From IMG/VR virus record IMGVR_UViG_3300033144_003548: a stretch of DNA of 64,000 bases, one strand, 5' to 3'. Under the pieces are notes generated by a model, which saw only the letters and a list, made by a program, of their open reading frames with translations, did no database searches and was not told the origin of the DNA. Below, in pieces: positions 1-64,000 of the stretch. The translations under genes were made by a program, and so were the position numbers. The stretch comes from a virus. Each line of letters begins with the position of its first letter. Positions within the stretch are counted from its first letter, which is position 1.

Positions 1-372
1 AATGTTAGCAATATCAGGACTATAATAAAAATTATTTTCTGTCCAATCTTCGGGGTCCCAAGCCACTGACTGACTACCACGAGTCCTAGTTTTAAGGTCA
101 TCAAGTGAAGCCCACGTTGCAGGATTCGCTTCAGCAACCCCTTTAATTGTGATGTTAGTAAGACCACTCCTAGTAAGACTTGCCTTAACTTTTATTGTTG
201 CCGCACTAATTGTTGAACCCTTGGGGATAGTGACATTGACAAATCTAATCCCCGCATACCTAGCATATACCCAAAAACCAAATTGAAGAATATCTGCCGT
301 AGGGTAGTAGTTAGTTGAGTATCCATACACATCATCTGTTGATTGACCTGGGTATACTTTCACGTTACTCAT
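1..372 (-). CDS. Tail-associated protein (partial, runs off window start)
   Basis: Own translation MSNVKVYPGQSTDD...AGIRFVNVTIPKGSTISAATI..., open to base 1; beta-sandwich-like motif; directly downstream of tail fibre genes. Confidence 0.7.
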   Translation of the reverse strand, partial: MSNVKVYPGQSTDDVYGYSTNYYPTADILQFGFWVYARYAGIRFVNVTIPKGSTISAATIKVKASLTRSGLTNITIKGVAEANPATWASLDDLKTRTRGSQSVAWDPEDWTENNFYYSPDIANI

Positions 373-373
373 C

Positions 374-1258
374 TTACTTCCTCTCTATAACAGTTGTATC
401 AGGTTTGAACCAAACAATATTTGCAGCGTGTGCCCAACCTGCTTTAACAACAAACTCTCCAGATACGCTAGGTATACTCTCAGTCAAGTCACCGCTAGTT
501 GTTGCCAACCAAAGACCACTAGAAGTATCCCAATTCCAATCATCATCCCTAATGAAACCTAATGTTAGCAAAGTTATAGAACCATCTTCAATGCCAGAAG
601 CTACTACCAACGCCAAATGACCAGCAACTTGTTCTTCCACCGTAGCTATCGTTCTCTTCCACCTACCATCACTTGCATAATAAACGGACTCACCAAATGC
701 TAATGTTTCACCAGCAATTCCACTACAAACAAGTCCTGAATAGTCATGGTCAGAAGTTAGCTCAGACTCAATATTTATTGTTTTAGCAAATTCGAGACCA
801 GTTTCTCCTGCATTAACAGTAACAATTTTCTTTGCTGAACCAGTGTAGCTAGAAGGAGTATCGGTCAGTTCGGTAAATTGGTTAACTTCAGATGTGGCTC
901 CAGAGATTACAACAATTTGCCCTTCCTCTGTTACGCTAACCGTACCTTTTCCTGATATGGTAACAGCACCAATTAGTTCATTTATCGTATCAACATCAGT
1001 CTGACCAGATATTGTAATTACTTGACCAACAACCGAAACAACCACTTCACCCGCACCAGAAATAGTGATTGCACCGAACAAGTCATTCAGAGTATCAACT
1101 CCGACACTCTCACCACCGACAAAGATGCCTCCAGAGGTTGTTCCATCTCCCATATACAACCTTTTAAGGTCTGTAGCCCATACTGGTTCACCCTGTTCAG
1201 GAACAATAACCTCAATTTGAGGACGTGTTCCCCTTCTAAAATATATCTTTGTTGCCAT
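374..1258 (-). CDS. Tail fibre protein
   Basis: N-terminal KIYFRRGT...GEPVWATDLKRLYMGDG motif typical of Mtd/hyaluronidase-type fibre N-termini; internal repeat (DTLN.L.GA.TISG); tail module. Confidence 0.75.
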   Translation of the reverse strand: MATKIYFRRGTRPQIEVIVPEQGEPVWATDLKRLYMGDGTTSGGIFVGGESVGVDTLNDLFGAITISGAGEVVVSVVGQVITISGQTDVDTINELIGAVTISGKGTVSVTEEGQIVVISGATSEVNQFTELTDTPSSYTGSAKKIVTVNAGETGLEFAKTINIESELTSDHDYSGLVCSGIAGETLAFGESVYYASDGRWKRTIATVEEQVAGHLALVVASGIEDGSITLLTLGFIRDDDWNWDTSSGLWLATTSGDLTESIPSVSGEFVVKAGWAHAANIVWFKPDTTVIERK

Positions 1259-1260
1259 CT

Positions 1261-2409
1261 TTATCCACCTCTAATAAAATCCGTCCATATTATGCTAAGT
1301 CCAACACAAGCGGGGTTACTCAACGCATCACCTGTTGGAGTTATAGCCATTAGCTCCAAAGTAACACAATCACCAGGGTCAATCTCTGAGGATGGTATTA
1401 TCACCACATCAGTACAATATGCTACCTGTTCTGTAGTAGACGATGATTCATAAACATCCTCAACGGTTAATATTGACTCCCCTGAGTTAACATTTTCGTT
1501 TACGCCGTTTATAACAAGATACTTTACCTGCCACTTTACACGCTTACCTGAATCATCTGACCCTGTTGAACTCCGTGTCCAATGAATACGCATCGAAATA
1601 TCCTTACCAACAACCCAATTATCTGGTATATGAAATTTATAATAAGCTTTGTCATTGTCAACTGTAAATTCGAGTGCCGAACAAATACCATAAATATCTA
1701 CAGCGGGGGGTGAAGTGGGGTTTTTACCAAGACCATCAGCAGAAACTAGCAAATGCTCAGTAGTTATTTGTGGTGTTCCATCAAGAATGTCGTTCATAGT
1801 AGCAGAACCACCATCAGCCGCAGTCCTGTCTACTTCTACCGCACCAGAATATGTTTCATCAATACCCCCACCATCATAGTAATCAACTGGACGCCACTCC
1901 AAACCAGCCTCATCGTCTCTAATTGTTGGAACTTGGGTATATCTATTCCAATAACTACTTGGGGTATCATTTAAGTCAAGAAATGTTAGTGCTCCAATTA
2001 TAGCAAATAATTCGTGTAAAGCAGCTTCAACATCATCTTTAGTAAAATCTCCCTGTGGGTCGTAAACACCAATCAAACTTGCACCGTAACCACTGGCGGT
2101 AGAACCCAATCCAGATGAAGTGGGAACAACAGCTTCTCCTTCATCCGCTAATTTAACAACACCAAGTTCAGTTGTTGTTGCTACTTTGACCTTGCTTCCC
2201 TCAATTTGGGCATTAGGATTTATGTGACGGTTATAAACCGCTCCGTCAGCAATTGGGTCATCGGGGGAAGATGCAGTACCAGAGATAGTACCAACACCAA
2301 CTTTAGAATAATCAATCTTTCCGTCAGTTACATAAGGAAATTGGCGCTTCTTTATTTCTCTAATAACCCAATCTACTATTTGTTTTGCTTCTTGTCTAGT
2401 AATTGACAT
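1261..2409 (-). CDS. Tail fibre / structural protein
   Basis: ATTTELGVVKLA fibre motif; FLDLNDTPSSY motif shared with neighbour (FTELTDTPSSY). Confidence 0.7.
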   Translation of the reverse strand: MSITRQEAKQIVDWVIREIKKRQFPYVTDGKIDYSKVGVGTISGTASSPDDPIADGAVYNRHINPNAQIEGSKVKVATTTELGVVKLADEGEAVVPTSSGLGSTASGYGASLIGVYDPQGDFTKDDVEAALHELFAIIGALTFLDLNDTPSSYWNRYTQVPTIRDDEAGLEWRPVDYYDGGGIDETYSGAVEVDRTAADGGSATMNDILDGTPQITTEHLLVSADGLGKNPTSPPAVDIYGICSALEFTVDNDKAYYKFHIPDNWVVGKDISMRIHWTRSSTGSDDSGKRVKWQVKYLVINGVNENVNSGESILTVEDVYESSSTTEQVAYCTDVVIIPSSEIDPGDCVTLELMAITPTGDALSNPACVGLSIIWTDFIRGG

Positions 2410-4628
2410 TAAAAAATTACCCCTCTAATAGATGGGATATATTTATAAGTTGCATCTACAGCAGTAAACGTTTCACCAGTGCAAGGAATTTTGTCACCAG
2501 AAGCTTTCACAGCTTGCTCATTACTTACAAATCCATAGTCAGCGGCTATCGTCCCCGTTGAAGCATAAACACCAATAAAATCACCAATTTGTATGTCTAT
2601 ATTAGCAGTTATTCGGTGGTAACCTGCACTAAGACTTCCAACAACCACATACGCTCGTGTCGAATATGTAGAACCACCAGCACTGTAGAAGGTAGCAATT
2701 TTAACATCTGTCATGTCATATTTGACATATACATCCACGTAATTTAGCTTCCCGCCCTTTGTTGCGGGGTAAGCTTTGTTAATTAAAGTATTAGCACAAC
2801 TTATTGCCGTATATCTATCCACTGGTGCTGAACCCACAACACCTATATTCTTACCTCTATCATAAACCTCAAGGAAGATTTGGTCACACCTGCATACACC
2901 AGAGGCAACGTCCCCAACAGCAGGAGCTTGTAAATCTATTCCAGCTATTAAAGCGTTAACTCCACTAATAGTCCAAGGTTCGCTAGTGTAAGGGTCTAAG
3001 CAACAAGCACCAAGAAGATAGGTCTCAGTATCACTAAATTCCAAACGTGGGGTGCTGTATTGACTGCCACCACTCTTTAAGAACTGTTGAGCTTCAGCAA
3101 GGTCACCACCTGTACATTTACGAAATACAGGTTTAGGAGTCCAGTCATGGCTGTGAACTATCACAGTTTGACCACCTTTCGCACCTATTGTACGCTGCCT
3201 TCTAACTTCTCCACCCGACCTCAAGTCATTACCTTGTGAGTTATATGGTATCACCTCATTATACGGCGTACCTGTAATTACATTCCATACCCCAAAAGGT
3301 CCTTGTGATGGGTAATCCCAAACCTCACAACACCAAAAACGACCATCCTGTGTTGCATCGTTAAACAAGAAATATCCACCATTAAGACCAGTTGCGGTGT
3401 GTTGCGTGTAGGTATCAGTAGCTATCTCATAACTCCAATATTTACTCTGAACAGCACTGGAAAACCATACTTTACCATTGGCTACATCAAAGTAAGCGGC
3501 TCGTCCACGTGCAGTAGACCCTGTACTATTGCTATATTCTGTCCATGTATCAGTTGAAATGGTGTACTTTAAAACTTTACTAACACCACCAACACCAGTA
3601 CAAACCGCCCAAATTGTATTACTATCTTCGAAGCAGATGGCTTCCACTTGCTGACCATAAGGAGCGGCAGATGATACACTTTCCCACGCATCAGTAGTCT
3701 TGTTATAGATGCGGATATGGTTTGATTGTCCCCAATAAATCTTGTTACCCCTGGTTACAAAAGCACAGTGTCCTGGGTAAAAGGAATACTTGTTCGCTTT
3801 CTTAGTATAAGTACCAGATATTAGATTATATTTGTAGAAATTAGCATCTTCACCACCAAGATAAACGTCATTGTTATCGTCAATAGTCGAGAAGAACGTA
3901 ACAACCCTGTTCCAACTGTAACCAAACGGTGCATCTGGACAAGTTACCCACTCGGAGATAGCTCCACCTGTAGCACCTATCCAAGATTTTAGTCTAACCT
4001 CGGCTACTCCGTTTAAAGCCCCTATAGGAACATTCTCCATGTTAAAGAAAGCATATCCAGAACCAAACACCATTCTTTGGATATACGTAGCATCCTTCAA
4101 ATGTACTCTATACCAAAGGTCTCCTGTTGGACTAGCAACAAGTCCAGAGTAAGCATAATCAGCTTCAGTTAAAAGAAGTAACCCACTAATAGATGGTGTT
4201 CTAACTTCGGCAAGATAATTACCTCCAAGAGCCACATCAGTTACAGGTTCATCCAACAATTCCATAACCGAATTACCCCAACTAATAGTCTTATATAATT
4301 TTTGGTCAGTACCAACTACTGCTACAGCCGAATCCATGTCCACATCTATTTGAGTAACGACACCTGATATTGACACACCTTGCTTATAAGTAAAAACTTC
4401 TCCAGATGCCCCTGAGAAAGTATAAAGAATACCATCAGCACCGATTACTGAATTCCGCTCATCCGCAATATCAAAACCAATATCCTCGGCAGAGCTTGGT
4501 ACTCCTGACATCGGATACCAAGTTGTACCGAAATCAGAGCTTCTAAAACCATACCCTCCTTCAAATATAGCTTGAATTTCGTCACCACGAACAAACATTC
4601 CTTTAAACTTATGTTGTGTCATTACCAA
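2409..4628 (-). CDS. Tail spike/receptor-binding protein with beta-propeller repeats
   Basis: Asp-box (SSDFGTTW) and kelch-like Y..TD.W repeats; tail module. Confidence 0.6.
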   Translation of the reverse strand: MVMTQHKFKGMFVRGDEIQAIFEGGYGFRSSDFGTTWYPMSGVPSSAEDIGFDIADERNSVIGADGILYTFSGASGEVFTYKQGVSISGVVTQIDVDMDSAVAVVGTDQKLYKTISWGNSVMELLDEPVTDVALGGNYLAEVRTPSISGLLLLTEADYAYSGLVASPTGDLWYRVHLKDATYIQRMVFGSGYAFFNMENVPIGALNGVAEVRLKSWIGATGGAISEWVTCPDAPFGYSWNRVVTFFSTIDDNNDVYLGGEDANFYKYNLISGTYTKKANKYSFYPGHCAFVTRGNKIYWGQSNHIRIYNKTTDAWESVSSAAPYGQQVEAICFEDSNTIWAVCTGVGGVSKVLKYTISTDTWTEYSNSTGSTARGRAAYFDVANGKVWFSSAVQSKYWSYEIATDTYTQHTATGLNGGYFLFNDATQDGRFWCCEVWDYPSQGPFGVWNVITGTPYNEVIPYNSQGNDLRSGGEVRRQRTIGAKGGQTVIVHSHDWTPKPVFRKCTGGDLAEAQQFLKSGGSQYSTPRLEFSDTETYLLGACCLDPYTSEPWTISGVNALIAGIDLQAPAVGDVASGVCRCDQIFLEVYDRGKNIGVVGSAPVDRYTAISCANTLINKAYPATKGGKLNYVDVYVKYDMTDVKIATFYSAGGSTYSTRAYVVVGSLSAGYHRITANIDIQIGDFIGVYASTGTIAADYGFVSNEQAVKASGDKIPCTGETFTAVDATYKYIPSIRGVIF

Positions 4629-5824
4629 TCACCACTCTTAGCTAATATCCAGTTTTCGCCACCATCCATTGTTGTGTAAATATCAGTTTCTGTCGCTACA
4701 ACCACTTTATTAGAGTTCATTTCGCTTCCTCTTATTTCGACTACTTTAACACCAAAAGCCTTCACCTTATCCCAAGTAGCGAAAGAGTCTGTAGTCTTAT
4801 ATACATCTCCACTATCAGTACCAAACCACGCAGTAGCTTCTTCGGGATAATCCAACAGATTCTTTATATAATCAATATAAACAGCAGTTATTGCCGAATC
4901 AACTTCAAATATCTTATTCCAAAAACCTCCACCGCTCCAAACATACCATAGACCTCCGATTGAAGTTCCAGCAATGGCAGATTTTGCTTTGACATCTGCT
5001 GTAACACAATTGACTACTCCAGAGGCAGGATATGGGGTGCTACCGCTAACAGTTGTGTATGGTTCACCAGGCTCTTCTTGGTCTTCTTCAGGGGGTATCA
5101 CTGAATAAGAAATTTTCAACCAAGGAGTAACATGATTATAATCCTCTGGATGGTTTGGAGGAAGATTGTTGCTCCAATATGTTGTCATAGCACCTTGGAA
5201 TGTGATTTCTAACAACTGATTAGTGTCTGATGGACGATGGTCATAGTCCCAACCAATCGGAGCTTTGTGTGTTAATTGTAACCTAATTCCCAACCAACCC
5301 CAACCACTTGCTATAACAGTTTGAATAGCAGTTGTTATATCTAAACCATCCATCCAGTAAGGTCCATAGGTATTATAATCAGTCTGTATGCCTGCAACAG
5401 TATCAAATGTACCAATCTCTGTCCACCCTGCTGACCCTTCATCATCCTCATCAAGTGTCGCCCAAGGAAAATCGTTTGCATTATACGAACTCTTATAATA
5501 AGCTTTAAGAGACATTTGCGTAGTGTCAGGAACTTGGACATTAAGAATCGACCCCACCATAACGTATAAAGTAGCACTATCAAGAGTCACTCCACTCAAA
5601 GTTGGTACTTGTAACTTAAAATAAGAATGACTATAATAAGACTCGTAGTGGTCTGAAATAACGTCCAAAGGGAATGACCACTCTTTCACGCATTCAAATC
5701 CCGCATAGTAGAATTGGTTCTCTAAGCGAGTTTCATCAACGCTACCATCAGAGTTCTTTGATATTATTCGACCACCTGCAAGATTATTTCTTGGGGGGTC
5801 AATCCACCAATCACTTGTTGCCAT
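4622..5824 (-). CDS. Minor tail protein with C-terminal BNR/Asp-box repeats
   Basis: TTDSFATW and TTMDGGENW Asp-boxes; position after hub. Confidence 0.6.
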   Translation of the reverse strand: MATSDWWIDPPRNNLAGGRIISKNSDGSVDETRLENQFYYAGFECVKEWSFPLDVISDHYESYYSHSYFKLQVPTLSGVTLDSATLYVMVGSILNVQVPDTTQMSLKAYYKSSYNANDFPWATLDEDDEGSAGWTEIGTFDTVAGIQTDYNTYGPYWMDGLDITTAIQTVIASGWGWLGIRLQLTHKAPIGWDYDHRPSDTNQLLEITFQGAMTTYWSNNLPPNHPEDYNHVTPWLKISYSVIPPEEDQEEPGEPYTTVSGSTPYPASGVVNCVTADVKAKSAIAGTSIGGLWYVWSGGGFWNKIFEVDSAITAVYIDYIKNLLDYPEEATAWFGTDSGDVYKTTDSFATWDKVKAFGVKVVEIRGSEMNSNKVVVATETDIYTTMDGGENWILAKSGDW

Positions 5825-5833
5825 TATAAACCT

Positions 5834-7450
5834 CTAATACAAATGCCGTTCTACCCATGTCATACCACCATCATCCGTAGTCCAAACAGAACTACCAGAA
5901 GCGACATAAATTGTCTTCCACTCCATTTGTTGCCCAAATTCTATTGGAATTACTCTCGTTAGAGAATGACTTAATGGTGGGTCTCCCTTATCAGTAACCG
6001 TTAAAGTTACTGGTAAACTAAAAATACCACCAGATACCACATAGGAATTTGCTATGCCAGTCGCATTATCATACCCCGAACAAACCCATAAATAAGATAA
6101 GTCTTCTACAGGACCATTTGGGTCATAAGATGCCGCAGCATTTACGTAAACTTCACCCACAAACGAACCATCAGACAAAACTTCGGTTTCTATCCTATAA
6201 TCAAACAATGCTACAGGAGAGACATTTTCTATTGGTGGTGAACCAGGAACTTCTGCTCCTGCTCCTCCAACAAGGTTCAATATCATAGTCCACTCACCCG
6301 CAGCAAATCTGCTAGAATAATCATATAAAACATAACTAACATTCACCGCAGTTGCATAAGGGTCATATATACCTATCGTCTGTCCAATTCCGATTCTAGG
6401 GTCACCTTCTATAGTAGCAGTAGCAGTATGTCTCAACCTATTCAAATCACTGTAGACTCTCTGAGCTACAGTTGTAACCAATTCCTGCGTATCGAGCAAG
6501 TAAGACCTAATCTCTGTCCGCCTATACCTTGGTGGGTTAGGAACATACTCCGATTCACCTGCAACAGTAGATATTAAATCTCCATAACCAATTACAGTCA
6601 CCCAATTTCTCAAATCATCGTCTGTCCTACTTTCTACACTAATTAAATTACCTGGAGTAACTACTGTAAACTTTTCACTGTCGTAAGTTTCCTTTTGACT
6701 TCTATAGTACACTGATGCCGTTTCACCAGCAATCATCCTAACTTCCTTGCACTGGACTTGACCTACGGGGTCTGCCCAAATACGGTAACCAATCAAGTCA
6801 CAAATTCTGTTAATAGCTTCCATCGCAGATTCATAAACAAATACTGCTACAGCATTATTACCAATGACTATTGCTCCAGAAGCAGGATAATCCACAAAAT
6901 CTAGTTGTTGCCTACTTTCTGGTATCCCACTTTCAGTTAATAATGTACTTATAATCTTTTTTGCCGTTCTGTCAGCAGGTGCTTGCCCACCCATTGGGTT
7001 ACCATATTGGTCTAATTCATCATCAACCAAATCTTTGAAATAGACTTTCCTATTAGTTTGAGTTAAGTAGTTATCTTGGGCAAGCTTCAACATGTCACGA
7101 CATTCTAATCTTTGAAGCTGTGGTGGGTTAGTAAACTCAGCTTGGTCAACAAAGCCAAAGAAGGTTGTCCGAAGGGTTGATGTTTTATTCCAACCTTGTT
7201 CAACTTTGACTCTATCCATTGGTTCAAATCGAACAGGGTCGCCATTTAAATCAAGTGGAGTCTTAATTACCAAAGTACAAGTAGAGCTACCTTGGTCAAA
7301 CCCATAGTTTATATCACAGCTTATAACTTCGGGGTAATAGTTGTGCCCCTCAGCATCAACACCAGGAATATCATCTTCAAGAAACCTAGTGAGAGTTACC
7401 CTAATTAAAGGTGTTTTTACTCTTTTAGCATACTCCTCAGCAATACCCAT
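5834..7450 (-). CDS. Baseplate hub/Tal-like protein with C-terminal PKD-like domain
   Basis: Hub-like N-terminus (FFGFVD...ECRD; GYRIWADP.G); PVALF...ASYDPNG...SYLW...VTLTVTD PKD signature; order TMP-Dit-hub. Confidence 0.7.
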   Translation of the reverse strand: MGIAEEYAKRVKTPLIRVTLTRFLEDDIPGVDAEGHNYYPEVISCDINYGFDQGSSTCTLVIKTPLDLNGDPVRFEPMDRVKVEQGWNKTSTLRTTFFGFVDQAEFTNPPQLQRLECRDMLKLAQDNYLTQTNRKVYFKDLVDDELDQYGNPMGGQAPADRTAKKIISTLLTESGIPESRQQLDFVDYPASGAIVIGNNAVAVFVYESAMEAINRICDLIGYRIWADPVGQVQCKEVRMIAGETASVYYRSQKETYDSEKFTVVTPGNLISVESRTDDDLRNWVTVIGYGDLISTVAGESEYVPNPPRYRRTEIRSYLLDTQELVTTVAQRVYSDLNRLRHTATATIEGDPRIGIGQTIGIYDPYATAVNVSYVLYDYSSRFAAGEWTMILNLVGGAGAEVPGSPPIENVSPVALFDYRIETEVLSDGSFVGEVYVNAAASYDPNGPVEDLSYLWVCSGYDNATGIANSYVVSGGIFSLPVTLTVTDKGDPPLSHSLTRVIPIEFGQQMEWKTIYVASGSSVWTTDDGGMTWVERHLY

Positions 7451-7451
7451 A

Positions 7452-7859
7452 TTAACCCATCCTAATAAGTGTCATTTCAACATCATATGTATCTTCACCA
7501 GAACTAGGGAAAGTGCCAATAGTAGGTCGAACTGCGGCAACAAAAGCAGCCACAAAACAACCAAATTGGGGGGTTGTTGGATATAAATGGTCTCTGCAAT
7601 TATTAACTATCTGCTTGCGTAAAAAGAAATTCTGTAACGTTCGCATCATTGTACCAGTAACCGCAGTAAAACGCAGAGTTCTCCTCGCACCTCTAAAACC
7701 ATCAACCTGAATAGAAGGCACACTTGCTCCAATAACATCTAATTCAGTCATTCGGGGTTCATATCGCCAATAACTGTCCCCACCATAACGGTCTGGATTC
7801 CTTGGGAACGTGTAGTCATATGTTCCACCAATGTCAAATCTCCATCTAGTTACTTCCAT
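7452..7859 (-). CDS. Distal tail (Dit-like) protein
   Basis: 135 aa immediately downstream of tape measure; positional inference. Confidence 0.55.
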   Translation of the reverse strand: MEVTRWRFDIGGTYDYTFPRNPDRYGGDSYWRYEPRMTELDVIGASVPSIQVDGFRGARRTLRFTAVTGTMMRTLQNFFLRKQIVNNCRDHLYPTTPQFGCFVAAFVAAVRPTIGTFPSSGEDTYDVEMTLIRMG

Positions 7860-7860
7860 T

Positions 7861-10800
7861 TTATCTCCTCACGCTTACACCAAGTGAACTAACACCACTG
7901 TAATTTGACCTAGCAACTCTAGCAAATTCCTCTCCATCCCCTTCACCTCTCTTTTTAGTAAATAATTCCCTAAGACTAGCAATTTCTTGTTTTAATCCCA
8001 CAATACCAAGATTAATACTTGACAAATACTGCTGTGATGCCGCAAGAACCCTATATGAATTGTTCAAGATTGAATTAGTTCCTGCTAGGGTATCGCCTGA
8101 CATAACAACCTCTCTTCTATGTAGGAAGTAAGGTCCAGCCTCTTTAATTGTGCCACCACCCTGCATACCTCTGTTCTTTGCCAAAAACTCCATCCAAAGT
8201 TCCCACAAACTTCCCTGAGCAGGACCGAACTCGGTTGCTTCTGTAGTCTTCATAGCCCAATACCTGCTAGGTCTTGTATACCAACCAGGTAAGTTATACT
8301 CAGCTTCAAGAGCCTCAGCAGTATTCTTTTCAATATTCCTCAATTCGACAAGCATAGCTTGCCATACTTCAGGACGTGCTTCAAATGTTTCGTAAAATCC
8401 TCTGACCACACCTTCCTCATCCCTAATAAATGCGTGATAAATTTCCTTCTGAGAGTCAAGATACCTACCAAACATTGTCTCATAACGAGTTAATAAATCC
8501 TGAATTCTACCAAGTCCAGCACCACCTGCCTCAAAGAACTCTAAACGACCTGGTTCAACATATTGACTCATATATTTTAGTCGTTCTTCGCCAACAGCTA
8601 AAGCAGTATTATATTGGTTCTGGAAGTTAACTAAATCTTGAGTAGCTTCTTTGCCATCAGCAAGAGTTTGTACAATCTTATTGAGAATGTTCAAAGCTTC
8701 ATCAGCAGCCAACGTGGCATCCTCTGTAGTCACACCCCAAGCTTCGTAGAAGGGTTCTAAGGAAGCAGCACCTGCTGCTACCGCTTTCTGTATATCAGAC
8801 CAATATTTCCATTGATCAGTAATATTCTGAAGAGTAGCTTCAGTTCCACCCAACTCTGCCTTCAAGAGTTTTGTTGCTGCTGCTCTAGTTTTCTCAGCAT
8901 CAGCTATCTTTTGTTCCATACTTACGGCTGTGCTTAAAGCTTCAACAAGAGGACCGTAAGCTTCGGGTGCTAATTCAACAAAATCTTCATAGCTTGGATA
9001 TAGTGCCCTAAACTGTTCAGCCAAATCAGGTAAATATCTCTCAAGCTGTGCCACCATTCTTGAATACGTAATAGGAGCAGATGATGCCAAGCTAAGAAGC
9101 TCTTCTCTCTCATCAGACGTTAGTTCAAGAGTCCTCTCCTTGATCTCTTCTATACGCTTTTCCGCAGCTTCTTGTAAACCAAGCTCTTTTCTTACCTCTT
9201 CAGCCCTCAAAGCAAGTTCGTCATAAACAGTTAGTTGGGTTTCAGCCGCCTCAGTAGCTTTCCTCTGAGCTTCTTCCATTCGAGGAATCATTTCACGCTG
9301 AACTTCCATTTGAGGCTCTTGGAATAGACTTGCCCACCAACGAGCTATAGCAGCACCTTGTATAGCTTCCCCCATACCAGGACCGTAACCATACTCACCC
9401 ATCATCACATCTTCCAATCCTTTGATATACTCCTCACGTCTGCTCAAAAGATCCTTCTCTTGCTGAATAACCTTGTCATACATATCCTCTTGATCCTTCA
9501 TCAAATCCTCAAGAGGAATGATAACAGTATCACTCAAATCAAGTTGTTCCCTCATTCTACCAAGAGACGAAGCGATTTCGTCAGGTAGATCTTTCATCCA
9601 CTTCTCCCTCTCCCTAGCAACTCTTTCTTCAAAGGACATAGAAGCTTGTTCAATAAGTTTAGCTATACCGCCACCAATCACAGAGCCGATAGCTAGACCA
9701 GCAGGACCTAAGAAGAAACCACCTACGGCAGCCCCAAGAGCACCGCCAATACCTGACCAATCAGAATCATATAACTCACGCATAATCATCCCGCCAGCAG
9801 CAGTACCGAATGCCAAGCCAAGTCCACGCATAGGTGTTAATAGAGTTCTCTGTAATTGAGTACCAAGGTTACTCCAAGCAGTTCTGGCAACCTCTCCTCT
9901 AGTTAAAGTAGTAGCCATCATTGGCAAGAATTGACCACCCCTGTAGAACTGACCAGTTGGAGCAGTCCATCCACCAACAGGAGCTTGGAACTGCCCCCTC
10001 GCTGTTATGGCTGCTGCTCCTAACCCTGCGGGTCTTACAACTTGCCCAACACCAGGAGCAACACCTGCTAAGGCAGTCAAGTTTCTAAGACCACCAAGGG
10101 GTCTAGCCAGAGTAACCAACCAACCAATCAAGTTAAGTTTGGTTATAGCTACCGCAGCTAATTTCAGAGCAACAAAGGCAACCGCCAGTTCAGCAACAAG
10201 TTTGATAGTCTTGCCAAGAGGTTCATTCAAATCAGCGAACCAAGAGAACACACCTGCTAATCTTTGGAAGTGCTCAGTCAGGTCAGAAATAATACCAGAC
10301 TTATCACCAAGAGCGTACCAGAATTTGTTCTGTGCAGCAGTAAATTGATCCCAAGCATTTGTCAAAGTATTAACAATTCTCTCGTTAGCATTAAGAGCTT
10401 CACCGTGTGCCCCTGCTGATGTATTAGCTGCCCTGATAGCATTAGTCCAGTTTTTAAGCAAAGCCACGAACTGAGCATACCTTCTCTGACCAGCACCAGC
10501 AGCCTTAGCAATTTGTAGGATTTGATCTTCGTCCAAAGCACCAGTTACTACCATAGAAGATAGCTCATTCATAATGTCCCAAAATGACCTAAACTCACCA
10601 GTCGCATCTCTAACAGCAACACCGAATCTACGCATAGTTGCGATAGAACCAGGGTTATACAAAGTAGCCATCAAAGCTCTGATAGCATTACCAACTTCAA
10701 CAGGACCCAAGGTAACAGCTTCACTTAGGGCTGTGATAATACCATTAACCTGGTCAACATTCAAGCCTGCTGATGCAGCAGCACTTGACATAATAGCAAA

Positions 10801-11532
10801 ACCTTGCGATAGATCATTAACAGACACGGCAGCGTTCTTAGCTACAGCCACCCACTTGTCAAGCAATACAATACCTTGATCGAGTTCCATACCAGTCTGT
10901 CTCAAAGAACCAACCAAAATATCAATAGCTTGATCGAATTGCATACCAGCTACGTTACCAAGGATAGCAGCGTCTCTCAACATCAACTGTGCTGTTGCAG
11001 TTCTTTGAGCTTGGTCTTCATATTGAGCAGTAGCTCTCAAAGCCAGATCCATACCTCTTAGAGTTTGCTCAATAGGCATACCCATACGGATAGCAACATC
11101 AGCAGTTAAGTCAAAGAATTTGTATAGACTAGCACCAAACGTTGAAGTTGTGATACCAATTCTCTCCAGCGTAACTTCTAAGTCTTTCCAAAGCTGGAGA
11201 ACTTCTTGCATCTTACGAACTGTACCAATAACAAGCGTAGTTGCTGCTATCCACAACCCAACCTTCAAAACAGCGTTAGCAATGGCTTCACCAACGCCCT
11301 GAAAGCTCAGGTCTTGGACGTGCAGAGTTCTGCTTAAACTCTGAGAACCTCTTTTGGCACGATCTATCTCATCAGTGAATCTGCTTAGTTGCTGGTTATA
11401 CTTATCAGCACTCAAAGCACCCGCAGCATACTCACGATGTAAACCAGCCACAGCCTGTTGTGCTGCCCTGATTTCTTTAGCTTGTAAATATTTTGATTCT
11501 TCGGCTAGTAACCACTCTTTAAACCCTGGCAT
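7861..11532 (-). CDS. Tail tape measure protein
   Basis: 1223 aa, helical, TP901-like core (G.EVGNAIRA; G+AVRDATGEFRSFWDIM.EL), Gly-rich hydrophobic segments, follows chaperones. Confidence 0.92.
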   Translation of the reverse strand: MPGFKEWLLAEESKYLQAKEIRAAQQAVAGLHREYAAGALSADKYNQQLSRFTDEIDRAKRGSQSLSRTLHVQDLSFQGVGEAIANAVLKVGLWIAATTLVIGTVRKMQEVLQLWKDLEVTLERIGITTSTFGASLYKFFDLTADVAIRMGMPIEQTLRGMDLALRATAQYEDQAQRTATAQLMLRDAAILGNVAGMQFDQAIDILVGSLRQTGMELDQGIVLLDKWVAVAKNAAVSVNDLSQGFAIMSSAAASAGLNVDQVNGIITALSEAVTLGPVEVGNAIRALMATLYNPGSIATMRRFGVAVRDATGEFRSFWDIMNELSSMVVTGALDEDQILQIAKAAGAGQRRYAQFVALLKNWTNAIRAANTSAGAHGEALNANERIVNTLTNAWDQFTAAQNKFWYALGDKSGIISDLTEHFQRLAGVFSWFADLNEPLGKTIKLVAELAVAFVALKLAAVAITKLNLIGWLVTLARPLGGLRNLTALAGVAPGVGQVVRPAGLGAAAITARGQFQAPVGGWTAPTGQFYRGGQFLPMMATTLTRGEVARTAWSNLGTQLQRTLLTPMRGLGLAFGTAAGGMIMRELYDSDWSGIGGALGAAVGGFFLGPAGLAIGSVIGGGIAKLIEQASMSFEERVAREREKWMKDLPDEIASSLGRMREQLDLSDTVIIPLEDLMKDQEDMYDKVIQQEKDLLSRREEYIKGLEDVMMGEYGYGPGMGEAIQGAAIARWWASLFQEPQMEVQREMIPRMEEAQRKATEAAETQLTVYDELALRAEEVRKELGLQEAAEKRIEEIKERTLELTSDEREELLSLASSAPITYSRMVAQLERYLPDLAEQFRALYPSYEDFVELAPEAYGPLVEALSTAVSMEQKIADAEKTRAAATKLLKAELGGTEATLQNITDQWKYWSDIQKAVAAGAASLEPFYEAWGVTTEDATLAADEALNILNKIVQTLADGKEATQDLVNFQNQYNTALAVGEERLKYMSQYVEPGRLEFFEAGGAGLGRIQDLLTRYETMFGRYLDSQKEIYHAFIRDEEGVVRGFYETFEARPEVWQAMLVELRNIEKNTAEALEAEYNLPGWYTRPSRYWAMKTTEATEFGPAQGSLWELWMEFLAKNRGMQGGGTIKEAGPYFLHRREVVMSGDTLAGTNSILNNSYRVLAASQQYLSSINLGIVGLKQEIASLRELFTKKRGEGDGEEFARVARSNYSGVSSLGVSVRR

Positions 11533-11804
11533 TATTGTTCTACCTCATTCTCATCCCAAGCCATATTGAACTCAGTTTGAGCATTATCTCCATAAACTCT
11601 CTCAAACCACTCCTCAAGCTCCTTAGCATCGTCCCAAATTGACTCTGGAGGACGCTTCTCCTTTGGTAGTTCCATCCAGCTATCAATTTGCATCCTCTTC
11701 CTTATTAAATACGAAAAAGTGTAAGGAAGAACATTTACATCCTCAAACAGTTCATCAAACTTGATTTTGCTGTTCTGGACAACGTGCCACATACCAGCAA
11801 ACAC
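11532..11804 (-). CDS. Tail assembly chaperone gpT (expressed by -1 frameshift)
   Basis: Lies in the -1 frame of upstream gpG with no stop after the slippery site. Confidence 0.8.
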   Translation of the reverse strand: MFAGMWHVVQNSKIKFDELFEDVNVLPYTFSYLIRKRMQIDSWMELPKEKRPPESIWDDAKELEEWFERVYGDNAQTEFNMAWDENEVEQ

Positions 11805-11815
11805 GTTGTCCCTAC

Positions 11816-12517
11816 TTAGTTTTTTAATTGTTCACCTGTTAATTCTAACTTGAGATAAGCATCTGTCAGTTGTCTTTTCAGATTAGGTGAAGCATTCCTA
11901 AACTCATCAAAATCAGTAAAAACCCTATCCTTGAACTTTGGATCGCTATATGTTCCAGCAAAAATACAATAATCTCTAAAAGCCGTGCCGAACTCTTCTA
12001 AACATCTGTAATTGATGGAAGAATCAACAAAAATCTTTCTAATCTCTTCAATAGGAAGCTTCTCTAATTCAGCTTTACGTTCATTAGATTTCTCCTCCAT
12101 CTTCCCTCTTAATTTGTCAGCTTTCTCTTTAGCAGCCTCTTCCTCAGCTTCTTGCTGTTTCTCTCTATCTTCAAGTGTAGGATTATCAGGTAATTTTATA
12201 TCAAAGACAGAATCACCTAAATCCGCAACCGCAGCATCCCTAAAATTAGCCATTTCCGCAAGTAGGATGCCAAATATCAAATCTTGCTTTTCTCTTTCTT
12301 CCAGATCCAAGAACAGCGATTGATGGTCAATACTTTCTTTATCTCTTAGACGCTTTCTAAGTTTTCTACTTGCTAATAGACCATACTGTTGAGCTTGATT
12401 ATAGTCAAGATCGCCGACCAACCTGACATACATTGTCTCGGTTGTGTTACCCTCTCTATCTTTTATTTCTACTTTTGTGTTCCACTTAAATAGGTTTGCT
12501 AAATCCTTAGTTGCCAT
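11816..12517 (-). CDS. Tail assembly chaperone gpG
   Basis: Between tube and TMP; start MATKDL at 12517 with GGAG RBS; ends TTA AAA AAC TAA. Confidence 0.8.
   Translation of the reverse strand: MATKDLANLFKWNTKVEIKDREGNTTETMYVRLVGDLDYNQAQQYGLLASRKLRKRLRDKESIDHQSLFLDLEEREKQDLIFGILLAEMANFRDAAVADLGDSVFDIKLPDNPTLEDREKQQEAEEEAAKEKADKLRGKMEEKSNERKAELEKLPIEEIRKIFVDSSINYRCLEEFGTAFRDYCIFAGTYSDPKFKDRVFTDFDEFRNASPNLKRQLTDAYLKLELTGEQLKN
11819..11825 (-). promoter_or_regulatory. -1 ribosomal frameshift slippery site A-AAA-AAC
   Basis: X XXY YYZ heptamer just before the gpG stop; -1 frame reads KLSRDNVFAGMWH into gpT. Confidence 0.85.
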
Positions 12518-12554
12518 TTTCTTACTCTCCTTCCCTCTTTCTTTTTTCCTCTTC

Positions 12555-12608
12555 AAAATAAAAAGGGGAGTCCAACACAAGAAAAATATCTTGCTTAAAG
12601 ACTCCCCT
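12555..12608 (-). terminator. Rho-independent terminator after tail tube gene
   Basis: AGGGGAGTC...GACTCCCCT stem followed by TTTTATTTT on the minus strand. Confidence 0.7.
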
Positions 12609-12668
12609 AATAAATCGTTGTACGATTTCCCTTACTATCTTATGTAAGCAATTGAACCTTATTCTATT

Positions 12669-13838
12669 TTATGCTACCGCACCGCTATATACAACGCACT
12701 GAGCATCATCAGACATAAATGAGAATGTAGCTGTCAATTGACCACCAACATTTGAAGTTGTACCATCTGACGTAATTCTCATCTTAGGAACTCTGATTGT
12801 CTTCAATACTGTAGCGTTATCTGCGGGATCTTTGATAATAACGTCTAGTTGAAGTGTTCTCTCCTCATATTCGTTTACACCAAACTCACCATAACCATCC
12901 GCATCGTTAATGCTGCCAGTAGTTAGTAATGACACAATCTCGTTGTCGGTATCCATAACTGTAATATCACCTGTTATATCGGGTGGGTCAACAACGTAAC
13001 CAACAACCGAGGTATTACCCATTTCCATAATTTTAGTGTTAGGGAACGTACCTCTGATCGTAACACTCTGAACCCTGTACATATGATTTGCACCAATCTC
13101 AACAGGAATATTCTTACCACGAATAGCAGCAGGAACTGTAGCATCTGAAATATTGCTCCAAGTAAGCACACCACTCTGAGTGTGATACACAGCAAGAGCC
13201 ATTTCAGTTGTCGCACCACTGACTGTAACTGTTTGACCAGAAACACTGTAACCAGTTCCCTCTTCTAACCAGTCACCATCAACAATCATACTGATAAGCT
13301 TATTACCATTCTTCAGTGCGTTTGGTGCATAGGTTAGAGATAGTTGACCAGCAACAAGGTTACCTGAATCAACAACCACATCATTCGCAAAATATCTCTT
13401 CTCACTTCCAGCCAGACTGTACTCTTCCGTACTTTCACCATCTACTGAGTAGGTTAATGTGAAATCAGTAACTCTCATATATTTTGCGTGAATGCACTTC
13501 AAATGCTCATTAACATCAGCTTCTTTGACATATGCAATCATATCGCAGAATTTAAGCATATTAACATCTACACCACCAGCAGGGAAAGAATCTGGATCAT
13601 AACCAGTCATAAATGAAAATATCTTGTGAGATACATCAAAAGCTTGGAATGTAGCAGTCACCTCTGGAACATCTGTTACGATACCTGCGTGACCTGGATT
13701 ACCAAGCTCGTTAATCGTAGTGCTAGGTAAGTTTGCAGGTATATCCAACCTTTGTACACGGTGAGCAAAGAAATCACCAGAAGGTCCAACAATTCTTAAT
13801 TTAGTATCTTTATAAGGCACAGCCACTCTTTTAGTCAT
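12669..13838 (-). CDS. Major tail tube protein
   Basis: Beta-rich, internally duplicated motif (HRVQ....TINELGN / YRVQ....KIMEMGN); upstream of chaperones. Confidence 0.8.
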   Translation of the reverse strand: MTKRVAVPYKDTKLRIVGPSGDFFAHRVQRLDIPANLPSTTINELGNPGHAGIVTDVPEVTATFQAFDVSHKIFSFMTGYDPDSFPAGGVDVNMLKFCDMIAYVKEADVNEHLKCIHAKYMRVTDFTLTYSVDGESTEEYSLAGSEKRYFANDVVVDSGNLVAGQLSLTYAPNALKNGNKLISMIVDGDWLEEGTGYSVSGQTVTVSGATTEMALAVYHTQSGVLTWSNISDATVPAAIRGKNIPVEIGANHMYRVQSVTIRGTFPNTKIMEMGNTSVVGYVVDPPDITGDITVMDTDNEIVSLLTTGSINDADGYGEFGVNEYEERTLQLDVIIKDPADNATVLKTIRVPKMRITSDGTTSNVGGQLTATFSFMSDDAQCVVYSGAVA

Positions 13839-14259
13839 CTCTTCTACCTCTCTTATTCAACATTTTTACTTTGTCGTAAATTTCAAACTCCCTATTAGAA
13901 TAAGATGAACCACGTTTGTGCCACTGATTTTGTTTACTTAATCTAAGATCAATAAACTCAGTTAATAGCGTGGCTTGCTCCTTCTTGCTTGGTAAATAAC
14001 CAACAATATTAGTTAAGAGATGCCTGACATCATCAAAATCATTACATCTCCAAAAGTGTAGTGGTTTGTTAGAACGTTTACCATTGGTTTTATTAGTATA
14101 AACACCACCCACACCAACCAACTCACAGAAGGTATTTACAATGCTGCGATCAGTATTAAAAAATTTTATGCAGGGTTGAAGTAATTTACCATTTTTAACA
14201 AACCCTATGCTTCCTTCTAACGAAATACACCAAGCAATCAATTGCCAATCTTTATTCAT
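13831..14259 (-). CDS. Free-standing LAGLIDADG homing endonuclease
   Basis: IAWCISLEGSI LAGLIDADG-like motif, NTD, YLPSKKEQA, MLNKRG tail; RBS GAGGTG before ATG 14259. Confidence 0.8.
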   Translation of the reverse strand: MNKDWQLIAWCISLEGSIGFVKNGKLLQPCIKFFNTDRSIVNTFCELVGVGGVYTNKTNGKRSNKPLHFWRCNDFDDVRHLLTNIVGYLPSKKEQATLLTEFIDLRLSKQNQWHKRGSSYSNREFEIYDKVKMLNKRGRRDD

Positions 14260-14398
14260 AATAAACCACCTCTCAAATATCCTTGTAACCAATTCTCCTT
14301 GCTACCTTCTAAATCCTTTCCTTTATGTGAATCCGTAATCTCTTTACCCCCAACCTTGAGAGGCTAATCCCTTATTTTTATTTTATCCTTACCGTTCC

Positions 14399-14884
14399 TT
14401 ACGTAGCCTGCGTAGTCACAGTACTAAAAGTAATGGTAGTCCTCCAAAACTTTCTTTCCGATAATGATGGAAATGCGTAAGTAGGACGCATACTCCTGTC
14501 CTCTACGCTTGCCCACTCAATAATTCTAAGATCTGCTCCAGATTTTGCTTTACCATCCTCTCTAAAACCAACAGAGTAGTCTCTTATAGGAATAGATTTA
14601 TCCAACGCCTGAAATATAATATCAGACAGTTCATCTCTCTGAGCATCATTGTCAGCAAAGACATCTATAGCCCACGTACGTCTGAACCAGCTTGAACCAA
14701 GTTCACCACCGTCATCTACGGTCTGGCTGTGTTCTACCGACACGCAAGGTACTTCAAGTGTATTGTTCTCTACTTCGGTGTATGGATAGCTATCTACAAC
14801 TCTCTTAACCTTATCCCCAACCAGGTCCTTTATAAAGAAATAAACACTAAAATCTTCTTGTCTAAATTTTCCTATGACTACCAT
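14399..14884 (-). CDS. Tail terminator/completion protein
   Basis: IDVFADNDAQRDELSD motif; position before tube. Confidence 0.65.
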   Translation of the reverse strand: MVVIGKFRQEDFSVYFFIKDLVGDKVKRVVDSYPYTEVENNTLEVPCVSVEHSQTVDDGGELGSSWFRRTWAIDVFADNDAQRDELSDIIFQALDKSIPIRDYSVGFREDGKAKSGADLRIIEWASVEDRSMRPTYAFPSLSERKFWRTTITFSTVTTQAT

Positions 14885-14904
14885 ATCCTCACCTTCTTAA
14901 TTTG

Positions 14905-15132
14905 CTACGCAAAAATTAATACTAAAATTATTGAGACAAGTGTAGATATAAGACAACCAACAAATGTCCAAACAGCCTTATTTATTGATTTCTTCAGACT
15001 TTCAAAACCGTTGAACATAAGCATACCAAAGCAAGCAAGGACAACTTCCTTGTCGTCACAGCCTTCAATTCCATAGTTCGCTATTTTTTCGCAAGCCTCC
15101 TCGACTCTAGATCTTAGAATTTCGTGATTCAT
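14905..15132 (-). CDS. Small protein with C-terminal transmembrane helix
   Basis: Hydrophobic C-terminus; in operon. Confidence 0.6.
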   Translation of the reverse strand: MNHEILRSRVEEACEKIANYGIEGCDDKEVVLACFGMLMFNGFESLKKSINKAVWTFVGCLISTLVSIILVLIFA

Positions 15133-15142
15133 AATGTAACTC

Positions 15143-16009
15143 CTATCGTGGCAACCAACCGCTCCACCTTCTAATTACCGTTCCTGTCACGTCTAATATG
15201 AAACCTCTCCCAGTTAGACGACCAAGCCTATCAATTGCCGTTGTTCCTGAAATAGCAAAGACAATTGTTCCAGTGGGTGAAGTCCATACGTGCCCCGCAA
15301 ATAATTGCCCTCTATAGCTAACTGTAGTAGCTTGATAACCTGCGAACAAAGATGATGGTCTAGCAACTAATGCTCTTACCACCGATAAAGTTCTTAGGTA
15401 TGCAGCCTTCATCTCTCTATTATAGACCACCTTAAAAGCAAGAAGAGTTCGTTTAGGTCCATTTCTAGGATAAGCAGCAGGACCATTTCCATTCTCAATA
15501 AGCTCCCAAAAAGGGGCTTTGGTTTCCGCAAGCATTATACTTGTTCTCGCACCTACAATTTCTTCATATTTCTTACTTGTACCAGCTAACCAAGAATTGT
15601 AGATACCGATCCACCCTTGAAGCGTACCACCTGGATGAACCATTTTTTGGATTCTTTGCAGATCACCAATATCACCCAAAGCATCTAAATCCACAAATTT
15701 AGCTTGAATCAAACCTTTGCTGTCCCACTCGAAACCTATATTTCTAGGTTGAGATAGTGCTGTATCCATCACGGTAAAATACGCAGGAAACCTACTATAC
15801 TCATCAATTTCAGCCATATCTTTTCTATAAGCTTCTTTCAAATATTGGTTAAGTCTCTCTGCGGTGGTTATGGCTTGCGTCTCAATTATAGCGGTAACCT
15901 CTGGTAATAGCTGATAGTAAATCACACCGCTTAAAGGGGTTACACCTAATTGAGCCAAGACACCAACAGGATGAAAGGTAGGTATTCTATGCGTAAATGT
16001 CCTTATCAT
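15143..16009 (-). CDS. Putative neck/virion protein
   Basis: APFWELIENG motif, position in neck module. Confidence 0.5.
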   Translation of the reverse strand: MIRTFTHRIPTFHPVGVLAQLGVTPLSGVIYYQLLPEVTAIIETQAITTAERLNQYLKEAYRKDMAEIDEYSRFPAYFTVMDTALSQPRNIGFEWDSKGLIQAKFVDLDALGDIGDLQRIQKMVHPGGTLQGWIGIYNSWLAGTSKKYEEIVGARTSIMLAETKAPFWELIENGNGPAAYPRNGPKRTLLAFKVVYNREMKAAYLRTLSVVRALVARPSSLFAGYQATTVSYRGQLFAGHVWTSPTGTIVFAISGTTAIDRLGRLTGRGFILDVTGTVIRRWSGWLPR

Positions 16010-16230
16010 TCGTCCTTAATACCTTCTACATCAATGCCTATAACAGTGAAGACGCTCCTTGTGAATCCATTCATATTATCAAGAAATATTTTTCTTATTT
16101 TACTAAAGGAGTCACCCTTTCCCATCTCTTCCTCTAAATCGTTAAGAGCTATTGCACAATAACGCTTTTTCCTTTTATTTATTAGCTTAACGATTTCGAT
16201 TTCTGGTAATCCTTCCAATTCCTTACTCAT
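16006..16230 (-). CDS. Hypothetical protein
   Basis: ORF tightly packed in operon. Confidence 0.6.
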   Translation of the reverse strand: MSKELEGLPEIEIVKLINKRKKRYCAIALNDLEEEMGKGDSFSKIRKIFLDNMNGFTRSVFTVIGIDVEGIKDE

Positions 16231-16232
16231 AA

Positions 16233-16685
16233 TTACTCCTTACCAACTTCTCTACAAACAAATCTAATACGATCTCTTGTAGGTACTCCTCTCTTAATTG
16301 TTCTAAAAATTTCCAGTTTTCTACTATCCACTCTGACTTCTTTTATCTTAACTATTTGAGTCTCTGAAAGAGAGTCTATACCAATAGTTATAAAACAATC
16401 ACCAGTCAGAGTCTCACCAGCGATCCCAAAATCCGATTCATCACCAGTACGCCACCTAACGTGAGCAAGGACTCCAGACTCAACATCCTGAGTGATCCAA
16501 TACTGACCAGAACAAATAGGACAAAATTGATCCAAACTAAGCTCATTTACACTATCATATAAATCAGCACCACTGCACACAGGGCAAGCAGTTTCAACAC
16601 CCTGTATAACAAACGTTACGGTCTGTCCGATAGCGTCTCTGATAGCATCCTTCGTGCTTTTAGTGGTTGGGAACTGTATCGTCAT
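16233..16685 (-). CDS. Putative head-closure protein with Zn ribbon
   Basis: CPVC..CPIC insert in a beta-barrel-like protein; position. Confidence 0.55.
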   Translation of the reverse strand: MTIQFPTTKSTKDAIRDAIGQTVTFVIQGVETACPVCSGADLYDSVNELSLDQFCPICSGQYWITQDVESGVLAHVRWRTGDESDFGIAGETLTGDCFITIGIDSLSETQIVKIKEVRVDSRKLEIFRTIKRGVPTRDRIRFVCREVGKE

Positions 16686-17961
16686 CTTTCTTCACTGTCT
16701 CCTCTTTCGTTACCTCACCAGCGTTAGCTTCTATTCTTACAGGTTCTTCCTCAGTATACTTCTTAGATAATGATTTATCACCATTCTGTAGCATATCCTG
16801 AATAACTTTGTCAAATTGATTCGCAATATAAGCCCAAGTAAACCGCTCTTGCTGAACATATTCATAAGCCTTCTTAGCCAGTTCCTTAGTCTTGTCTCTA
16901 TTCTGATACAAGTCTTCTAGTATATCAGCCAAATGCTCGACATTAATTACACCACCCTCGGTATTAATACCACCAGTGAGAACTTCCCATTCTTGGATCT
17001 CAATAAGAGGAGCGATACCTTCCCATAACTCCTTACAAGCTGAATGATTTGGAACAACTTGAGCTACTCCACAAGCTGCACTCTCAAATGGACTTAGACC
17101 AAAACCCTCTCCCATAGAAGTCATTACGTGAACATCAGCCACATTGTAGATCTTGCATAACGAGCTAAGAGAAACTCCGTGAGCAGGGGTAAAGTTAGTT
17201 TGGTCTGTAATTAAGAACCTATCATCTATTCCCCATCTCTGAGCAAGATCGACGAGATTCCAACCAACATCCTTTAGGCTTCCGTGATAATAAAATGAGA
17301 TATTCTTTCTATCCTCTGGAGACTTACGGCTCAACCATAGCTGCATAGCTTTTAGGAATAAATCAAGCCTTTTTCTAGGTTGATTTCTATTAATATTTTG
17401 AACTACAAACGCATCGGGTGGGACATTCGCAAGAAACTTTCTAGCATCTTCCATCGGATAAAACTCATCAGTATCAACACCGTGACCTATAATATCAACA
17501 TTAATTCCTTCGTGTGCTGCTTGTATTCCATCCTTTGCAAAGTTAGTATAAGTACCAACTCTAGCATTAACTCTGGTTAGATTATTAATCCAGTTGCTAT
17601 GTACTGGTAGAGCATCAACAGGTGAATAAGTAAAAATCCTATTGTTTTCTGGAATAAATTTTACATACTCCGCAACAATCCATAAATCATTATTTATAAT
17701 TATGATATGAGGTTGCTCTTTGGCTACCAATTCCTCTACTCGATTAAAACCATAAATGTTCCCCTTCGCCCTGGCTGGATATATTCTAAACATCCCTTCA
17801 TAACGATGCGGATCACCTATAGGATGGTTAATGCCCAAAATTGACACATCATACCTATCGGTCTGAAATAAACCTTCCAGAACTCCTTGTGAAACCCTTC
17901 CAAAACCAGTAGAGACAGCAGGACTATCACCAATCCATAAAACTTTTATCTTTCCGTTCAT
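16660..17961 (-). CDS. GT4 (GT-B) glycosyltransferase
   Basis: TGFGRV, HGVD, NRNQPRK, YNVAD, GEGFGLSPFESAACG; likely start MNGKIK at 17961. Confidence 0.92.
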   Translation of the reverse strand: MNGKIKVLWIGDSPAVSTGFGRVSQGVLEGLFQTDRYDVSILGINHPIGDPHRYEGMFRIYPARAKGNIYGFNRVEELVAKEQPHIIIINNDLWIVAEYVKFIPENNRIFTYSPVDALPVHSNWINNLTRVNARVGTYTNFAKDGIQAAHEGINVDIIGHGVDTDEFYPMEDARKFLANVPPDAFVVQNINRNQPRKRLDLFLKAMQLWLSRKSPEDRKNISFYYHGSLKDVGWNLVDLAQRWGIDDRFLITDQTNFTPAHGVSLSSLCKIYNVADVHVMTSMGEGFGLSPFESAACGVAQVVPNHSACKELWEGIAPLIEIQEWEVLTGGINTEGGVINVEHLADILEDLYQNRDKTKELAKKAYEYVQQERFTWAYIANQFDKVIQDMLQNGDKSLSKKYTEEEPVRIEANAGEVTKEETVKKDDDTVPNH

Positions 17962-17971
17962 AACCTCTCCT

Positions 17972-18673
17972 TTACCAAGCTGTCCTTTTTGCACCTACCA
18001 TTTTAGGTACATTAATTATCTCATCATTATCCTTCACCAGCACAACAGCATAACAAGAATTGCCGTGAAATTTCATTGGAACTGCACTAAAACCGTGCCC
18101 AAAATGTCTCATAGGTTTGCTATACTTAAAGTAAAATTTTGCAGTTTCGTGAAGGTGACCAGAATAAATAGCTCTCAAGTTATCCCTCAAAAGCTCGTGC
18201 TTATTTTCCACAGGTCTAGACCAAAATGGGTGGTGCGAGAACATAATATGATACCCTTCACCCTTCATTCTGGCTTTCAACCATTGATATTGCTGCGGAT
18301 CTTCAGCAGCCATAACATCTGCCCAACCTACAGCAAACCTGTGCCTCATAAAAGAAGTGTCAAGAAACTCTAAATGATACCCACCAAGGTTTAGTGTCTT
18401 GTATCTATCACCAAAGTTATCACTCCAATGGTCACTACCATCATAATCACCAGGTAGAACTACAACCTTATGACGTATTTTATTAATGGTTTTTGTCGCC
18501 AAATCAATTGTTTCTTTGTCGGGAGTGTGAGCTATATCGCCAGTTGCAATAACCAAATCAACCGCTTCTTGGTTAATTGGATCTACCATAGGTTCAAGCA
18601 AATTCCTGTGTTTAGTAATGTGCAAGTCCGAAATCTGGATAAACCTTAAAACGAACCTTTCCTTTGTTTCCAT
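17972..18673 (-). CDS. Calcineurin-like metallophosphoesterase
   Basis: SDLH, TGD, PGDYD (GNHD variant), HHP, SGHLH. Confidence 0.85.
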   Translation of the reverse strand: METKERFVLRFIQISDLHITKHRNLLEPMVDPINQEAVDLVIATGDIAHTPDKETIDLATKTINKIRHKVVVLPGDYDGSDHWSDNFGDRYKTLNLGGYHLEFLDTSFMRHRFAVGWADVMAAEDPQQYQWLKARMKGEGYHIMFSHHPFWSRPVENKHELLRDNLRAIYSGHLHETAKFYFKYSKPMRHFGHGFSAVPMKFHGNSCYAVVLVKDNDEIINVPKMVGAKRTAW

Positions 18674-18688
18674 ATCCTCTCCTTTATT

Positions 18689-18717
18689 ATTATACCATTT
18701 TTTAATTTAATTGTCAA
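18689..18717 (-). promoter_or_regulatory. Sigma-A promoter TTGACA-17-TATAAT (extended -10)
   Basis: TTGACAATTAAATTAAAAAATGGTATAAT upstream of phosphoesterase. Confidence 0.85.
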
Positions 18718-18880
18718 TATATATAAAGTATACGGTAATAAGCACACGGCTCAGCACCTTAAACTATCATCAAGTATTAAATATTCATTAGTAGGTGATA
18801 GAAACTTTCCAGCACCAAGCGCCAATTGCGGGGGAGGGAAGCCACAAATCAGACCTCTCCTCCCCACAACCTGCACTATA

Positions 18881-19378
18881 TTATATCGTCTGAACCTGAA
18901 CGCCACCAATCTCCGCCTTACTTGGGCTTGTTGGTGAACCCTCAAGCTTCGTAATAACTTCCTTCAGGTAGTCAATAGTTCTTACTTGTTTGTTTTCTTC
19001 TTGAGCAATCTCCAGCAATCTTATAACTGGAACAGGTGAAGTAAACTTATCAACTCTAGGCTTCATCTTGCTCAAAGGTTTCTTTAACAAATCTCTCAGG
19101 TAACCATCGCTAACCGCATTAGTTTCATCGAGAGACAAAGTGTGCTCCGAAATCTCGATTAAATACCCTTGCACGATTGCTGACTTATTATTCTTTTTGA
19201 AATACTTTTCAGCTTCTCCATCGGTAAGCTCAATAGTCATCGCATCAACGTCAGCATTTGGATCATTCGGGTCACCTTTCAGTAAAAACTCTTCTGGATC
19301 TCCCTTCTTATTAAGAATTCTGCCACCTACAGATCCTCTGATGGCTTTTCTCCAAAATTTAGGATAACTGTCTTCCAT
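18881..19378 (-). CDS. Hypothetical virion-associated protein after major capsid
   Basis: ORF with GGAG RBS; position. Confidence 0.6.
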   Translation of the reverse strand: MEDSYPKFWRKAIRGSVGGRILNKKGDPEEFLLKGDPNDPNADVDAMTIELTDGEAEKYFKKNNKSAIVQGYLIEISEHTLSLDETNAVSDGYLRDLLKKPLSKMKPRVDKFTSPVPVIRLLEIAQEENKQVRTIDYLKEVITKLEGSPTSPSKAEIGGVQVQTI

Positions 19379-19486
19379 TTTAAACTCCTTTGTGTTTTTT
19401 ATACTAAGCTTCTGAACCTCTCTCCCGCCTAGTTAGGATTATTCGAGGGGAGGGAATTTAGCCCTCCCCATTTACATCAGCTTCGA

Positions 19487-20416
19487 TTAAGGCTTGTCCA
19501 GTCTGATTACAGCCACGTTCTCCATCCTGTCGAACATCAAACCAAATTGCTGGTAGATTCTGATGTGCCAAGTTGGAGGTGCTGTGCTCATATCAGTCCA
19601 CTGATCTTCTCTTGTGTCCCCATAAGTGATGAACTCACCGCACTCGTCACCTACCACGACAACCATATTGTCCTTGATAAGTGGAGTTCTGTCATATGGA
19701 TTATCATAGACTTGCTCCAAAGCGATGAAGTTAGCACCATAGTAAACACCAAACCAACCTGTTCTCCTGATCTCTTCAAGTGCTGAAGGAACAGGAATAG
19801 CAGCAGTAGGTGTAGCGATTTCTGTTGCTGTAGGTAGTCTGTAGCCAGCAAACTTTGTGATAGGAGCTAAGGCTGTTCTTCTGCCAACCACTGCCCTTAC
19901 TGCTCCAGCAGTATCAGCTATATAATCAATAGAATCTTCCAATGTGCTCCTAGTAATAGGACCTGTCACATAGTAGAAGTTATTACTATCGTTTATAGTA
20001 GCTAGGGTGTACATAGCATTCAATACCTTTGTTACATAGAAGTCAGAAAGCTTGGCTGTCATTTCCCTACGGATGTCATCGACAGTACCAATTTCTCCAG
20101 ACTCCACCTCCCACTCATTGTGGGAAACTTCTGCATATGCCTGATCCAAGTTGTAATTAACAACTTCTTTCACAGTGATCTGGCTAGATAGAGTTGTCTG
20201 ACCAGGAACTAACTGCCTGACCTCGATACCTCTACGCACTTTCTTTACCAGAGCATCACCAGGGTTAAGTGCTCTTGTATTCAAGAACATACCCACAATG
20301 TCCTGAGTAACGTGCTTAGGATCGATGTATTCGACAATCAATTCAGCCAGCGTATCTCTTGCAGCCTTGTTCTTAGCAATTTCCGCATAAGCTGTCTTAA
20401 ATTTCTCTAATTCCAT
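19487..20416 (-). CDS. Major capsid protein (HK97-fold, putative)
   Basis: 309 aa after scaffold and decoration genes; C-terminal QQFGL.FD...VAVIRL. Confidence 0.8.
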   Translation of the reverse strand: MELEKFKTAYAEIAKNKAARDTLAELIVEYIDPKHVTQDIVGMFLNTRALNPGDALVKKVRRGIEVRQLVPGQTTLSSQITVKEVVNYNLDQAYAEVSHNEWEVESGEIGTVDDIRREMTAKLSDFYVTKVLNAMYTLATINDSNNFYYVTGPITRSTLEDSIDYIADTAGAVRAVVGRRTALAPITKFAGYRLPTATEIATPTAAIPVPSALEEIRRTGWFGVYYGANFIALEQVYDNPYDRTPLIKDNMVVVVGDECGEFITYGDTREDQWTDMSTAPPTWHIRIYQQFGLMFDRMENVAVIRLDKP

Positions 20417-20477
20417 CTTTACTCCATTATTGGGGAGGGAGACTATCCCTCCCCGCCTACTCTATTTTTTTCAAAGG

Positions 20478-21029
20478 TTATCCAGTTTTGATAGTTAGTT
20501 CGCCCTTTGTGCTGTTAAACTCAAATACGATACCAACCTGTCCACCAGTTCCCTTATACCATTTACCACCAGACTTAACACTGATTCCATCACCCACATC
20601 AAATGAAGAGCCAGTGTAACAGCCAGATGTAACAGTGTAGATGCCATCATCATAAGCCAGCATCAACGCACCAGATAGAATTGTCTGCTCAGGACTCTTT
20701 AATCTAGGTGCAACCATTCTCAACTTTACGTCAGCAGGAAGATTCTCCTGTCCCTCTGGATACTCTCTCAAGGTATAAGGCTGAGATGTAGTATTACCAG
20801 TCTCATCAAGAGTTGGTAGAGACTCGTAAATAGGAGGTTTCTCATTGTAAACCCTGAACGCAGCTACGAAATGAGCAGCAGTATCATCATCGGCAGTAGG
20901 AAGTTGAGCACCCTGAACCACATCAGGGCTTGATTTGCCCGTAGCAGGAACAAGCTTCACAGCAAGCCCCGCCTGTATATCTTCCTGTGCAACGCAAGGA
21001 ATTGCTGTTCCTTGTAATTTAATTTCCAT
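20478..21029 (-). CDS. Head decoration/cement protein
   Basis: AQEDIQAGLAV...GIYTV...VGDGI pattern; between scaffold and capsid. Confidence 0.65.
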   Translation of the reverse strand: MEIKLQGTAIPCVAQEDIQAGLAVKLVPATGKSSPDVVQGAQLPTADDDTAAHFVAAFRVYNEKPPIYESLPTLDETGNTTSQPYTLREYPEGQENLPADVKLRMVAPRLKSPEQTILSGALMLAYDDGIYTVTSGCYTGSSFDVGDGISVKSGGKWYKGTGGQVGIVFEFNSTKGELTIKTG

Positions 21030-21052
21030 TATTTCTTACTCCTCTTAACAGT

Positions 21053-21994
21053 TTATTTTCTGTCCTTCTTCATCTCGTTCAGACCTTCCCTCACAGTTTC
21101 CACTGCATCAGAATCGTCTTCGCTAGAAATCTGAGGAACTTTTATGCTTGCTGAAGCCTTTGCTCCTTTCTTTAATTCACCCATCTTTGAAATTGTTACT
21201 TTCAAGACCTCTTCAGACATATTAAGCCAGTAATCAGCCTCAGCCTCAACATCAGCCTCGATGCCAGCTTCCTCTAATTGAGTTTTAATAGTCTTCAGCC
21301 TCTCCGCTTTTTCAGCAGCCTCTTCGGTATCGCTCTTGAACTTTCTCAAAGCCTCAAGCTCTTCCTTTTGATCGTTTAGCTCTTTTGTTAAGTCATCAAC
21401 TTGTGATGCTTTCTCTTCCAGAGCAGTCTTGTCAGCTTCTAATGTCTCTTTCTCTCTCTCTAAAGTTTCATTAGTAGCCTTAACAGTCTTCAACTCTGAC
21501 TCTAGAGCCTCAATCTTCTCTTTATCTTCCATATTTTCCTCCTCTGAACTATCAGATTCTAGAACGATGCTATCGCAACGCTCTCCCATCGTCTCGCTAT
21601 CATAGTATTCCACAAATGCTTGCGCCCAATCGAACTCATCTGACTCACCAACCTGAAGGTCCAGATTATAATGCCTTTTAGCGTAGCTCTTGATCCTTGA
21701 TTCAACGCTCTTGAACTTCTTACCTAAAATGGCTTTATTGTCAGCGTGATGGACATATCTCCAAGCAGCTAGGCATCTTGATTTTGTGTCTAATGGGTAT
21801 CTATAACACTCTGGATCACCATAGTCCGATTTGTTCTTTGGATACCCTTTTGGCGGACTCTTATGACAAAGCTGTTCCCTGCCCTGAGCAAACTCAGAAG
21901 GTTCTGTTTCTGCTTGAGAAGGAACACCAGCAACAAGAATCTGCCTAATAGCTTTCAATTGAGGAGTAGGTACATCTTTCAAATCAATATTCAT
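21053..21994 (-). CDS. Capsid scaffold protein (DUF6582-like N-terminal domain + coiled coil)
   Basis: YGDP...RYPLDT...AAWRY domain, long acidic coiled coil; between protease and capsid. Confidence 0.7.
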   Translation of the reverse strand: MNIDLKDVPTPQLKAIRQILVAGVPSQAETEPSEFAQGREQLCHKSPPKGYPKNKSDYGDPECYRYPLDTKSRCLAAWRYVHHADNKAILGKKFKSVESRIKSYAKRHYNLDLQVGESDEFDWAQAFVEYYDSETMGERCDSIVLESDSSEEENMEDKEKIEALESELKTVKATNETLEREKETLEADKTALEEKASQVDDLTKELNDQKEELEALRKFKSDTEEAAEKAERLKTIKTQLEEAGIEADVEAEADYWLNMSEEVLKVTISKMGELKKGAKASASIKVPQISSEDDSDAVETVREGLNEMKKDRK

Positions 21995-21996
21995 TT

Positions 21997-22620
21997 TTAT
22001 TTCACTCCAACAATTTGTTTTCTTCTCTTTAGCTCATCATCAATGGCTTTAATCATATCGAATGAACTAATAGAAACTAACGGTGTTCTACCCTCATAAG
22101 CAGGTGACTTGACCGCCGTTATTGCTTTAGTAGTAGTTCCAACTAACCACTCTACATCATCTTCCATTGAAGAGTCTTTGTATCTAATTTCCCACGAAAA
22201 GTTAACTGCCCTACCTTCGGATGTTTCTTTTTTGAAGAATTCAACAACATCAGGGAACTCATCATTATACAATGCACCAATAGCCACTACTTTATTTCCC
22301 TCTTGCTGACCCTCTTTCAAAACACCGATTTGAACAGCACCAGCGTGTCCTTGAACATCCGCCTCTTCAGGTTCATAATTTGCCTTAATAGGCATATATG
22401 ACATAGATTTGATCAGATTTGGAAACTCGTCTTGTCTTATGCCCTGGTTATTAGCATTAGGTTGATCATCAGCAAAAACGAGCTTGATCCAGGTTAGAAG
22501 AGGATTCTTATACTCGTCTGGAATTCCAGCCTCTGCCAAATTTTCAACAAATGCCAATGTCGTATTAAATGTTGCTTCTTTCATATTATTCCCACTCCCT
22601 CGGATTTGTATCCCATCCAT
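21997..22620 (-). CDS. Prohead protease
   Basis: NANNQG, GH, FSWE, PAY motifs; likely start MKEATF. Confidence 0.75.
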   Translation of the reverse strand: MDGIQIRGSGNNMKEATFNTTLAFVENLAEAGIPDEYKNPLLTWIKLVFADDQPNANNQGIRQDEFPNLIKSMSYMPIKANYEPEEADVQGHAGAVQIGVLKEGQQEGNKVVAIGALYNDEFPDVVEFFKKETSEGRAVNFSWEIRYKDSSMEDDVEWLVGTTTKAITAVKSPAYEGRTPLVSISSFDMIKAIDDELKRRKQIVGVK

Positions 22621-23086
22621 ACAGTCTACCGTATTTTGGTCGTGCCAGTTTCTTACCTGGTAATAACATATCTAATTCTCTAACATCATCTTCCAATGTA
22701 GAACTTCTTTGTCGTGCCGATTCAATATTAGAATAAGCGATCTCCTCATCCCGCCAACTAGCAACGTCACCCGATTCGGAAAATTTCTTTCCACTTTTTA
22801 TCATTACAGACGCTTGCAATACTATTGGTCGTCTATCTCTGTGTTGAATTACTGGTGGTGAAGACCAATCAAATGTTACGTTAGGATTCCTGTGAACCAC
22901 ACCTTCATTATCCACATAATACATATCATCCCACCTACGCATCAACGCAGCTACCGCTTCCCTCAAGACCATATGAAGATACTCGTCAGAAAATGTCGGA
23001 GTTGGGTCATTGTCTCCGATCTGAACTCTTAGAGGTATGATTAATTCTTCTAAATTGGATGTCTTAAATGCCATTTTCACCACCAA
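22586..23086 (-). CDS. Head-tail adaptor protein
   Basis: LRVQIGD...FSDE motif typical of adaptors. Confidence 0.65.
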   Translation of the reverse strand: MVVKMAFKTSNLEELIIPLRVQIGDNDPTPTFSDEYLHMVLREAVAALMRRWDDMYYVDNEGVVHRNPNVTFDWSSPPVIQHRDRRPIVLQASVMIKSGKKFSESGDVASWRDEEIAYSNIESARQRSSTLEDDVRELDMLLPGKKLARPKYGRLYGWDTNPREWE

Positions 23087-23140
23087 AATTATACTTAGAA
23101 ATGTGTCCTACAAATTTCTGACTACCTATGTCCTTCGCTA

Positions 23141-23407
23141 TCAAATTGTCTCCTTAACTTCCACCACCTGTCTTGAGGTAAATGTTTCTTGACCGACTAC
23201 GTAATCAAAATCAATTACATATACACCGATCTCATCAGGTTGCCACAAGCAATGCACAGTTTGATCTTGAACTCCACCAACACCACTGGCAACAACGCTC
23301 TCATCTTCCGTGTCATAGATTGTATATGTAACACCAGATATAGTCAAAGGAGCACTGCTAACAACTGCGTATGCGTATCTCTTTTCTCCGATAGTCCAAG
23401 GTTTCAT
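23141..23407 (-). CDS. Small Ig-like structural protein
   Basis: Beta-strand pattern, GVYVIDFDY. Confidence 0.55.
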   Translation of the reverse strand: MKPWTIGEKRYAYAVVSSAPLTISGVTYTIYDTEDESVVASGVGGVQDQTVHCLWQPDEIGVYVIDFDYVVGQETFTSRQVVEVKETI

Positions 23408-23503
23408 TAGTCCTCTATTTCCTCCACATTCTTATATTACACTTCCCCAAGAGGCACTCTATAAGTACCGTCTAACTTATCAATAGGCATTTACGCCCTC
23501 TAC

Positions 23504-23540
23504 TATATATATTACCATTTTTTGGGCGTTTCTTCCCAAA
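23504..23540 (-). promoter_or_regulatory. Candidate phage-specific (late) promoter TTTGGGAAGA-N9-AAAATGGTAATATATATA, copy 1
   Basis: Identical bipartite motif also at 41845-41881; both intergenic. Confidence 0.6.
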
Positions 23541-23574
23541 TAACGGCTAGGTTAATTTTAACGAAACTTCTAAA

Positions 23575-24720
23575 CTAAGAAATAAAAGATAATCTACCAG
23601 AATTTGCCCTAACCAAAGTCTTATATACCTTATTCGCTACAACCTTCCAAGAGAATTTATCACGCATACTTTGCTCTAGTGCTTCGTTGCCTCTTAAAGC
23701 TAGAAACTCTCTGTCTTTATACAACAACTCTAACTTATCAGCAAGACTATCCTCACTGATAACTCCACCAATAAAAGACGTTCCTGCTAAATACTCCTCA
23801 CGAGCTATGTCTATAAACTCCGCTCCCTGAGTCCATATATCCTTTAAATTGCCGTGTGGTGGGCAGAGGACTGGAACAGCACAAGCAGCACCTTCGATTA
23901 AGGATAAACCAAAGCCCTCCCCAAGAGAAGTATTAACATTCACATCCATTATATTGTAGAGCATATTAATCTTCTCAAAATCCAAAGGTGAGCCACTTAG
24001 TATGGTCTTATCGGAGATATTAAAATCCTTAACAAGAGTTGGAAGATCGTAAGCTATATCCTTGTTTGTTGCGTGAATCAAACATTTTACATCGTTCTTA
24101 CCCTTAGCAAACTTGGCGAAACCCGATAAGAACAAATCTAGTCTCTTTCTATATGTATTGGTATTGTTATTGCCAACAACAAAAAGCCCCTCTACACCTA
24201 AGCTGGCTTTGGCATCAGGAATCTTAAAGAAGACAGAAGGAGCAACACCGTGATAAATAGCTGTAACATCAAGGTTAGGGTTTATCTCTTCAACCTTCTT
24301 CTTAGAGTAGTCGGTATAAGTCATAACTGATTCGATACCATATCTAGAGAATTCCAACATCCTACCAGCATCAATAGGTAAGAGATTAACAGGAAACAGA
24401 GGAACAATTCGTGGTGGTGATGCTAAATCATTTAATAGCGTTCCCAAATACTTTTCGATTATGTGGTCATCATTGAACAGCACAACTACATCAGGAGTTT
24501 CTTCCTTTATAACAGTAGATAAATAATCAAAGGAATACATATCACCTAGTGCAGTCTGTGCTGGATAGATATAGTATGGATAAGGATGTCTCTTCCTACC
24601 ATCATATCTAATACCGTACACTATTAATTCACACTTTGTATAGAGTTCATTACATATGTTGTGCGTAACTATACTAAATCCTGAATTTACGATAGCATCA
24701 CCAACCCACAAAACCTTCAT
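23575..24720 (-). CDS. GT4 (GT-B) glycosyltransferase, paralog of 16660
   Basis: KVLWVGD, SGF, HGV, RKRLDLFL, GEGFGLSLIE. Confidence 0.92.
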   Translation of the reverse strand: MKVLWVGDAIVNSGFSIVTHNICNELYTKCELIVYGIRYDGRKRHPYPYYIYPAQTALGDMYSFDYLSTVIKEETPDVVVLFNDDHIIEKYLGTLLNDLASPPRIVPLFPVNLLPIDAGRMLEFSRYGIESVMTYTDYSKKKVEEINPNLDVTAIYHGVAPSVFFKIPDAKASLGVEGLFVVGNNNTNTYRKRLDLFLSGFAKFAKGKNDVKCLIHATNKDIAYDLPTLVKDFNISDKTILSGSPLDFEKINMLYNIMDVNVNTSLGEGFGLSLIEGAACAVPVLCPPHGNLKDIWTQGAEFIDIAREEYLAGTSFIGGVISEDSLADKLELLYKDREFLALRGNEALEQSMRDKFSWKVVANKVYKTLVRANSGRLSFIS

Positions 24721-24731
24721 AATTCCTCTCC

Positions 24732-25250
24732 TTATATCGTGTTAGGACCCCAGGTAATTCTCCTATGTTGAGGTGACCTCTTAATATTAGGAACTTTGGT
24801 AACTATTTCTCTCTCTTCCGATTCACCTTTAACGGGTTCGTATACAGTCACACGCTTCACCTCAACTGCTGAATCCCAATCAACGGTCACGTCATCGCCA
24901 GACATTGACCAGTTAACTTTATACATCTTTGCTCCCTTTTCAACAATGATATAATCATCAAAAACGTCTGCAACCCAAGGTCCCGTAGGTGGTGATTCAA
25001 CGATCTGAGATGGACCCATAATAGCCTCACGAATCTTCTTTTCAAGCTCCCAAAGCTCTTCTCTCATACTAAGCTCAGCATCCTCTTCCTCACTCTTTTT
25101 CACTTTCCAATTATTCTTTTTTAACTGAGCCTTGCAAATAGCAATTGCACGACTCTCTGGATATTTAGGGTTAGATTCCATTACAGACTCTACACACCTC
25201 TCCATCCATCTAGTCTGCTCAGGCTTTTCATTAGGTATTCCATATGGCAT
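24732..25250 (-). CDS. Putative head-associated protein
   Basis: MPY...WMERCV...AIAIC motif common in phage head genes. Confidence 0.55.
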   Translation of the reverse strand: MPYGIPNEKPEQTRWMERCVESVMESNPKYPESRAIAICKAQLKKNNWKVKKSEEEDAELSMREELWELEKKIREAIMGPSQIVESPPTGPWVADVFDDYIIVEKGAKMYKVNWSMSGDDVTVDWDSAVEVKRVTVYEPVKGESEEREIVTKVPNIKRSPQHRRITWGPNTI

Positions 25251-25253
25251 TTT

Positions 25254-25358
25254 TTACTCATCCTCCCTAAAGATTAAAGGGGTAAATTCGGTGCATCCAC
25301 ATTCGCACTCTTCTACCTCATCACTAACAACTCTGTGGCATTCATTACATACTTTCAT
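25254..25358 (-). CDS. 34-aa Zn-ribbon microprotein
   Basis: Own translation MKVCNECHRVVSDEVEECECGCTEF...; ATGA overlap with upstream gene. Confidence 0.55.
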   Translation of the reverse strand: MKVCNECHRVVSDEVEECECGCTEFTPLIFREDE

Positions 25359-25936
25359 CTCAGTATCAAACAAACTCTACGATTGTCATCAACCAAATCT
25401 TTCCTTGCCACTTCAAACCCATCTAGAAGATAATTCAGTGTTTCATCGTTATAAACACGCATCCAATTATCTCCCCACCTAGATTTATCCGCTCTCCAAT
25501 TACCGTAAGGAATGGTAACAAACATAAAACCACTATCAGTCAGAAGCTCTCTACTAGCAATTAAAGCTTGCCTATCACCCCCCTCGTCAATCCAAGTATT
25601 ATGATAAGCCTTCAAACCGATGTGTTCAAGACTAGACATAAAAATAATGTCATCAAACTTTACATCAAACGAATAATCTCTAATGTCACCGATAACGAAG
25701 TTATACTTTTTATCAGAAAAGTCACCCCAACAAGATCTCTCATTTATATCTATACCCCAAACCGTTTCATAATAGCTAACTAAGAAGTCAGCCAATCTAC
25801 TCTCCTGACAACCGACATCAAGAACACACCCCTTATATCTTATATTTTCTAAAATCCACCTAAGCTCTGGAACAGTCCCCGCATTAAAATTGCCTTTTAT
25901 TGGGTATTTAGCCACAAGCTCAGAATATTTATCCAT
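25355..25936 (-). CDS. Class I SAM-dependent methyltransferase
   Basis: VLDVGC, GID, FDDI, SSLEHIG. Confidence 0.85.
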   Translation of the reverse strand: MDKYSELVAKYPIKGNFNAGTVPELRWILENIRYKGCVLDVGCQESRLADFLVSYYETVWGIDINERSCWGDFSDKKYNFVIGDIRDYSFDVKFDDIIFMSSLEHIGLKAYHNTWIDEGGDRQALIASRELLTDSGFMFVTIPYGNWRADKSRWGDNWMRVYNDETLNYLLDGFEVARKDLVDDNRRVCLILR

Positions 25937-26669
25937 TCTTTCTCCAAAACAGAGAAGCTGACGTGAAGTTCACTGGTCTGGACGGAAAGTGCGTCCTGCC
26001 CCTCAGATACTCTGGTTCTAAATTTTTTGGGTTACTGCTTTGATAAGTATTCACTGGTTCTACTACAAGTAAACCAACCTCTTTCTCGATAATCTCCAGT
26101 ACATTGTTATCAAAGTACAGGATGTTACCAAATTTAATAATCTCATTAGTAGGTTCTAAATTCCACTCTGTAGTCATCCCACAAACACCACCAACTTTAA
26201 GAGTTCTTTTTATCTCTTTGAAGCACTGTAGAATATCTGGTAGCTCACCTATGTGCTCTACCGATGATGAACTCCAAATTACATCAAAAGTATTGTCCTC
26301 GAATTCGATGTGCTTCATATCCATTGGCATAACAGTCAATCTGGCTCTATCATAGGGAATTTTATTAAACCTATAAATTTGTTCTGGTGTATAGTTGTGC
26401 TTCCCCCAAAACTTACTGGGATAATAGGCTATATCAGTGGCATAAACGTGACCAAAATAATTAGCAAGCAAGAAAATAAGTGGTTCTCTCAAACAACCCA
26501 GTCCTAAAGCAATCTTCTCGTTACCAAAGCACCTCAATCTCTTAAAACCATAGCTTAATATGAAATTCTCCCAACTTTTCCTACGAACCCCAAACGTTGC
26601 AAATTCTCTAACTTCATTAAACTCTGGTGAAGAGAAATCATCGTAATCAAAAACTTTATTTAGGTTCAT
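25929..26669 (-). CDS. Class I SAM-dependent methyltransferase
   Basis: LGLGC, FDVIWSSSSVEH, RTLKVGG. Confidence 0.85.
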   Translation of the reverse strand: MNLNKVFDYDDFSSPEFNEVREFATFGVRRKSWENFILSYGFKRLRCFGNEKIALGLGCLREPLIFLLANYFGHVYATDIAYYPSKFWGKHNYTPEQIYRFNKIPYDRARLTVMPMDMKHIEFEDNTFDVIWSSSSVEHIGELPDILQCFKEIKRTLKVGGVCGMTTEWNLEPTNEIIKFGNILYFDNNVLEIIEKEVGLLVVEPVNTYQSSNPKNLEPEYLRGRTHFPSRPVNFTSASLFWRKNG

Positions 26670-27981
26670 TTAATCCGCTCTCTAATACTTCCAGTACCTT
26701 AGCTATGCTACTATCACTTATAACACTGGGTGGTTTTATTTTGAGAACATTACCTAGTCCAGCGTGCTTATCACAACCAAACACGACACCACCTTTGTAG
26801 ATACCATAGTCAATAACTTTCTGCACCTTCTCTGGATATGGTTCTTTGGTATCTGGATTTTTAACTAGCTCAACACCAATAAGCAATCCTTCCTGTCTAA
26901 TATCACCAATTATAGGATACTTCTCTTGAAGCTTAATGAGTTCGGATTCAAATATTTTACCTTTCTCATCAGCTTGCTCACATATCTTCTCTTCCTCTAT
27001 GATTTTTAGGGCTTCTATACCAGCAACCATACTTAATGGGAAACTAGCAAATGTAAATGTTTGATCACCACCCCTAAAATCGAACTCATCTCCGTATAGT
27101 GTAGCTGCAAGAGGAAATCCTCCACCCAGTGCTTTACCAACTGTCATAATATCTGGTTTAAACCCATAGTAATCTGCTGCAAACAGCGAACTCAACTTAC
27201 CAAAGGCGGTTTGCATCTCGTCTGCAACCATAATAACACTATACTTATCACACAACCCACGCAACAACCTGTGATATTCGTACGGAAATGTTATTTGCCC
27301 ACCATTACCTTGAATGGGTTCATATATAATAGCACTTGGTCTCTTTTTTGAAAATATCCTCTCAGTTTCTTCTAAGCATTCGTAACTACAGCTACCTCTA
27401 GATTTACCAAATTTACACCTGTAGCAATAAGGACTTGGTAATCTTACAACCTCAGTTTTTAAAACATCAAATTCTGGTTTTTCCTTATAATCCCAACTCA
27501 ACGAACCAGTTGCTAAACTCCTCCCGCAAAACCCAGTATCAAGAACCGCTATCGGTGATTTAGGGTACTTTATTAGAATTAGCTTTATTGCTCCCTCAAC
27601 TGCAAGAGAACCGTGCAGACAGAAATTTACTTTGGTTAAATTGTCTGGTACGATATTAATTAACTTATAAGCTAACTCTAATTTAGGAATTGTATAATAA
27701 CTGGGACGGATGTGAACAAGTCCGCTATCCATTGTCTTCTTGACCGCTTCTATAACTCTAGGATGACTATGCCCAATTGTAGCCGTCCAGCCTTGGGAGC
27801 AACAATCAACATACGAATCTCCCCACTCGTCATATATAAACTCTCTTTCTGCACGAGCAATAACAAAGAACCTATCTAAGTCACCAGCACTGGCAACACC
27901 CAATCTCTTTTTAGGCTCTTTAAGAATTTCTAAGTCTATCGCTTTATTCCTGCCAATTTGGTGAAAATCTATCGTAGTCAT
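26656..27981 (-). CDS. Class III PLP-dependent aminotransferase
   Basis: IGHSHP, GSLAVEGA, EPIQGNGG, DEMQTAFG, PDIMTVGKALGGG; likely start MTTIDF at 27981. Confidence 0.9.
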   Translation of the reverse strand: MTTIDFHQIGRNKAIDLEILKEPKKRLGVASAGDLDRFFVIARAEREFIYDEWGDSYVDCCSQGWTATIGHSHPRVIEAVKKTMDSGLVHIRPSYYTIPKLELAYKLINIVPDNLTKVNFCLHGSLAVEGAIKLILIKYPKSPIAVLDTGFCGRSLATGSLSWDYKEKPEFDVLKTEVVRLPSPYCYRCKFGKSRGSCSYECLEETERIFSKKRPSAIIYEPIQGNGGQITFPYEYHRLLRGLCDKYSVIMVADEMQTAFGKLSSLFAADYYGFKPDIMTVGKALGGGFPLAATLYGDEFDFRGGDQTFTFASFPLSMVAGIEALKIIEEEKICEQADEKGKIFESELIKLQEKYPIIGDIRQEGLLIGVELVKNPDTKEPYPEKVQKVIDYGIYKGGVVFGCDKHAGLGNVLKIKPPSVISDSSIAKVLEVLESGLNEPK

Positions 27982-29038
27982 ATCTCTTCTCCATAGCAGG
28001 TGCTCTGGTAATTTCCATACCAAACCTGCGATAAAAGTCTTCTTTCCCAGGGTCAGCAATCAAGAATACTTTGATTGGGTTAAGCATCTCAGCTTTCCTG
28101 AACAACTCCTTGACAATAGTAGTTCCTACCCCAATACCTTGATAGGCAGGTCTTACCATAACATCCCAAATAGCAACTGCATAAGCACCATCTGTAAAAT
28201 ATCTTCCAGAACCAATAACCCTACCATTTCTCCTCACCACTGCAAAGGTGGAATTTTTAATGATGGTGCTGTCTCTTTCAAGATTACGCATACTCAGATG
28301 TAAACCACCAAACTCCCCCATATCCTTATAAAGAGAATTAAGCTCCTTTAGAGTGATACTATCACCAAGCTCCAGTTCGGGTGCGTCAAACATTTTCTTT
28401 GCTTGTTCATACTCCTCTGGAGTATCTATTTCCATCCAGTCATACCTAACAAATTCTGGTATTGCGTGAAAGGAACTAATGTGCTTACGAACTATGGACA
28501 CCAACTCCTCTTTTTCCACATTGTTAAGTTGTTTTGCCAGCCTTCTCACAAACTCTGGAGGATAAACTGCCAGTCCAAGCATCACACAGTAATCATATTC
28601 ACGACCAATATCAGTAATTCTATTATTGAAGTCTACTTTTATACCAAGCTCACCTGGACTCCAATGGTGCTTTAGGTTGTCAACAAAATATTGGAACTTC
28701 GGTTGAATGTCAAAGTAGATACGGTAATCTAACATTAGATCACCATCCACGCAGATAACAAAGTCCTCAGTTCCACATTTATCTAAGGCTAATTTGAAAC
28801 TATAAGCATTTCCTGTAGTCTCAAATCTATCGTTACGAACATACTCTACTGAATCTCCAAAATCGGGGAGCATCTCACTTTTGTAGCCAGTGACCACATA
28901 AACTTTATCAACCCCAATATCCCTTAGACCAGTAATCTTATGTTCTAGTATTGTCTTACCATCTAATTTTAGCAGTGATTTGGGGAAATCAATTCCCATT
29001 CGTGAACCCTTACCTGCTGCTAATATTATTGCTTTCAT
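27944..29038 (-). CDS. Nucleotidyl(cytidylyl)transferase (LicC-like) fused to GNAT acetyltransferase
   Basis: MKAIILAAGKGSR..PK, DGD, WMEIDTPE; C-terminal DVMVRPAYQGIGVG...FYRRFG. Confidence 0.88.
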   Translation of the reverse strand: MKAIILAAGKGSRMGIDFPKSLLKLDGKTILEHKITGLRDIGVDKVYVVTGYKSEMLPDFGDSVEYVRNDRFETTGNAYSFKLALDKCGTEDFVICVDGDLMLDYRIYFDIQPKFQYFVDNLKHHWSPGELGIKVDFNNRITDIGREYDYCVMLGLAVYPPEFVRRLAKQLNNVEKEELVSIVRKHISSFHAIPEFVRYDWMEIDTPEEYEQAKKMFDAPELELGDSITLKELNSLYKDMGEFGGLHLSMRNLERDSTIIKNSTFAVVRRNGRVIGSGRYFTDGAYAVAIWDVMVRPAYQGIGVGTTIVKELFRKAEMLNPIKVFLIADPGKEDFYRRFGMEITRAPAMEKRYDYDRFSPNWQE

Positions 29039-29675
29039 TATCTAACCTCATTACATAAACTCTATCCCACACCATATCAACTAATCTCTTCGCTTTAAGA
29101 CTATCACTAATCTTCTGTTGAAGCAGACTGTCCACAGGTGCTAATAGTTTTATCCACTCCTCACGTGGTCGAAGATTTATATGAGTAGGATCACTTTTTC
29201 CTCGACCAATCGTTAGAACTGCCTTGCTAGTCCCAATTCTCCTAATTTCTCTGATTGCTTGCTCGGTAAGTTCGGGTGGCAAATGTTCCATTACTTCCAA
29301 GCAAACTACCAAATCAAAAGTGCTATCATCAAATCTTGATAAGTCGGTCATAGAACCTTCAATTATCAAATCACGAACTGGTGATTCACGGATCATAAAA
29401 TCAGCTATCTCTACACCGATAATGTCTATATCAAGTTGTTTAAATCTCTCTACATCAAACCCTATGCCACACCCTAATGAAATAGCTTTTTTAGGTTTGC
29501 CATAGAACTCCACAATAGTATCAACTATTTTATGATTGTATGGTCTATATCTGTTGAAGTAGCTTTTCTTAGTAAACGTCCCTCCTCCACCACCTACACC
29601 CTTCGCCCCCCAATAAGCATACTCCTCATTAGCTACCACAGAGTACTTGTCAGTATCTACACCAAACTTATCCAC
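29010..29675 (-). CDS. Class I SAM-dependent methyltransferase
   Basis: SLGCGIG, FDLVVCLEVMEH, DPTHIN. Confidence 0.88.
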   Translation of the reverse strand: MDKFGVDTDKYSVVANEEYAYWGAKGVGGGGGTFTKKSYFNRYRPYNHKIVDTIVEFYGKPKKAISLGCGIGFDVERFKQLDIDIIGVEIADFMIRESPVRDLIIEGSMTDLSRFDDSTFDLVVCLEVMEHLPPELTEQAIREIRRIGTSKAVLTIGRGKSDPTHINLRPREEWIKLLAPVDSLLQQKISDSLKAKRLVDMVWDRVYVMRLDNESNNISSR

Positions 29676-30612
29676 AAATTTCCTCTATCTTATCAACTAT
29701 CTTTTGCGTTGACTTACCATCACAATATCCAAGAGCTTTCTCTACCCAATATTCTCTTCTCCCTTTATACTTGTCTGAGTTGGCTAAACTACTCTCTACT
29801 GCTTGTTTAAGACCCGACAAATCGTCACGAGAAACTATCTCACCGAGATCAAGACTTTCAGTCATATTTTCTTTAGCTATCTTCAAGTAACTAGGATATT
29901 GAGGATTATCAATTAACACAATTGGTTTATCAAGAAGAGCAAACTCAAAAACCAGACTAGAAACATCTCCTATAAGCAAATCACAACCCAAGAGATAGTC
30001 AAACTTCCTATCATAATTAGACGCAACCTTCAAATGATATTCATATTTGTTCTTATAACTACACATTTCGTGAGGCATAAAAATTACATTACAATTAGGA
30101 AGCGATTTCACAATGTCCATAAGCTTATCGGCATTGCCAGGTGGTTGAGATGTGTTACTTTTGGTATAGGTAGGAGCAAACAAGATCAGAGGTTTATTAT
30201 CTGCTATCCCGTGACACCTCTTGACAAACTCCTTAAATTCGTGTTGTTTACTCTTATTGTTTATGTAGTAATCTGCCTTGGACCACCCTAAACCAAGAAT
30301 ATTGCCACGCAAGTTATCTTCAAAAAACTTGCTCGGAACAATTACGTAATCCCATTCAGGGTACTCTTGTGCCCAGTTCTTTATGAATGAGACTCCGTGA
30401 AAAATGAGAAAAGAAGGCTTAATAGGAGGTTTTTTGCAAATCCAACTTCCAGTTTGACACCCCAAACTACCTCTAACATTCTTGTCTATATTGTAACTAC
30501 TTGCTTTACCAGCTATAACCACCCAACCTCGCTTCCTCAACTCATCTTCAATAGGACTAAGAACTAGATCGTACTGAGTAAAGTCACGGATTATCTGGAA
30601 CTTCTTCTCCAT
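29668..30612 (-). CDS. CDP-glycerol glycerophosphotransferase (TagF/TagB) family transferase
   Basis: FHG...K, GWSKAD, LFAPTY, PH, D.LIGDVSS..FEF..LDKP; likely start MEKKFQ at 30612. Confidence 0.85.
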   Translation of the reverse strand: MEKKFQIIRDFTQYDLVLSPIEDELRKRGWVVIAGKASSYNIDKNVRGSLGCQTGSWICKKPPIKPSFLIFHGVSFIKNWAQEYPEWDYVIVPSKFFEDNLRGNILGLGWSKADYYINNKSKQHEFKEFVKRCHGIADNKPLILFAPTYTKSNTSQPPGNADKLMDIVKSLPNCNVIFMPHEMCSYKNKYEYHLKVASNYDRKFDYLLGCDLLIGDVSSLVFEFALLDKPIVLIDNPQYPSYLKIAKENMTESLDLGEIVSRDDLSGLKQAVESSLANSDKYKGRREYWVEKALGYCDGKSTQKIVDKIEEICG

Positions 30613-32056
30613 CCCTTTCACTCCTACCAAAACCACCACCAGGTGAAGAGAATGGAACGAATGGAGCTTCACGGATATTCTTCTCCTTGTAGTCCTGATC
30701 TTCCTTAGCAATTCTCTCCATCTCAGTAGCTTGATCAATACCTTGCAATTGGAGTCTAGTCCTCCTTGACATAGAACCCTCTCTATACAAATCCCTTGTA
30801 ATAATATTCAGGTCAACTAAACTGTATAATCTCATTGGTGTAAAGGCTGGAACAGGGGCATTCTTAAAACTATTCTTCTCCTTTATCTCATCGTATAGAT
30901 CCACAGTCCAAGCAAGAAGTTTAGACCTAATCGCCTCAAGAGTAGCGATAGGTGAAAAAGTAGCAATGTCAGAACCACCCTCAACGTTTGACCTTAAAGT
31001 TTCACCAGTAATTAGTGTACGAGGAAAGCCAAAACCAGCAATAATGTCATCATCAACTGTACTGTACTTCTCTCTGTTCAGCATAGCTGCGGTATCAGGA
31101 GCTACCCACTCAATAGTTAGAGTGTGGTTAGCAAAAAGCTGGAAAACCTTCTCAACCTGACCCTTTGCAGTTCTATAGTTCATTTGACTCTTAATGTAAT
31201 CAAAATCTTTGTCGTCTGTCACAGGAAAATCATCACTACCAAGTTTTATCAATTGGATAGCAGCGATAACTCTCGCTGCAATAGAATAATCCATTTTCCT
31301 CAAATTTCTCTTGTGCATCAAAGCCTCTAAAGCGTTTGTCATATATGGAATAGGATATGGATCTTCTGGCAAACATCTTGACAGAATCGGTCTTACGTTC
31401 TCCAAAAGGATTTCGACCTTAGTTCCTCTTTGATTCTGAATCGCTTTAACAAATTCAGGGTAATTGTCTACAAAGGCTTGATACGTTTCCTTATCTACAG
31501 ACCCGTCTGGTCTTTTCCCTTTGTTCTTGATGAACTGAACAGTCTCTGAACTAACCTGAACATAATAATCTTTTCTGTTTGGAATAGGAGACGATTTAAC
31601 TGTTATAGTAGCGGGGTCTCTAAACCAAATATTATCGGGGACCCAAACCCTCGTTCTTGAATTTAGAAGAGGAGTCAACTTTGCACCACTAACTCTTGCC
31701 CACTCATAATGAGGCACAACTAGACCAGATAGCAGATATTCCAAGCAAACGTTTCTGTAGAATTCTTCAAGCATACTATGTAAAGACTCATAAACGGCAA
31801 ACTCTTCGTCAGTACATTGAGCTTTTTGATTCATTAAAGGAGAAATCGCAAAGTCTACCATTTTGTTTGTCACAGTACCAGCAATTGGGTCGTGCTTATA
31901 AAAGAAACGACACATCTTGATTAAATCCTTATATTTCTTTGGTAGTTCCATATAATCAACAACACTACCAAAGACAGTGCCTGTCTGATTAGGATCATCA
32001 AGTAAATTAACTGATGCTTGTGCCAGTTTTAAATTCTTTTTAGTTGTTGCTGCCAT
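30584..32056 (-). CDS. Portal protein
   Basis: 490 aa directly after terminase; CRFFYKHDP, GFPR. Confidence 0.8.
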   Translation of the reverse strand: MAATTKKNLKLAQASVNLLDDPNQTGTVFGSVVDYMELPKKYKDLIKMCRFFYKHDPIAGTVTNKMVDFAISPLMNQKAQCTDEEFAVYESLHSMLEEFYRNVCLEYLLSGLVVPHYEWARVSGAKLTPLLNSRTRVWVPDNIWFRDPATITVKSSPIPNRKDYYVQVSSETVQFIKNKGKRPDGSVDKETYQAFVDNYPEFVKAIQNQRGTKVEILLENVRPILSRCLPEDPYPIPYMTNALEALMHKRNLRKMDYSIAARVIAAIQLIKLGSDDFPVTDDKDFDYIKSQMNYRTAKGQVEKVFQLFANHTLTIEWVAPDTAAMLNREKYSTVDDDIIAGFGFPRTLITGETLRSNVEGGSDIATFSPIATLEAIRSKLLAWTVDLYDEIKEKNSFKNAPVPAFTPMRLYSLVDLNIITRDLYREGSMSRRTRLQLQGIDQATEMERIAKEDQDYKEKNIREAPFVPFSSPGGGFGRSERDGEEVPDNP

Positions 32057-32059
32057 TTA

Positions 32060-33649
32060 TTACCTCGTAACGGTTGATGTATGCCAACCGCCTTGTGCTA
32101 AATCGCTATACTTACCTTTACCTTTTGGTTTTTCTGGAGAATAGAACTCGTAATAATAACCATAGACCCAAGTAAGCAAGGATGCTAAAATGTGGTCATC
32201 ACCTTTCTGACCACCCGTTGGTGAATAAACGAAGTATTTAGGTTGCCCTAACATATCCCTAGTAAACCCAACCCTCTCAAGCTCGGCAATCATATCGTCA
32301 TCTTTTTCGGAGAAGATTATAAGCTGATCGTTCTGACTCCACTTCTGCAAAGTTTGGATAGTAAACTTCTTAATCCTGTCTTTTACTTCTTTACCTTCCT
32401 CATCATAACCAGTTACCACGTTACCCTGGAAATCCACCAAGGTGAGTCTCTTTTCATAGTTCTTACCTTTGAACTCTTCAAGATCTTGTAACATTTGTCC
32501 TAAAGCCAATCCAGAACTACCAGCATCAAGAGTGATCATATTAAATCGGTAGACATTATCCAACCAGTCAATTATTTTGGCTTGCATTGGGTATTTAATT
32601 CTACGCAACTCATATCTAAGAAATATCCTCCACAAGTCACGCTGACGGTAGAGAATAGTAATCATAGTAGGTTCATTCGAGAAACCAGCATCTATCGCAC
32701 ACGCAATTAGTTCTGGTTGGATTTGTATAGGTAAGTCAGGAGCTTTAAGAATCTCATTGAATTTGCCACCAACTTGTTCTAGGGTCAAGTTGTTAAGAAT
32801 GCCAAGTGTAACTTCGTAATCCTCAATTTTCATCAGCTTACGATCAAAAACTGAGAATGCTGGCGAGCCGTGCTGCCCCATCACAAGATGGATATAGTCG
32901 TCACCCTCCTCACCACCATACTGCTTCAAATCAGCCCTATGTTGTGCTTTGGTATAACGTGAACTTTGCAGCCTAGAAACATTGTGTCTAGACCACCTTT
33001 TGTCAACCTGATCAGCTTCATAGAGGATATTCTTCTCACGCATACCATTAGGTACGCCACTAAGCCACATTTGAAATTTATCATCCCAGGTTGTCAAACA
33101 CTGTTGTAAAGAGTTCCAAGCAGTGTAGTTAAATACTTGAGCTTCGTCAACAAAGATGCAAGGAATGTGAAGACCGATAATATTACTATCTGCGGAAGAT
33201 CCAACAATTCTGCAACGAATTGTAGATCCATTAAGAAGTTTGATAAGATGCTCAGAAAAGTTTATACTCATCCTATCAACAAAATTTTTAAGGAAGGGTT
33301 GTCTTCTAAAGAACTGAGTAATACGTAAGAACACGGGTTCGAGTTGTGCCTTGTTTTGGACAACAAGAACTACTTCATTAGCACTAGCTCTATGGTACTT
33401 ACCAGATACAGCATTAAAAATAATCTTGTTTTCAAGACTGACAGTTTTACCAGTAGAACGTCCAGTACAAACACTAACATAAGGAGACTCGTCAAGAAGC
33501 ATCATTTTTTGGTAGTTATCAAATCTCCAACCAGTTCCCTCTTCTATCTCATCATCGGTACTCCTTACAAATTCACTGAATAAAACTATATCATCTAAAA
33601 GTTCAAGAACAGCTAGATCGCCTTCATCAAGAGTCTGTTTCTCCTTCAT
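32060..33649 (-). CDS. terL: Terminase large subunit
   Basis: Q-motif, GRSTGKT Walker A, FVDEAQ Walker B, AID and DDH nuclease acidic residues. Confidence 0.92.
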   Translation of the reverse strand: MKEKQTLDEGDLAVLELLDDIVLFSEFVRSTDDEIEEGTGWRFDNYQKMMLLDESPYVSVCTGRSTGKTVSLENKIIFNAVSGKYHRASANEVVLVVQNKAQLEPVFLRITQFFRRQPFLKNFVDRMSINFSEHLIKLLNGSTIRCRIVGSSADSNIIGLHIPCIFVDEAQVFNYTAWNSLQQCLTTWDDKFQMWLSGVPNGMREKNILYEADQVDKRWSRHNVSRLQSSRYTKAQHRADLKQYGGEEGDDYIHLVMGQHGSPAFSVFDRKLMKIEDYEVTLGILNNLTLEQVGGKFNEILKAPDLPIQIQPELIACAIDAGFSNEPTMITILYRQRDLWRIFLRYELRRIKYPMQAKIIDWLDNVYRFNMITLDAGSSGLALGQMLQDLEEFKGKNYEKRLTLVDFQGNVVTGYDEEGKEVKDRIKKFTIQTLQKWSQNDQLIIFSEKDDDMIAELERVGFTRDMLGQPKYFVYSPTGGQKGDDHILASLLTWVYGYYYEFYSPEKPKGKGKYSDLAQGGWHTSTVTR

Positions 33650-34178
33650 TGGTATTCACCATTTTGCCACATCTAGGGCATTCCACGTCAAAATTGTACT
33701 TTATAAGCTCAATAGGTTTTTTCTCCACAGCTATTGAACCTTTTTCACCTTTTTCGGTGATATATATGTAATATTTCATAATCGGTAGGTTGCAATCCTT
33801 ACACCTGAGAATCCTCAATCTAGAGTTCAAAACTTTTTTTGCCTGATCTTTAAGTTTATCAATGTAGCTAATAACACTCTCTTCACTCTCGCTTTGACGC
33901 TTTCTCCTGTCAACACCAAGAGTAGTCTGAAGATTAGTATAGGAATTAACGTGGTCACGAATAGCAGTACTTAAATCTTTAACTTTCTTAGTATCAGCAC
34001 CAACCGATTTCAATGCTGCTAATTCGCTTTGAAGCTTCTCAATAATAATCTCCTCTTGGGCAAGCTGCCTCAAAGAAGCCAGGTCATTAGCTCTATTAAG
34101 ATCGTCTACTTCGTATGTCTCAAGATAAGTATTAAGTTTTTGCTCTATTTCGTAACCTTTCGGTTTCCTACCTGCCAT
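33627..34178 (-). CDS. Terminase small subunit (putative) with Zn ribbon
   Basis: Upstream of terL; LGVDR motif; CxxC..CxxC. Confidence 0.65.
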   Translation of the reverse strand: MAGRKPKGYEIEQKLNTYLETYEVDDLNRANDLASLRQLAQEEIIIEKLQSELAALKSVGADTKKVKDLSTAIRDHVNSYTNLQTTLGVDRRKRQSESEESVISYIDKLKDQAKKVLNSRLRILRCKDCNLPIMKYYIYITEKGEKGSIAVEKKPIELIKYNFDVECPRCGKMVNTNEGETDS

Positions 34179-34407
34179 TATATCCGTCCCTTATAATCAA
34201 TCGTCCATCATCAGATATGTCGTATCTATCACCTAGATAGACCAGAGCTAGGGTTGGTCGTCTCCTTCTATTCTTCTCCTCGTACTGTAAAAATCTTGTC
34301 CAAGGTGCTTTAGCTTGTATAGCTTCTTTATGCTCTTTGTAACATTTAGGACAATACCAACCCCGACTGATTCTTTTCAAACATATCGAACATAAAAATT
34401 CTCTCAT
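34168..34407 (-). CDS. Small Zn-finger protein
   Basis: CSIC..CPKC. Confidence 0.6.
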   Translation of the reverse strand: MREFLCSICLKRISRGWYCPKCYKEHKEAIQAKAPWTRFLQYEEKNRRRRPTLALVYLGDRYDISDDGRLIIRDGYNGR

Positions 34408-34425
34408 CGGGTTTCACCTTCGTAA

Positions 34426-36465
34426 TTAGGTTTCCCGAATATCACCTAAATCAATTGGACAAATATCGTCCTCACACTCAACACATAAAGTCTGCAATAC
34501 TTGGCTAGACCTGCTATTATTACGAAAAACCGTAACCCCTTTGAGATTCATATCATAAGCCAGTTTAATAGCTTTTTCTACTTCCTCAATAGTGGCTTCA
34601 TACGGTAGATTAATCGTCTTAGATATAGAATTGTTAATGTGCCTTTGAAACGCAGCCTGCATCTTGATGTGCCAATCTGGAGAAATCTCCAAAGCAGTTT
34701 TGAATACACGCTGCCACTTATCGGGAACATCGGTTAACCCAAAAACGCAACCACCCGATCTTATTATTTTATTAATAAGCTCAGGCTTATACCAACCCTC
34801 TCTTTTGCTGATTTCCTCAAAAAGTGGGCTTACCTCAAAAAATGTATTGCCCTCTAATATGTTAGCCTTTTGATATACTACAGCAAATAAAGGCTCTATA
34901 CCACTTGATGTTTCCGCAATAATGCTGATACTACCCGTTGGTGCAATTGTAGTGAGTGTAGCATTTCTCTGCGGAGAATGCACCGTTGATCTGGTAATAT
35001 TGGGAAAGTCACCACGCTCTTCCGCCAACTTTGCGGATGCCTTCCTCGCCTCTACATTTATAAAGTCCATCACTTCCTCAGCAACGTTCAAAGCTTCATC
35101 AGAGTCATAGGGAATCTCTAATCTTATGAGCATATTAGCAAACCCCATAACCCCAAGACCTATTTTGCGATTACCTTGACACGTTTCCTTAATTTTATCA
35201 AGAGGATAGTTAGATACGTCAAGAACATTGTCTAAGAATCTAACTGCGTGATGAACTACCTTCCTCAACGAGCTATAGATCACTTTACCATCATCAACGA
35301 ACTTCTCAAGATTAATAGAACCTAATACACACGCTTCATAAGGAAGCAAATCCTGTTCTGCACACAAGTTCTTTATCAAATGACCCAATTCTGGAGTTGG
35401 ATTATCTTCCTCCATCTTATCCCAAAAAACGATCCCAGGTTCGCCATTAGTCCAGGCTGATTCAGCTAATTGCCTAAACAAGTGTCTAGCACTTATCTCA
35501 CGAACAACCTGATTAGTTTTCGGGTTAATTAATGGAAACTTAGAATCGTTCTTAACTGCTCGCATAAATTCATCAGTAATTGCTACTGATATATTAAAAT
35601 TATTGAATTTTGTTTCATCATTCTTGCAACCTACGAACTCAACAATGTCTGGATGAGACACTAGCATTAAACCCAAGTTACCACCACGTCTTATGCCGCC
35701 CTGCTTGATGACATCGCTAGTCATATCGTAGACTCTCATAAAATCTATAGGTCCACTAGCAATACCTTCAGTGGTCTTAACAGGATCACCTTTTGGTCTC
35801 AATTTGGAAAGGTTCAATCCAACACCACCACCAGTCTTCTGAACAACGGCACAATCCTTTGCAGTTTGGAAAATATCCTCGATGGAATCACCTACCTCAA
35901 ACGCATAGCAAGCAAAGAGGTAATTAAGCTCATCATTACCAGCATTGGCTAGACACGGTGTGTTAGGTAAGAAATATCTGTTTGCCATCAAGTTATAAAA
36001 AGCTCTGCTCCAGTAATCAGGATTACTACCGTAATTCTTTTCTACAGAAGCAACAGCTTTCGCTACTCTACGGAACATTTGAGATGGAGTTTCTTTCTTG
36101 CCATTAAATCTCTTCAAGTATCTTTTCTCAAGCAAAGACAGAGCATTTACACCAAATTTAAGATCGTCCTCTACACCAATCACTTGTCTAAATCCACGAA
36201 CTTGTGCTCGTTGTGCCCTGTAAAGAATATAAGCTTTGGCAAGCTTAGAGCTACCAGATTTGATTAATCCGTCCTCTACTTTATCTTGAATCTCCTCAAC
36301 AGATATTTCTCTGTTACCGTTAAGATTATTAGTCACCGTATCAGCAATAGTTTTCGCAAGTTGTTCGTTCACCTCATCAACCGCAACCATAGCTTTTATA
36401 ACGGCATTCACAATCTTCTCGGAATTGTACTTTACAATTCTACCATCACGTTTAATTACTCTCAT
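34426..36465 (-). CDS. nrdJ: Class II (B12-dependent) ribonucleotide reductase with ATP cone
   Basis: VIKRDG cone, PNTP, FAC, GGGVG, NLCAE, TIAPTG, SISKTIN, C-terminal Cys pair; no beta subunit nearby. Confidence 0.88.
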   Translation of the reverse strand: MRVIKRDGRIVKYNSEKIVNAVIKAMVAVDEVNEQLAKTIADTVTNNLNGNREISVEEIQDKVEDGLIKSGSSKLAKAYILYRAQRAQVRGFRQVIGVEDDLKFGVNALSLLEKRYLKRFNGKKETPSQMFRRVAKAVASVEKNYGSNPDYWSRAFYNLMANRYFLPNTPCLANAGNDELNYLFACYAFEVGDSIEDIFQTAKDCAVVQKTGGGVGLNLSKLRPKGDPVKTTEGIASGPIDFMRVYDMTSDVIKQGGIRRGGNLGLMLVSHPDIVEFVGCKNDETKFNNFNISVAITDEFMRAVKNDSKFPLINPKTNQVVREISARHLFRQLAESAWTNGEPGIVFWDKMEEDNPTPELGHLIKNLCAEQDLLPYEACVLGSINLEKFVDDGKVIYSSLRKVVHHAVRFLDNVLDVSNYPLDKIKETCQGNRKIGLGVMGFANMLIRLEIPYDSDEALNVAEEVMDFINVEARKASAKLAEERGDFPNITRSTVHSPQRNATLTTIAPTGSISIIAETSSGIEPLFAVVYQKANILEGNTFFEVSPLFEEISKREGWYKPELINKIIRSGGCVFGLTDVPDKWQRVFKTALEISPDWHIKMQAAFQRHINNSISKTINLPYEATIEEVEKAIKLAYDMNLKGVTVFRNNSRSSQVLQTLCVECEDDICPIDLGDIRET

Positions 36466-36473
36466 CTGCCCAC

Positions 36474-36620
36474 CTATGTCGTTGTTACCAGCTTGCCATC
36501 ACTATCAACTTTAACGATCTCGTAGTTATTATCACCCACTTTACCGACAAGCAACACTACTTTGCAATTATCGTTAAAACCTAATTCTTGTATAAGTTCT
36601 TTAAGCTCCGCTAATGTCAT
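36474..36620 (-). CDS. 48-aa hypothetical protein
   Basis: Own translation MTLAELKELIQELG...; fills operon gap. Confidence 0.5.
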   Translation of the reverse strand: MTLAELKELIQELGFNDNCKVVLLVGKVGDNNYEIVKVDSDGKLVTTT

Positions 36621-36626
36621 TCTTCT

Positions 36627-37100
36627 TTACCTCGTGTCGTATATTCCCGAACCTTTCCGATTCCAATACTTCTTCCAATGCTTTAAAACCCGCACTGCCT
36701 CATCAAAATTTTTGACCATTCTAGTAGCATAGTACTCCATCCAACCACCAACGTGATTTTCAGCAATAACCAGGGTTGGTTTGTTTGCTATCCAAGTACA
36801 ATAATAAAACTCACCTGCTGTCCCCCAACTTGCTGTATCACCAGTTAACACTACCAGAGCATCAACTTCACGTAGATCGCTCAAATCCCTTTGTATAACT
36901 TCTTGGATAGACAAACCATTTTTGAAAGCATCGCCAGTAATTTTTGTAGTACCTTTTAAATGTTGCTTTCCACGCATTGGAGTCCGACACTTAATTCCTA
37001 TCGCATTAAGTTTTTTTACCATTTCATCACGAGAAGCAACAGCTTCATCATAACTGAGGTTGGCAATCCTCCCTGCTAAATAAACCTCAAAATCCTTCAC
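36627..37100 (-). CDS. Nucleoside 2-deoxyribosyltransferase-like protein
   Basis: VYLAG, RDL, DALVV, SWGTAGE, KP. Confidence 0.75.
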   Translation of the reverse strand: MKDFEVYLAGRIANLSYDEAVASRDEMVKKLNAIGIKCRTPMRGKQHLKGTTKITGDAFKNGLSIQEVIQRDLSDLREVDALVVLTGDTASWGTAGEFYYCTWIANKPTLVIAENHVGGWMEYYATRMVKNFDEAVRVLKHWKKYWNRKGSGIYDTR

Positions 37101-37111
37101 TTTCCTCTCCT

Positions 37112-37546
37112 TTACTGTGTTCCAGTTGAACCGAAACCTCCTTCTCCTCTTTTCGTTTCTGATAGGTGACTAACCACCTTGATTTGTGTTGGAACTAATT
37201 TAACTAATTTTGCCTGAGCTATTCTAGACCCAAAGCCAAAAGCTTCAACACGATTTACAAATAAACCATAAAGGTTTATCATAATCTCCCCACGATAGTC
37301 TGAGTCAATTATTGCGGGTGCGTTTGGAATAATTATTCCCCTTCCAGCAATACCACTCCTGGGATAAACCTCTAGACAATACCCTTCTGGTATCTCGACA
37401 GCTATTCCAGTGTGTGCCTTTACTAGCTGTCCATTAGTAATCATTACATCTTCACTAATTGATAAATCAAAGCACGCTGACCCATCTGTAGCCAATCTCG
37501 GAATTTTTGCCTTGTTGTTAAGTTTCTTTACTTTCAAAACTACCAT
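37112..37546 (-). CDS. dut: Trimeric dUTPase
   Basis: FDL, PRSG, IDSDYRGE, RIAQ, RGEGGFGSTG. Confidence 0.95.
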   Translation of the reverse strand: MVVLKVKKLNNKAKIPRLATDGSACFDLSISEDVMITNGQLVKAHTGIAVEIPEGYCLEVYPRSGIAGRGIIIPNAPAIIDSDYRGEIMINLYGLFVNRVEAFGFGSRIAQAKLVKLVPTQIKVVSHLSETKRGEGGFGSTGTQ

Positions 37547-38110
37547 CTATTCTATCCTATCCACCAGTCCTATCTCCAGACTCTCGGTACTGCTAAAGAA
37601 TCTAGGAAGATTATCGGTAAGTAATTTTTTCCACCAGGACTCAGTATATTTATTGCACCTGGCTGCAACCATTCTTGAATATTCCCCCTGAAAGAATTTA
37701 AGCAATTTATCCTCAGCTTCACGGTTTCTCATATCACCGACACTGGTCGCTGTAAGACCGTGTGCCATAAGAACGTCCATTCCACCCATAACTCTTTCAT
37801 CACAGGCTTGAAGAATAAAAAATGCCATTGACATAGCCTGACCATAGACCTTACCAATGACGTTAATCCCTTGTCTCTGAGCCTCTCTTATCGCAGTAAT
37901 GCAGCCATTACCATACTCGGCATTACCACCATTAGATGAAATAAGGATGGTAATTGGTTTCTTGCTATCTAGACAAAGAAGCTTCATATCTTCAATAAAG
38001 GTATGTGCTGTGCCACTATCAATTTCACCCCAAATCCCGACTATCCTTGCCTTACGCAGCATAAGTCGTTCTAGTTCAGTTGTTGCCCCAATAACACTTT
38101 CAGATTCCAT
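37547..38110 (-). CDS. clpP: ClpP-like protease subunit
   Basis: GEID, SSNGG, AMSMA (Ser), LMAH (His), GLVD. Confidence 0.85.
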   Translation of the reverse strand: MESESVIGATTELERLMLRKARIVGIWGEIDSGTAHTFIEDMKLLCLDSKKPITILISSNGGNAEYGNGCITAIREAQRQGINVIGKVYGQAMSMAFFILQACDERVMGGMDVLMAHGLTATSVGDMRNREAEDKLLKFFQGEYSRMVAARCNKYTESWWKKLLTDNLPRFFSSTESLEIGLVDRIE

Positions 38111-38331
38111 TAATCAATCCACTCCGTTTTCCTTAGTATAATTTTTGCAGTTTCTTTATCCCTGTCGTGCTTCATTTGAGGAAGAACAGACTTAAAGACA
38201 CGTCTTATTAATTCCTGCTCCTCATAATCGAAAGTAATGTTACCAATGAACCCTTCAATCCTACCCCTAGTAGTTTTAAGTTTACTTATCAGACTGCTAA
38301 ATTCTCTAGAGATAGTGTCATACTGTCTCAT
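38110..38331 (-). CDS. Hypothetical protein (near-leaderless)
   Basis: ATG 5 nt from -10 box. Confidence 0.55.
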   Translation of the reverse strand: MRQYDTISREFSSLISKLKTTRGRIEGFIGNITFDYEEQELIRRVFKSVLPQMKHDRDKETAKIILRKTEWID

Positions 38332-38335
38332 CATT

Positions 38336-38364
38336 ATTATACCATATTAATAGTTAATTGTCAA
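38336..38364 (-). promoter_or_regulatory. Sigma-A promoter
   Basis: TTGACAATTAACTATTAATATGGTATAAT. Confidence 0.85.
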
Positions 38365-38366
38365 GC

Positions 38367-38845
38367 CTAACCACCCTGAGAGCACCTGCTACAAGTATGC
38401 CAAATCTCGTCCCAACTTCTGCCAGTCTCCTTAGCCACAACAGACTCATATTCAGGGTGTGCTAGTGAATAATCACCTCTCCTCAAAGGTTCTGCTATGT
38501 CACGAATGTGAAGACAACACCAAAAACAAATCTGTCTCCCGTTGAAAAGTGGGCAGTTAATAAAACTCTCAGCATACCTAGCATCTCTGATGCTTCTATG
38601 TTCATTTGGGGCTGCTTTTTCTAAAATACACTTCATTTCCAACCTCTCCTCTTTAAATAGTTGTATATCGCCACTTCGACCTTACCAATATTATCCATTA
38701 GCTCAAACATCGTAAATGTTATTTTATTTTGAGCGTGACGTTCAACAGTTTGATCCTCAGTATTAAGAGCCTCAAACCCGTTAATAATCTCTCCCAACCT
38801 CTCCTGATTTTTGCGGAGGTTTTTAATTATCTCCGATTTCCTCAT
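38367..38845 (-). CDS. Two small hypothetical proteins (38367-38642 Cys-rich; 38633-38845)
   Basis: ORF track, overlapping operon arrangement. Confidence 0.55.
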
Positions 38846-38972
38846 CTATATAGTACAAATATTATATATTCTTAGAAGTACATTAAGAGGTACTTATTAT
38901 ATTCTATGATCTTATATAAAACGCCTCAAAATGCCCTGGAAATTATCTAGCTGCCAATAAAAAATTTTTAAA

Positions 38973-39341
38973 TTATCTATCCAGGTGGTATTTGATATTT
39001 AACATTCCACCATATTTTTGACATTTAGTACATATTCCAGTTTTATTATCTACTCGTATACTACGCCCACATAACTTACACACATCAGGACAAAGAGATT
39101 TAACTAAATCTGGTTTGTCTTTAACAAATTGATCAATGGTGACAAACTCATTTATAAGTCCTCGATGTATCATTCTGTGACAATTCGGGCAAGCATATGT
39201 TAAATTTTTCAATGACCAGTGTGATCTATTACCATCAATGTGATGAACGTCACAAGCAGTTTGTTTCCACCCACAATAAAAACACCCCACTTTAATCAGC
39301 ACTCTTCTTATAAAATTAACGTTCTTTTTTATTCTTAACAT
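38973..39341 (-). CDS. HNH endonuclease
   Basis: CFYCG, VHHIDGN, NL...CPNCH...H. Confidence 0.88.
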   Translation of the reverse strand: MLRIKKNVNFIRRVLIKVGCFYCGWKQTACDVHHIDGNRSHWSLKNLTYACPNCHRMIHRGLINEFVTIDQFVKDKPDLVKSLCPDVCKLCGRSIRVDNKTGICTKCQKYGGMLNIKYHLDR

Positions 39342-39906
39342 CTATAATATCATCCATCTGCTTCTTTAATTCATCAATGTGCTTGTCAGTATAAAGGATA
39401 ATTCGTCCAACCCTCTTTCCCGAATCTAAATCAATTGGCATATCTATATGGTGACCACGAAATTGATGTCTACCATTTTTTACACTTCTCCAATACCTCC
39501 CATTTTCAGTATTGACAAAAGCGTGAATATTAAACTTACGTTTCCTATAATAAATAACGTAATCAACACCTAGAAGATCCGTTTTTTCATCATAAACAAC
39601 TTTCTTGAAGTGCTTCCGTAATAAAAACCCCAAATGGTATTCCCGAACATATGAGAGATAAGCTCTCTTCAATCTTGAAACCACACCTCTGTATTTTAAA
39701 TCTGGAAATTTTTCTTTGAAAGTTCTAATGAATTCTTCCTGTGTTGGGGGAACTTCTTCTTTTATCAGTTCCCTGAAAGTCGTTAGCATAAATGGTAACG
39801 ACCTATTCTCTACATCCTCTCCCCGAAATTTTGGTTTACTAATCTTATATTTGGAGAGAACCTCTTCCAACTCTTCAATTTTCATCCATATTCCCCTTTT
39901 AGGCAC
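39316..39906 (-). CDS. PD-(D/E)xK endonuclease (TaqI-like, putative)
   Basis: PPTQEEF, RL.RAY.S.VRE, D..GVD. Confidence 0.5.
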   Translation of the reverse strand: MPKRGIWMKIEELEEVLSKYKISKPKFRGEDVENRSLPFMLTTFRELIKEEVPPTQEEFIRTFKEKFPDLKYRGVVSRLKRAYLSYVREYHLGFLLRKHFKKVVYDEKTDLLGVDYVIYYRKRKFNIHAFVNTENGRYWRSVKNGRHQFRGHHIDMPIDLDSGKRVGRIILYTDKHIDELKKQMDDIIDVKNKKER

Positions 39907-40156
39907 AAAGAATTAGACTATGATCCCTCATATCTAAGAAAATCACGTCTAGTCTTCGTTTACTAGGGTCACCGTCATCATCTTCTGGATATTCATAGGT
40001 AATTTTTTCAATGTTGCACTCTCTACACTTCCACGCAGAACGGTGAGAAGCCAGGTGAGTATAGAGGTATCTCATTGGTCTATCACATCCAGGACAAATG
40101 GGTGAATTTTTGTAAACACGATATTTTTCTCCCATTGATGTCTCCTTTATCATCGT
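39899..40156 (-). CDS. Zn-ribbon protein
   Basis: CPGC..CREC; start uncertain. Confidence 0.55.
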   Translation of the reverse strand, partial: TMIKETSMGEKYRVYKNSPICPGCDRPMRYLYTHLASHRSAWKCRECNIEKITYEYPEDDDGDPSKRRLDVIFLDMRDHSLILCA

Positions 40157-40157
40157 G

Positions 40158-40376
40158 CTACTTACCATTTTGATTATTTTCTCCAGTTTGGCTCTTTCTG
40201 AAATAGAACTGCCACATATCACTGAATGCCTTCATTAATACACCACCCACAGTTCCAACACCTAACGCTTCTAGTGCGGTTAAAGCACCAAGAACTACAG
40301 CAGCATATACTGCTCCAGCATAAAACAGCAATATGATAGGAATTATAGCCACAGCTAACCAATTTCTAAATTCCAT
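40158..40376 (-). CDS. Holin-like membrane protein
   Basis: Two hydrophobic helices, FYF plus basic tail. Confidence 0.5.
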   Translation of the reverse strand: MEFRNWLAVAIIPIILLFYAGAVYAAVVLGALTALEALGVGTVGGVLMKAFSDMWQFYFRKSQTGENNQNGK

Positions 40377-40427
40377 CTTTTTTATCTCAAACTCGCTTAA
40401 CCTTCTTTTGGTGTGGATTCTTACATC

Positions 40428-40706
40428 TCATCTTGAGCTTGCCCCATTTAGTACCCACGATATAGGTTTACCAGCATACTTATTTATCTTGCTAGTGTAG
40501 CATACAAACCTACTTGGGCACTTATCACAACTGATGAAATGTGTCGCTCTCATATATTTGCAATTTTCTAGCATTGCAAATTCTTCGCCAGTAATCCTTA
40601 CCTCATCACCATCGCAAACTTCTGATAAGACGCAGGTTTCACACCTCATATTAGAAACCGCTTTGCAGTCTACAACGGGTTCATTGTCAACATATATCTT
40701 TACCAT
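40428..40706 (-). CDS. Cys-rich protein with two CxxCx5C motifs
   Basis: Likely start MVKIYV at 40706, just after the tmRNA 3' end. Confidence 0.6.
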   Translation of the reverse strand: MVKIYVDNEPVVDCKAVSNMRCETCVLSEVCDGDEVRITGEEFAMLENCKYMRATHFISCDKCPSRFVCYTSKINKYAGKPISWVLNGASSR

Positions 40707-40710
40707 TTTG

Positions 40711-41040
40711 TGGAGGTGGGGGAGAGTCGAACTCCCCGTCCAGACCGATCTAATATACACTTTCTACAAGTTTATTTACTTTGCATCTTAGCAACACTAC
40801 TAAGTAACAACTCGTGTTGAGCATCCAGCATTTTTAAGCTGAGACTGGAATTAGCTCTTTTTCCGCCACTGAACGGTCTTCCAAGAGAGTCGTAGCGGGA
40901 GTCTCATCTAGGAAGAGTAATCCTTCTTGCAGGACTACGAATAAATTAGGTTTGCCAGTTATTGGCTTTTGCTATTTATAGTCTTTGCCGACTACTTGCT
41001 TATGTATATCAACATCACCCTGTCGAAGCCACGCACCCCC
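40711..41040 (-). ncRNA. ssrA: Phage-encoded tmRNA
   Basis: 5' GGGGGTG pairs with 3' CACCTCC-A (G3-U70); TTCGAC D-loop analogue; T-arm GGGAG-TTCGACT-CTCCC; helix 2; pk1; TAACT-GGC resume context; CCA not encoded. Confidence 0.93.
40834..40956 (-). CDS. tmRNA tag reading frame (A)GKPNLFVVLQEGLLFLDETPATTLLEDRSVAEKELIPVSA
   Basis: Resume codon GGC 5 nt after the conserved UA; 40 codons to TAA. Confidence 0.75.
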   Translation of the reverse strand, partial: GKPNLFVVLQEGLLFLDETPATTLLEDRSVAEKELIPVSA

Positions 41041-41042
41041 GA

Positions 41043-41829
41043 TTATAAAGAACCAACTTCTTTGGCTGCTTTTATTATCTTATCTGCATCTCGAAGGCTC
41101 TTAACATATTCAAGATAGTGTGATTCGGGAAATGTATTCCAAAGCTCGAATTTCTTTTTAGCTAACCACTCCCTGACTATTTCTATTGCATATGTTGGTT
41201 TCCCTTGATCATCAACTACGTGTTCTGGTTTAACAAAAAAATACCACCTTAAAAACTTAAACATAATTACTCCGCTTTAATTACATTACCTTCTGCGTCA
41301 GCAATATAATTATTCTCTGTAAGTTCCAAACCAAAGTAATCATCATAGATAGGATGATCAATATCTGGAAAGAACTTCATATTATTTGTCGGTATCCCGA
41401 TTGGGTTTTCTAGGAACTCTAATCCCCTAGATACCATCATAGCATTTACTGCTTCTTGAACGTCTTCTAATTCACTCATTATTTTCCCTGCGGTCCGAAA
41501 ATTTTTCTAGCTTATTACACTCTGCGAGACTTTTCCAGAGGTTACGTTCTTAGGCAATTCGTCAGAAATTTAATTAACCCAGGTAAGTCCTCCTCCCGCA
41601 TAATAAACTCTTCTGTAACTGCATCTTCATCACGTAACAGCTTCCAAACCTGTTTTAACCTCCATTTGAGAGGTGCTCCACCACTGGAATTTAGATTGAA
41701 CGTCAGCATTATCAATCTGCCTGTCTTTTCATCACTCTCAGCACACACGTCTAGAGAGTGAAAAGCATCTTTGCAGTCACACGCTAATCTTATCATTTTG
41801 AAGTCAGAGTCATCGAATAGTTTATCCAT
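41043..41829 (-). CDS. Three hypothetical proteins (41043-41264, 41267-41479, 41542-41829)
   Basis: ORF track; RBS before each; third starts MDKLFD. Confidence 0.6.
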
Positions 41830-41844
41830 TAAAATACTCCCTAT

Positions 41845-41881
41845 TATATATATTACCATTTTATGCCCAAGTCTTCCCAAA
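41845..41881 (-). promoter_or_regulatory. Candidate phage-specific promoter, copy 2
   Basis: Same 10+9+18 bipartite motif as 23504-23540. Confidence 0.6.
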
Positions 41882-41896
41882 AATGGGGGATTTGTG

Positions 41897-42446
41897 CTAT
41901 ATCTGGAGATTTTCGGCGTGAAGTTGTTCCCAAGTATGTATCAAGTTCATATCACTCTCAGATAGGTATTTTTGGGCTTCTTGTTGCATCAGGCGGAATC
42001 TACGAGTTAACCATATAGAAGGAAGAGCAAGTAGATTATCTCCGTATTCTAGCAGGTTTTCCTCTTTCCAAGTCCTAACCAAAGCACACACGCTGTCAGC
42101 ACGTATAGCTAATCTGCACGTAATCCATTGACCTACGTTAAGGTGATAAACAGACGTATATATCCAGAGTTCTCCGTCAAAAGGACACCCCTGTAACCAC
42201 GCCTGGGCATTGGTGACTTCACTTAACGTTTCGTCACTTAGCACAAGACGATAAAAATTATCTGGATCTAAGCACGCTAGGATCGTTCTCATCAAACTCC
42301 AAAGCAATATAATTACATTCCGATTGACCATATTCAAGGTCATCACGTTGAGATAGAGCTATTGACTTAGCTTCTGCTGGATTATCAGCATCAACATTAA
42401 TCTCAGCCTTCCCACTCACCTTATATATATGAATATGAAATCTCAT
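41897..42446 (-). CDS. Two hypothetical proteins (41897-~42292; 42258-42446)
   Basis: ORF track. Confidence 0.5.
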
Positions 42447-42604
42447 CTTGCCTCCCTGCAAAGAGAAAACTCTTTTTTCTTTACTTTCAGGGTTCTATCC
42501 TTAGTAGTATAACATCTGAATCTCAGCACGCACACATCACACTGTTCATTACAAGGAACGGCGCAATTCCCGCCGTGTAGCTTTAAATATAACCCTCTTC
42601 TCAT
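42443..42604 (-). CDS. 53-aa Cys-rich protein (CxxCxxRFxCYT)
   Basis: Own translation MRRGLYLKLHGGNCAVPCNEQCDVCVLRFRCYTTK...; near-leaderless after promoter. Confidence 0.65.
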   Translation of the reverse strand: MRRGLYLKLHGGNCAVPCNEQCDVCVLRFRCYTTKDRTLKVKKKEFSLCREAR

Positions 42605-42613
42605 TCTGTTATT

Positions 42614-42642
42614 ATTATAACATATTGAGGGTTAATTGTCAA
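42614..42642 (-). promoter_or_regulatory. Sigma-A promoter driving left arm
   Basis: TTGACAATTAACCCTCAATATGTTATAAT. Confidence 0.85.
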
Positions 42643-42927
42643 GCCCTGTTGTAACGAAGGTGCAAGATGTATTGCTACGTGCTACCTTTTGCACGCAGGC
42701 TGAAAACTTTGAAAAATTGTCTAGACCAGTACGGGGATCACAACGTGGCGGATTATGTAAAGTAGGGGCGTTTTTTATGTAAACTAGGCGGGGGTTAAAA
42801 CTGGCGTGCTCTGAGACACTCTATAATCAAAATCCTGCCCGTTTTATCAATATGGGTATATTATACCAGTGAGAATTTACCACGCCCAAAAATCGCTTAA
42901 AATCGCTTAAAATCATACTCTAGGGTA

Positions 42928-42957
42928 TTGACAAGTAAAATAATTCTATGGTAAAAT
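42928..42957 (+). promoter_or_regulatory. Sigma-A promoter of the GGC/GCC-free gene
   Basis: TTGACA-18-TAAAAT with extended -10 TG; additional TATAAT at 42962. Confidence 0.7.
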
Positions 42958-43164
42958 TAGGTATAATTAAATAAGGTGGTATTGAGAATGAATGAATAAA
43001 CAAAGCTAGGTGTAAAGCTAAGAGTAAGCACCACAAAGCTATCAGTGGAGACACTGAATCCAGTTTGCTATACTGGTAATAAGTGGAGTAACAGAGATAA
43101 ACTCCAGTGTAACAGTAACAAAACTGTAAAACAATCTCAAAACTAAAATTGAGGTGATTATACA

Positions 43165-43872
43165 ATGTCTAACGAAATGGACAAGTCAACAAGCGGTAAC
43201 ACGGTAATTATATCTTCAACCGTTCTCGGTCAAAAAAGAGCTGAATATCAGCGACTTAAAGACAAGGGAATTGCTGAGGATAGAATAACCGAGAGAATGA
43301 CCGAGGATGCTCTCCAGTTCGGTATCACTCTTGAGAATTACCAGACACAGCTAAACAATCTCAAGAGCAAGTCAAGCGGTGGTGAGCAAATCGAGGAAAA
43401 GAGGAAAGAGCATACCGCTAAACTACAAAGCGAATTCCTTGACTACCTCGGTTATGCAAATGGGGTTACTCAAGTTGACTGGAAAAAAGTTCAGTTCAGC
43501 AAGGATAACTTCAAAAAGCTGGTAAAATTCCTTGCTGGTATGGGTGAAGCAACCGACAAGCTGATAACCTCACTTCAGAATACTGAATTTACACAGAAGA
43601 GGGGTAAACAAGCGTGGATGGTTATGCTTCACGCACCAGTCCATAATCACATCACGGATAAACCGACCAATACAAAGTTACTTGCTCCGTTTTGTGGTGG
43701 GTGGACTGATAAGGGTAGGTCGTATGACCAGTACGGTATCCGTATGGAAGCGTCTGGAGCAGCGACTTTTTACCGACCAGTTAGCTATGAGACTCCAGTA
43801 AAGACCACTGGACTTGAAGCACCAGCAAGCGATAATCCAGAGACTCCAGAGAATACCGACAATAAGAGCTAA
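43165..43872 (+). CDS. Hypothetical (candidate pre-early) protein, paralog of 47215
   Basis: GAGGTG RBS; own promoter; N-terminal similarity to 47215. Confidence 0.85.
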   Translation: MSNEMDKSTSGNTVIISSTVLGQKRAEYQRLKDKGIAEDRITERMTEDALQFGITLENYQTQLNNLKSKSSGGEQIEEKRKEHTAKLQSEFLDYLGYANGVTQVDWKKVQFSKDNFKKLVKFLAGMGEATDKLITSLQNTEFTQKRGKQAWMVMLHAPVHNHITDKPTNTKLLAPFCGGWTDKGRSYDQYGIRMEASGAATFYRPVSYETPVKTTGLEAPASDNPETPENTDNKS

Positions 43873-43942
43873 TCAGTCAAGGGTAAGGGTAGGGTAGTAA
43901 TACCCTACCCTACCCACTAAAAAAAACAAAGTGAGGTCAATT

Positions 43943-44086
43943 ATGTGTGAGCATTGTAATTTAGTCAATTGTCCAGTACTCAACAAAGCTGAATGTCCTA
44001 TCAATATCTTGTGGGCTGAGGCAGACAGGATAAGGGCAGAGACTGAGGCGGCAATCAAAGAGGCTGAGGCAATTATCGGCGACTGA
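43943..44086 (+). CDS. 47-aa Cys-rich protein
   Basis: Own translation MCEHCNLVNCPVLNKAECP...; GAGG RBS. Confidence 0.6.
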   Translation: MCEHCNLVNCPVLNKAECPINILWAEADRIRAETEAAIKEAEAIIGD

Positions 44087-44094
44087 GTAATTAT

Positions 44095-44128
44095 TGGGGC
44101 GGCTGAATAAGTCGCCCCACTTTTTTTA
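44095..44128 (+). terminator. Rho-independent terminator
   Basis: TGGGGCGGCT-GAATA-AGTCGCCCCA followed by T7. Confidence 0.85.
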
Positions 44129-44277
44129 TGCCCAAAAAGCAACATTATGTCAACTTTACATATAATTTATAGTGCGATCCAAGTTAGCTTCAAATTGAGC
44201 CTAAAAAGCTACTTTATGTAAAGTAGAGCCTAAAATTCACGCTCAAAGTGGGTCGCACTATCTACTATATGTCAAGT
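44128..44277. repeat. Cluster of four dif-like (XerC/XerD) 28-bp sites
   Basis: 11-6-11 sites with WTATGTMAAST arms; GGATCGCACTA/GGGTCGCACTA arms in inverted orientation. Confidence 0.6.
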
Positions 44278-44288
44278 AAAGCATCAGT

Positions 44289-44431
44289 GGCAAATGAGCC
44301 AGCGTGCCTGAACGCCAATTCTGGCAGATTCGCCAATAGCCTGAACGGCAAATAAGCCTGTATGCCTGAACAATGTGCCTAGAGCCTTGCCTGAACTGCC
44401 GTTGATGGCGAATAAGCCAAAAAGCCTGAAC
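44289..44431. repeat. Interleaved GCCTGAAC (x5) and GGC-N6-GCC (x4) repeats
   Basis: GCCTGAAC at 44306, 44339, 44364, 44389, 44424; palindromes at 44289, 44323, 44347, 44407. Confidence 0.85.
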
Positions 44432-44592
44432 AGCACGCCACAGAGCAGGAGCAAGGTAAGTTGGTGGCAGGATTTCAAATCGAGGTTACTCTCAGGCAGA
44501 TTTACCAGATGGGGGTAACAGAGCCAAAGCCAAAAGGCACGCCAAAGCTGCTGGCAGAACAACCAGCAACTCTGAACGTGCCTCGTTAGAGA

Positions 44593-45196
44593 CTAATTCA
44601 GGTTAAGCCATCCACGCTCTTCAGCAGGGATGGGGTCGCCAAAGTGGTCGTAGTCAGAACACCTCTGACAAATGCCGAACTCTAGGGTATCACCCCTAGC
44701 TGCCCTCAAAGTGTCAATCGTTCCATCTTTTCTCTGAGACAGCTTATGTCCAGCAGCACAAGCCACTTTGTCTCCCTGACATCTTGCGTTACCGCACTGC
44801 CAGAGACTCCTCATTAGTCACCTCCTTCGGCTTGATAGTGTCTTGGAAACTCAGCAGCCAGGTGCGATGCTTCCAGTTACGAGGATTGTCGGGGTCAGCG
44901 TGAGGAGTCTTGAGACAATATCCCTGCCGAGTAATCAGCAGAGTGCAACCACAAGACAATCCTTCAACTGAGTGCATCCTATCAGGCTGAAAGTTCCGAG
45001 TCAGCACCACTACTTCACCGTGAGTCGGACAAGTTCGGGTCAAGGCGTGGAATTTTACCACTTTCGCAGTAAACTCCATCGCAGGCGGAGCACTCTGCGA
45101 CTTTTTCTTGAAAGTCCACAGCCCGTTGTCGTCAAGCTCAAGGTCTGGATGTGGTGCTTCTGGATTAAGAGGAATAGTCTTGACTTCGCCGTGCAT
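44593..45196 (-). CDS. Two Cys-containing hypothetical proteins (44593-44814; 44789-45196)
   Basis: AAGGAG RBSs; downstream of promoter 45227-45255. Confidence 0.65.
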
Positions 45197-45226
45197 CTCG
45201 CTCACTCCTTTCTCTAGACTACCTCT

Positions 45227-45255
45227 ATTATACCATCGCCTTGTGTAAATGTCAA
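45227..45255 (-). promoter_or_regulatory. Early sigma-A promoter, GGC class
   Basis: TTGACATTTACACAAGGCGATGGTATAAT. Confidence 0.88.
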
Positions 45256-45468
45256 GTGTTTTGAGATGCCACGCAAAAATTTTTTCGCAGGCAAATCTGC
45301 CGATCAAGCCAAGCCGAACAGAACTCAGGCAAGTGTGCCAGGGCATAGAACGGGAGCGGTAGGCAACTCGCCCAACGCTCCCTTTGTTTAGTAATTAAAA
45401 ATGCCAATATAGTAACAGTCTTTATTTAATCGGCGGTCTAATCCTCCTTTCCTAGATTTGGCTCGCAG

Positions 45469-45983
45469 TTACTTGACTTTAACTACGATGCCATCCCTCA
45501 CCTCAACCTGAGCATACCACCTGTGAGGCTCAGGGTAATGAGGACCCTCAACGAACTCAGTGCCGTTTTGCTTGGGAGAACCAAGTCCTGGGGAATAGAG
45601 TCTGACCTCTTTCCCACTGGCGACTGCTTCCTTGAGTGCTTTTTTGGTCTTGAAGTTAGTATCAGTATACATTAGCCACCTCCTTCTTAGTGTGTTGGGT
45701 CTGAGCCATCTTCGGGGATACCGTTTACCAGCATAAAGTCCCAATGCTCTTTGAAGACTTTGCTGCCAGCGTTGTGCTTCCGATTGCACTTTTTGCAGAA
45801 GTAAGACTTGATGGTAGCTTTCTTAGCCATCTCCTCAGCAACAGCTTTGTCAACTGCTGCCTGACGCTCTAGGAGCATCTGACGAGTTGGGTGTGCCGCA
45901 TACCAATCTTCCTTCTTCCACAATCGACCATCTCGGAAGATGATGCCCGACTCTGCTCTAGCTCTATCCTTTGCTCGGCTCAT
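45469..45983 (-). CDS. Two hypothetical proteins (45469-45672; 45687-45983)
   Basis: RBS GGAGG; downstream of promoter 46020-46048. Confidence 0.7.
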
Positions 45984-46019
45984 CGGTTTTGCTAACCCCC
46001 TTTCCTCTAGGATACTTCT

Positions 46020-46048
46020 ATTATAGCAACGCCTTTGTTAAAAGTCAA
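46020..46048 (-). promoter_or_regulatory. Early sigma-A promoter, GGC class
   Basis: TTGACTTTTAACAAAGGCGTTGCTATAAT. Confidence 0.8.
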
Positions 46049-46294
46049 GGGGGAAAATGTACGCCAGAAGTTCACGCTCAAAATAAGGGCAAAACTGCCC
46101 TCAAATTGCCGATTAGGCGTCTCAGAACAGGTGGCTATACATTACGCCTAATGGCAAGCCAAACTGCCTCTTCGGCAAATCTGCCAAAAGGCTGAACAGG
46201 CTGCCATAAAGACAGCCTGTTAGCTCGGCGGGTGCGTGGCTAAGAAGTCCGAATCTGCCCTCTTACCATATTTCAGGTTATCAGTTCCGAGCCA

Positions 46295-46712
46295 CTACCA
46301 CTTAATCCACTTATCTTCTGGCTGAGCGTAGATAAGTGCCCTCATCGCTGGTTTATAGCCAGCTTTGAGTCCAGCCTCTCTCAGAACTTCGAGAGCCTCC
46401 GCTTTACCTTCGGCTTTGCGGAGATTGGCTTGTGCTTCTTTGAGATACTGGATGGTTTCCTCTTTATCCATTCTCTCCATTAGATGCCTCCTTCACTTTG
46501 AATAGGGTTACCTTGTTCTGCCCAGTTCTACGAAGGATGTAGTCTTTCTTGTTGCCTTCAAGTTCACATACCACCTCAACAGGGGTAAACGAACCATCCC
46601 GCTTGCCAAGTCCTTCAATAACCATACTATCACCTCCATTATCTAGTATAGCATCGCCTGCGTTTAATGTCAAGTAGGTCTTAGAGGCAAAAGGGATGTC
46701 GGTGCGTGGCAA
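46295..46712 (-). CDS. Two small hypothetical proteins (46295-46480; 46464-~46625)
   Basis: ORF track; hairpin AACAGGCTG/CAGCCTGTT downstream at ~46195-46221. Confidence 0.6.
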
Positions 46713-47129
46713 ATCAGCCTAAATACTCTGCTCTCCCACTGGTTCTGCTGTGGCAGAACTGCCGTCCATTCTGTGCGTGGCATTTAATATCACTTCTTAC
46801 TCTTGGCAAAGGCAAATAAAGAGGTAACAGAACCTACGGCAAACTTGCACGTAACGTGGCAAGGCAAGATTTCCTACATAACACTGGCAACGTTACACAC
46901 AGAGTAACGACACGGCGAAAACTTTGAAAATTTCTCGAACACAAGAGAATTGCCATTCAGATCGTTACGTCTCATGGCTTAATTCTGAGATTGTATCTAA
47001 TGTGGCAGTATTCTACAACACTCTAAGCATTTTATGGGAAAGGGATATTCTATGGCAGATATAGGAGTAACAGTGTTATGTTGTGTATGGCAAGGGTGAA
47101 GAATTTACTCCTTCGCCACGCACAAAAGC

Positions 47130-47158
47130 TTGACATTTCCAGTTGGCGATGATATAAT
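47130..47158 (+). promoter_or_regulatory. Early sigma-A promoter, GGC class
   Basis: TTGACATTTCCAGTTGGCGATGATATAAT. Confidence 0.9.
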
Positions 47159-47214
47159 TATAGTGTAAAGGTCGAGAAACCAAAGCACGAAATCTAAAGA
47201 AAGGAGAAGCCACA

Positions 47215-47751
47215 GTGGGTAAGACTCAAACAGTCGAAATCCAGCCAACGGTTCTCGGTAGGAAAAATGCCGAGTATGCTCGTCTGCGTGAGAAAGGCAT
47301 CGCAGAAGAGCGTGTTGTTGAGCGGATGGCAGAGGATGCAAAAGTCTTCGGCGTGACTCTTGAGGACTATCAGGGTCGTCTGGCTGAAGTTGGTCGAAAG
47401 ACTGGCGATGGTAAGCGGGCAGCTTTGAAAGCCCGAAAGGAAGCGGTGCAGGCGAAGCATCTGGAAGTCTGTTCGTTTCTGAATGAGGTTATCACCACAG
47501 GTCAGACTGACTTAGCCGCTTTCCAAACCTCTCTTAAAGAGTTGGCTGAGAAAGCTGATGGGTGGGTTCTGATGACCGCCTGTGAGAAGGATGGCTCGAC
47601 TGGGGAAGGCTTGTTTACCATCAATGACTCTGGATGGAATGACGGCAGCAACCGTTCAAACCAGTATTCAGACCGCCCTCAGATGGTGGGTAAGTCGGGC
47701 AAGCACGTTCCTCATCCATTCCTTATCAGGGGCATCGAGCAGGGGAGCTAG
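47215..47751 (+). CDS. Hypothetical early protein, paralog of 43165
   Basis: AAGGAG RBS, GTG start; TVLG.K.AEY.RL..KGIAE.R..ERM.EDA..FG.TLE.YQ shared. Confidence 0.85.
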   Translation: MGKTQTVEIQPTVLGRKNAEYARLREKGIAEERVVERMAEDAKVFGVTLEDYQGRLAEVGRKTGDGKRAALKARKEAVQAKHLEVCSFLNEVITTGQTDLAAFQTSLKELAEKADGWVLMTACEKDGSTGEGLFTINDSGWNDGSNRSNQYSDRPQMVGKSGKHVPHPFLIRGIEQGS

Positions 47752-47776
47752 TAAGCTCTACGGCACACAACCAGAG

Positions 47777-47807
47777 GAGAGGGGAGTCGAAAGGCTTCCC
47801 TCTCTTT
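47777..47807 (+). terminator. Rho-independent terminator
   Basis: GAGAGGGGAGTC-GAAA-GGCTTCCCTCTC followed by TTT. Confidence 0.75.
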
Positions 47808-47887
47808 GTGCCCTCTTTCTTCGGGCAAATCTACCAGTTGGGGGTAACAGGGTGCTGGACTTGCTCGCTGTGGCAAACGGGATTAGC

Positions 47888-47916
47888 TTGACATCCTCAG
47901 ATGGCGATGCTATACT
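47888..47916 (+). promoter_or_regulatory. Early sigma-A promoter, GGC class
   Basis: TTGACATCCTCAGATGGCGATGCTATACT. Confidence 0.88.
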
Positions 47917-47951
47917 GGGGATAGTGGGAAATACTGTGAAAGGAGAAAGCG

Positions 47952-48365
47952 ATGGCAAGGAAGAAAAGTCAAGAGCAGGCATATCATTGTGATATGTATT
48001 ACTTTGACAATGTATGCCCCCATCGTGGGAGTCAAGACCCTGCCGACATCCGCTATCGGTCAGGGTGGACTCTCCAGCCACGTTCTCTATGCAAAAACTT
48101 TGGGCTAGACGCAAATGATAGGTTGTGTCGGCATTGTGTAGAGAATAAGAAACTCTTCCCTCCAGCCCTAGTCAAAGTGAGATACTCAGCACCAGCGAGC
48201 CGAGTTATCAGTCGGACTCCATTTCAGGCTAAAAATTCCAAAGCGGAAACTATCAAAGCATATTCCAAGCCAAGACCACTAATTGAGTATCTCAAAAAAC
48301 ATCCTCGTTTATACGGAGTCAATGTCGAGACAGGCGAAATCATCAATGCGAAGGTTGCGGTATAG
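47952..48365 (+). CDS. Cys-rich hypothetical protein
   Basis: AAGGAG RBS after promoter. Confidence 0.7.
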   Translation: MARKKSQEQAYHCDMYYFDNVCPHRGSQDPADIRYRSGWTLQPRSLCKNFGLDANDRLCRHCVENKKLFPPALVKVRYSAPASRVISRTPFQAKNSKAETIKAYSKPRPLIEYLKKHPRLYGVNVETGEIINAKVAV

Positions 48366-48655
48366 TGGCTGAATTATACATTCTTCATTTCAAGAAGCCC
48401 TACTGGAAGAATTGTCAACACTATGTTGGCTACACAAAATTTACCGCAGAAGAGCGGTGTGCCGTTCATCGTGGGGTGATGAAGAATGGTAGCAAGCCTA
48501 GCAAACTTGTTCAGTATGCACTCAATCACGGCAATGACTTTGTTATTGCTCTTGTGGAGCAATTCAATGAGGATTGGGAAGCTCGTCAGGCAGAGCGGAA
48601 AATCAAAAGAAGTGGAGGTGGCAAGCGATTATGTCCAATATGTCAAAACAGATAA
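48365..48655 (+). CDS. GIY-YIG nuclease-like protein
   Basis: LYIL...HYVGYT...R...H...E..IK. Confidence 0.75.
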   Translation: MAELYILHFKKPYWKNCQHYVGYTKFTAEERCAVHRGVMKNGSKPSKLVQYALNHGNDFVIALVEQFNEDWEARQAERKIKRSGGGKRLCPICQNR

Positions 48656-48828
48656 TGGAGAAACTCAAGTTTTGGTGGCATTACAGCATCTTGCGTGAAT
48701 GTATCTTTTGTGGCGAACCTAGCACCACTAGAAGTGTCGGCGTCAGGGTTTGCGACAGATGTGCAAGGCACGTTCAGGAAGGTTGGGATAGCTACGGCAG
48801 GTAGAGAAAAATCTCGTAGGGAGGCATT

Positions 48829-49281
48829 ATGCTGGACGAAAGCAAAATGTCTGAGGCAGAAAGAAAAGCGTATGCTAATAAGCTCGCTATGAGGCAAGAG
48901 GAAGAAAGAGTAAAGCGTGAACGGGCACGACATAATTTATCTTGGAGAATAGCCAGAGAATACGATGTGCTGGTAATCACGAAAGCTGGCGAGACTTGGT
49001 TGGTTGATTGTAAGCGGTCAAACAATGGTGAGTTCATTATAGATGGCTCAGACATTATCAAGTTACTTGACATCGCTAATAACTGGAGAGCAAAGCAACC
49101 TGGCGTAGTAGTTGAAGCTAGGTTTGAGATGTGGTTTAGCCGAACCAGACAAGCAAACAATAGGCGTGATGTGGTGGTTACTGAGGATGATAGAGGCTGG
49201 AGCATAAAATGCACCAAAACTCCAAAGAAAATCACCACACAGAAAGTTAAGCGTGGAAGCCAAGAAGAAAGGGGTGAGTAA
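48829..49281 (+). CDS. PD-(D/E)xK nuclease (Hjc-like)
   Basis: EE, YDVL, LVDCK. Confidence 0.55.
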   Translation: MLDESKMSEAERKAYANKLAMRQEEERVKRERARHNLSWRIAREYDVLVITKAGETWLVDCKRSNNGEFIIDGSDIIKLLDIANNWRAKQPGVVVEARFEMWFSRTRQANNRRDVVVTEDDRGWSIKCTKTPKKITTQKVKRGSQEERGE

Positions 49282-49282
49282 G

Positions 49283-51186
49283 ATGGTAAAAGTCGGGACT
49301 ATCAAAGACTTCAGGCGTGCAGAGAAGATGTTGAGAGATGCTGGCTTTGAGGTAACGGAAGATGGGGGCGATCTTGTAAAGAAAGCATATGTCAACGGAG
49401 TCGAAGCCATCGGTATTGCAAAGTTTCGGGGCAATACTTGGATATTCCGCTATAATCCGAAATTCTTTAGCGAAAGCTAGAAAGGAGAGGCAGATGGGAA
49501 ATATGTTGGTTGATGCGGCACTCAAACAGGTCGAGAGGGATACTGAGAAAGTGCAAGAGGCAATCAGCCATAGCACCACTGAGCATTATCGCAAAGCTGT
49601 GGTGAAGCGGGCAATTGCTTCTGTGGAAGCTCTCAAGGCATCCCTAAAAACTCTATAAGAGAGGTAATTGGCAATGGGTATGATGAAGCGATACTTGATG
49701 GAGAAGATAGCAGAGTTCGCCATCAAAATCGGGGTAACGGAAGAAGCCATCTACAACGATGACTTCCTCTATGAGCGGGCAACTGCTTACGCTCAACTAA
49801 AACTTCAGCAGGAGGGCATAGATGAAACCTTCAGAAAAATCGCCTGAATTGAATTCATTCCTTAATGAGTTCAGCCAGAATGTGTTTGGTCGAAACAGAA
49901 CAGAGGCTATTGAGAATGACGTTTGTGTTGAGTGCGGTGAGTCTGCAAAAGAATTCAAAGATGCACTCAGCCAAAAGGAATACTCAATCTCTGGTCTGTG
50001 CCAAAAATGTCAAGATAAAATATGGGGGTGAGTGATGAGGCTAACTTGTATCAGGGATAAATGTCCAAAGGCAGGTCTGTTCGTAGATTACAGACGTTGC
50101 CTAGAGTGTCATTCCTTTGCTGGACAAGTCGAGTTTGGCACAGTGGACTGTAATCATCCCGAAGCCAAGAAGGGTGGGGGGTATAGTGGAAGTCTCAAAG
50201 ACATATTCCCTACCCTCTGCCGACAAACTTATTAAAAGGAGAGGTTAAATGGGTGGCAATATAAGATTACATCCAGAGCACGGGCTTAATCCGACAATCT
50301 CACAGTGTATCATCTGCGGTGGTGATAAAAATGAAATCGCACTACTTGGTGCGGCATACAAAGGGCACGCACCGATGAAGATGGTAACCAGCCTCGAACC
50401 TTGTGATGCCTGCAAAGAGAAATATCTCAAAGAAGGGATAATGCTTGCAGAGGCAGATGGAAAACGAGTTCCTACTGGTAGTGTAGCAGTTATCACCGAA
50501 GAGGCGTTTACAAGGATATTCAAGGATACTCCCATTCCGCCACGTAGGATTGCGATGGTGGAGCAGGGAATGTTAGCGATGCTTGGCATCAACTAACAGC
50601 TTGACAATCGCTGATGGCGATGATAGAATTAAGACAGTGGAGCAAACACTGGAAAGGAGTTGGCAAGTGAATAAGAAAGAGTTACCAGTTGAGCTGCCAG
50701 AAAAGTGTCCTCATTGTGGGGCAGAGACAGAAGATGGTATCTATGTCTGTATGTCTTGCGATGAGCAACTTATTCGTGGCGAGCTTTGCAACGGGTGTGG
50801 TGGAGTAATCTGTGTCGGCGAACCAGCTTATGCTCTTCAATCTGGCTACATAGACGATGATGGAGAGTTCGTGAGGGTTGATAGCCAATCACAGATATTC
50901 CACACTGGTCAGTGCCTGAATTCGGAAGAATGAAAGGAGATGGCAAATGGTTGGAGATAAAGAGATAGTTAGTGGGCGTTATTACAACGCAAATGGGAGT
51001 GCTGTTGCCATTATTGCTGTGGTAACAGAAGGAATAGACTGGGCAGCATATATTGGTGGTACTCAACCTGATATTCCAATGGAAGAAACCCAAAAGTGGG
51101 TGGCAAAATATGGTTGCAAACTATCTGAAGCGGATGCTCGGCATTACTTCGGAGAAGATGTAACCTCGCTGCCTTACAGACCATAG
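49283..51186 (+). CDS. Run of eight small early hypothetical proteins, several with Zn ribbons
   Basis: 49283-49480, 49493-49658, 49674-49847, 49822-50031, 50035-50235, 50249-50596, ~50667-50933, 50947-51186; RBSs and tight packing. Confidence 0.6.
50601..50629 (+). promoter_or_regulatory. Early sigma-A promoter, GGC class
   Basis: TTGACAATCGCTGATGGCGATGATAGAAT. Confidence 0.85.
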
Positions 51187-51194
51187 AAAGGTAG

Positions 51195-52553
51195 GTGATT
51201 AAAATGGCAGACAAAAGGACTCTCACTGTTGAGAGTAACTACTGCAAAGACTGGACAGTAACCGATGCCGTAAGAGAACTAATCCAAAATGCTCTCGATA
51301 CTGGCACAAAGGTTGAGATTGTCCAGATGGGTAACCTGTGGGAGATAAAGGACTATGGGGCAGGAATTAACCTCTCCGACTTCCTTATCGGGCGGAGTTC
51401 AAAGCGTGATGATACTGATTTGATTGGGCAGTTTGGTGAGGGTGCTCCTATTGGTTGCCTAGTGCTTGCAAGAGCGGGGCGAGACGTTAAGATATATTCC
51501 AAAGGAAAACGTTTCGCCTTTTCTTTTGAGCACGATAGTCAGTGGGGTTGCCCTCTGCTTACCATTACAATTGATGAGGTGGCTACGGATGATGGGACAA
51601 GTGTAAGGGTAGAGTGCAGTGCCGAGGAAATGGATAAGGTTAGAGGACAATTCCTCAAGTTAACACCCCAACCAGTCTTGGCACGAGGAAAGCATACTGA
51701 CATCTTATCCCCTGCGGGGTCAATTTATGTTAATGGTCTCTGCGTGAGCCACGTTAATTCTCTATTTGGATACAATTTCAAAGGGCGGAAAGATTTAGTT
51801 AATCGGGATAGAAATGCCATCGGTCATTCTCAAATTGTGTCAGCAATCCAAGATACGATGGCGCACATCACCAATCCCGATTTAATGCGTGAAGTCCTGT
51901 TAGCAGGTGCACGTGATGAGCCAAAAGGAGCAATTGAGTTTACTCAAGAGTTCTCCACATCATACCCCTACAAGTGGAAGGCAGCAATCAAAGATATTTG
52001 GGGAGATAAAGTCTGCCTTGCTGATAATTCAGCGTATGACCAACTGGCTACCGAGAATAATTGGAAAGTCCTGTCATTGCCTTGGGGTCTCAAATGGACT
52101 CTGCGACACATTCTACCAAATTCAAAGGATGTTTTCAATAAAGGCAAGAAAAAGCAGTATATCCTGCAAAAAGACCTTACTCCAGACGATAAAGAAATCT
52201 TAAAAGAGGGCAAAGAAATTGCGGGTTGGCTCGCAAAAGAAGTCGGGTTAGAGACGTTTCCTATAAAAATATTCAGAGACTTACAAAGACAAGAAGGCAC
52301 AAAGCAATTCACTACTCACGGTCAATTTGTGGGCGGGACTGTCGAGCTTGAAATTGAATTACTAAAGCGTCAAGACATAACCAAGCTTGTCGGCACTACT
52401 CTCCACGAATATACTCACGGGACAACGGGCAGTCCAGACACTACGAGGGACTTTGAAAATCACCTCACCGACTTAATTGCTACTCTTGGCATTAAGTGCT
52501 ATATGCAGGCTAAGAAAATTGAGGAGTTGGAGAAGTGCAGAATACAGATTTAG
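51195..52553 (+). CDS. GHKL (HATPase) ATPase with C-terminal HExxH zincin-like motif
   Basis: RELIQNALD, DYGAG, IGQFGEG, GT; LHEYTH. Confidence 0.8.
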   Translation: MIKMADKRTLTVESNYCKDWTVTDAVRELIQNALDTGTKVEIVQMGNLWEIKDYGAGINLSDFLIGRSSKRDDTDLIGQFGEGAPIGCLVLARAGRDVKIYSKGKRFAFSFEHDSQWGCPLLTITIDEVATDDGTSVRVECSAEEMDKVRGQFLKLTPQPVLARGKHTDILSPAGSIYVNGLCVSHVNSLFGYNFKGRKDLVNRDRNAIGHSQIVSAIQDTMAHITNPDLMREVLLAGARDEPKGAIEFTQEFSTSYPYKWKAAIKDIWGDKVCLADNSAYDQLATENNWKVLSLPWGLKWTLRHILPNSKDVFNKGKKKQYILQKDLTPDDKEILKEGKEIAGWLAKEVGLETFPIKIFRDLQRQEGTKQFTTHGQFVGGTVELEIELLKRQDITKLVGTTLHEYTHGTTGSPDTTRDFENHLTDLIATLGIKCYMQAKKIEELEKCRIQI

Positions 52554-52828
52554 CAGGCAGCTTCGTAGGGTTAAGTTCTCTGGATGCCGTGCTCACTAAG
52601 GTAGTAGTGGGCAATGGTGGGTATGAGCTAAATCCAGTAGTTCGGCGTATTCTTGAACAACCTGAGTGGGTGTTTTGGGCATTCAAAATTGGTGGAGCGA
52701 TTGTTTGTGCCTTAGTCCTGCTTCTACTTGCACGAAGATTTCCTCGCCAGATTAAAAATATACTTATTCTTTTAACAGTAATAATGCTAGGAGTTTGCCT
52801 ATTCAATCTAATAGGTGTAGTGATATAA
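52535..52828 (+). CDS. Membrane protein (DUF5658-like)
   Basis: LDAVLT...ELNP...K with three hydrophobic helices. Confidence 0.6.
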   Translation: MQNTDLAGSFVGLSSLDAVLTKVVVGNGGYELNPVVRRILEQPEWVFWAFKIGGAIVCALVLLLLARRFPRQIKNILILLTVIMLGVCLFNLIGVVI

Positions 52829-52840
52829 AAGGAGAAAAGA

Positions 52841-53762
52841 ATGAAAGCTCACACGGCAAGGCAGATCCTATGTGATGTAACTGGAGAACTGGCTCAGAAA
52901 ATTGCATCAGCGAGAGGCGGAACAGCTACTCCAGAGCGAGTCACGAAAGAGGCACGCAATTTAATAACTCGCTTGAACAAGCGGGAACGGCAAAGGAGAA
53001 AGGACAATGAAAACAATCGGTAAGTATTCCTACAAACGCTATAAATGCCGAGCTTGTGGTTTCGAGAAGGAAATCGGCACAAATCATTGGGGTGAGTGCT
53101 ATTCCTTTGGCACTTACAACTCCTGTCCGAATTGTGGCTGGAAGCATCCACTTGAGGTTACAGTTTGGGATTGCCAAGAAGCACCACCAGAGGGATATGG
53201 CAAGCCCGAACCTTGGCGAATTGTTAAGCTTGGCGAGGTGTGTGAGATGAAATGAGAATAATCAGGGCGATTTTCTGGAATATCATTTATCTGTTCAAAA
53301 GGAAACCCACAGACCTCAAAGGTATTCCGAAGGAGGCAAAATGAGCAATGTAATTTATACCATTGACCAATTCAAAGAGGATGTTGACTCTGGCAATGTT
53401 TGGTATATTCAAGCACTCAAGGGTGAGTGGGCAGACAATAAGATTGATTACTGGAACTTCAATTGTTGCCTACACCCCGAATTGAGACCAGCGATTGTTA
53501 CAAGGGATGAGCCTGCGGCAAGGGAGCAGTTCAAGGATTGGGATGAGGCTTGCACCTACAAAGGCTTCATCTTCTGGATACCAAGAAACTAAGGAGGCAA
53601 AGAATGAAATACAGAGTTCTTTGGGGAATAGCCTTAGAAGCAGAGGTAGATGCTGACTCTGAGGAAGAAGCCGTTCATCAAGTCGAAAATCTGGATTGCC
53701 AGAATGAGGGTGAATATGTTGAGGACAGCTTCCATATTCTCAAAGTTGAGCCAGCAACATAG
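52841..53762 (+). CDS. Small early hypothetical proteins (52841-53023, 53007-53255, 53341-53592, 53604-53762)
   Basis: ORF track, GGAG RBSs. Confidence 0.6.
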
Positions 53763-53763
53763 C

Positions 53764-53792
53764 TTGACATTTGCGGGAGGCGGTGATATACT
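53764..53792 (+). promoter_or_regulatory. Early sigma-A promoter, GGC class
   Basis: TTGACATTTGCGGGAGGCGGTGATATACT. Confidence 0.85.
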
Positions 53793-53798
53793 TATACT

Positions 53799-55132
53799 AT
53801 GAGCAAGTCTAAAATGCGGAAATATGAGGTCGGCAAGTCAAGACCCACCGAAAATCGAGCAAGTAATGCCATTTCTAATGAGGTAGCGGATAGGTGGGTC
53901 GCCAAAATTGATGAAGCATCAAAGGTCGAGGGCATACATTCTCAGATAGAAGCGGTAGCACAAGTGCTGATAGAATTGGCAGAGGAAATCAAAGCAGGTC
54001 GGGTGGACATAGACGTTTTCAAGGTGGTGCTCAGGCGAAGAAATGTTACTGCTTCTCTCCAGATTGCTTACAACAAACTAAGGTATATGCCGATTTTTCA
54101 GAATGGATAAAGTAAAGGCACATCGCACCCACGTTCCAGCAAAGTCTTATCGGCACAGACCGAAAGGGACAGCAAGGCAGGTGCGGCAGATTGCCAAAAG
54201 GTTAGGTGTCAAGTATGTTGCTTAAAGATGGTGGGCACGGGGTAACTGAGGAAAGTCTAAAATTCTGGCACGCAAATAAGAGTAAGCTCGGTCTAATTCT
54301 TGGATTGGAAGCTACCTTTGAACCTCTTGGCGTTGACCAAGATGATTCGGGGGTGCTGGAGTATAATTGCCGTATTTATGGTTATAACGGTGAGATATTA
54401 CTATCAGGGTGTAACTGTGGATACGGTGGCACTGGACCGAATGGAACAGCGAAGATACTGGCAGAACTTGGAGTTCCTATTGAGAGTGCTAGGACAGCGT
54501 GCTGGCACAAGGAAGTAAAGTGGGATGTGCTGGCTAATAAATTAACTGCTGATGGTGAGGAATTGACTTTTCCATTAGCAAAGCAAAGACGAAAGGAGTG
54601 GGCGGAATTTATTGACAGACATAATATTCCTCAGTGCCGTGCTGAGGGATTATGTAAAACCTGCACCACAACAAATGAATGCCCTGATTTTGAGGGCAAA
54701 TAAAGTATGGAGTAAAAAATGTATAGAAGCAAAATTAAAGCAGTAGTAGTGGTGGATGAGGCAAACAACTGGTTAGCTTATAATCTTGGGCATAATGTTC
54801 GTGATGCTTTGAGATTAGCTAAACAGGCAACTGAGTATGAGAAGGATACCACTATGATTGCCTATAAGGTGGTGGAAGAAGTAGAAGTTAAGCCAAACGA
54901 AAAATTCTGAGGAGCAAATACAATGACGCAGGTTAATCAATTACGGAAGGCAATCAAAGAGAAATTCCCCGATTTGAAATTCAAAGTACGAACCATAGAC
55001 TTCGCAGACTTGGCAAGGGATAGCAAAGTATTTGTGGAGTCTGATGCGTGGGGAATGACAAAGGGTAACGGCGAACTTTATCACCAAGTAGAGGAAATTG
55101 CCAAAAAGTTTGGTGCGGTTGTCTCTTGGTGA
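53799..55132 (+). CDS. Hypothetical proteins (53799-54110 leaderless, 54206-54703, 54719-54910, 54923-55132)
   Basis: ORF track. Confidence 0.65.
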
Positions 55133-55177
55133 GAGAGAAAAAATTAGTATGAGGCTAAGCCTCAGAAGGAGAGTAAA

Positions 55178-55975
55178 ATGTTTTCAATGGAAGATTATCT
55201 AGTGGAGACAGAGAAGTATCGGGGGCACAAGATTAAAATCTATCAAGACATTGACCCACCTAATCCGAGAGAGTGGGAAGAAAATCTTGGCAAGATGGTG
55301 TGTTTTCACAGGCGGTATGATTTGGGTGATAAACACGACTTTTCTGATGCCAGAGACTTAATCAGCTTTGTGGAGAGTAAGGACATTGTGTCCTTGCCTC
55401 TGTTCCTGATTGACCATTCTGGACTGGCAATGAATACTGGTGGGTTTAGGCATTGTGACCCTCAAGGATGGGATTGGGGGCAGGTCGGATTTATCTATGC
55501 TGACAAAGACGCTCTACGAAACGAGTATGGCGTTAAGCACGTTACAAAGAAAGTCCGAGAAAAAGCCTTAGCGGTTCTGCAAAGCGAGGTCGAACAGTAT
55601 GATAAGTTTCTGCGTGGCTGGATTTATGGTTACTTGATTGAGGATGCCGATGGGGAGCAATTAGACTCCTGTTGGGGCTATTTTGATGACCCTGCTGACA
55701 TTATCAAGGAGTGTAAAGCAATCATAGACCGCCATATTCAGGCAGAGAATGAGAAGAAGCACTACCCAAAGGTTGAGGTATTTGTTACCAAGACACACAA
55801 ATTTAGGGCACGTATTAGGGAGAGCATAGAAGAGCCTTCCTATGAAGTGAGTATTGGTGGTGAGGAGTGGAGTAAAGGGAAAGGGAAAAATCACAAAGCC
55901 AAAATCCTAGAGAAGATGGATGAAATTGGCAAAGCTTTAGGGCAAGAGTTTGCTCGTGCCATTCACGAAAAGTAA
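55178..55975 (+). CDS. Conserved phage hypothetical protein
   Basis: NPREW..NLG, DHSG, WD.GQVG, DSCWG motifs recognised from phage early regions. Confidence 0.7.
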   Translation: MFSMEDYLVETEKYRGHKIKIYQDIDPPNPREWEENLGKMVCFHRRYDLGDKHDFSDARDLISFVESKDIVSLPLFLIDHSGLAMNTGGFRHCDPQGWDWGQVGFIYADKDALRNEYGVKHVTKKVREKALAVLQSEVEQYDKFLRGWIYGYLIEDADGEQLDSCWGYFDDPADIIKECKAIIDRHIQAENEKKHYPKVEVFVTKTHKFRARIRESIEEPSYEVSIGGEEWSKGKGKNHKAKILEKMDEIGKALGQEFARAIHEK

Positions 55976-56183
55976 ATGAGGTGGCAATGGAATATCGGGT
56001 AGCTGAGTTTCAGCGACTATTTGAAAGCGTTCACCGCCACAAGTCGCAGGGTGATGTCCTTGCCTATAACTCTCTGCGTAAAGAGATGGAGCAAGACGGA
56101 TATAAAATCGAACAGGCGTGGGGATGGTATCTCCATTGTCCTGATGGCACAACAATTACACTTGACTACTGGAATGAACTACC

Positions 56184-56212
56184 TTGACAAATTGTGCTGG
56201 CGATGTTATACT
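56184..56212 (+). promoter_or_regulatory. Early sigma-A promoter, GGC class
   Basis: TTGACAAATTGTGCTGGCGATGTTATACT. Confidence 0.88.
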
Positions 56213-56231
56213 AATAGAATAGGAGAGGTTA

Positions 56232-57666
56232 ATGGACTTTGCGAGAATACAGGCAGAAAAAATGACATATGAGGGCAAATTAGTAGAGTGTGTTCGCTGC
56301 CATAAATCACCGTTTCTCGTAATAACGGTATTAGGAACAGTGGTTTATTTATGCCCCAACTGTCTCTACTTTGAAGAGCCCTGGGAAAGAGGGGATTAAA
56401 TGAAATCGGCAATTGTAGACTCAAAAAGTTTAGGCACAAACTGTTGGTCGCTAAAGAGATTTTGTGGCGGGAGATGTGATAAAGTTATGACCTGCAATTA
56501 CCCCGAAAAGCACACCTGCGAGGCGGTCAAATCTGAAATTCTCTACTTGGAGAACAGGCGAGAGGAACTCGTAGCGGAGTTCGGGAAAAGGCTTGAACAG
56601 CTTCAAGATAAAATTTCAGAGGGCATCAGAAAGCTGAGGGGTGAAGAATGAAATTTCAATTCAGGTGCATTGGCTGTAGCACAATCTTTGAACAAGACAT
56701 CGAGGGGGAGGCAGTGGAAACCTTTCTTGATGCTTTTGAAGCTGGTGGTTGTGAGATAATGCAAGGCTGTTGTCCAAAGTGTAGAGAAACTAAGAATGGT
56801 CTTGCCATCAATGAGTTACTTGAGGCATTACCGAGTGGAAAAAGAGTATAAGTTCTACGATGGTACAATCTTTTGGAAATATCCTTGTCCGAGATGTATT
56901 GGCGGGAGTCTTACTTGGGTGAGGGAAAGAGGCTTTGAACCATCGTTACACTGTATAAATTGTGGCTATGACCACCAACAGCAAAAAAACTTTGAAAAGT
57001 TTGAACGGAAATGGCTTAAAAAGGCAAGAAATCAGCTTCGGAAGCAGAAAAAACGGCAAGAGAAAGGGGTCAAAAAAGACTAATTTCTGGCGTATTTTTT
57101 CACATTTCCCACGCTCAAAACCTTAATTAGAGGCAATTAAATGCAATTTAGTGAAATGGCTATTGAGGAAGCGGAAGCAAAAAAGAAGATGCTTGAATGC
57201 CAGTGGGGAAAGCATAATGAGAAGCTTGGCATCGAGTGGATAGAAAAAACTCCAGAGTGTCAAAAGTGTAAAAATCGCTTTCAATGCCTCACTATGTCAG
57301 CAAAGCGTTTCAAGCTAACTGTGACTCAAACAATCTGGACTACTTATGAGGTGTTCGCCGAAAATGAGGATGAGGTAATGGAACTATTTGCCTCATTCGG
57401 AACTGACGAACCTCTTATGCGTGAATTAAAAAGTGATGGGGATGGCGGAGATGTGGAGATAGAGGAGTGGAGTGATAGTGTATAAATGTATCCACACAAT
57501 CTCTTGTCCTAGCAGGCTGTGGTGTGGTAAATGCACAAGTCCTGCCGAATGTCGCTTCGCATTACCCATCGTGGCAGAGGATGGGATGGTCAAAAATTGC
57601 GAAATGTGTATGACAAAATTTACTTGCTGGACTGAGCGAGAGCCAGAGAGAGCAATTATCTTATGA
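56232..57666 (+). CDS. Run of small Cys-rich proteins (56232-56399, 56400-56651, 56648-56851, 56796-57083, 57141-57485, 57472-57666)
   Basis: ORF track plus own translation of 56232; CxxC pairs. Confidence 0.65.
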
Positions 57667-58580
57667 AAACTTGGATGAATAAATTAGACCCTCTTTACGA
57701 GGGGTTGCCATTTATGGAAATTGAGGGTGAGATGATTTCTTACCCCTGTGTGGCAGAAGTGAAGCTGGATGGTGAGTTTCAATATATTATTAAGCGGAAT
57801 GGTATTGTCTATCTCGCTAACAAACGAGAGCACGGCAGAATAAGGACTGATATGCCTGTGACCAATATTGACATTCCCGACAACTCCGTTTTTCTCGGTG
57901 AGTTAGTGTGGGGAGCAGGCAAAGATTTCTATGATTTTGCGAGACATAAACTTGACCCTGACTGTAATCTTGGCATCTATGGTTGTATCAAATATGCTGG
58001 TAAGCAATTGTGGGGAAAGGCAACATATACCGAGACAAGACAATTGCTTGAGAGTCTGAAATTCTATACTGATAAAGTAGTGCTAGTCCCTGCCGTTGAG
58101 ATACACGATACTCAAGAATTAGAAGATTTCTTCAAACAAGTGGTAGCTAGTGGGTATGAGGGGCTGGTAATCAAACAGCTAGACTCTAAATACATAAATG
58201 GAAAGAGTTATCATTGGGCAAAAAAGAAGTTCCAAACTGAAGCAGATTTGGTTATCTGTGGTTATCAAACTGGAACTAAGAGGGCAAAGAATTTAACGGT
58301 TCTGGTCGGACATTTGGTGGATGGGGAAATCAAACCACTTACTCACGTTGGTGGCGGTTTTAAGTATGAAGAAAAAATGGAATTGCTTAGTGCTTTGCAA
58401 GGATGCCCATCCATTGGCAAGCTAAAGGATGACGTTCTTGTTGAACCTAAAATCGTAATTAAGGTAATTTACAATGGAGTAATATACAATCCTGATGGGA
58501 GCATTAACTCATTAAGGCATCCAAGATTTGATAGATTTCGCTTTGATAAAGCCGTGAAGGAGATAGATACAATAAAATGA
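57663..58580 (+). CDS. ATP-dependent DNA ligase
   Basis: EVKLDG, FLGE, YEGLVIK, W.KKK, OB domain, LRHPRF. Confidence 0.92.
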   Translation: MKTWMNKLDPLYEGLPFMEIEGEMISYPCVAEVKLDGEFQYIIKRNGIVYLANKREHGRIRTDMPVTNIDIPDNSVFLGELVWGAGKDFYDFARHKLDPDCNLGIYGCIKYAGKQLWGKATYTETRQLLESLKFYTDKVVLVPAVEIHDTQELEDFFKQVVASGYEGLVIKQLDSKYINGKSYHWAKKKFQTEADLVICGYQTGTKRAKNLTVLVGHLVDGEIKPLTHVGGGFKYEEKMELLSALQGCPSIGKLKDDVLVEPKIVIKVIYNGVIYNPDGSINSLRHPRFDRFRFDKAVKEIDTIK

Positions 58581-58891
58581 ATTATGATGAAATAAATGAC
58601 AAAGACCTCGAAAAAGCCGTAAGGCGAGCTTTCGAGCTTGAGGAAGGCAAGACGGTGGTGATCAACTTCAAAGATTGCCCTGTGAGAGTTGACTATCGCT
58701 GTATGGATAAGGATACCGATATTTGTGACGGGTGCAGGCTGAGATTTACCTGTTACTCTAGTCAATATCTTACTCTTGAGCCAAAGGACTTGCGATTTCC
58801 TCAAGACCTGAAAGAGACAATCAATGAGCGGGTCGAGGCATACGTAGAAAGCTTCAAACCTGCAAAGAAGGCTGAACAAAAAACCGCCTAG
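58577..58891 (+). CDS. Cys-rich protein (CxxCxxRFxCY)
   Basis: CDGCRLRFTCYS. Confidence 0.65.
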   Translation: MNYDEINDKDLEKAVRRAFELEEGKTVVINFKDCPVRVDYRCMDKDTDICDGCRLRFTCYSSQYLTLEPKDLRFPQDLKETINERVEAYVESFKPAKKAEQKTA

Positions 58892-58901
58892 ATGGACGAC
58901 C

Positions 58902-58930
58902 TTGACTTTTTTGCTTGGCGATGCTAAACT
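58902..58930 (+). promoter_or_regulatory. Early sigma-A promoter, GGC class
   Basis: TTGACTTTTTTGCTTGGCGATGCTAAACT. Confidence 0.75.
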
Positions 58931-58939
58931 ATATAGATA

Positions 58940-59656
58940 ATGAGATACCATTGTAATCGGTGCAATAAAGATTTTACCACGCTGTCAGAGGATAAAGGCA
59001 AAAAGTTTGCGTTCTCTCACTTTATCCTTGACAAAATGCGGTGTCCCCATTGTGGGGCAACTAATCAATCGCACATTCCACGCAGACCACTCAAGACAAC
59101 GAGACATAGGTATCAGCCAAAGCGGAGAAGTATGGATACCGATGATTATTCTCCACCAAGTATAGTATTACATCCAATCTGCCAAAAGAGGATAGTCGGT
59201 AATCCGATGTCAATTGAGGGTATGCAGGTAATGTGCGAAGGTTGCCCTTCCGCTTTTAATTGTCTTGCTGGTAATGTGGATGATGGGACTCTTACTGAGA
59301 ATGTCATAGACCAGCAAGAGGCTAGGGAGAGGGAGAAAGCCAAAGCAGTAGAAGAGGCGAAAGCGAAAGCTGCCGAGAATAAAAAGAGGGATGAACAGCT
59401 TTATCTTAAAAAGCTACGGGATACTCTTGGCAGTTGGGGTTTCGGTTATGTGTTTCAAAATGGTTTGTGCTACGCAAGGTTTGGTGGCACGGTCTGGAAA
59501 CTGGATGCTGAGGATATAAAAGCAATAATGGAGCAGACTTGGCACACACCCAAAACTACTGTCATAAAGAATACGCTTGATAAGCGACAAATCAAACCAG
59601 CGATGGCACAGAAGCTTCTCCAGTGGGAGAATTACTGCGGTAATTTAAGGGCTTGA
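58940..59656 (+). CDS. Zn-ribbon/Cys-rich hypothetical protein
   Basis: CNRC..CPHC and CEGCPSAFNC. Confidence 0.7.
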   Translation: MRYHCNRCNKDFTTLSEDKGKKFAFSHFILDKMRCPHCGATNQSHIPRRPLKTTRHRYQPKRRSMDTDDYSPPSIVLHPICQKRIVGNPMSIEGMQVMCEGCPSAFNCLAGNVDDGTLTENVIDQQEAREREKAKAVEEAKAKAAENKKRDEQLYLKKLRDTLGSWGFGYVFQNGLCYARFGGTVWKLDAEDIKAIMEQTWHTPKTTVIKNTLDKRQIKPAMAQKLLQWENYCGNLRA

Positions 59657-59681
59657 CAAAATGCTAAGGCTATGCTATAAT
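59653..59681 (+). promoter_or_regulatory. Early sigma-A promoter, GGC class
   Basis: TTGACAAAATGCTAAGGCTATGCTATAAT. Confidence 0.88.
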
Positions 59682-59689
59682 TATAGAAG

Positions 59690-60128
59690 ATGGAGAAATG
59701 TTTAATCTGTGGAGAGCGAGATGCCGATTTCGAGGGGGTTATCTGCTATGAGTGTAAGCAAAAAGCAGATGAGCAACTCATTGCCGAAGAGCGTGAGTTC
59801 TTTGAGAGAGAGGGAAACAATCCCGATGGTCTGCCAGCAGAATGACTATTGGATAAAATGTAGTTGCGGATGGGAAGGGTTTGAATGGCAGATGAAGCGT
59901 GGGTATGCTCCGCTCTTTCCTGATGATGTAGTTCCAATGCTTAAATGCCCTGAGTGCGGGAGACAAGAGGATATGTGTGATTGGAAAGAAATTGGTAAGT
60001 GTCCGCACTGTGGCAGGAGATTGGAGCACTTTAGCGGGCTTGAACAGATACCTGAATACTTTTATTGTCCAGTCTGTAACGATACCGCTTATGGTTATGA
60101 CGGCAAAGAGTTGTTTAAGCTGGTATGA
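59690..60128 (+). CDS. Two Zn-ribbon proteins (59690-59845; ~59826-60128)
   Basis: Own translation MEKCLICGERD...CYEC; second has multiple CxxC. Confidence 0.6.
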
Positions 60129-60155
60129 TACCAAAATCCAAAATGGAGGTTCAAA

Positions 60156-60911
60156 ATGGCGGATAGACCTATCTTCAAGGGTGCTATTTCGTTGGGTTCG
60201 TTCCTTATCCCAATGAGAATAGTGAAAGCCACAAAGGAGCACGATGTCAAATTCCACGAATATCACGCAACGGATTTGGGTCGGGTTGGCAGGTCAAAAC
60301 CTTGTAAGTCCTGCGGCAACATTCTGACCGAAGCAGACATCATCAAGGGTGTGGAAATTACCAAAGGCAACGTGATTTCCTTTACCAAAGAGGAACTGGA
60401 AAATCTCCCCATCAAGTCGGCTAAGACAATCGAGATAGACCGCTTCGTTAAAGCTGACGAACTCAGTCCTTTGATGATGGAAGATGCCTACTACGTTCTT
60501 CCAGAGGAAATCGGGGTCAAGGCATTTGAACTTTTTGTCAAGGGTCTGAAAAAGCAACGCAAGGTTGCTATCGGTAAAATCGTTATGAGGCAACGAGAGC
60601 ACATCTGTGCTATGCAGCCGATGGGTAGCGGACTTCTGCTTAATACGGTCTATTATGCAGATGAAATCAGGGATATGCCTCAAGTACCAAAGGCTCAGGT
60701 GGTAGATGATGAGGTAGAGCTTATCTGTCAAGTTATCAACAAATACACCAAGCCATTTGAGCACGGAGCATACACCGATGAATACACAGATGCGGTGCAA
60801 GCTCTGATTGATGCCAAGCTAAAGGGAGAGACACCTCCAGTAGCACCAACGGCTCAAGCTAAGGAAGCACCTAATCTGAAAGACGCCCTGACAGACCTAC
60901 TTAATAAATAA
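60156..60911 (+). CDS. ku: Ku DNA end-binding protein
   Basis: R.I.KGAIS.G...IP, DIIKG.E, IEIDRFV, YYV.P, VAIGKIVMRQRE, DE.R, D.Y, L.DAL. Confidence 0.92.
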   Translation: MADRPIFKGAISLGSFLIPMRIVKATKEHDVKFHEYHATDLGRVGRSKPCKSCGNILTEADIIKGVEITKGNVISFTKEELENLPIKSAKTIEIDRFVKADELSPLMMEDAYYVLPEEIGVKAFELFVKGLKKQRKVAIGKIVMRQREHICAMQPMGSGLLLNTVYYADEIRDMPQVPKAQVVDDEVELICQVINKYTKPFEHGAYTDEYTDAVQALIDAKLKGETPPVAPTAQAKEAPNLKDALTDLLNK

Positions 60912-61015
60912 GGGAGTTGCGGAGCAGGATGGCTAAGAATAAGGTCGGTAAGTATTAGTAATAATTTATCGGACACCTTGCTTGACCATCCTGCCCGACT
61001 CGGTAAGGAGTAATA

Positions 61016-63398
61016 ATGAAGGCTAAAACTTTGCTAAAGGGACTAGCACCACTGGTTGTATTGGGTGGAGCGATAGCACTCTCGGCACTTATCTTTATGG
61101 TACTGTGGAACGCTTTTCTTGTGCCTGCGGTTGGAGTTGCGGTTCTGTCCTTCTGGCTAGCGGTAAAGGGGTGGGCTTTTGTCTATTTCGTTACTGCTAT
61201 GGTGCTAGGGGCAAAGCAATTTGTGGACTTTTTACTATTTAATCTGACTATCCACGTTGCGAGAAGGCAGGCAGAAAAGGAAATGAGTGCTCACACCGAC
61301 CTGATGAAGCATTTCAGTATGTTTGGAGGGCAGGGCGAACAGAATGAACAGAATTAAGAATATTTACTACTCGGTATTTAACTTCTTTTGTCGCCCGAAC
61401 CTGTCGGGTCGGGTGCGTCTTGCTATCCTGAACGACCCGAACATCCAATTTGCCTTTATGATGTGCATAATGAGGGCATTAAATGTATGATGAAGATTTT
61501 AGCCTTTGTTTGAGTTGTGGATTTTGTGATGTGTGTGCCGAATTATCAGGTGGAGAACCTGTGGCATACGAATGTGACGCATACTCACCAAGAGAGGAAC
61601 AATGGGTAAACGTGGCAGACCACCAGGAACGGTCAAGACCAAAATCCCCACAGCCGTCATAAATGAGTGGGCTACCGTCTATAATGAGGGTGGAGATACT
61701 GGTAAGGCACTTGTTCTCGATAGAATTGATAGCTTAGGATTAGAGAAAGATGTAATCCTTGAGCGGATGTCTGTTGCCTACTACAAGAAACGTAGTCCAG
61801 AGTTGGCTAAGATAGTTGAAGCTGAAGTCGGTCAATTACTACATAATGTTAATGAGTTAATTCACAGCAATAAGGACTTTAAGAGACTATCAGAAATCTT
61901 GCCTCGTGATAACTTGATAATAAATCTAGAGACACTGGAAATCCAGAGAGTGAAGCGACCAGTGCCTCGGACAAAGGTAAAGAATGACAATAGAAGAAAT
62001 ACCAAAAATAAGCGATAGCCAAGTAATCCAGCAGAATAAGGATATGAGGCAGAGGATTTCTAGTGGGACTATCACTCAGTGGTTAGACGAGCAGTTACGT
62101 TCTCTTGCCAATTCTAATCCAATTCTGTATAAGTATATTATGGAACACAGCCAAAAATTTGCGATGGGTGCTATGATGGTGCAAGACCCACAATCTATAG
62201 CTATGTCACTTGCCCTTGAGCAAACGCTATTATTGACGTTGATTGGGGCAGCTTACAAAGGGAATAAAAATTTACAAGATTTTACTAATCTGATGAAGGA
62301 TTGGTTTGGCAACGGTGAAATTAAAGGTCTGGATGATTTAGGTGAGAAGAAATAATTACTGGAATTTGAGGCAGCGTAGATATACTTTTGTTCCTGTACC
62401 CGACTTTCCAGAGGAAGAAAAGAAGAAAAACCTTGCCAAGTTCGTAAAGAAACATCCAAGAGCGATGGAAATGCTTGAGGAAATTAAAGAGAGAATTCCC
62501 TGGCAACGACAATTCGTTGGTAGTTTACTTGTTCAGGTGGAGCAAAAAGGCGAATTATCACCGAAGCAGAGAAGCCTGATTACATCACTCTATGCTGATT
62601 GCTGTATCAAATCTGATGCAGATATTCGGGAACAAGTAGAGTGCAGAAAGTTATGCTTGAGGCTATTGGAAACTGAGTTGGGTAGAATGAGAGACTTCGT
62701 TCAAAGCGTGGCTAATTTCACTTATAACCGACCTTTCTCTCCGTTGCAGATGAGAAGCATTAGAAATATGGCAGAGAGGAAGAGGAAAGATTTAGAGCAT
62801 ATTCCAGACTTTAATGAGAAGAATTTTGATGGCTGGAATTTTGCTAGATGGTCTGAGGGAGACAATGTGGACAAGGTTGAAGAATAATATAGCAATCGTT
62901 CCGAAAGCATATGATGTGCGGGCAAATAATGTCTTGGTCTTAGAGACTAATAAACTCTACTTCTTTGTTCCTCTACAAGACCTTGAAGGCAGTCCTGTTG
63001 GCGACTACTGCGGTTCATCAGCTTTTACTGAGGATTATCATCCTCTAGCTGCCTTTGAAGCATATAAGGATACTGACAATAAGTATCACCAATTTATGAT
63101 TGTGGATGGTGAGAGGCGAGACGAGTGGTTGTGCTGTATCTGCAAACATAGATTTATGGGACTTACAGGTGGGTGCAAGTGGAAGCTAATTATGGATAAT
63201 GCTGATGAAAGACCCTGCTCGCCAGAGTTTGATAGGAAACCCGACCCACCTGTTTTGCAGGTAAAGGGTGGGATTTATGTGCCACCGAAATATTTCAATG
63301 CTAATTTCAGACGTTATTATCGGGATAGGGCTTTAGGTGATTATGATTTTAACGTTGATGTAGTGGATATGGTATTGAAGGTTCAGTCGCCAAAATGA
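61016..63398 (+). CDS. Hypothetical proteins (61016-61357 membrane; 61602-62018; 61984-62355; 62342-62887; ~62865-63398)
   Basis: ORF track, overlapping operon. Confidence 0.65.
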
Positions 63399-63403
63399 AA
63401 AAC

Positions 63404-63432
63404 TTGACAAATCAAGTAGGCTATGTTATAAT
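63404..63432 (+). promoter_or_regulatory. Early sigma-A promoter, GGC class
   Basis: TTGACAAATCAAGTAGGCTATGTTATAAT. Confidence 0.88.
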
Positions 63433-63460
63433 TATACTATACTGATAAAGGAGATTTCGG

Positions 63461-64000
63461 ATGGAAGATATTAGCCTGTTGGAGTTAATCCTTACTCAAT
63501 GTGTCGAGAAAAAGCTCACACCGTTGGTGTGGGGCAAGCACGGTATCGGTAAGTCGCAGATTATCCGTGCTATCTTTGAAAAACTCGGCTACGAGGTCAT
63601 TGACCTTCGTTTGGGTCAATTAGAGGTTGGTGACCTTATCGGTGTTCCCGCCCAAGAATATTACTGTCCCGTATGTGAAACGAAATTCGGGTTCAGCACC
63701 AGAGAGTCTTATTGCCCTATCTGTGCTCAAGAAAATAAGAAAATCCCTATATCTGGTAGGACTGTGTGGCTCGCTCCAAGCTGGTTTCCTCAGAATGGAG
63801 AGAAACGCCTCATATTCTTCGATGAGTTGAATAGAGGTAGGTTAGATGTCCAGCAGGCAACATTCCAGATTGTATTAGACCGCAGAATACACACCCATAA
63901 AATACCTGATAACTGCGGTATTGTTTGTGCCTGTAATCCTAGTGGTGGGGATTATTTTGTAGAAGAACTTGACCCTGCCCTGCTTGATAGGTTCGTGAAC
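63461..64000 (+). CDS. MoxR-like AAA+ ATPase with Zn-ribbon insert (partial)
   Basis: Own translation: GKHGIGKS, DLRL...GDLIGVP, CPVC..CPIC, FFDELNR, CNP, DPALLDRF. Confidence 0.88.
   Translation, partial: MEDISLLELILTQCVEKKLTPLVWGKHGIGKSQIIRAIFEKLGYEVIDLRLGQLEVGDLIGVPAQEYYCPVCETKFGFSTRESYCPICAQENKKIPISGRTVWLAPSWFPQNGEKRLIFFDELNRGRLDVQQATFQIVLDRRIHTHKIPDNCGIVCACNPSGGDYFVEELDPALLDRFVN

Follow-up and report, generated by a model that had tools for sequence, protein, structure and literature searches.

Several described systems resemble the locus analysed here. Iteron origins (lambda ori with the O protein; P1 and F with Rep) consist of tandem direct repeats adjacent to both an AT-rich stretch and a gene from the same module, and individual repeats may have internal dyad symmetry, as in lambda. 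In cluster A mycobacteriophages, an HTH repressor reads the stoperators, a short asymmetric site recognised in two parts, whose orientation matters and flips with the direction of transcription, and which is present in many copies (more than 20 sites genome-wide), intergenic and near early promoters (L5 gp71; TipsytheTRex repressor, PMC9283540). In the early/late switch of phage phi29, regulator sites (p4 sites) precede the strong early promoters of a divergent control region and occur near replication origins as well, and sites for the host proteins Spo0A and Spo0J are found next to early promoters and origins (PMC2731898). The injection-stop region (iss) of phage T5, located in the terminal repeat, is a large untranslated region rich in repeats and palindromes, with host DnaA boxes, next to short pre-early genes with very strong host-type promoters (bioRxiv 10.1101/866236). 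Finally, the PeSL cassettes of T4-type phages, defined by a promoter and a stem-loop alone, are spacers with a terminator and a strong early promoter that flank shuffled small early genes (PMC2839356, PMC4122927).

The locus described here is the early control region of a phage from a lineage of large uncultured phages, whose hosts are possibly Chloroflexota. We analysed a stretch of 64,000 nt (the window, whose coordinates are used throughout) of its 138,618-bp genome, the contig of which closes on a 97-bp overlap. The first-pass annotation had noticed ten GGC-N6-GCC palindromes and suggested an array for a dimeric protein, i.e., a repressor, an origin initiator, a packaging protein or an injection-stop signal. 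All ten 12-mers are present with the same positions and sequences. The whole genome contains 12 GGC-N6-GCC sites, 10 of which fall within 2,475 bp (44289-46763; binomial P of about 2e-16 for at least 10 of 12). The consensus proposed earlier, GGCARAWNWGCC, has 9 strand-wise matches (7 of the 10 sites) in the window versus 0.35 expected from shuffles; the consensus of the palindrome, hereafter box A, is GGCAAWWNWRCC. In a weight-matrix scan of the whole genome, all scores of at least 14 bits fall inside 44285-46748. The genome-wide scan that had been proposed as a check thus gives a motif density far above background. Between 44087 and 47214, N6 is the sole favoured spacing of GGC-Nn-GCC, with a count of 10 for n = 6 and of 0 to 4 for any other n between 0 and 20. 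This region is rich in GGC and GCC; since the excess is limited to N6, this richness does not explain the palindrome cluster. The location of the palindromes outside likely coding regions also holds once gene starts are set by Shine-Dalgarno sequences (10 of 10 outside genes), a 185-aa ORF at 44789-45346 being the upstream extension of a gene whose start is at 45199.

Box A is one half of a bipartite, strand-polar cis-element. Its second half, box B, (C)TGAACAG(C)A, lies downstream of box A and invariably on its strand, mostly after a gap of 7-9 nt. In six related phage sequences, box B follows 30 of 55 box A sites, versus a background of 9%, and the gap is 7-9 nt for 20 of these 30; the opposite orientation of box B was seen in four cases. 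The constant placement of box B on one side of box A makes the element polar. The site is thereby comparable to a stoperator, also asymmetric, read in two parts and sensitive to orientation. The largest array (44289-44433) is hosted by a 500-bp untranslated region, IG0, and comprises four A+B units and one extra GCCTGAAC, hence at least three tandem direct repeats. Its four boxes A, all on the (+) strand, are GGCAAATGAGCC (44289..44300), GGCAGATTCGCC (44323..44334, with GAAC after an 8-nt gap), GGCAAATAAGCC (44347..44358) and GGCGAATAAGCC (44407..44418, followed by GCCTGAACAG). As first noted, they are interleaved with five direct repeats GCCTGAAC (box B, 44306..44433 (+), starting at 44306, 44339, 44364, 44389 and 44424), whose spacings are 33, 25, 25 and 35 nt; one further copy exists in the whole 138,618-bp genome.

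This arrangement recalls iteron origins. An initiator would bind the tandem A+B units and melt the adjacent AT-rich DNA, and the copies at promoters would tie early transcription to the initiator level. Consistent with this, the four units and the extra box B lie in tandem within 145 bp, all direct and on a single strand, beside a 161-bp stretch (44120-44280) with 67% A+T, versus 60% for the genome; the array always has an orphan gene at its side, just as iterons have their initiator genes, and a site in two parts is reminiscent of initiators with two DNA-reading domains. The cumulative GC skew, another check proposed in the first-pass annotation, has its minimum at the array region, but the skew switch coincides with the gene-orientation switch and is thus uninformative on an origin. 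Unlike in iteron origins, the repeat period is irregular (24-60 bp), over half of the sites are dispersed across 3 kb, two per promoter, and no known initiator family was detected, the phage giving no match with the Rep3_N and Phage_rep_O profiles. We therefore regard an origin as unlikely, although it is the strongest of the alternatives; if it were one, the start of replication would be fixed for these genomes, as would the start of packaging for a packaging signal.

The array begins 11 nt past the end (44277) of the inverted-repeat arm 44249-44277 of a putative dif-like site, the right one of the adjacent putative dif-like sites, raising the question of whether the boxes could be accessory DNA for Xer recombination, as in the plasmid sites cer and psi, where a protein-bound accessory stretch of about 180 bp is needed next to the core (PMC2409434), or else a partition site of the plasmid type. 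Among relatives, L256 has box A sites alternating directly with TTATGTAAAGT arm-like repeats and, in L133, a box A touches one such repeat, whereas G001 has the boxes and lacks the arm-like repeats. In this phage, 6 of the 10 sites lie in three other spacers devoid of a dif-like core. The accessory DNA of cer and psi adjoins the XerC side, whereas the array adjoins the XerD-like arm. As for partition, no ParB or ParA was found in the phage (no match with the ParB_N and AAA_31 profiles, which matched control genomes). An Xer accessory or partition role thus appears very improbable.

The sites outside IG0 are linked to promoters. Each gap between early operons presents the same layout, in which a terminator hairpin is followed by an A+B unit, then by a second box A, a spacer of 34-56 nt and a near-consensus sigma-70 promoter with an extended -10. 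In IG1, the distal A+B unit (45328..45353 (+); GGCAAGTGTGCC, 8 nt and GAACGG), which is conserved in the matching G001 spacer, adjoins a hairpin (45352-45382), and the promoter-proximal box A (45290..45301 (+)) lies 34 nt beyond the -35 of the leftward promoter 45255-45227 (45227..45255 (-), TTGACA-17-TATAAT with a TG extension). In IG2, the box B of the distal unit (46174..46199 (+); GGCAAATCTGCC then CTGAACAG) runs into the hairpin 46195-46221, and the proximal box A (46088..46099 (+)) is 39 nt beyond the -35 of the promoter 46048-46020 (46020..46048 (-), TTGACT-17-TATAAT, TG extension). In IG3, a box A at 46708..46719 (+) lies 34 nt beyond the -35 of the promoter 46673-46645 (46645..46673 (-), TTGACA-17-TATACT, TG extension) and a second one, at 46752..46763 (+), is without a canonical box B. 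About ten top-strand GGCA half-sites (46779..47100 (+)) are present between the divergent promoters 46673(-) and 47130(+). Finally, an A+B-like unit (47824..47850 (+); GGCAAATCTACC, 9 nt and TAACAG) follows the terminator of the gene gp47215 and precedes by 52 nt the -35 of a rightward promoter (47888..47916 (+), TTGACA-17-TATACT, TG extension), with the same strand polarity as in the leftward spacers. A box A is located 34-56 nt upstream of the -35 in 10 of the 11 strong TG-extended promoters of the early regions and in none of the left-arm promoters. The box A centres lie at about -75 to -98, without helical phasing.

Extreme clustering, a single sharp spacing, conserved islands and a constant position with respect to promoters and terminators support well the proposed protein-binding array, and the boxes are most likely occupied by a sequence-specific DNA-binding protein. 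Among the four functions suggested in the first-pass annotation, a repressor/regulator best fits the promoter-linked layout. We tentatively propose, with somewhat less than even confidence, that the A+B sites are operators or insulators through which a sequence-specific regulator, probably encoded by the phage, would act on the early units. The element would punctuate the early control region of the lineage: in each spacer, the protein would occupy the A+B unit just past the upstream terminator and the second box A 34-56 bp upstream of the -35, and would govern the strong host-type early promoters, either shutting them off or insulating neighbouring units, the four-unit array in the 500-bp untranslated spacer possibly being the strongest loading site. 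The absence of helical phasing of the box A centres makes a face-specific contact with RNA polymerase less likely, and activation seems unnecessary because the promoters are already near consensus. Also counting against the proposal, no promoter adjoins the largest array in this phage, and no DNA-binding protein of the phage was identified, an HTH_3 search of the genome giving no match. The layout shares with stoperators the many copies of a short site, intergenic and near early promoters, and with phi29 a divergent control region in which regulator sites precede strong early promoters. It differs from stoperators in that all strong sites are confined to about 3.5 kb, and from phi29 in the site sequences and the lack of helical phasing.

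The same spacers resemble PeSLs, with a terminator and a strong early promoter flanking small early genes. The boxes could then be passengers without a dedicated reader, carried in repeated promoter-terminator cassettes kept alike by recombination. Promoter and leader sequences are indeed 79% alike across 34-48 nt between spacers, and early gene content and orientation are shuffled among relatives (gp43165 is inverted and a GIY-YIG gene is on the other strand), as described for the early genes flanked by PeSLs in T4-type phages (PMC2839356, PMC4122927). However, PeSLs lack the two additional conserved boxes with a fixed gap that are present here between terminator and promoter. From one phage to another, the boxes and their 7-9 nt A-B gap are preserved amid diverged flanks; no spacing other than N6 is favoured, and a tandem array exists where there is no promoter cassette. 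Mere passengers are, in our opinion, the least probable of all these readings.

The polarity of the element bears on a further alternative. Stoperators flip with transcription, whereas the A-to-B polarity is unchanged at the two rightward promoters examined (47824 in the window and 6877 in L255), so that the element keeps to one genome strand; this argues against a purely transcription-oriented element, for which a flip would be expected, although two cases are a small sample. A polarity fixed to the genome, independently of promoter direction, would suit a signal for DNA transactions, such as a pac- or cosB-like array for the terminase small subunit, a T5 iss-like injection stop or strand-specific nick sites. 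The phage also encodes Ku and an ATP-dependent ligase, suggesting linear virion DNA with ends to be joined, and, as in T5, small early genes driven by very strong promoters have a large untranslated repeat-rich region next to them. However, the large-terminase gene is about 10.6 kb away, the sites occupy several operon spacers instead of a single locus, and transcription diverges from the region, unlike in T5, where host DnaA boxes occur instead of a new motif also present at each promoter. We consider such a signal quite improbable. A polar motif of the KOPS or Chi kind, spread over the whole genome, was rejected, GAACAG and CTGTTC numbering only 57 to 30 without a switch between arms.

To trace the element in relatives, a generalised box A scan was run on five related records (544 kb in all), with the reversed pattern as control. 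In all five, nearly every box A lies in one early region of 1.3-3.5 kb and on one strand, versus 0-1 matches per genome for the control. The motif is thus kept in related phages and is far denser than background, so that neither of the two results named in the first-pass annotation as refuting its reading was obtained. In five or six of the relatives, box A forms conserved islands within otherwise diverged spacers; where the spacers of this phage and G001 correspond, nothing but the promoter and the A+B unit is kept. The array is also present in L133. The right half of box A shows genome-specific dialects (TGCC in G001, TACC in G002 and AGCC in G003). The form in G002 is GGCA...TACC, with TACC as the right half in 9 of 13 sites, so that two-fold symmetry is not required. 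This right half and the polarity weaken the ‘dimeric’ part of the initial proposal.

The dialects fit a reader that may have co-evolved with each phage. Alternatively, the reader could be a global regulator of the host, by which the phage would tie its early promoters to host physiology, in the manner of the Spo0A boxes of phi29. In support, the core GGCAA...CC + GAACAG is conserved despite the strong divergence of early proteins between phages, and our searches found no DNA-binding protein of the phage. The dialects, however, are easier to explain by phage-specific readers, and a scan of 185,579 species genomes gave, among the matches listed, scattered single sites in unrelated phyla and no host array. 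A host regulator is thus about as improbable as a DNA-transaction signal.

For a phage-encoded regulator, the best candidate readers by position are gp43165 (43165..43872 (+)), an orphan family, and its paralog gp47215 (47215..47751 (+)), which has the IG3 and IG4 sites on either side; sequence and fold comparisons give no support for DNA binding. A gene of the gp43165 family adjoins the largest array in every relative. The gp43165 gene contains neither GGC nor GCC, and its counterparts are likewise free of both in five relatives. The protein has no match in Pfam, PHROGs, PDB (by sequence), Foldseek, VIA-align or the ESM Atlas, and only 41 matching clusters among 1.84 billion representatives; its model contains only helical hairpins. 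One could imagine that a phage protein reading GGC, possibly of this family, has its strong sites at the boxes and would silence or insulate all early units except its own GGC/GCC-free gene, on which it could not act, a self-exempting, three-letter code; this version is less probable than an origin. The element also connects three oddities of the same 5 kb, i.e., the GGC/GCC-free gene, the occurrence of GGC in the spacers of early promoters, and the dif-like repeats. The A+B element provides a precise and testable cis-code for the early control region of this lineage, whose early proteins are all orphans, and, being short, conserved and clear in architecture, can be used as bait for the reader. 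If this reader turned out to be the adjacent orphan family, it would represent a new DNA-binding fold and a new organisation of early phage transcription.

No DNA-binding reader was identified among the phage proteins searched, and nothing connected TerS with the sites. A widespread 67-aa early protein was discarded as reader, since its other carriers lack the motif, and the conserved 137-aa first rightward protein has a poor AlphaFold model (pLDDT 39.5). The element itself does not correspond to a sigma-54 promoter (TGGCAC-N5-TTGC expected versus GG-N7-GC here, three bases too short), nor to an ECF-type promoter with box B as -35, no conserved element being present downstream of box B and the genome giving only a sub-threshold sigma-region-2 match. 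An RNA element was also rejected, as no Rfam family matched the region, the stems measure just 4 bp and pairing is lost in the G002 variant.

The phage GenBank collection yielded no DNA match and a single terminase match, 23% identical, and scans of genome collections gave, among the matches listed, no prophage relative, just noise. In a first pattern scan of viral contigs, the matches were mostly coincidences in coding sequences. Two look-alike arrays, one next to an integrase-like gene on a Planctomycetes contig and the other on a Puia contig with 29-bp tandem repeats, turned out to be unrelated elements. In the phage itself, two box A variants are present besides the ten palindromes: GGCAGATTTACC (44495..44506 (+)), in a 30-nt element repeated at 47821-47850, and the weaker GGCAGAACAACC (44553..44564 (+)), within a terminator-like hairpin (44542-44575).

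The ten GGC-N6-GCC palindromes (box A) that the first-pass annotation placed at 44289-46763 were all confirmed in the sequence as 12-mers at the claimed positions, as were the five copies of GCCTGAAC, and none of the ten lies within a gene, in agreement with the proposed placement outside coding DNA. Their clustering is well above background, the pattern occurring 12 times genome-wide with 10 of the 12 inside 2,475 bp (P ~2e-16). Because GGC and GCC are unusually abundant in this region, we also checked the spacing: between 44087 and 47214, GGC-Nn-GCC is found ten times with n=6, whereas each of the other spacings up to n=20 gives zero to four. A weight matrix derived from the sites gives scores of at least 14 bits only in 44285-46748, and the plus-strand sequence of every site is GGCA(A/G)A....

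The window corresponds to bases 25924-89923 of a closed phage contig (138,618 bp, 40% G+C), both ends of which share a 97 bp overlap. The palindrome region is a 4.5 kb segment separating two arms, between which the GC skew switches sign. Genes for the tape-measure protein, portal, large terminase and ribonucleotide reductase lie in the left arm (1 to ~42,600, minus strand); the right arm (from ~47,100, plus strand) encodes Ku, an ATP-dependent DNA ligase and numerous small orphan proteins. Three leftward early operons (46625-46295, 45983-45469 and 45199-44593, minus strand), each starting at a TG-extended promoter close to consensus (TTGACA-17-TATAAT) and each ending in a hairpin, are flanked by the paralogous orphan genes gp43165 and gp47215. 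The early promoters have GGC inside their spacer, e.g., GGCGATG ahead of the -10, and the small early proteins have no meaningful match in Pfam or PHROG. The Ku homologue (Pfam Ku, E 6.5e-39) and the ligase, encoded at 60156-60911 and 57663-58580, respectively, are a predicted end-joining pair; the mycobacteriophages Corndog and Omega circularise their DNA with such a pair.

Most box A sites are followed by GAAC on the plus strand. In a pooled set of 55 box A sites (this phage plus five related sequences), GAAC is present at most 30 nt downstream in 30 (background, 9%), with a gap of 7-9 nt in 20 of these 30, and the reverse word GTTC is found at only four of the 55. An alignment anchored on this second motif (box B) yields the consensus C(T/A)GAACAG(C)A, with no conserved sequence further downstream. 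The palindrome, the polar GAAC and the preferred gap together thus define a unit (A+B) of about 28 bp, GGCAAWWNWRCC, 5-6 nt, CTGAACAGCA, and the palindrome is one half of this larger element. In the largest array, four box A are interleaved with five box B over 145 bp, in a 500-bp untranslated spacer adjoining a 67% A+T stretch that contains a 29-nt inverted repeat. A gene of the gp43165 family adjoins this array in every relative.

Relatives were retrieved via the large terminase, the gp43165 family, the DNA pattern and the first rightward gene. The motif proved to be conserved: the element occupies the corresponding position in two full genomes (G001 and G002; terminase identity 70%), in two large fragments (G003 and G004) and in a 5.5-kb contig (L133). 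In the five larger records, almost all copies of a generalised box A fall in one stretch of 1.3-3.5 kb and on one strand, and a reversed control pattern occurs zero to one time per genome. Between corresponding spacers of this phage and G001, alignment is confined to the promoter and the A+B unit. The motif is absent from L259, a more distant 149-kb phage, and from other carriers of a widespread 67-aa early protein. The two-part element is real, conserved and newly described. The earlier proposal of a palindrome for a dimeric protein was borne out for the palindromes and only in part for the dimer: TACC replaces TGCC as the right half in 9 of 13 G002 sites, AGCC is preferred in G003 and TGCC in G001, so that the two halves need not be perfectly symmetric, and the dialect differs from genome to genome. 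The TACC form dominant in G002 is also seen here in a 30-nt element, GGCA.AT.TACCAG.TGGGGGTAACAG, present at 44492-44521 and 47821-47850 (87% alike), downstream of gp43165 and gp47215.

Inter-operon spacers follow one plan, in order: upstream terminator hairpin, ~0-25 nt, A+B unit, second box A, 34-56 nt and -35 hexamer. Box A precedes the -35 by 34-56 nt in 10 of the 11 strong early-region promoters of the five larger records, which puts the centres at roughly -75 to -98 with no sign of helical phasing, and left-arm promoters have no box A within 1.4 kb. The sharp spacing, the islands conserved in diverged spacers, the fixed A-B gap, the dialects and the lack of any Rfam match for the region point to a putative protein-binding element, not to an RNA or a repeat arising by chance. 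Since the element is tied to early promoters and terminators, control of early transcription by a predicted reader, through shut-off or insulation of mini-operons, is the best-supported function, which we propose tentatively, at somewhat less than even chances. Among known phage early-region binding-site arrays, the element most closely resembles the operators and stoperators of cluster A mycobacteriophages, asymmetric sites bound by a two-domain monomer (PMC9283540). As with the promoter-terminator cassettes (PeSLs) of T4-type phages, the early spacers are repeated and the arrangement of early genes varies among relatives through shuffling, with gp43165 inverted and a GIY-YIG gene on the other strand, but the extra boxes are absent from PeSLs (PMC2839356, PMC4122927). 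At the two rightward promoters with a site (window 47824; L255 6877, in a retrieved sequence), box A lies ~50 nt upstream and the A-to-B direction is set by the genome, not the promoter. This fixed polarity and the promoterless tandem array would suit about as naturally an origin of replication, a packaging or injection signal, for which the T5 injection-stop region (bioRxiv 10.1101/866236) offers a comparison, or Xer accessory DNA (PMC2409434). The boxes could possibly be sites for a host factor, as are the Spo0A boxes in phi29 (PMC2731898), but a species-genome scan gave no host array among the matches listed.

The search for a reader of the boxes found none, with no whole-genome match to HTH_3, ParB, ParA, Rep3 or lambda-O initiator, and none above threshold to sigma region 2. 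With 41 clusters among 1.84 billion representatives, the gp43165 family is a rare orphan. Its predicted model, in which a long helical hairpin and a small beta region accompany three short helices, resembles no solved structure. GGC and GCC are missing from the family's gene in this phage, G001 and L133; the G002 and G003 genes contain one to three such triplets, compared with 41 in L134, a homologue of 55% identity. As the invariant letters of box A are GGC and (G/A)CC, a single reader of GGC-based sites could, speculatively, join box A, the GGC/GCC-poor gp43165 gene and the GGC of promoter spacers.

The gp43165 unit (42890-44280) is rightward in this phage and L133, and leftward in G001 (L011 5453-6305), G002 (L012) and G003 (L129). 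Together with the TTATGTAAAG-type arm-like repeats that bracket it here (42753, 42775, 44145 and 44214), these opposite orientations suggest site-specific inversion. Next to the box A array, relatives have 6 to 15 copies each of a XerD-arm-like word, TTATGT(A/C)AAG, oriented both ways (L257 5061-5310 and 3672-4001; L255 2264-2323 and 3576-3641; L256 4843-4949). The word was not found in the retrieved G001 early region (L258); its many lone copies look like a separate repeat family, not dif alone. All relatives retain the gene for a stand-alone GIY-YIG protein, small (96-103 aa) and with a weak Pfam match; it belongs to a rightward operon here (48365-48655) and to a leftward one in G001 (L011 8603-8914) and G002 (L012 ~12590-12850).

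GTGCGTGGC has seven genome copies, including 46232, 46702 and 46773 (plus strand) and 47115 and 41028 (minus strand); four are no more than 0.9 kb from the divergent promoter region, two of these directly abutting GGCA sites. TTCTCTGAAGCC forms four direct repeats ~30 nt apart in the G003 spacer between divergent early promoters (L129 minus strand, ~4760-4630), with one copy in G001 (L011 10008-10021) and none in this phage. In unrelated bacterial contigs, GGCAAATTTACC arrays followed by GGAAC or TGAAC lie beside an integrase-like gene of a Planctomyces MAG (JAEUIH010000160.1; L214 3170-3420), and a Puia MAG (L173 4875-4990) has 29-bp tandem repeats of GGCAATTCTACCGAAC; these may belong to a broader class of two-part repeats or be coincidental.

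Follow-up and report, generated by a model that had tools for sequence, protein, structure and literature searches.

Known spacer elements and phage regulators

The CII site of phage lambda is a TTGC-N6-TTGC sequence that flanks the -35 box, the operators of P22 Arc and Mnt lie between the -35 and -10 boxes, and the Ogr proteins of P2 are zinc-finger activators. The Omega repressor of plasmid pSM19035 acts on arrays of 7-bp heptads in either orientation, and the T4-type phages carry early-promoter cassettes of the promoter-stem-loop type (PeSL). In phage Mu, the Mor dimer is located at -43.5 (PMC4390567). Inside the promoter spacer, positions -22 to -18 form the Z-element, which is read by the beta-prime zipper and matters for the polymerases of Bacillus subtilis, E. 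coli and Thermus; its sequences (AACCT/AACAT) follow a loose consensus (Yuzenkova et al., 2011, PMC3173786). Additionally, residue R451 of sigma-70 senses spacer position -18, an effect that amounts to a preference in conformation at a single base (Singh et al., 2011, PMC3130263).

The present analysis concerns an uncultivated phage with a genome of 138,618 bp (~139 kb), of which a stretch of 64,000 nucleotides (the window, to which all coordinates refer unless stated) contains a set of predicted early promoters with a GGC triplet in the spacer. Like the Z-element, this triplet lies at -22 to -18 alongside the -35 and extended -10 boxes; unlike it, the GGC is invariant, belongs to one promoter class only and changes register between phages. 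The C of the GGC in this phage stands at -18 on the non-template strand, the contact position of the sigma 2-3 linker, but the phage element is a three-base word, and its C is found at -19 or -20 in relatives. The CII, Arc/Mnt, Ogr and Mor systems also employ short repeated words at fixed distances from the promoter boxes to control one temporal class read by the host polymerase and its main sigma factor; they differ in that the phage has no homologues of these proteins and in that its word has three bases, stands single in the spacer and is entirely missing from one accompanying gene. The arrangement resembles that of Omega in its short unit, which is repeated, directly or inverted and in varying numbers, ahead of several promoters and recurs in a non-coding array elsewhere. 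On the other hand, no ribbon-helix-helix protein was detected in the phage, and its 3-bp cores are spaced ~9 bp apart (in pairs) or ~30 bp apart (-19, -49, -78, -113). As in the PeSL cassettes, gene boundaries carry many near-identical early promoters, some of which overlap the end of the preceding ORF, but no conserved stem-loop was found before the GGC promoters, and conservation is confined to the boxes and the GGC instead of covering a whole cassette.

A GGC triplet in the spacer of one promoter class

The pattern TTGACW-N9-GGC-NN-TG-N-TANANT has 11 exact matches in the window, all within 45227-63432, as compared with no match in 100 dinucleotide-preserving shuffles, and a search of the whole 138,618-bp genome returned these same 11 and no others. 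The core GGCNNTGNTANNNT occurs 13 times genome-wide and is preceded by a perfect TTGACW at the right distance in 11 of them. The initial annotation had described ten promoters with GGC at a fixed spot; this is confirmed as an undercount, the promoter at 46645-46673 on the minus strand having been missed. The predicted promoters and the genes that they would drive are as follows:

45227..45255, minus strand: GGCGATG; leftward 135-aa and 73-aa genes
46020..46048, minus strand: GGCGTTG; p98 (45983-45687) and a 67-aa gene
46645..46673, minus strand: GGCGATG; 53-aa and 61-aa genes
47130..47158, plus strand: spacer GGC; first rightward promoter, p178 (47215-47751)
47888..47916, plus strand: spacer GGC
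50601..50629, plus strand: spacer GGC; -10 box TAGAAT
53764..53792, plus strand: GGCGGTG; ATG 6 nt past the -10 box, mRNA probably leaderless
56184..56212, plus strand: spacer GGC; stop codon of the upstream ORF inside the -35 hexamer
58902..58930, plus strand: spacer GGC; TTGACT and TAAACT
59653..59681, plus strand: GGCTATG; upstream of the Ku gene operon
63404..63432, plus strand: GGCTATG

All 11 possess the sigma-A/sigma-70 extended -10 features (TTGACW, 17-bp spacer, TG and TANANT), and a start codon follows each at ~6-60 nt, mostly with a GGAG-type site; a leaderless start is predicted at three. The element reads GGCGATG in seven promoters, GGCTATG in two, and GGCGGTG and GGCGTTG in one each. 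Across this phage and its relatives the GGC is followed by G/T or A/T/C, and AAC is absent. The GGC itself is invariant and the nine spacer bases adjoining it vary. A variant twelfth promoter is located outside the window at genome positions 96987-97015 on the plus strand, with the GGC one base farther upstream (N8-GGC-N3-TG).

A relaxed scan of the genome recovered ~23 other strong sigma-A-type promoters, none of which has GGC at -20 to -18. Among them are the four promoters that had been described as lacking the triplet (42928, 18717, 38364 and 42642), a description that the scan bears out:

42614..42642, minus strand: second-class promoter, GGGC-TTGACAATTA...TATG-N-TATAAT, without spacer GGC
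38336-38364 and 18689-18717, minus strand: further second-class copies, without spacer GGC
42928, plus strand: promoter with an 18-bp spacer, without GGC, inside a GGC-free unit

Conservation in related phages

The relatives are uncultivated phages with the same gene order, whose proteins are ~45-55% identical. Six orthologous promoter sets keep the top-strand spacer GGC in these relatives as the remaining spacer varies, and across nine related records the GGC was found at N7-N9 in 54 of 111 strict promoters, compared with an estimated ~4 by chance. GCC was never found at this position, which indicates that the orientation of the spacer GGC is fixed (top strand). Each phage keeps to its own register, which varies from one phage to the next: N9 (-20 to -18) in this phage and its closest relative (L254), N8 (-21 to -19) in G002, G006, L252 and L253, and N8 together with N7 (-22 to -20) in G001.

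These comparisons indicate that the spacer GGC is under selection and is an element specific to the phage clade, not a part of general sigma-A recognition. The earlier view that the GGC is phage-specific and stands outside the sigma-A consensus is thus supported both by the equally good promoters without GGC in the same genomes and by the orthologous promoters that retain it. That the triplet is functionless and common by descent, the promoters being copies of one ancestral cassette, is barely credible: three leftward promoters do share 79% identity across 34 nt and the second promoter class of this genome resembles a repeated cassette, but the nine neighboring spacer bases are unconserved where GGC is invariant, and orthologous promoters hold GGC at ~50% protein divergence.

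Paired sites and a transcription unit without GGC

The triplet also occurs in the inverted arrangement GGC-N6-GCC, of which 10 of the 12 genome copies are located in the divergent early control region (44289-46763):

44289..44418: array of four sites (44289, 44323, 44347, 44407), non-coding
45290-45301 and 45328-45339: two sites, centers at about -75.5 and -113.5 from promoter 45227 (minus strand)
46088-46099 and 46174-46185: two sites upstream of promoter 46020 (minus strand), centers at about -80.5 and -166.5
46708-46719 and 46752-46763: two sites upstream of promoter 46645 (minus strand), centers at about -75.5 and -119.5

In the non-coding array, GCCTGAAC repeats are interleaved with the paired sites with a period of 58-60 nt, and the 46708-46763 pair is located in a 450-bp intergenic region rich in GGCA. 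The same clustering is seen in relatives, the control region holding 9 of 13 copies in G001 and 11 of 15 in G006, and 7, 11 and 13 copies in L252, L253 and L254, respectively. Control-region promoters with upstream paired sites number 16, and in 10 of these one site is centered at -71 to -83. Most early promoters at a distance from the control region lack a paired site in their vicinity. Of 47 promoters with a spacer GGC, 34 have a G[GC]C ~50 bp ahead of the start site, starting 14-16 nt 5' of the -35 box and falling in differing reading frames of the upstream ORFs.

The spacer element of G001 (GGCATATG) equals one half of its own paired site (GGCAAATATGCC). Single and paired sites have matching flanks in G001 (GGCATA in both), partly matching ones in G002 (GGCT) and poorly matching ones in this phage (GGCGAT versus GGCAAAT); as the flanks differ here (GGCGATG versus GGCAAAT..GCC), the half-site link rests mainly on the triplet itself. 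The GGC had been proposed to be a modified base or an operator half-site: the latter gains from the clustering of paired sites in the control regions of this phage and its relatives, and the former finds no support in the gene content.

The initial annotation had also matched the GGC promoters to a GGC desert, and this relation holds. The features concerned are:

42884..44014, plus strand: transcription unit free of GGC and GCC, with promoter 42928, the 235-aa gene (43165-43872) and, beyond it, the first part of a small ORF
43165..43872, plus strand: p235, an orphan, 52-84% identical across 17 metagenomic homologues
47215..47751, plus strand: p178, likewise an orphan, paralogous to p235 at 33% identity and encoded directly after GGC promoter 47130

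At 1130 bp this is the longest GGC/GCC-free gap in the genome, the next longest being 686 bp. The desert is shared by eight relatives, where 163 triplets would be expected and 0 are present; it extends ~45-130 bp upstream of the promoter of the unit in five of six cases examined, and the purged unit measures 1.1-1.7 kb. GC, GG and CCG are present at normal frequencies in these units, so the depletion is specific to GGC/GCC. p235 is always encoded in GGC-free DNA, and no recognizable fold was found for either p235 or p178. The maintenance of the triplet, the paired-site clusters and the GGC-less gene in relatives makes the GGC look like a phage-specific control signal.

Possible readers of the triplet

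We favor, with a probability of roughly 45%, a phage-encoded DNA-binding factor that reads GGC and docks on the spacer triplet at the Z-element position (-22 to -18). The GGC, a cis-regulatory word under selection, would set apart the early regulon of the phage clade, and the same factor would also recognize the clustered GGC-N6-GCC pairs of the divergent early control region as well as the G[GC]C located ~50 bp before the start. In the spacer, the factor would occupy the place at which the DNA is contacted by the beta-prime zipper and the sigma domain 2-3 linker, adjoining the TG and -10 boxes. We infer that a protein reads the triplet, and both sign and timing of its effect are put forward on the same terms: the factor could silence or activate all of the early promoters at once and leave the second promoter class unaffected. 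The unit of the 235-aa gene, which has no GGC on either strand, is proposed to be exempt from this control.

The candidate reader is the following gene:

45687..45983, minus strand: p98, putative GGC reader

p98 combines a basic N-terminus and a long helix with a C-terminal C-x2-C-x3-H-x9-H beta-beta-alpha module; no significant fold match was found for this zinc-finger-like module, nor any recognized DNA-binding family or fold among the proteins of the region. All four full genomes retain p98, whose conservation is highest (83%) where the paired sites resemble each other most. The p98 of L252 is 90% identical to that of this phage and yet L252 has the N8 register, which indicates that the p98 sequence does not track register.

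Besides the differing flanks, the distant promoters that lack paired sites and these results on p98, a point against the docking factor is the total purge of a bare 3-bp word over 1.1-1.7 kb, which is more readily explained by an enzyme that acts on each site than by a classical repressor. It is conceivable, if somewhat unlikely, that GGC is a genome-wide trinucleotide address of the clade, with a phage activity that hits every GGC on either strand and from which p235, being GGC-free, escapes. Such an activity might be that of a protein that coats or silences DNA, or of an enzyme that marks or nicks it; the activity would be placed at early promoters by the spacer GGC and nucleated at the GGC-N6-GCC arrays, and p235 would be either the activity itself or its antidote.

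Direct reading of the GGC by RNA polymerase, as a host-specific Z-element or -18 contact that tunes the strength or opening kinetics of early promoters with no phage factor involved, appears unlikely. The triplet is always inside -22 to -18, which comprises the Z-element window and the R451 contact at -18, and its top-strand orientation is fixed; moreover, 6 of the 11 GGC promoters depart from TATAAT against ~3 of 15 in the other class, as expected if GGC compensates a weaker -10 box. Nevertheless, equally good consensus promoters exist without the triplet, so GGC is unnecessary for recognition, and the 1-2 bp shift of register between close phages and within G001 is awkward for a rigid contact. 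In addition, the known Z-elements read AACCT and AACAT, not GGC, and the paired sites, the -50 triplet and the GGC-free gene are left unexplained.

We also consider it improbable that sequence-specific DNA modification or nicking is directed at GGC, the state of the mark at -20 (for instance in incoming versus replicated DNA) setting early promoter activity and the GGC-free unit being the one gene that is always read unmarked. The removal of GGC/GCC from the whole unit, including promoter-upstream DNA, in eight relatives suggests that a single site matters, as with every-site enzymes. Genes for a divergent ThyA-family protein and for a glycosyltransferase are present, and a conserved early 96-aa protein has a weak match to GIY-YIG nucleases (E 0.0015, below the family cut-off). 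However, no DpdA/TGT and no C5, N4 or N6 methyltransferase was found in the genome (PF01702, PF00145 and PF01555 are absent), a ThyA-type pathway would alter every C or T and not only those of GGC, and the GGC-N6-GCC pairs clustered at fixed promoter distances resemble protein-binding sites rather than enzyme targets.

Implications

Promoter spacers are usually deemed sequence-neutral, and here a three-base word is invariant at the Z-element position in one promoter class. This word is kept across a clade of large uncultivated phages at only ~50% protein identity and is tied to two further signals, the clustered paired sites and a gene fully purged of it, which makes the GGC system a clean and testable case of a control element embedded in the spacer. 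The GGC-free gene is a pointer to the protein worth testing first. If the trinucleotide-address explanation were true, it would represent a previously undescribed logic of temporal control. The spacer GGC and the signals tied to it may also offer a way into the question of how a large phage without a sigma factor of its own separates its gene classes under the main sigma factor of the host.

Promoters with a GGC triplet in the spacer

All 11 genome copies of the exact pattern TTGACW-N9-GGC-NN-TG-N-TANANT lie in the window, and 100 shuffles produced none. The initial annotation had listed ten such promoters, all of which carry the pattern, but the count fell short by one, at 46645-46673(-). Of 13 genome copies of the word GGCNNTGNTANNNT, 11 are correctly spaced from a perfect -35 box; the nine spacer bases that precede GGC are not conserved. 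One more promoter, outside the window (genome 96987), carries the GGC shifted one base upstream. The proposal that the triplet is confined to one promoter class, predicted to be early, agrees with a relaxed scan in which none of about 23 further strong promoters showed GGC at -20 to -18. Many of these belong to a second class on the left arm, GGGC-TTGACAATT...TATG-N-TATAAT.

Additional features surround these promoters. A C lies immediately 5' of TTGACA at nearly every strong promoter genome-wide, the second class reads GGGC-TTGACA-ATTA (for example window 42614-42642(-) and 38336-38364(-), and genome 7734-8301(-)), and GGC-TTGAC is found at most promoters, in either class, of the full relative G002. 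At three GGC promoters (53764-53801, 58902-58942 and 59653-59692) an ATG lies only 6-9 nt past the -10 box without a ribosome-binding site, and judging from this spacing their mRNAs are probably leaderless. A further G[GC]C triplet begins 14-16 nt before the -35 box in 34 of 47 GGC promoters from four genomes, at about -51 to -47 relative to the start site. It falls within the 3'-terminal part of the preceding ORF, in varying reading frame, and in a few cases is the GCCA end of a tRNA gene; its interpretation as the end of a hairpin was rejected since no consistent structure upstream of the promoters ends there.

A scan of the whole collection with TTGACW-N9-GGCGATG-N-TATAMT returned 120 loci (L001-L120; 24 distinct 29-mers), nearly all of which represent a single homologous stretch of coding sequence in a widespread, unrelated phage family. 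They were rejected as promoter evidence because the pattern there belongs to conserved coding sequence and misleads pattern scans. In a small sample of 23 other strong promoters from these loci, GGC was absent from N7-N9 (7-9 bases after the -35 box).

Genome context

The virus record is complete at 138,618 bp and has direct terminal repeats; the window covers its bases 25924-89923. Among the products of the window are a tape-measure protein, a large terminase, a ribonucleotide reductase, Ku and an ATP-dependent ligase. Leftward genes begin at about window 42,900 and rightward genes at 47,130, and the divergent control region between them has a higher G+C content. The features concerned are:

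23575-24720(-), group-1 glycosyltransferase gene
42884-44014, GGC/GCC-free stretch
43165-43872(+), gene for p235 (235 aa)
44280-44450, non-coding array flanked by the ends of the p235 unit and of a leftward early operon
45687-45983(-), gene for p98 (98 aa), first behind promoter 46020
47215-47751(+), gene for p178 (178 aa), first behind promoter 47130
48365-48655(+), gene for a 96-aa early protein
57663-58580(+), ATP-dependent DNA ligase
60156-60911(+), Ku homologue

The ligase and Ku genes both lie in the early region of GGC promoters, and the two resemble an end-joining pair. No close relative was found among deposited phages by a near-identity DNA search of a phage database, and protein searches gave remote matches only. 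The best match of the ribonucleotide reductase (73% identity) is on L172, a 7.7-kb sediment contig binned as Woesearchaeota (archaeon) and probably a mis-binned fragment of a related phage; the remaining matches are about 50% identical and scattered over many phyla. Assigning a host from this enzyme was rejected on both grounds.

Conservation among relatives

Relatives were found by terminase and early-gene searches in viral contigs (45-55% protein identity, conserved gene order), namely three full relatives, G001 (133,760 bp), G002 (134,397 bp) and G006 (152,753 bp); five shorter contigs (L252 to L256) were added through look-ups of p98 and p235 homologues. All of them are metagenomic contigs.

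Table. Spacer register (bases between the -35 box and GGC), paired sites (GGC-N6-GCC) and longest GGC/GCC-free stretch in the relatives and, for paired sites, in this phage (G000)
G000: 10 of 12 genome copies of the paired site at 44289-46763
G001: N8 7-10 times (strict or relaxed scan), N7 4 times; 9 of 13 paired sites in the control region; 43128-44410
G002: TTGACW-N8-GGC-N3-TG 15-16 times; only 2 paired sites; 108537-109381
G006: N8 5 times; 11 of 15 paired sites in the control region
L252: N8 5 times, N7 once; 7 paired sites; 8686-10324
L253: N8 2-3 times (strict or relaxed scan); 11 paired sites; 3270-4481
L254: N9 5 times, as GGCGATG, identical to G000; 13 paired sites; 9559-11043
L255: 9395-10992
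L256: 9382-11126

A top-strand spacer GGC is present in one promoter class of all relatives, and the N9 pattern is shared by the closest one alone (L254). GGC is retained at six promoters whose orthology follows from what lies downstream (the 238-aa gene, the Ku operon, the 387-aa gene, the 452-aa gene, the 137-aa gene and p98), with two exceptions, one in G002 and one in G006. Among the 111 strict promoters of nine records, 54 have GGC at N7-N9, against an estimate of about 4 by chance, and GCC was never seen at this position. Taken together, this retention, enrichment, absence of GCC and distribution of registers indicate that the triplet is selected and orientation-specific, with a register that is uniform within a phage and variable between phages.

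Paired sites and the GGC-free unit

Paired sites cluster in the control region, and in this phage they take the form GGCAAAT-NW-GCC; a perfect GGCAATATTGCC site was found in L252. Sixteen control-region promoters have paired sites upstream; in ten, a site centre falls from -71 to -83, frequently accompanied by a second site near -107 to -120. Together with the -49 and -19 triplets these place GGC units about every 30 bp. The array at 44280-44450 contains three 34-nt repeats with a period of 58-60 nt, each comprising a GGC(A/G)AAT-N2-GCC site and a GCCTGAAC word, and a similar array with six sites lies at 11345-11627 of L254. The array may act as an origin, a partition-like site or a nucleation centre. 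In G006, four control-region promoters (130477-133330) have GC replacing TG, preceded directly by (A/T)(T/C)GCC, for example TTGACA-N11-GCC-GC-T-TATAAT; this arrangement overlaps a GG(T/C)AATT-N-GCC site, which puts the paired site within the spacer itself.

GGC density in the early arm is about what its higher G+C predicts, so that the term GGC-saturated applies only to the control region (about 42 per kb), which is, with the GGC-free unit, the only outlier. The GGC desert mentioned by the initial annotation was borne out: the stretch without GGC or GCC is, at 1130 bp, the longest in the genome, and it includes the 235-aa gene with its promoter 42928 and about 140 nt past the gene. The homologous unit is also the longest such stretch in seven relatives (844-1744 bp). 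Summed over the eight units, 0 GGC/GCC were observed vs. 163 expected, with GC, GG/CC, CCG and GCG at near-normal frequencies. In five of six cases examined the stretch starts 45-130 bp upstream of the -35 box, and thus includes untranscribed DNA.

Candidate proteins and DNA modification

The p235 and p178 proteins are paralogues. For p235, 17 homologues share 52-84% identity, and in its model (pLDDT 72) the N-terminal part consists of five helices; the C-terminal part is highly conserved but poorly modelled. The p98 protein is present in all four full genomes (identities 83, 40 and 36%), and its family conserves an N-terminal DRxRAESG..R.G motif, an AHPT motif and C-x2-C-x3-H-x9-H; its predicted structure (pLDDT 75) comprises a long helix plus a C-terminal beta-beta-alpha unit. 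The protein may be considered a candidate for the connection with GGC. The p98 of L252 is 90% identical to that of this phage, yet the L252 register is N8. Neither predicted structure had a significant PDB match, and a protein atlas gave weak leads only. The 96-aa early protein is shared by all four full relatives (46-48% identity) and weakly matches a GIY-YIG nuclease domain at E 0.0015, below the family cut-off. Among the proteins examined none has a demonstrated DNA-binding fold.

Searches of the genome gave no Sigma70_r4 domain, no DpdA/TGT and no C5, N4 or N6 methyltransferase. A divergent 215-aa ThyA-family protein (genome 20079-20312(-); L257 1495-2142), matched over the family's C-terminal third only, together with the glycosyltransferase, would be compatible with pyrimidine hypermodification of the DNA.

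Reading of the triplet

Our preferred reading, tentative at a probability of about 45%, is that the triplet is recognized by a phage-encoded DNA-binding factor. Direct reading by the polymerase is rather unlikely. The spacer GGC does fall inside the Z-element window at -22 to -18 that is read by the beta-prime zipper (PMC3173786), and the C of the triplet occupies -18 in this phage, the position at which R451 of sigma-70 touches the non-template strand (PMC3130263); however, the same genomes also contain consensus promoters that lack the triplet, the register differs between close relatives and the same triplet occurs in clustered pairs at fixed distances, all of which favor a phage-specific reader over the polymerase alone. 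A mark or nick at every GGC, to which we give a similarly low chance, would account for the complete removal of GGC from the p235 unit. Since a classical repressor does not explain this removal well, the mark or nick stays under consideration, as does a broader reading, also in line with the purge, in which the trinucleotide is a genome-wide address from which one gene is exempt. A functionless triplet shared by descent is very improbable. The preferred phage-encoded factor would dock on the spacer GGC and would govern the early class together, as one set.
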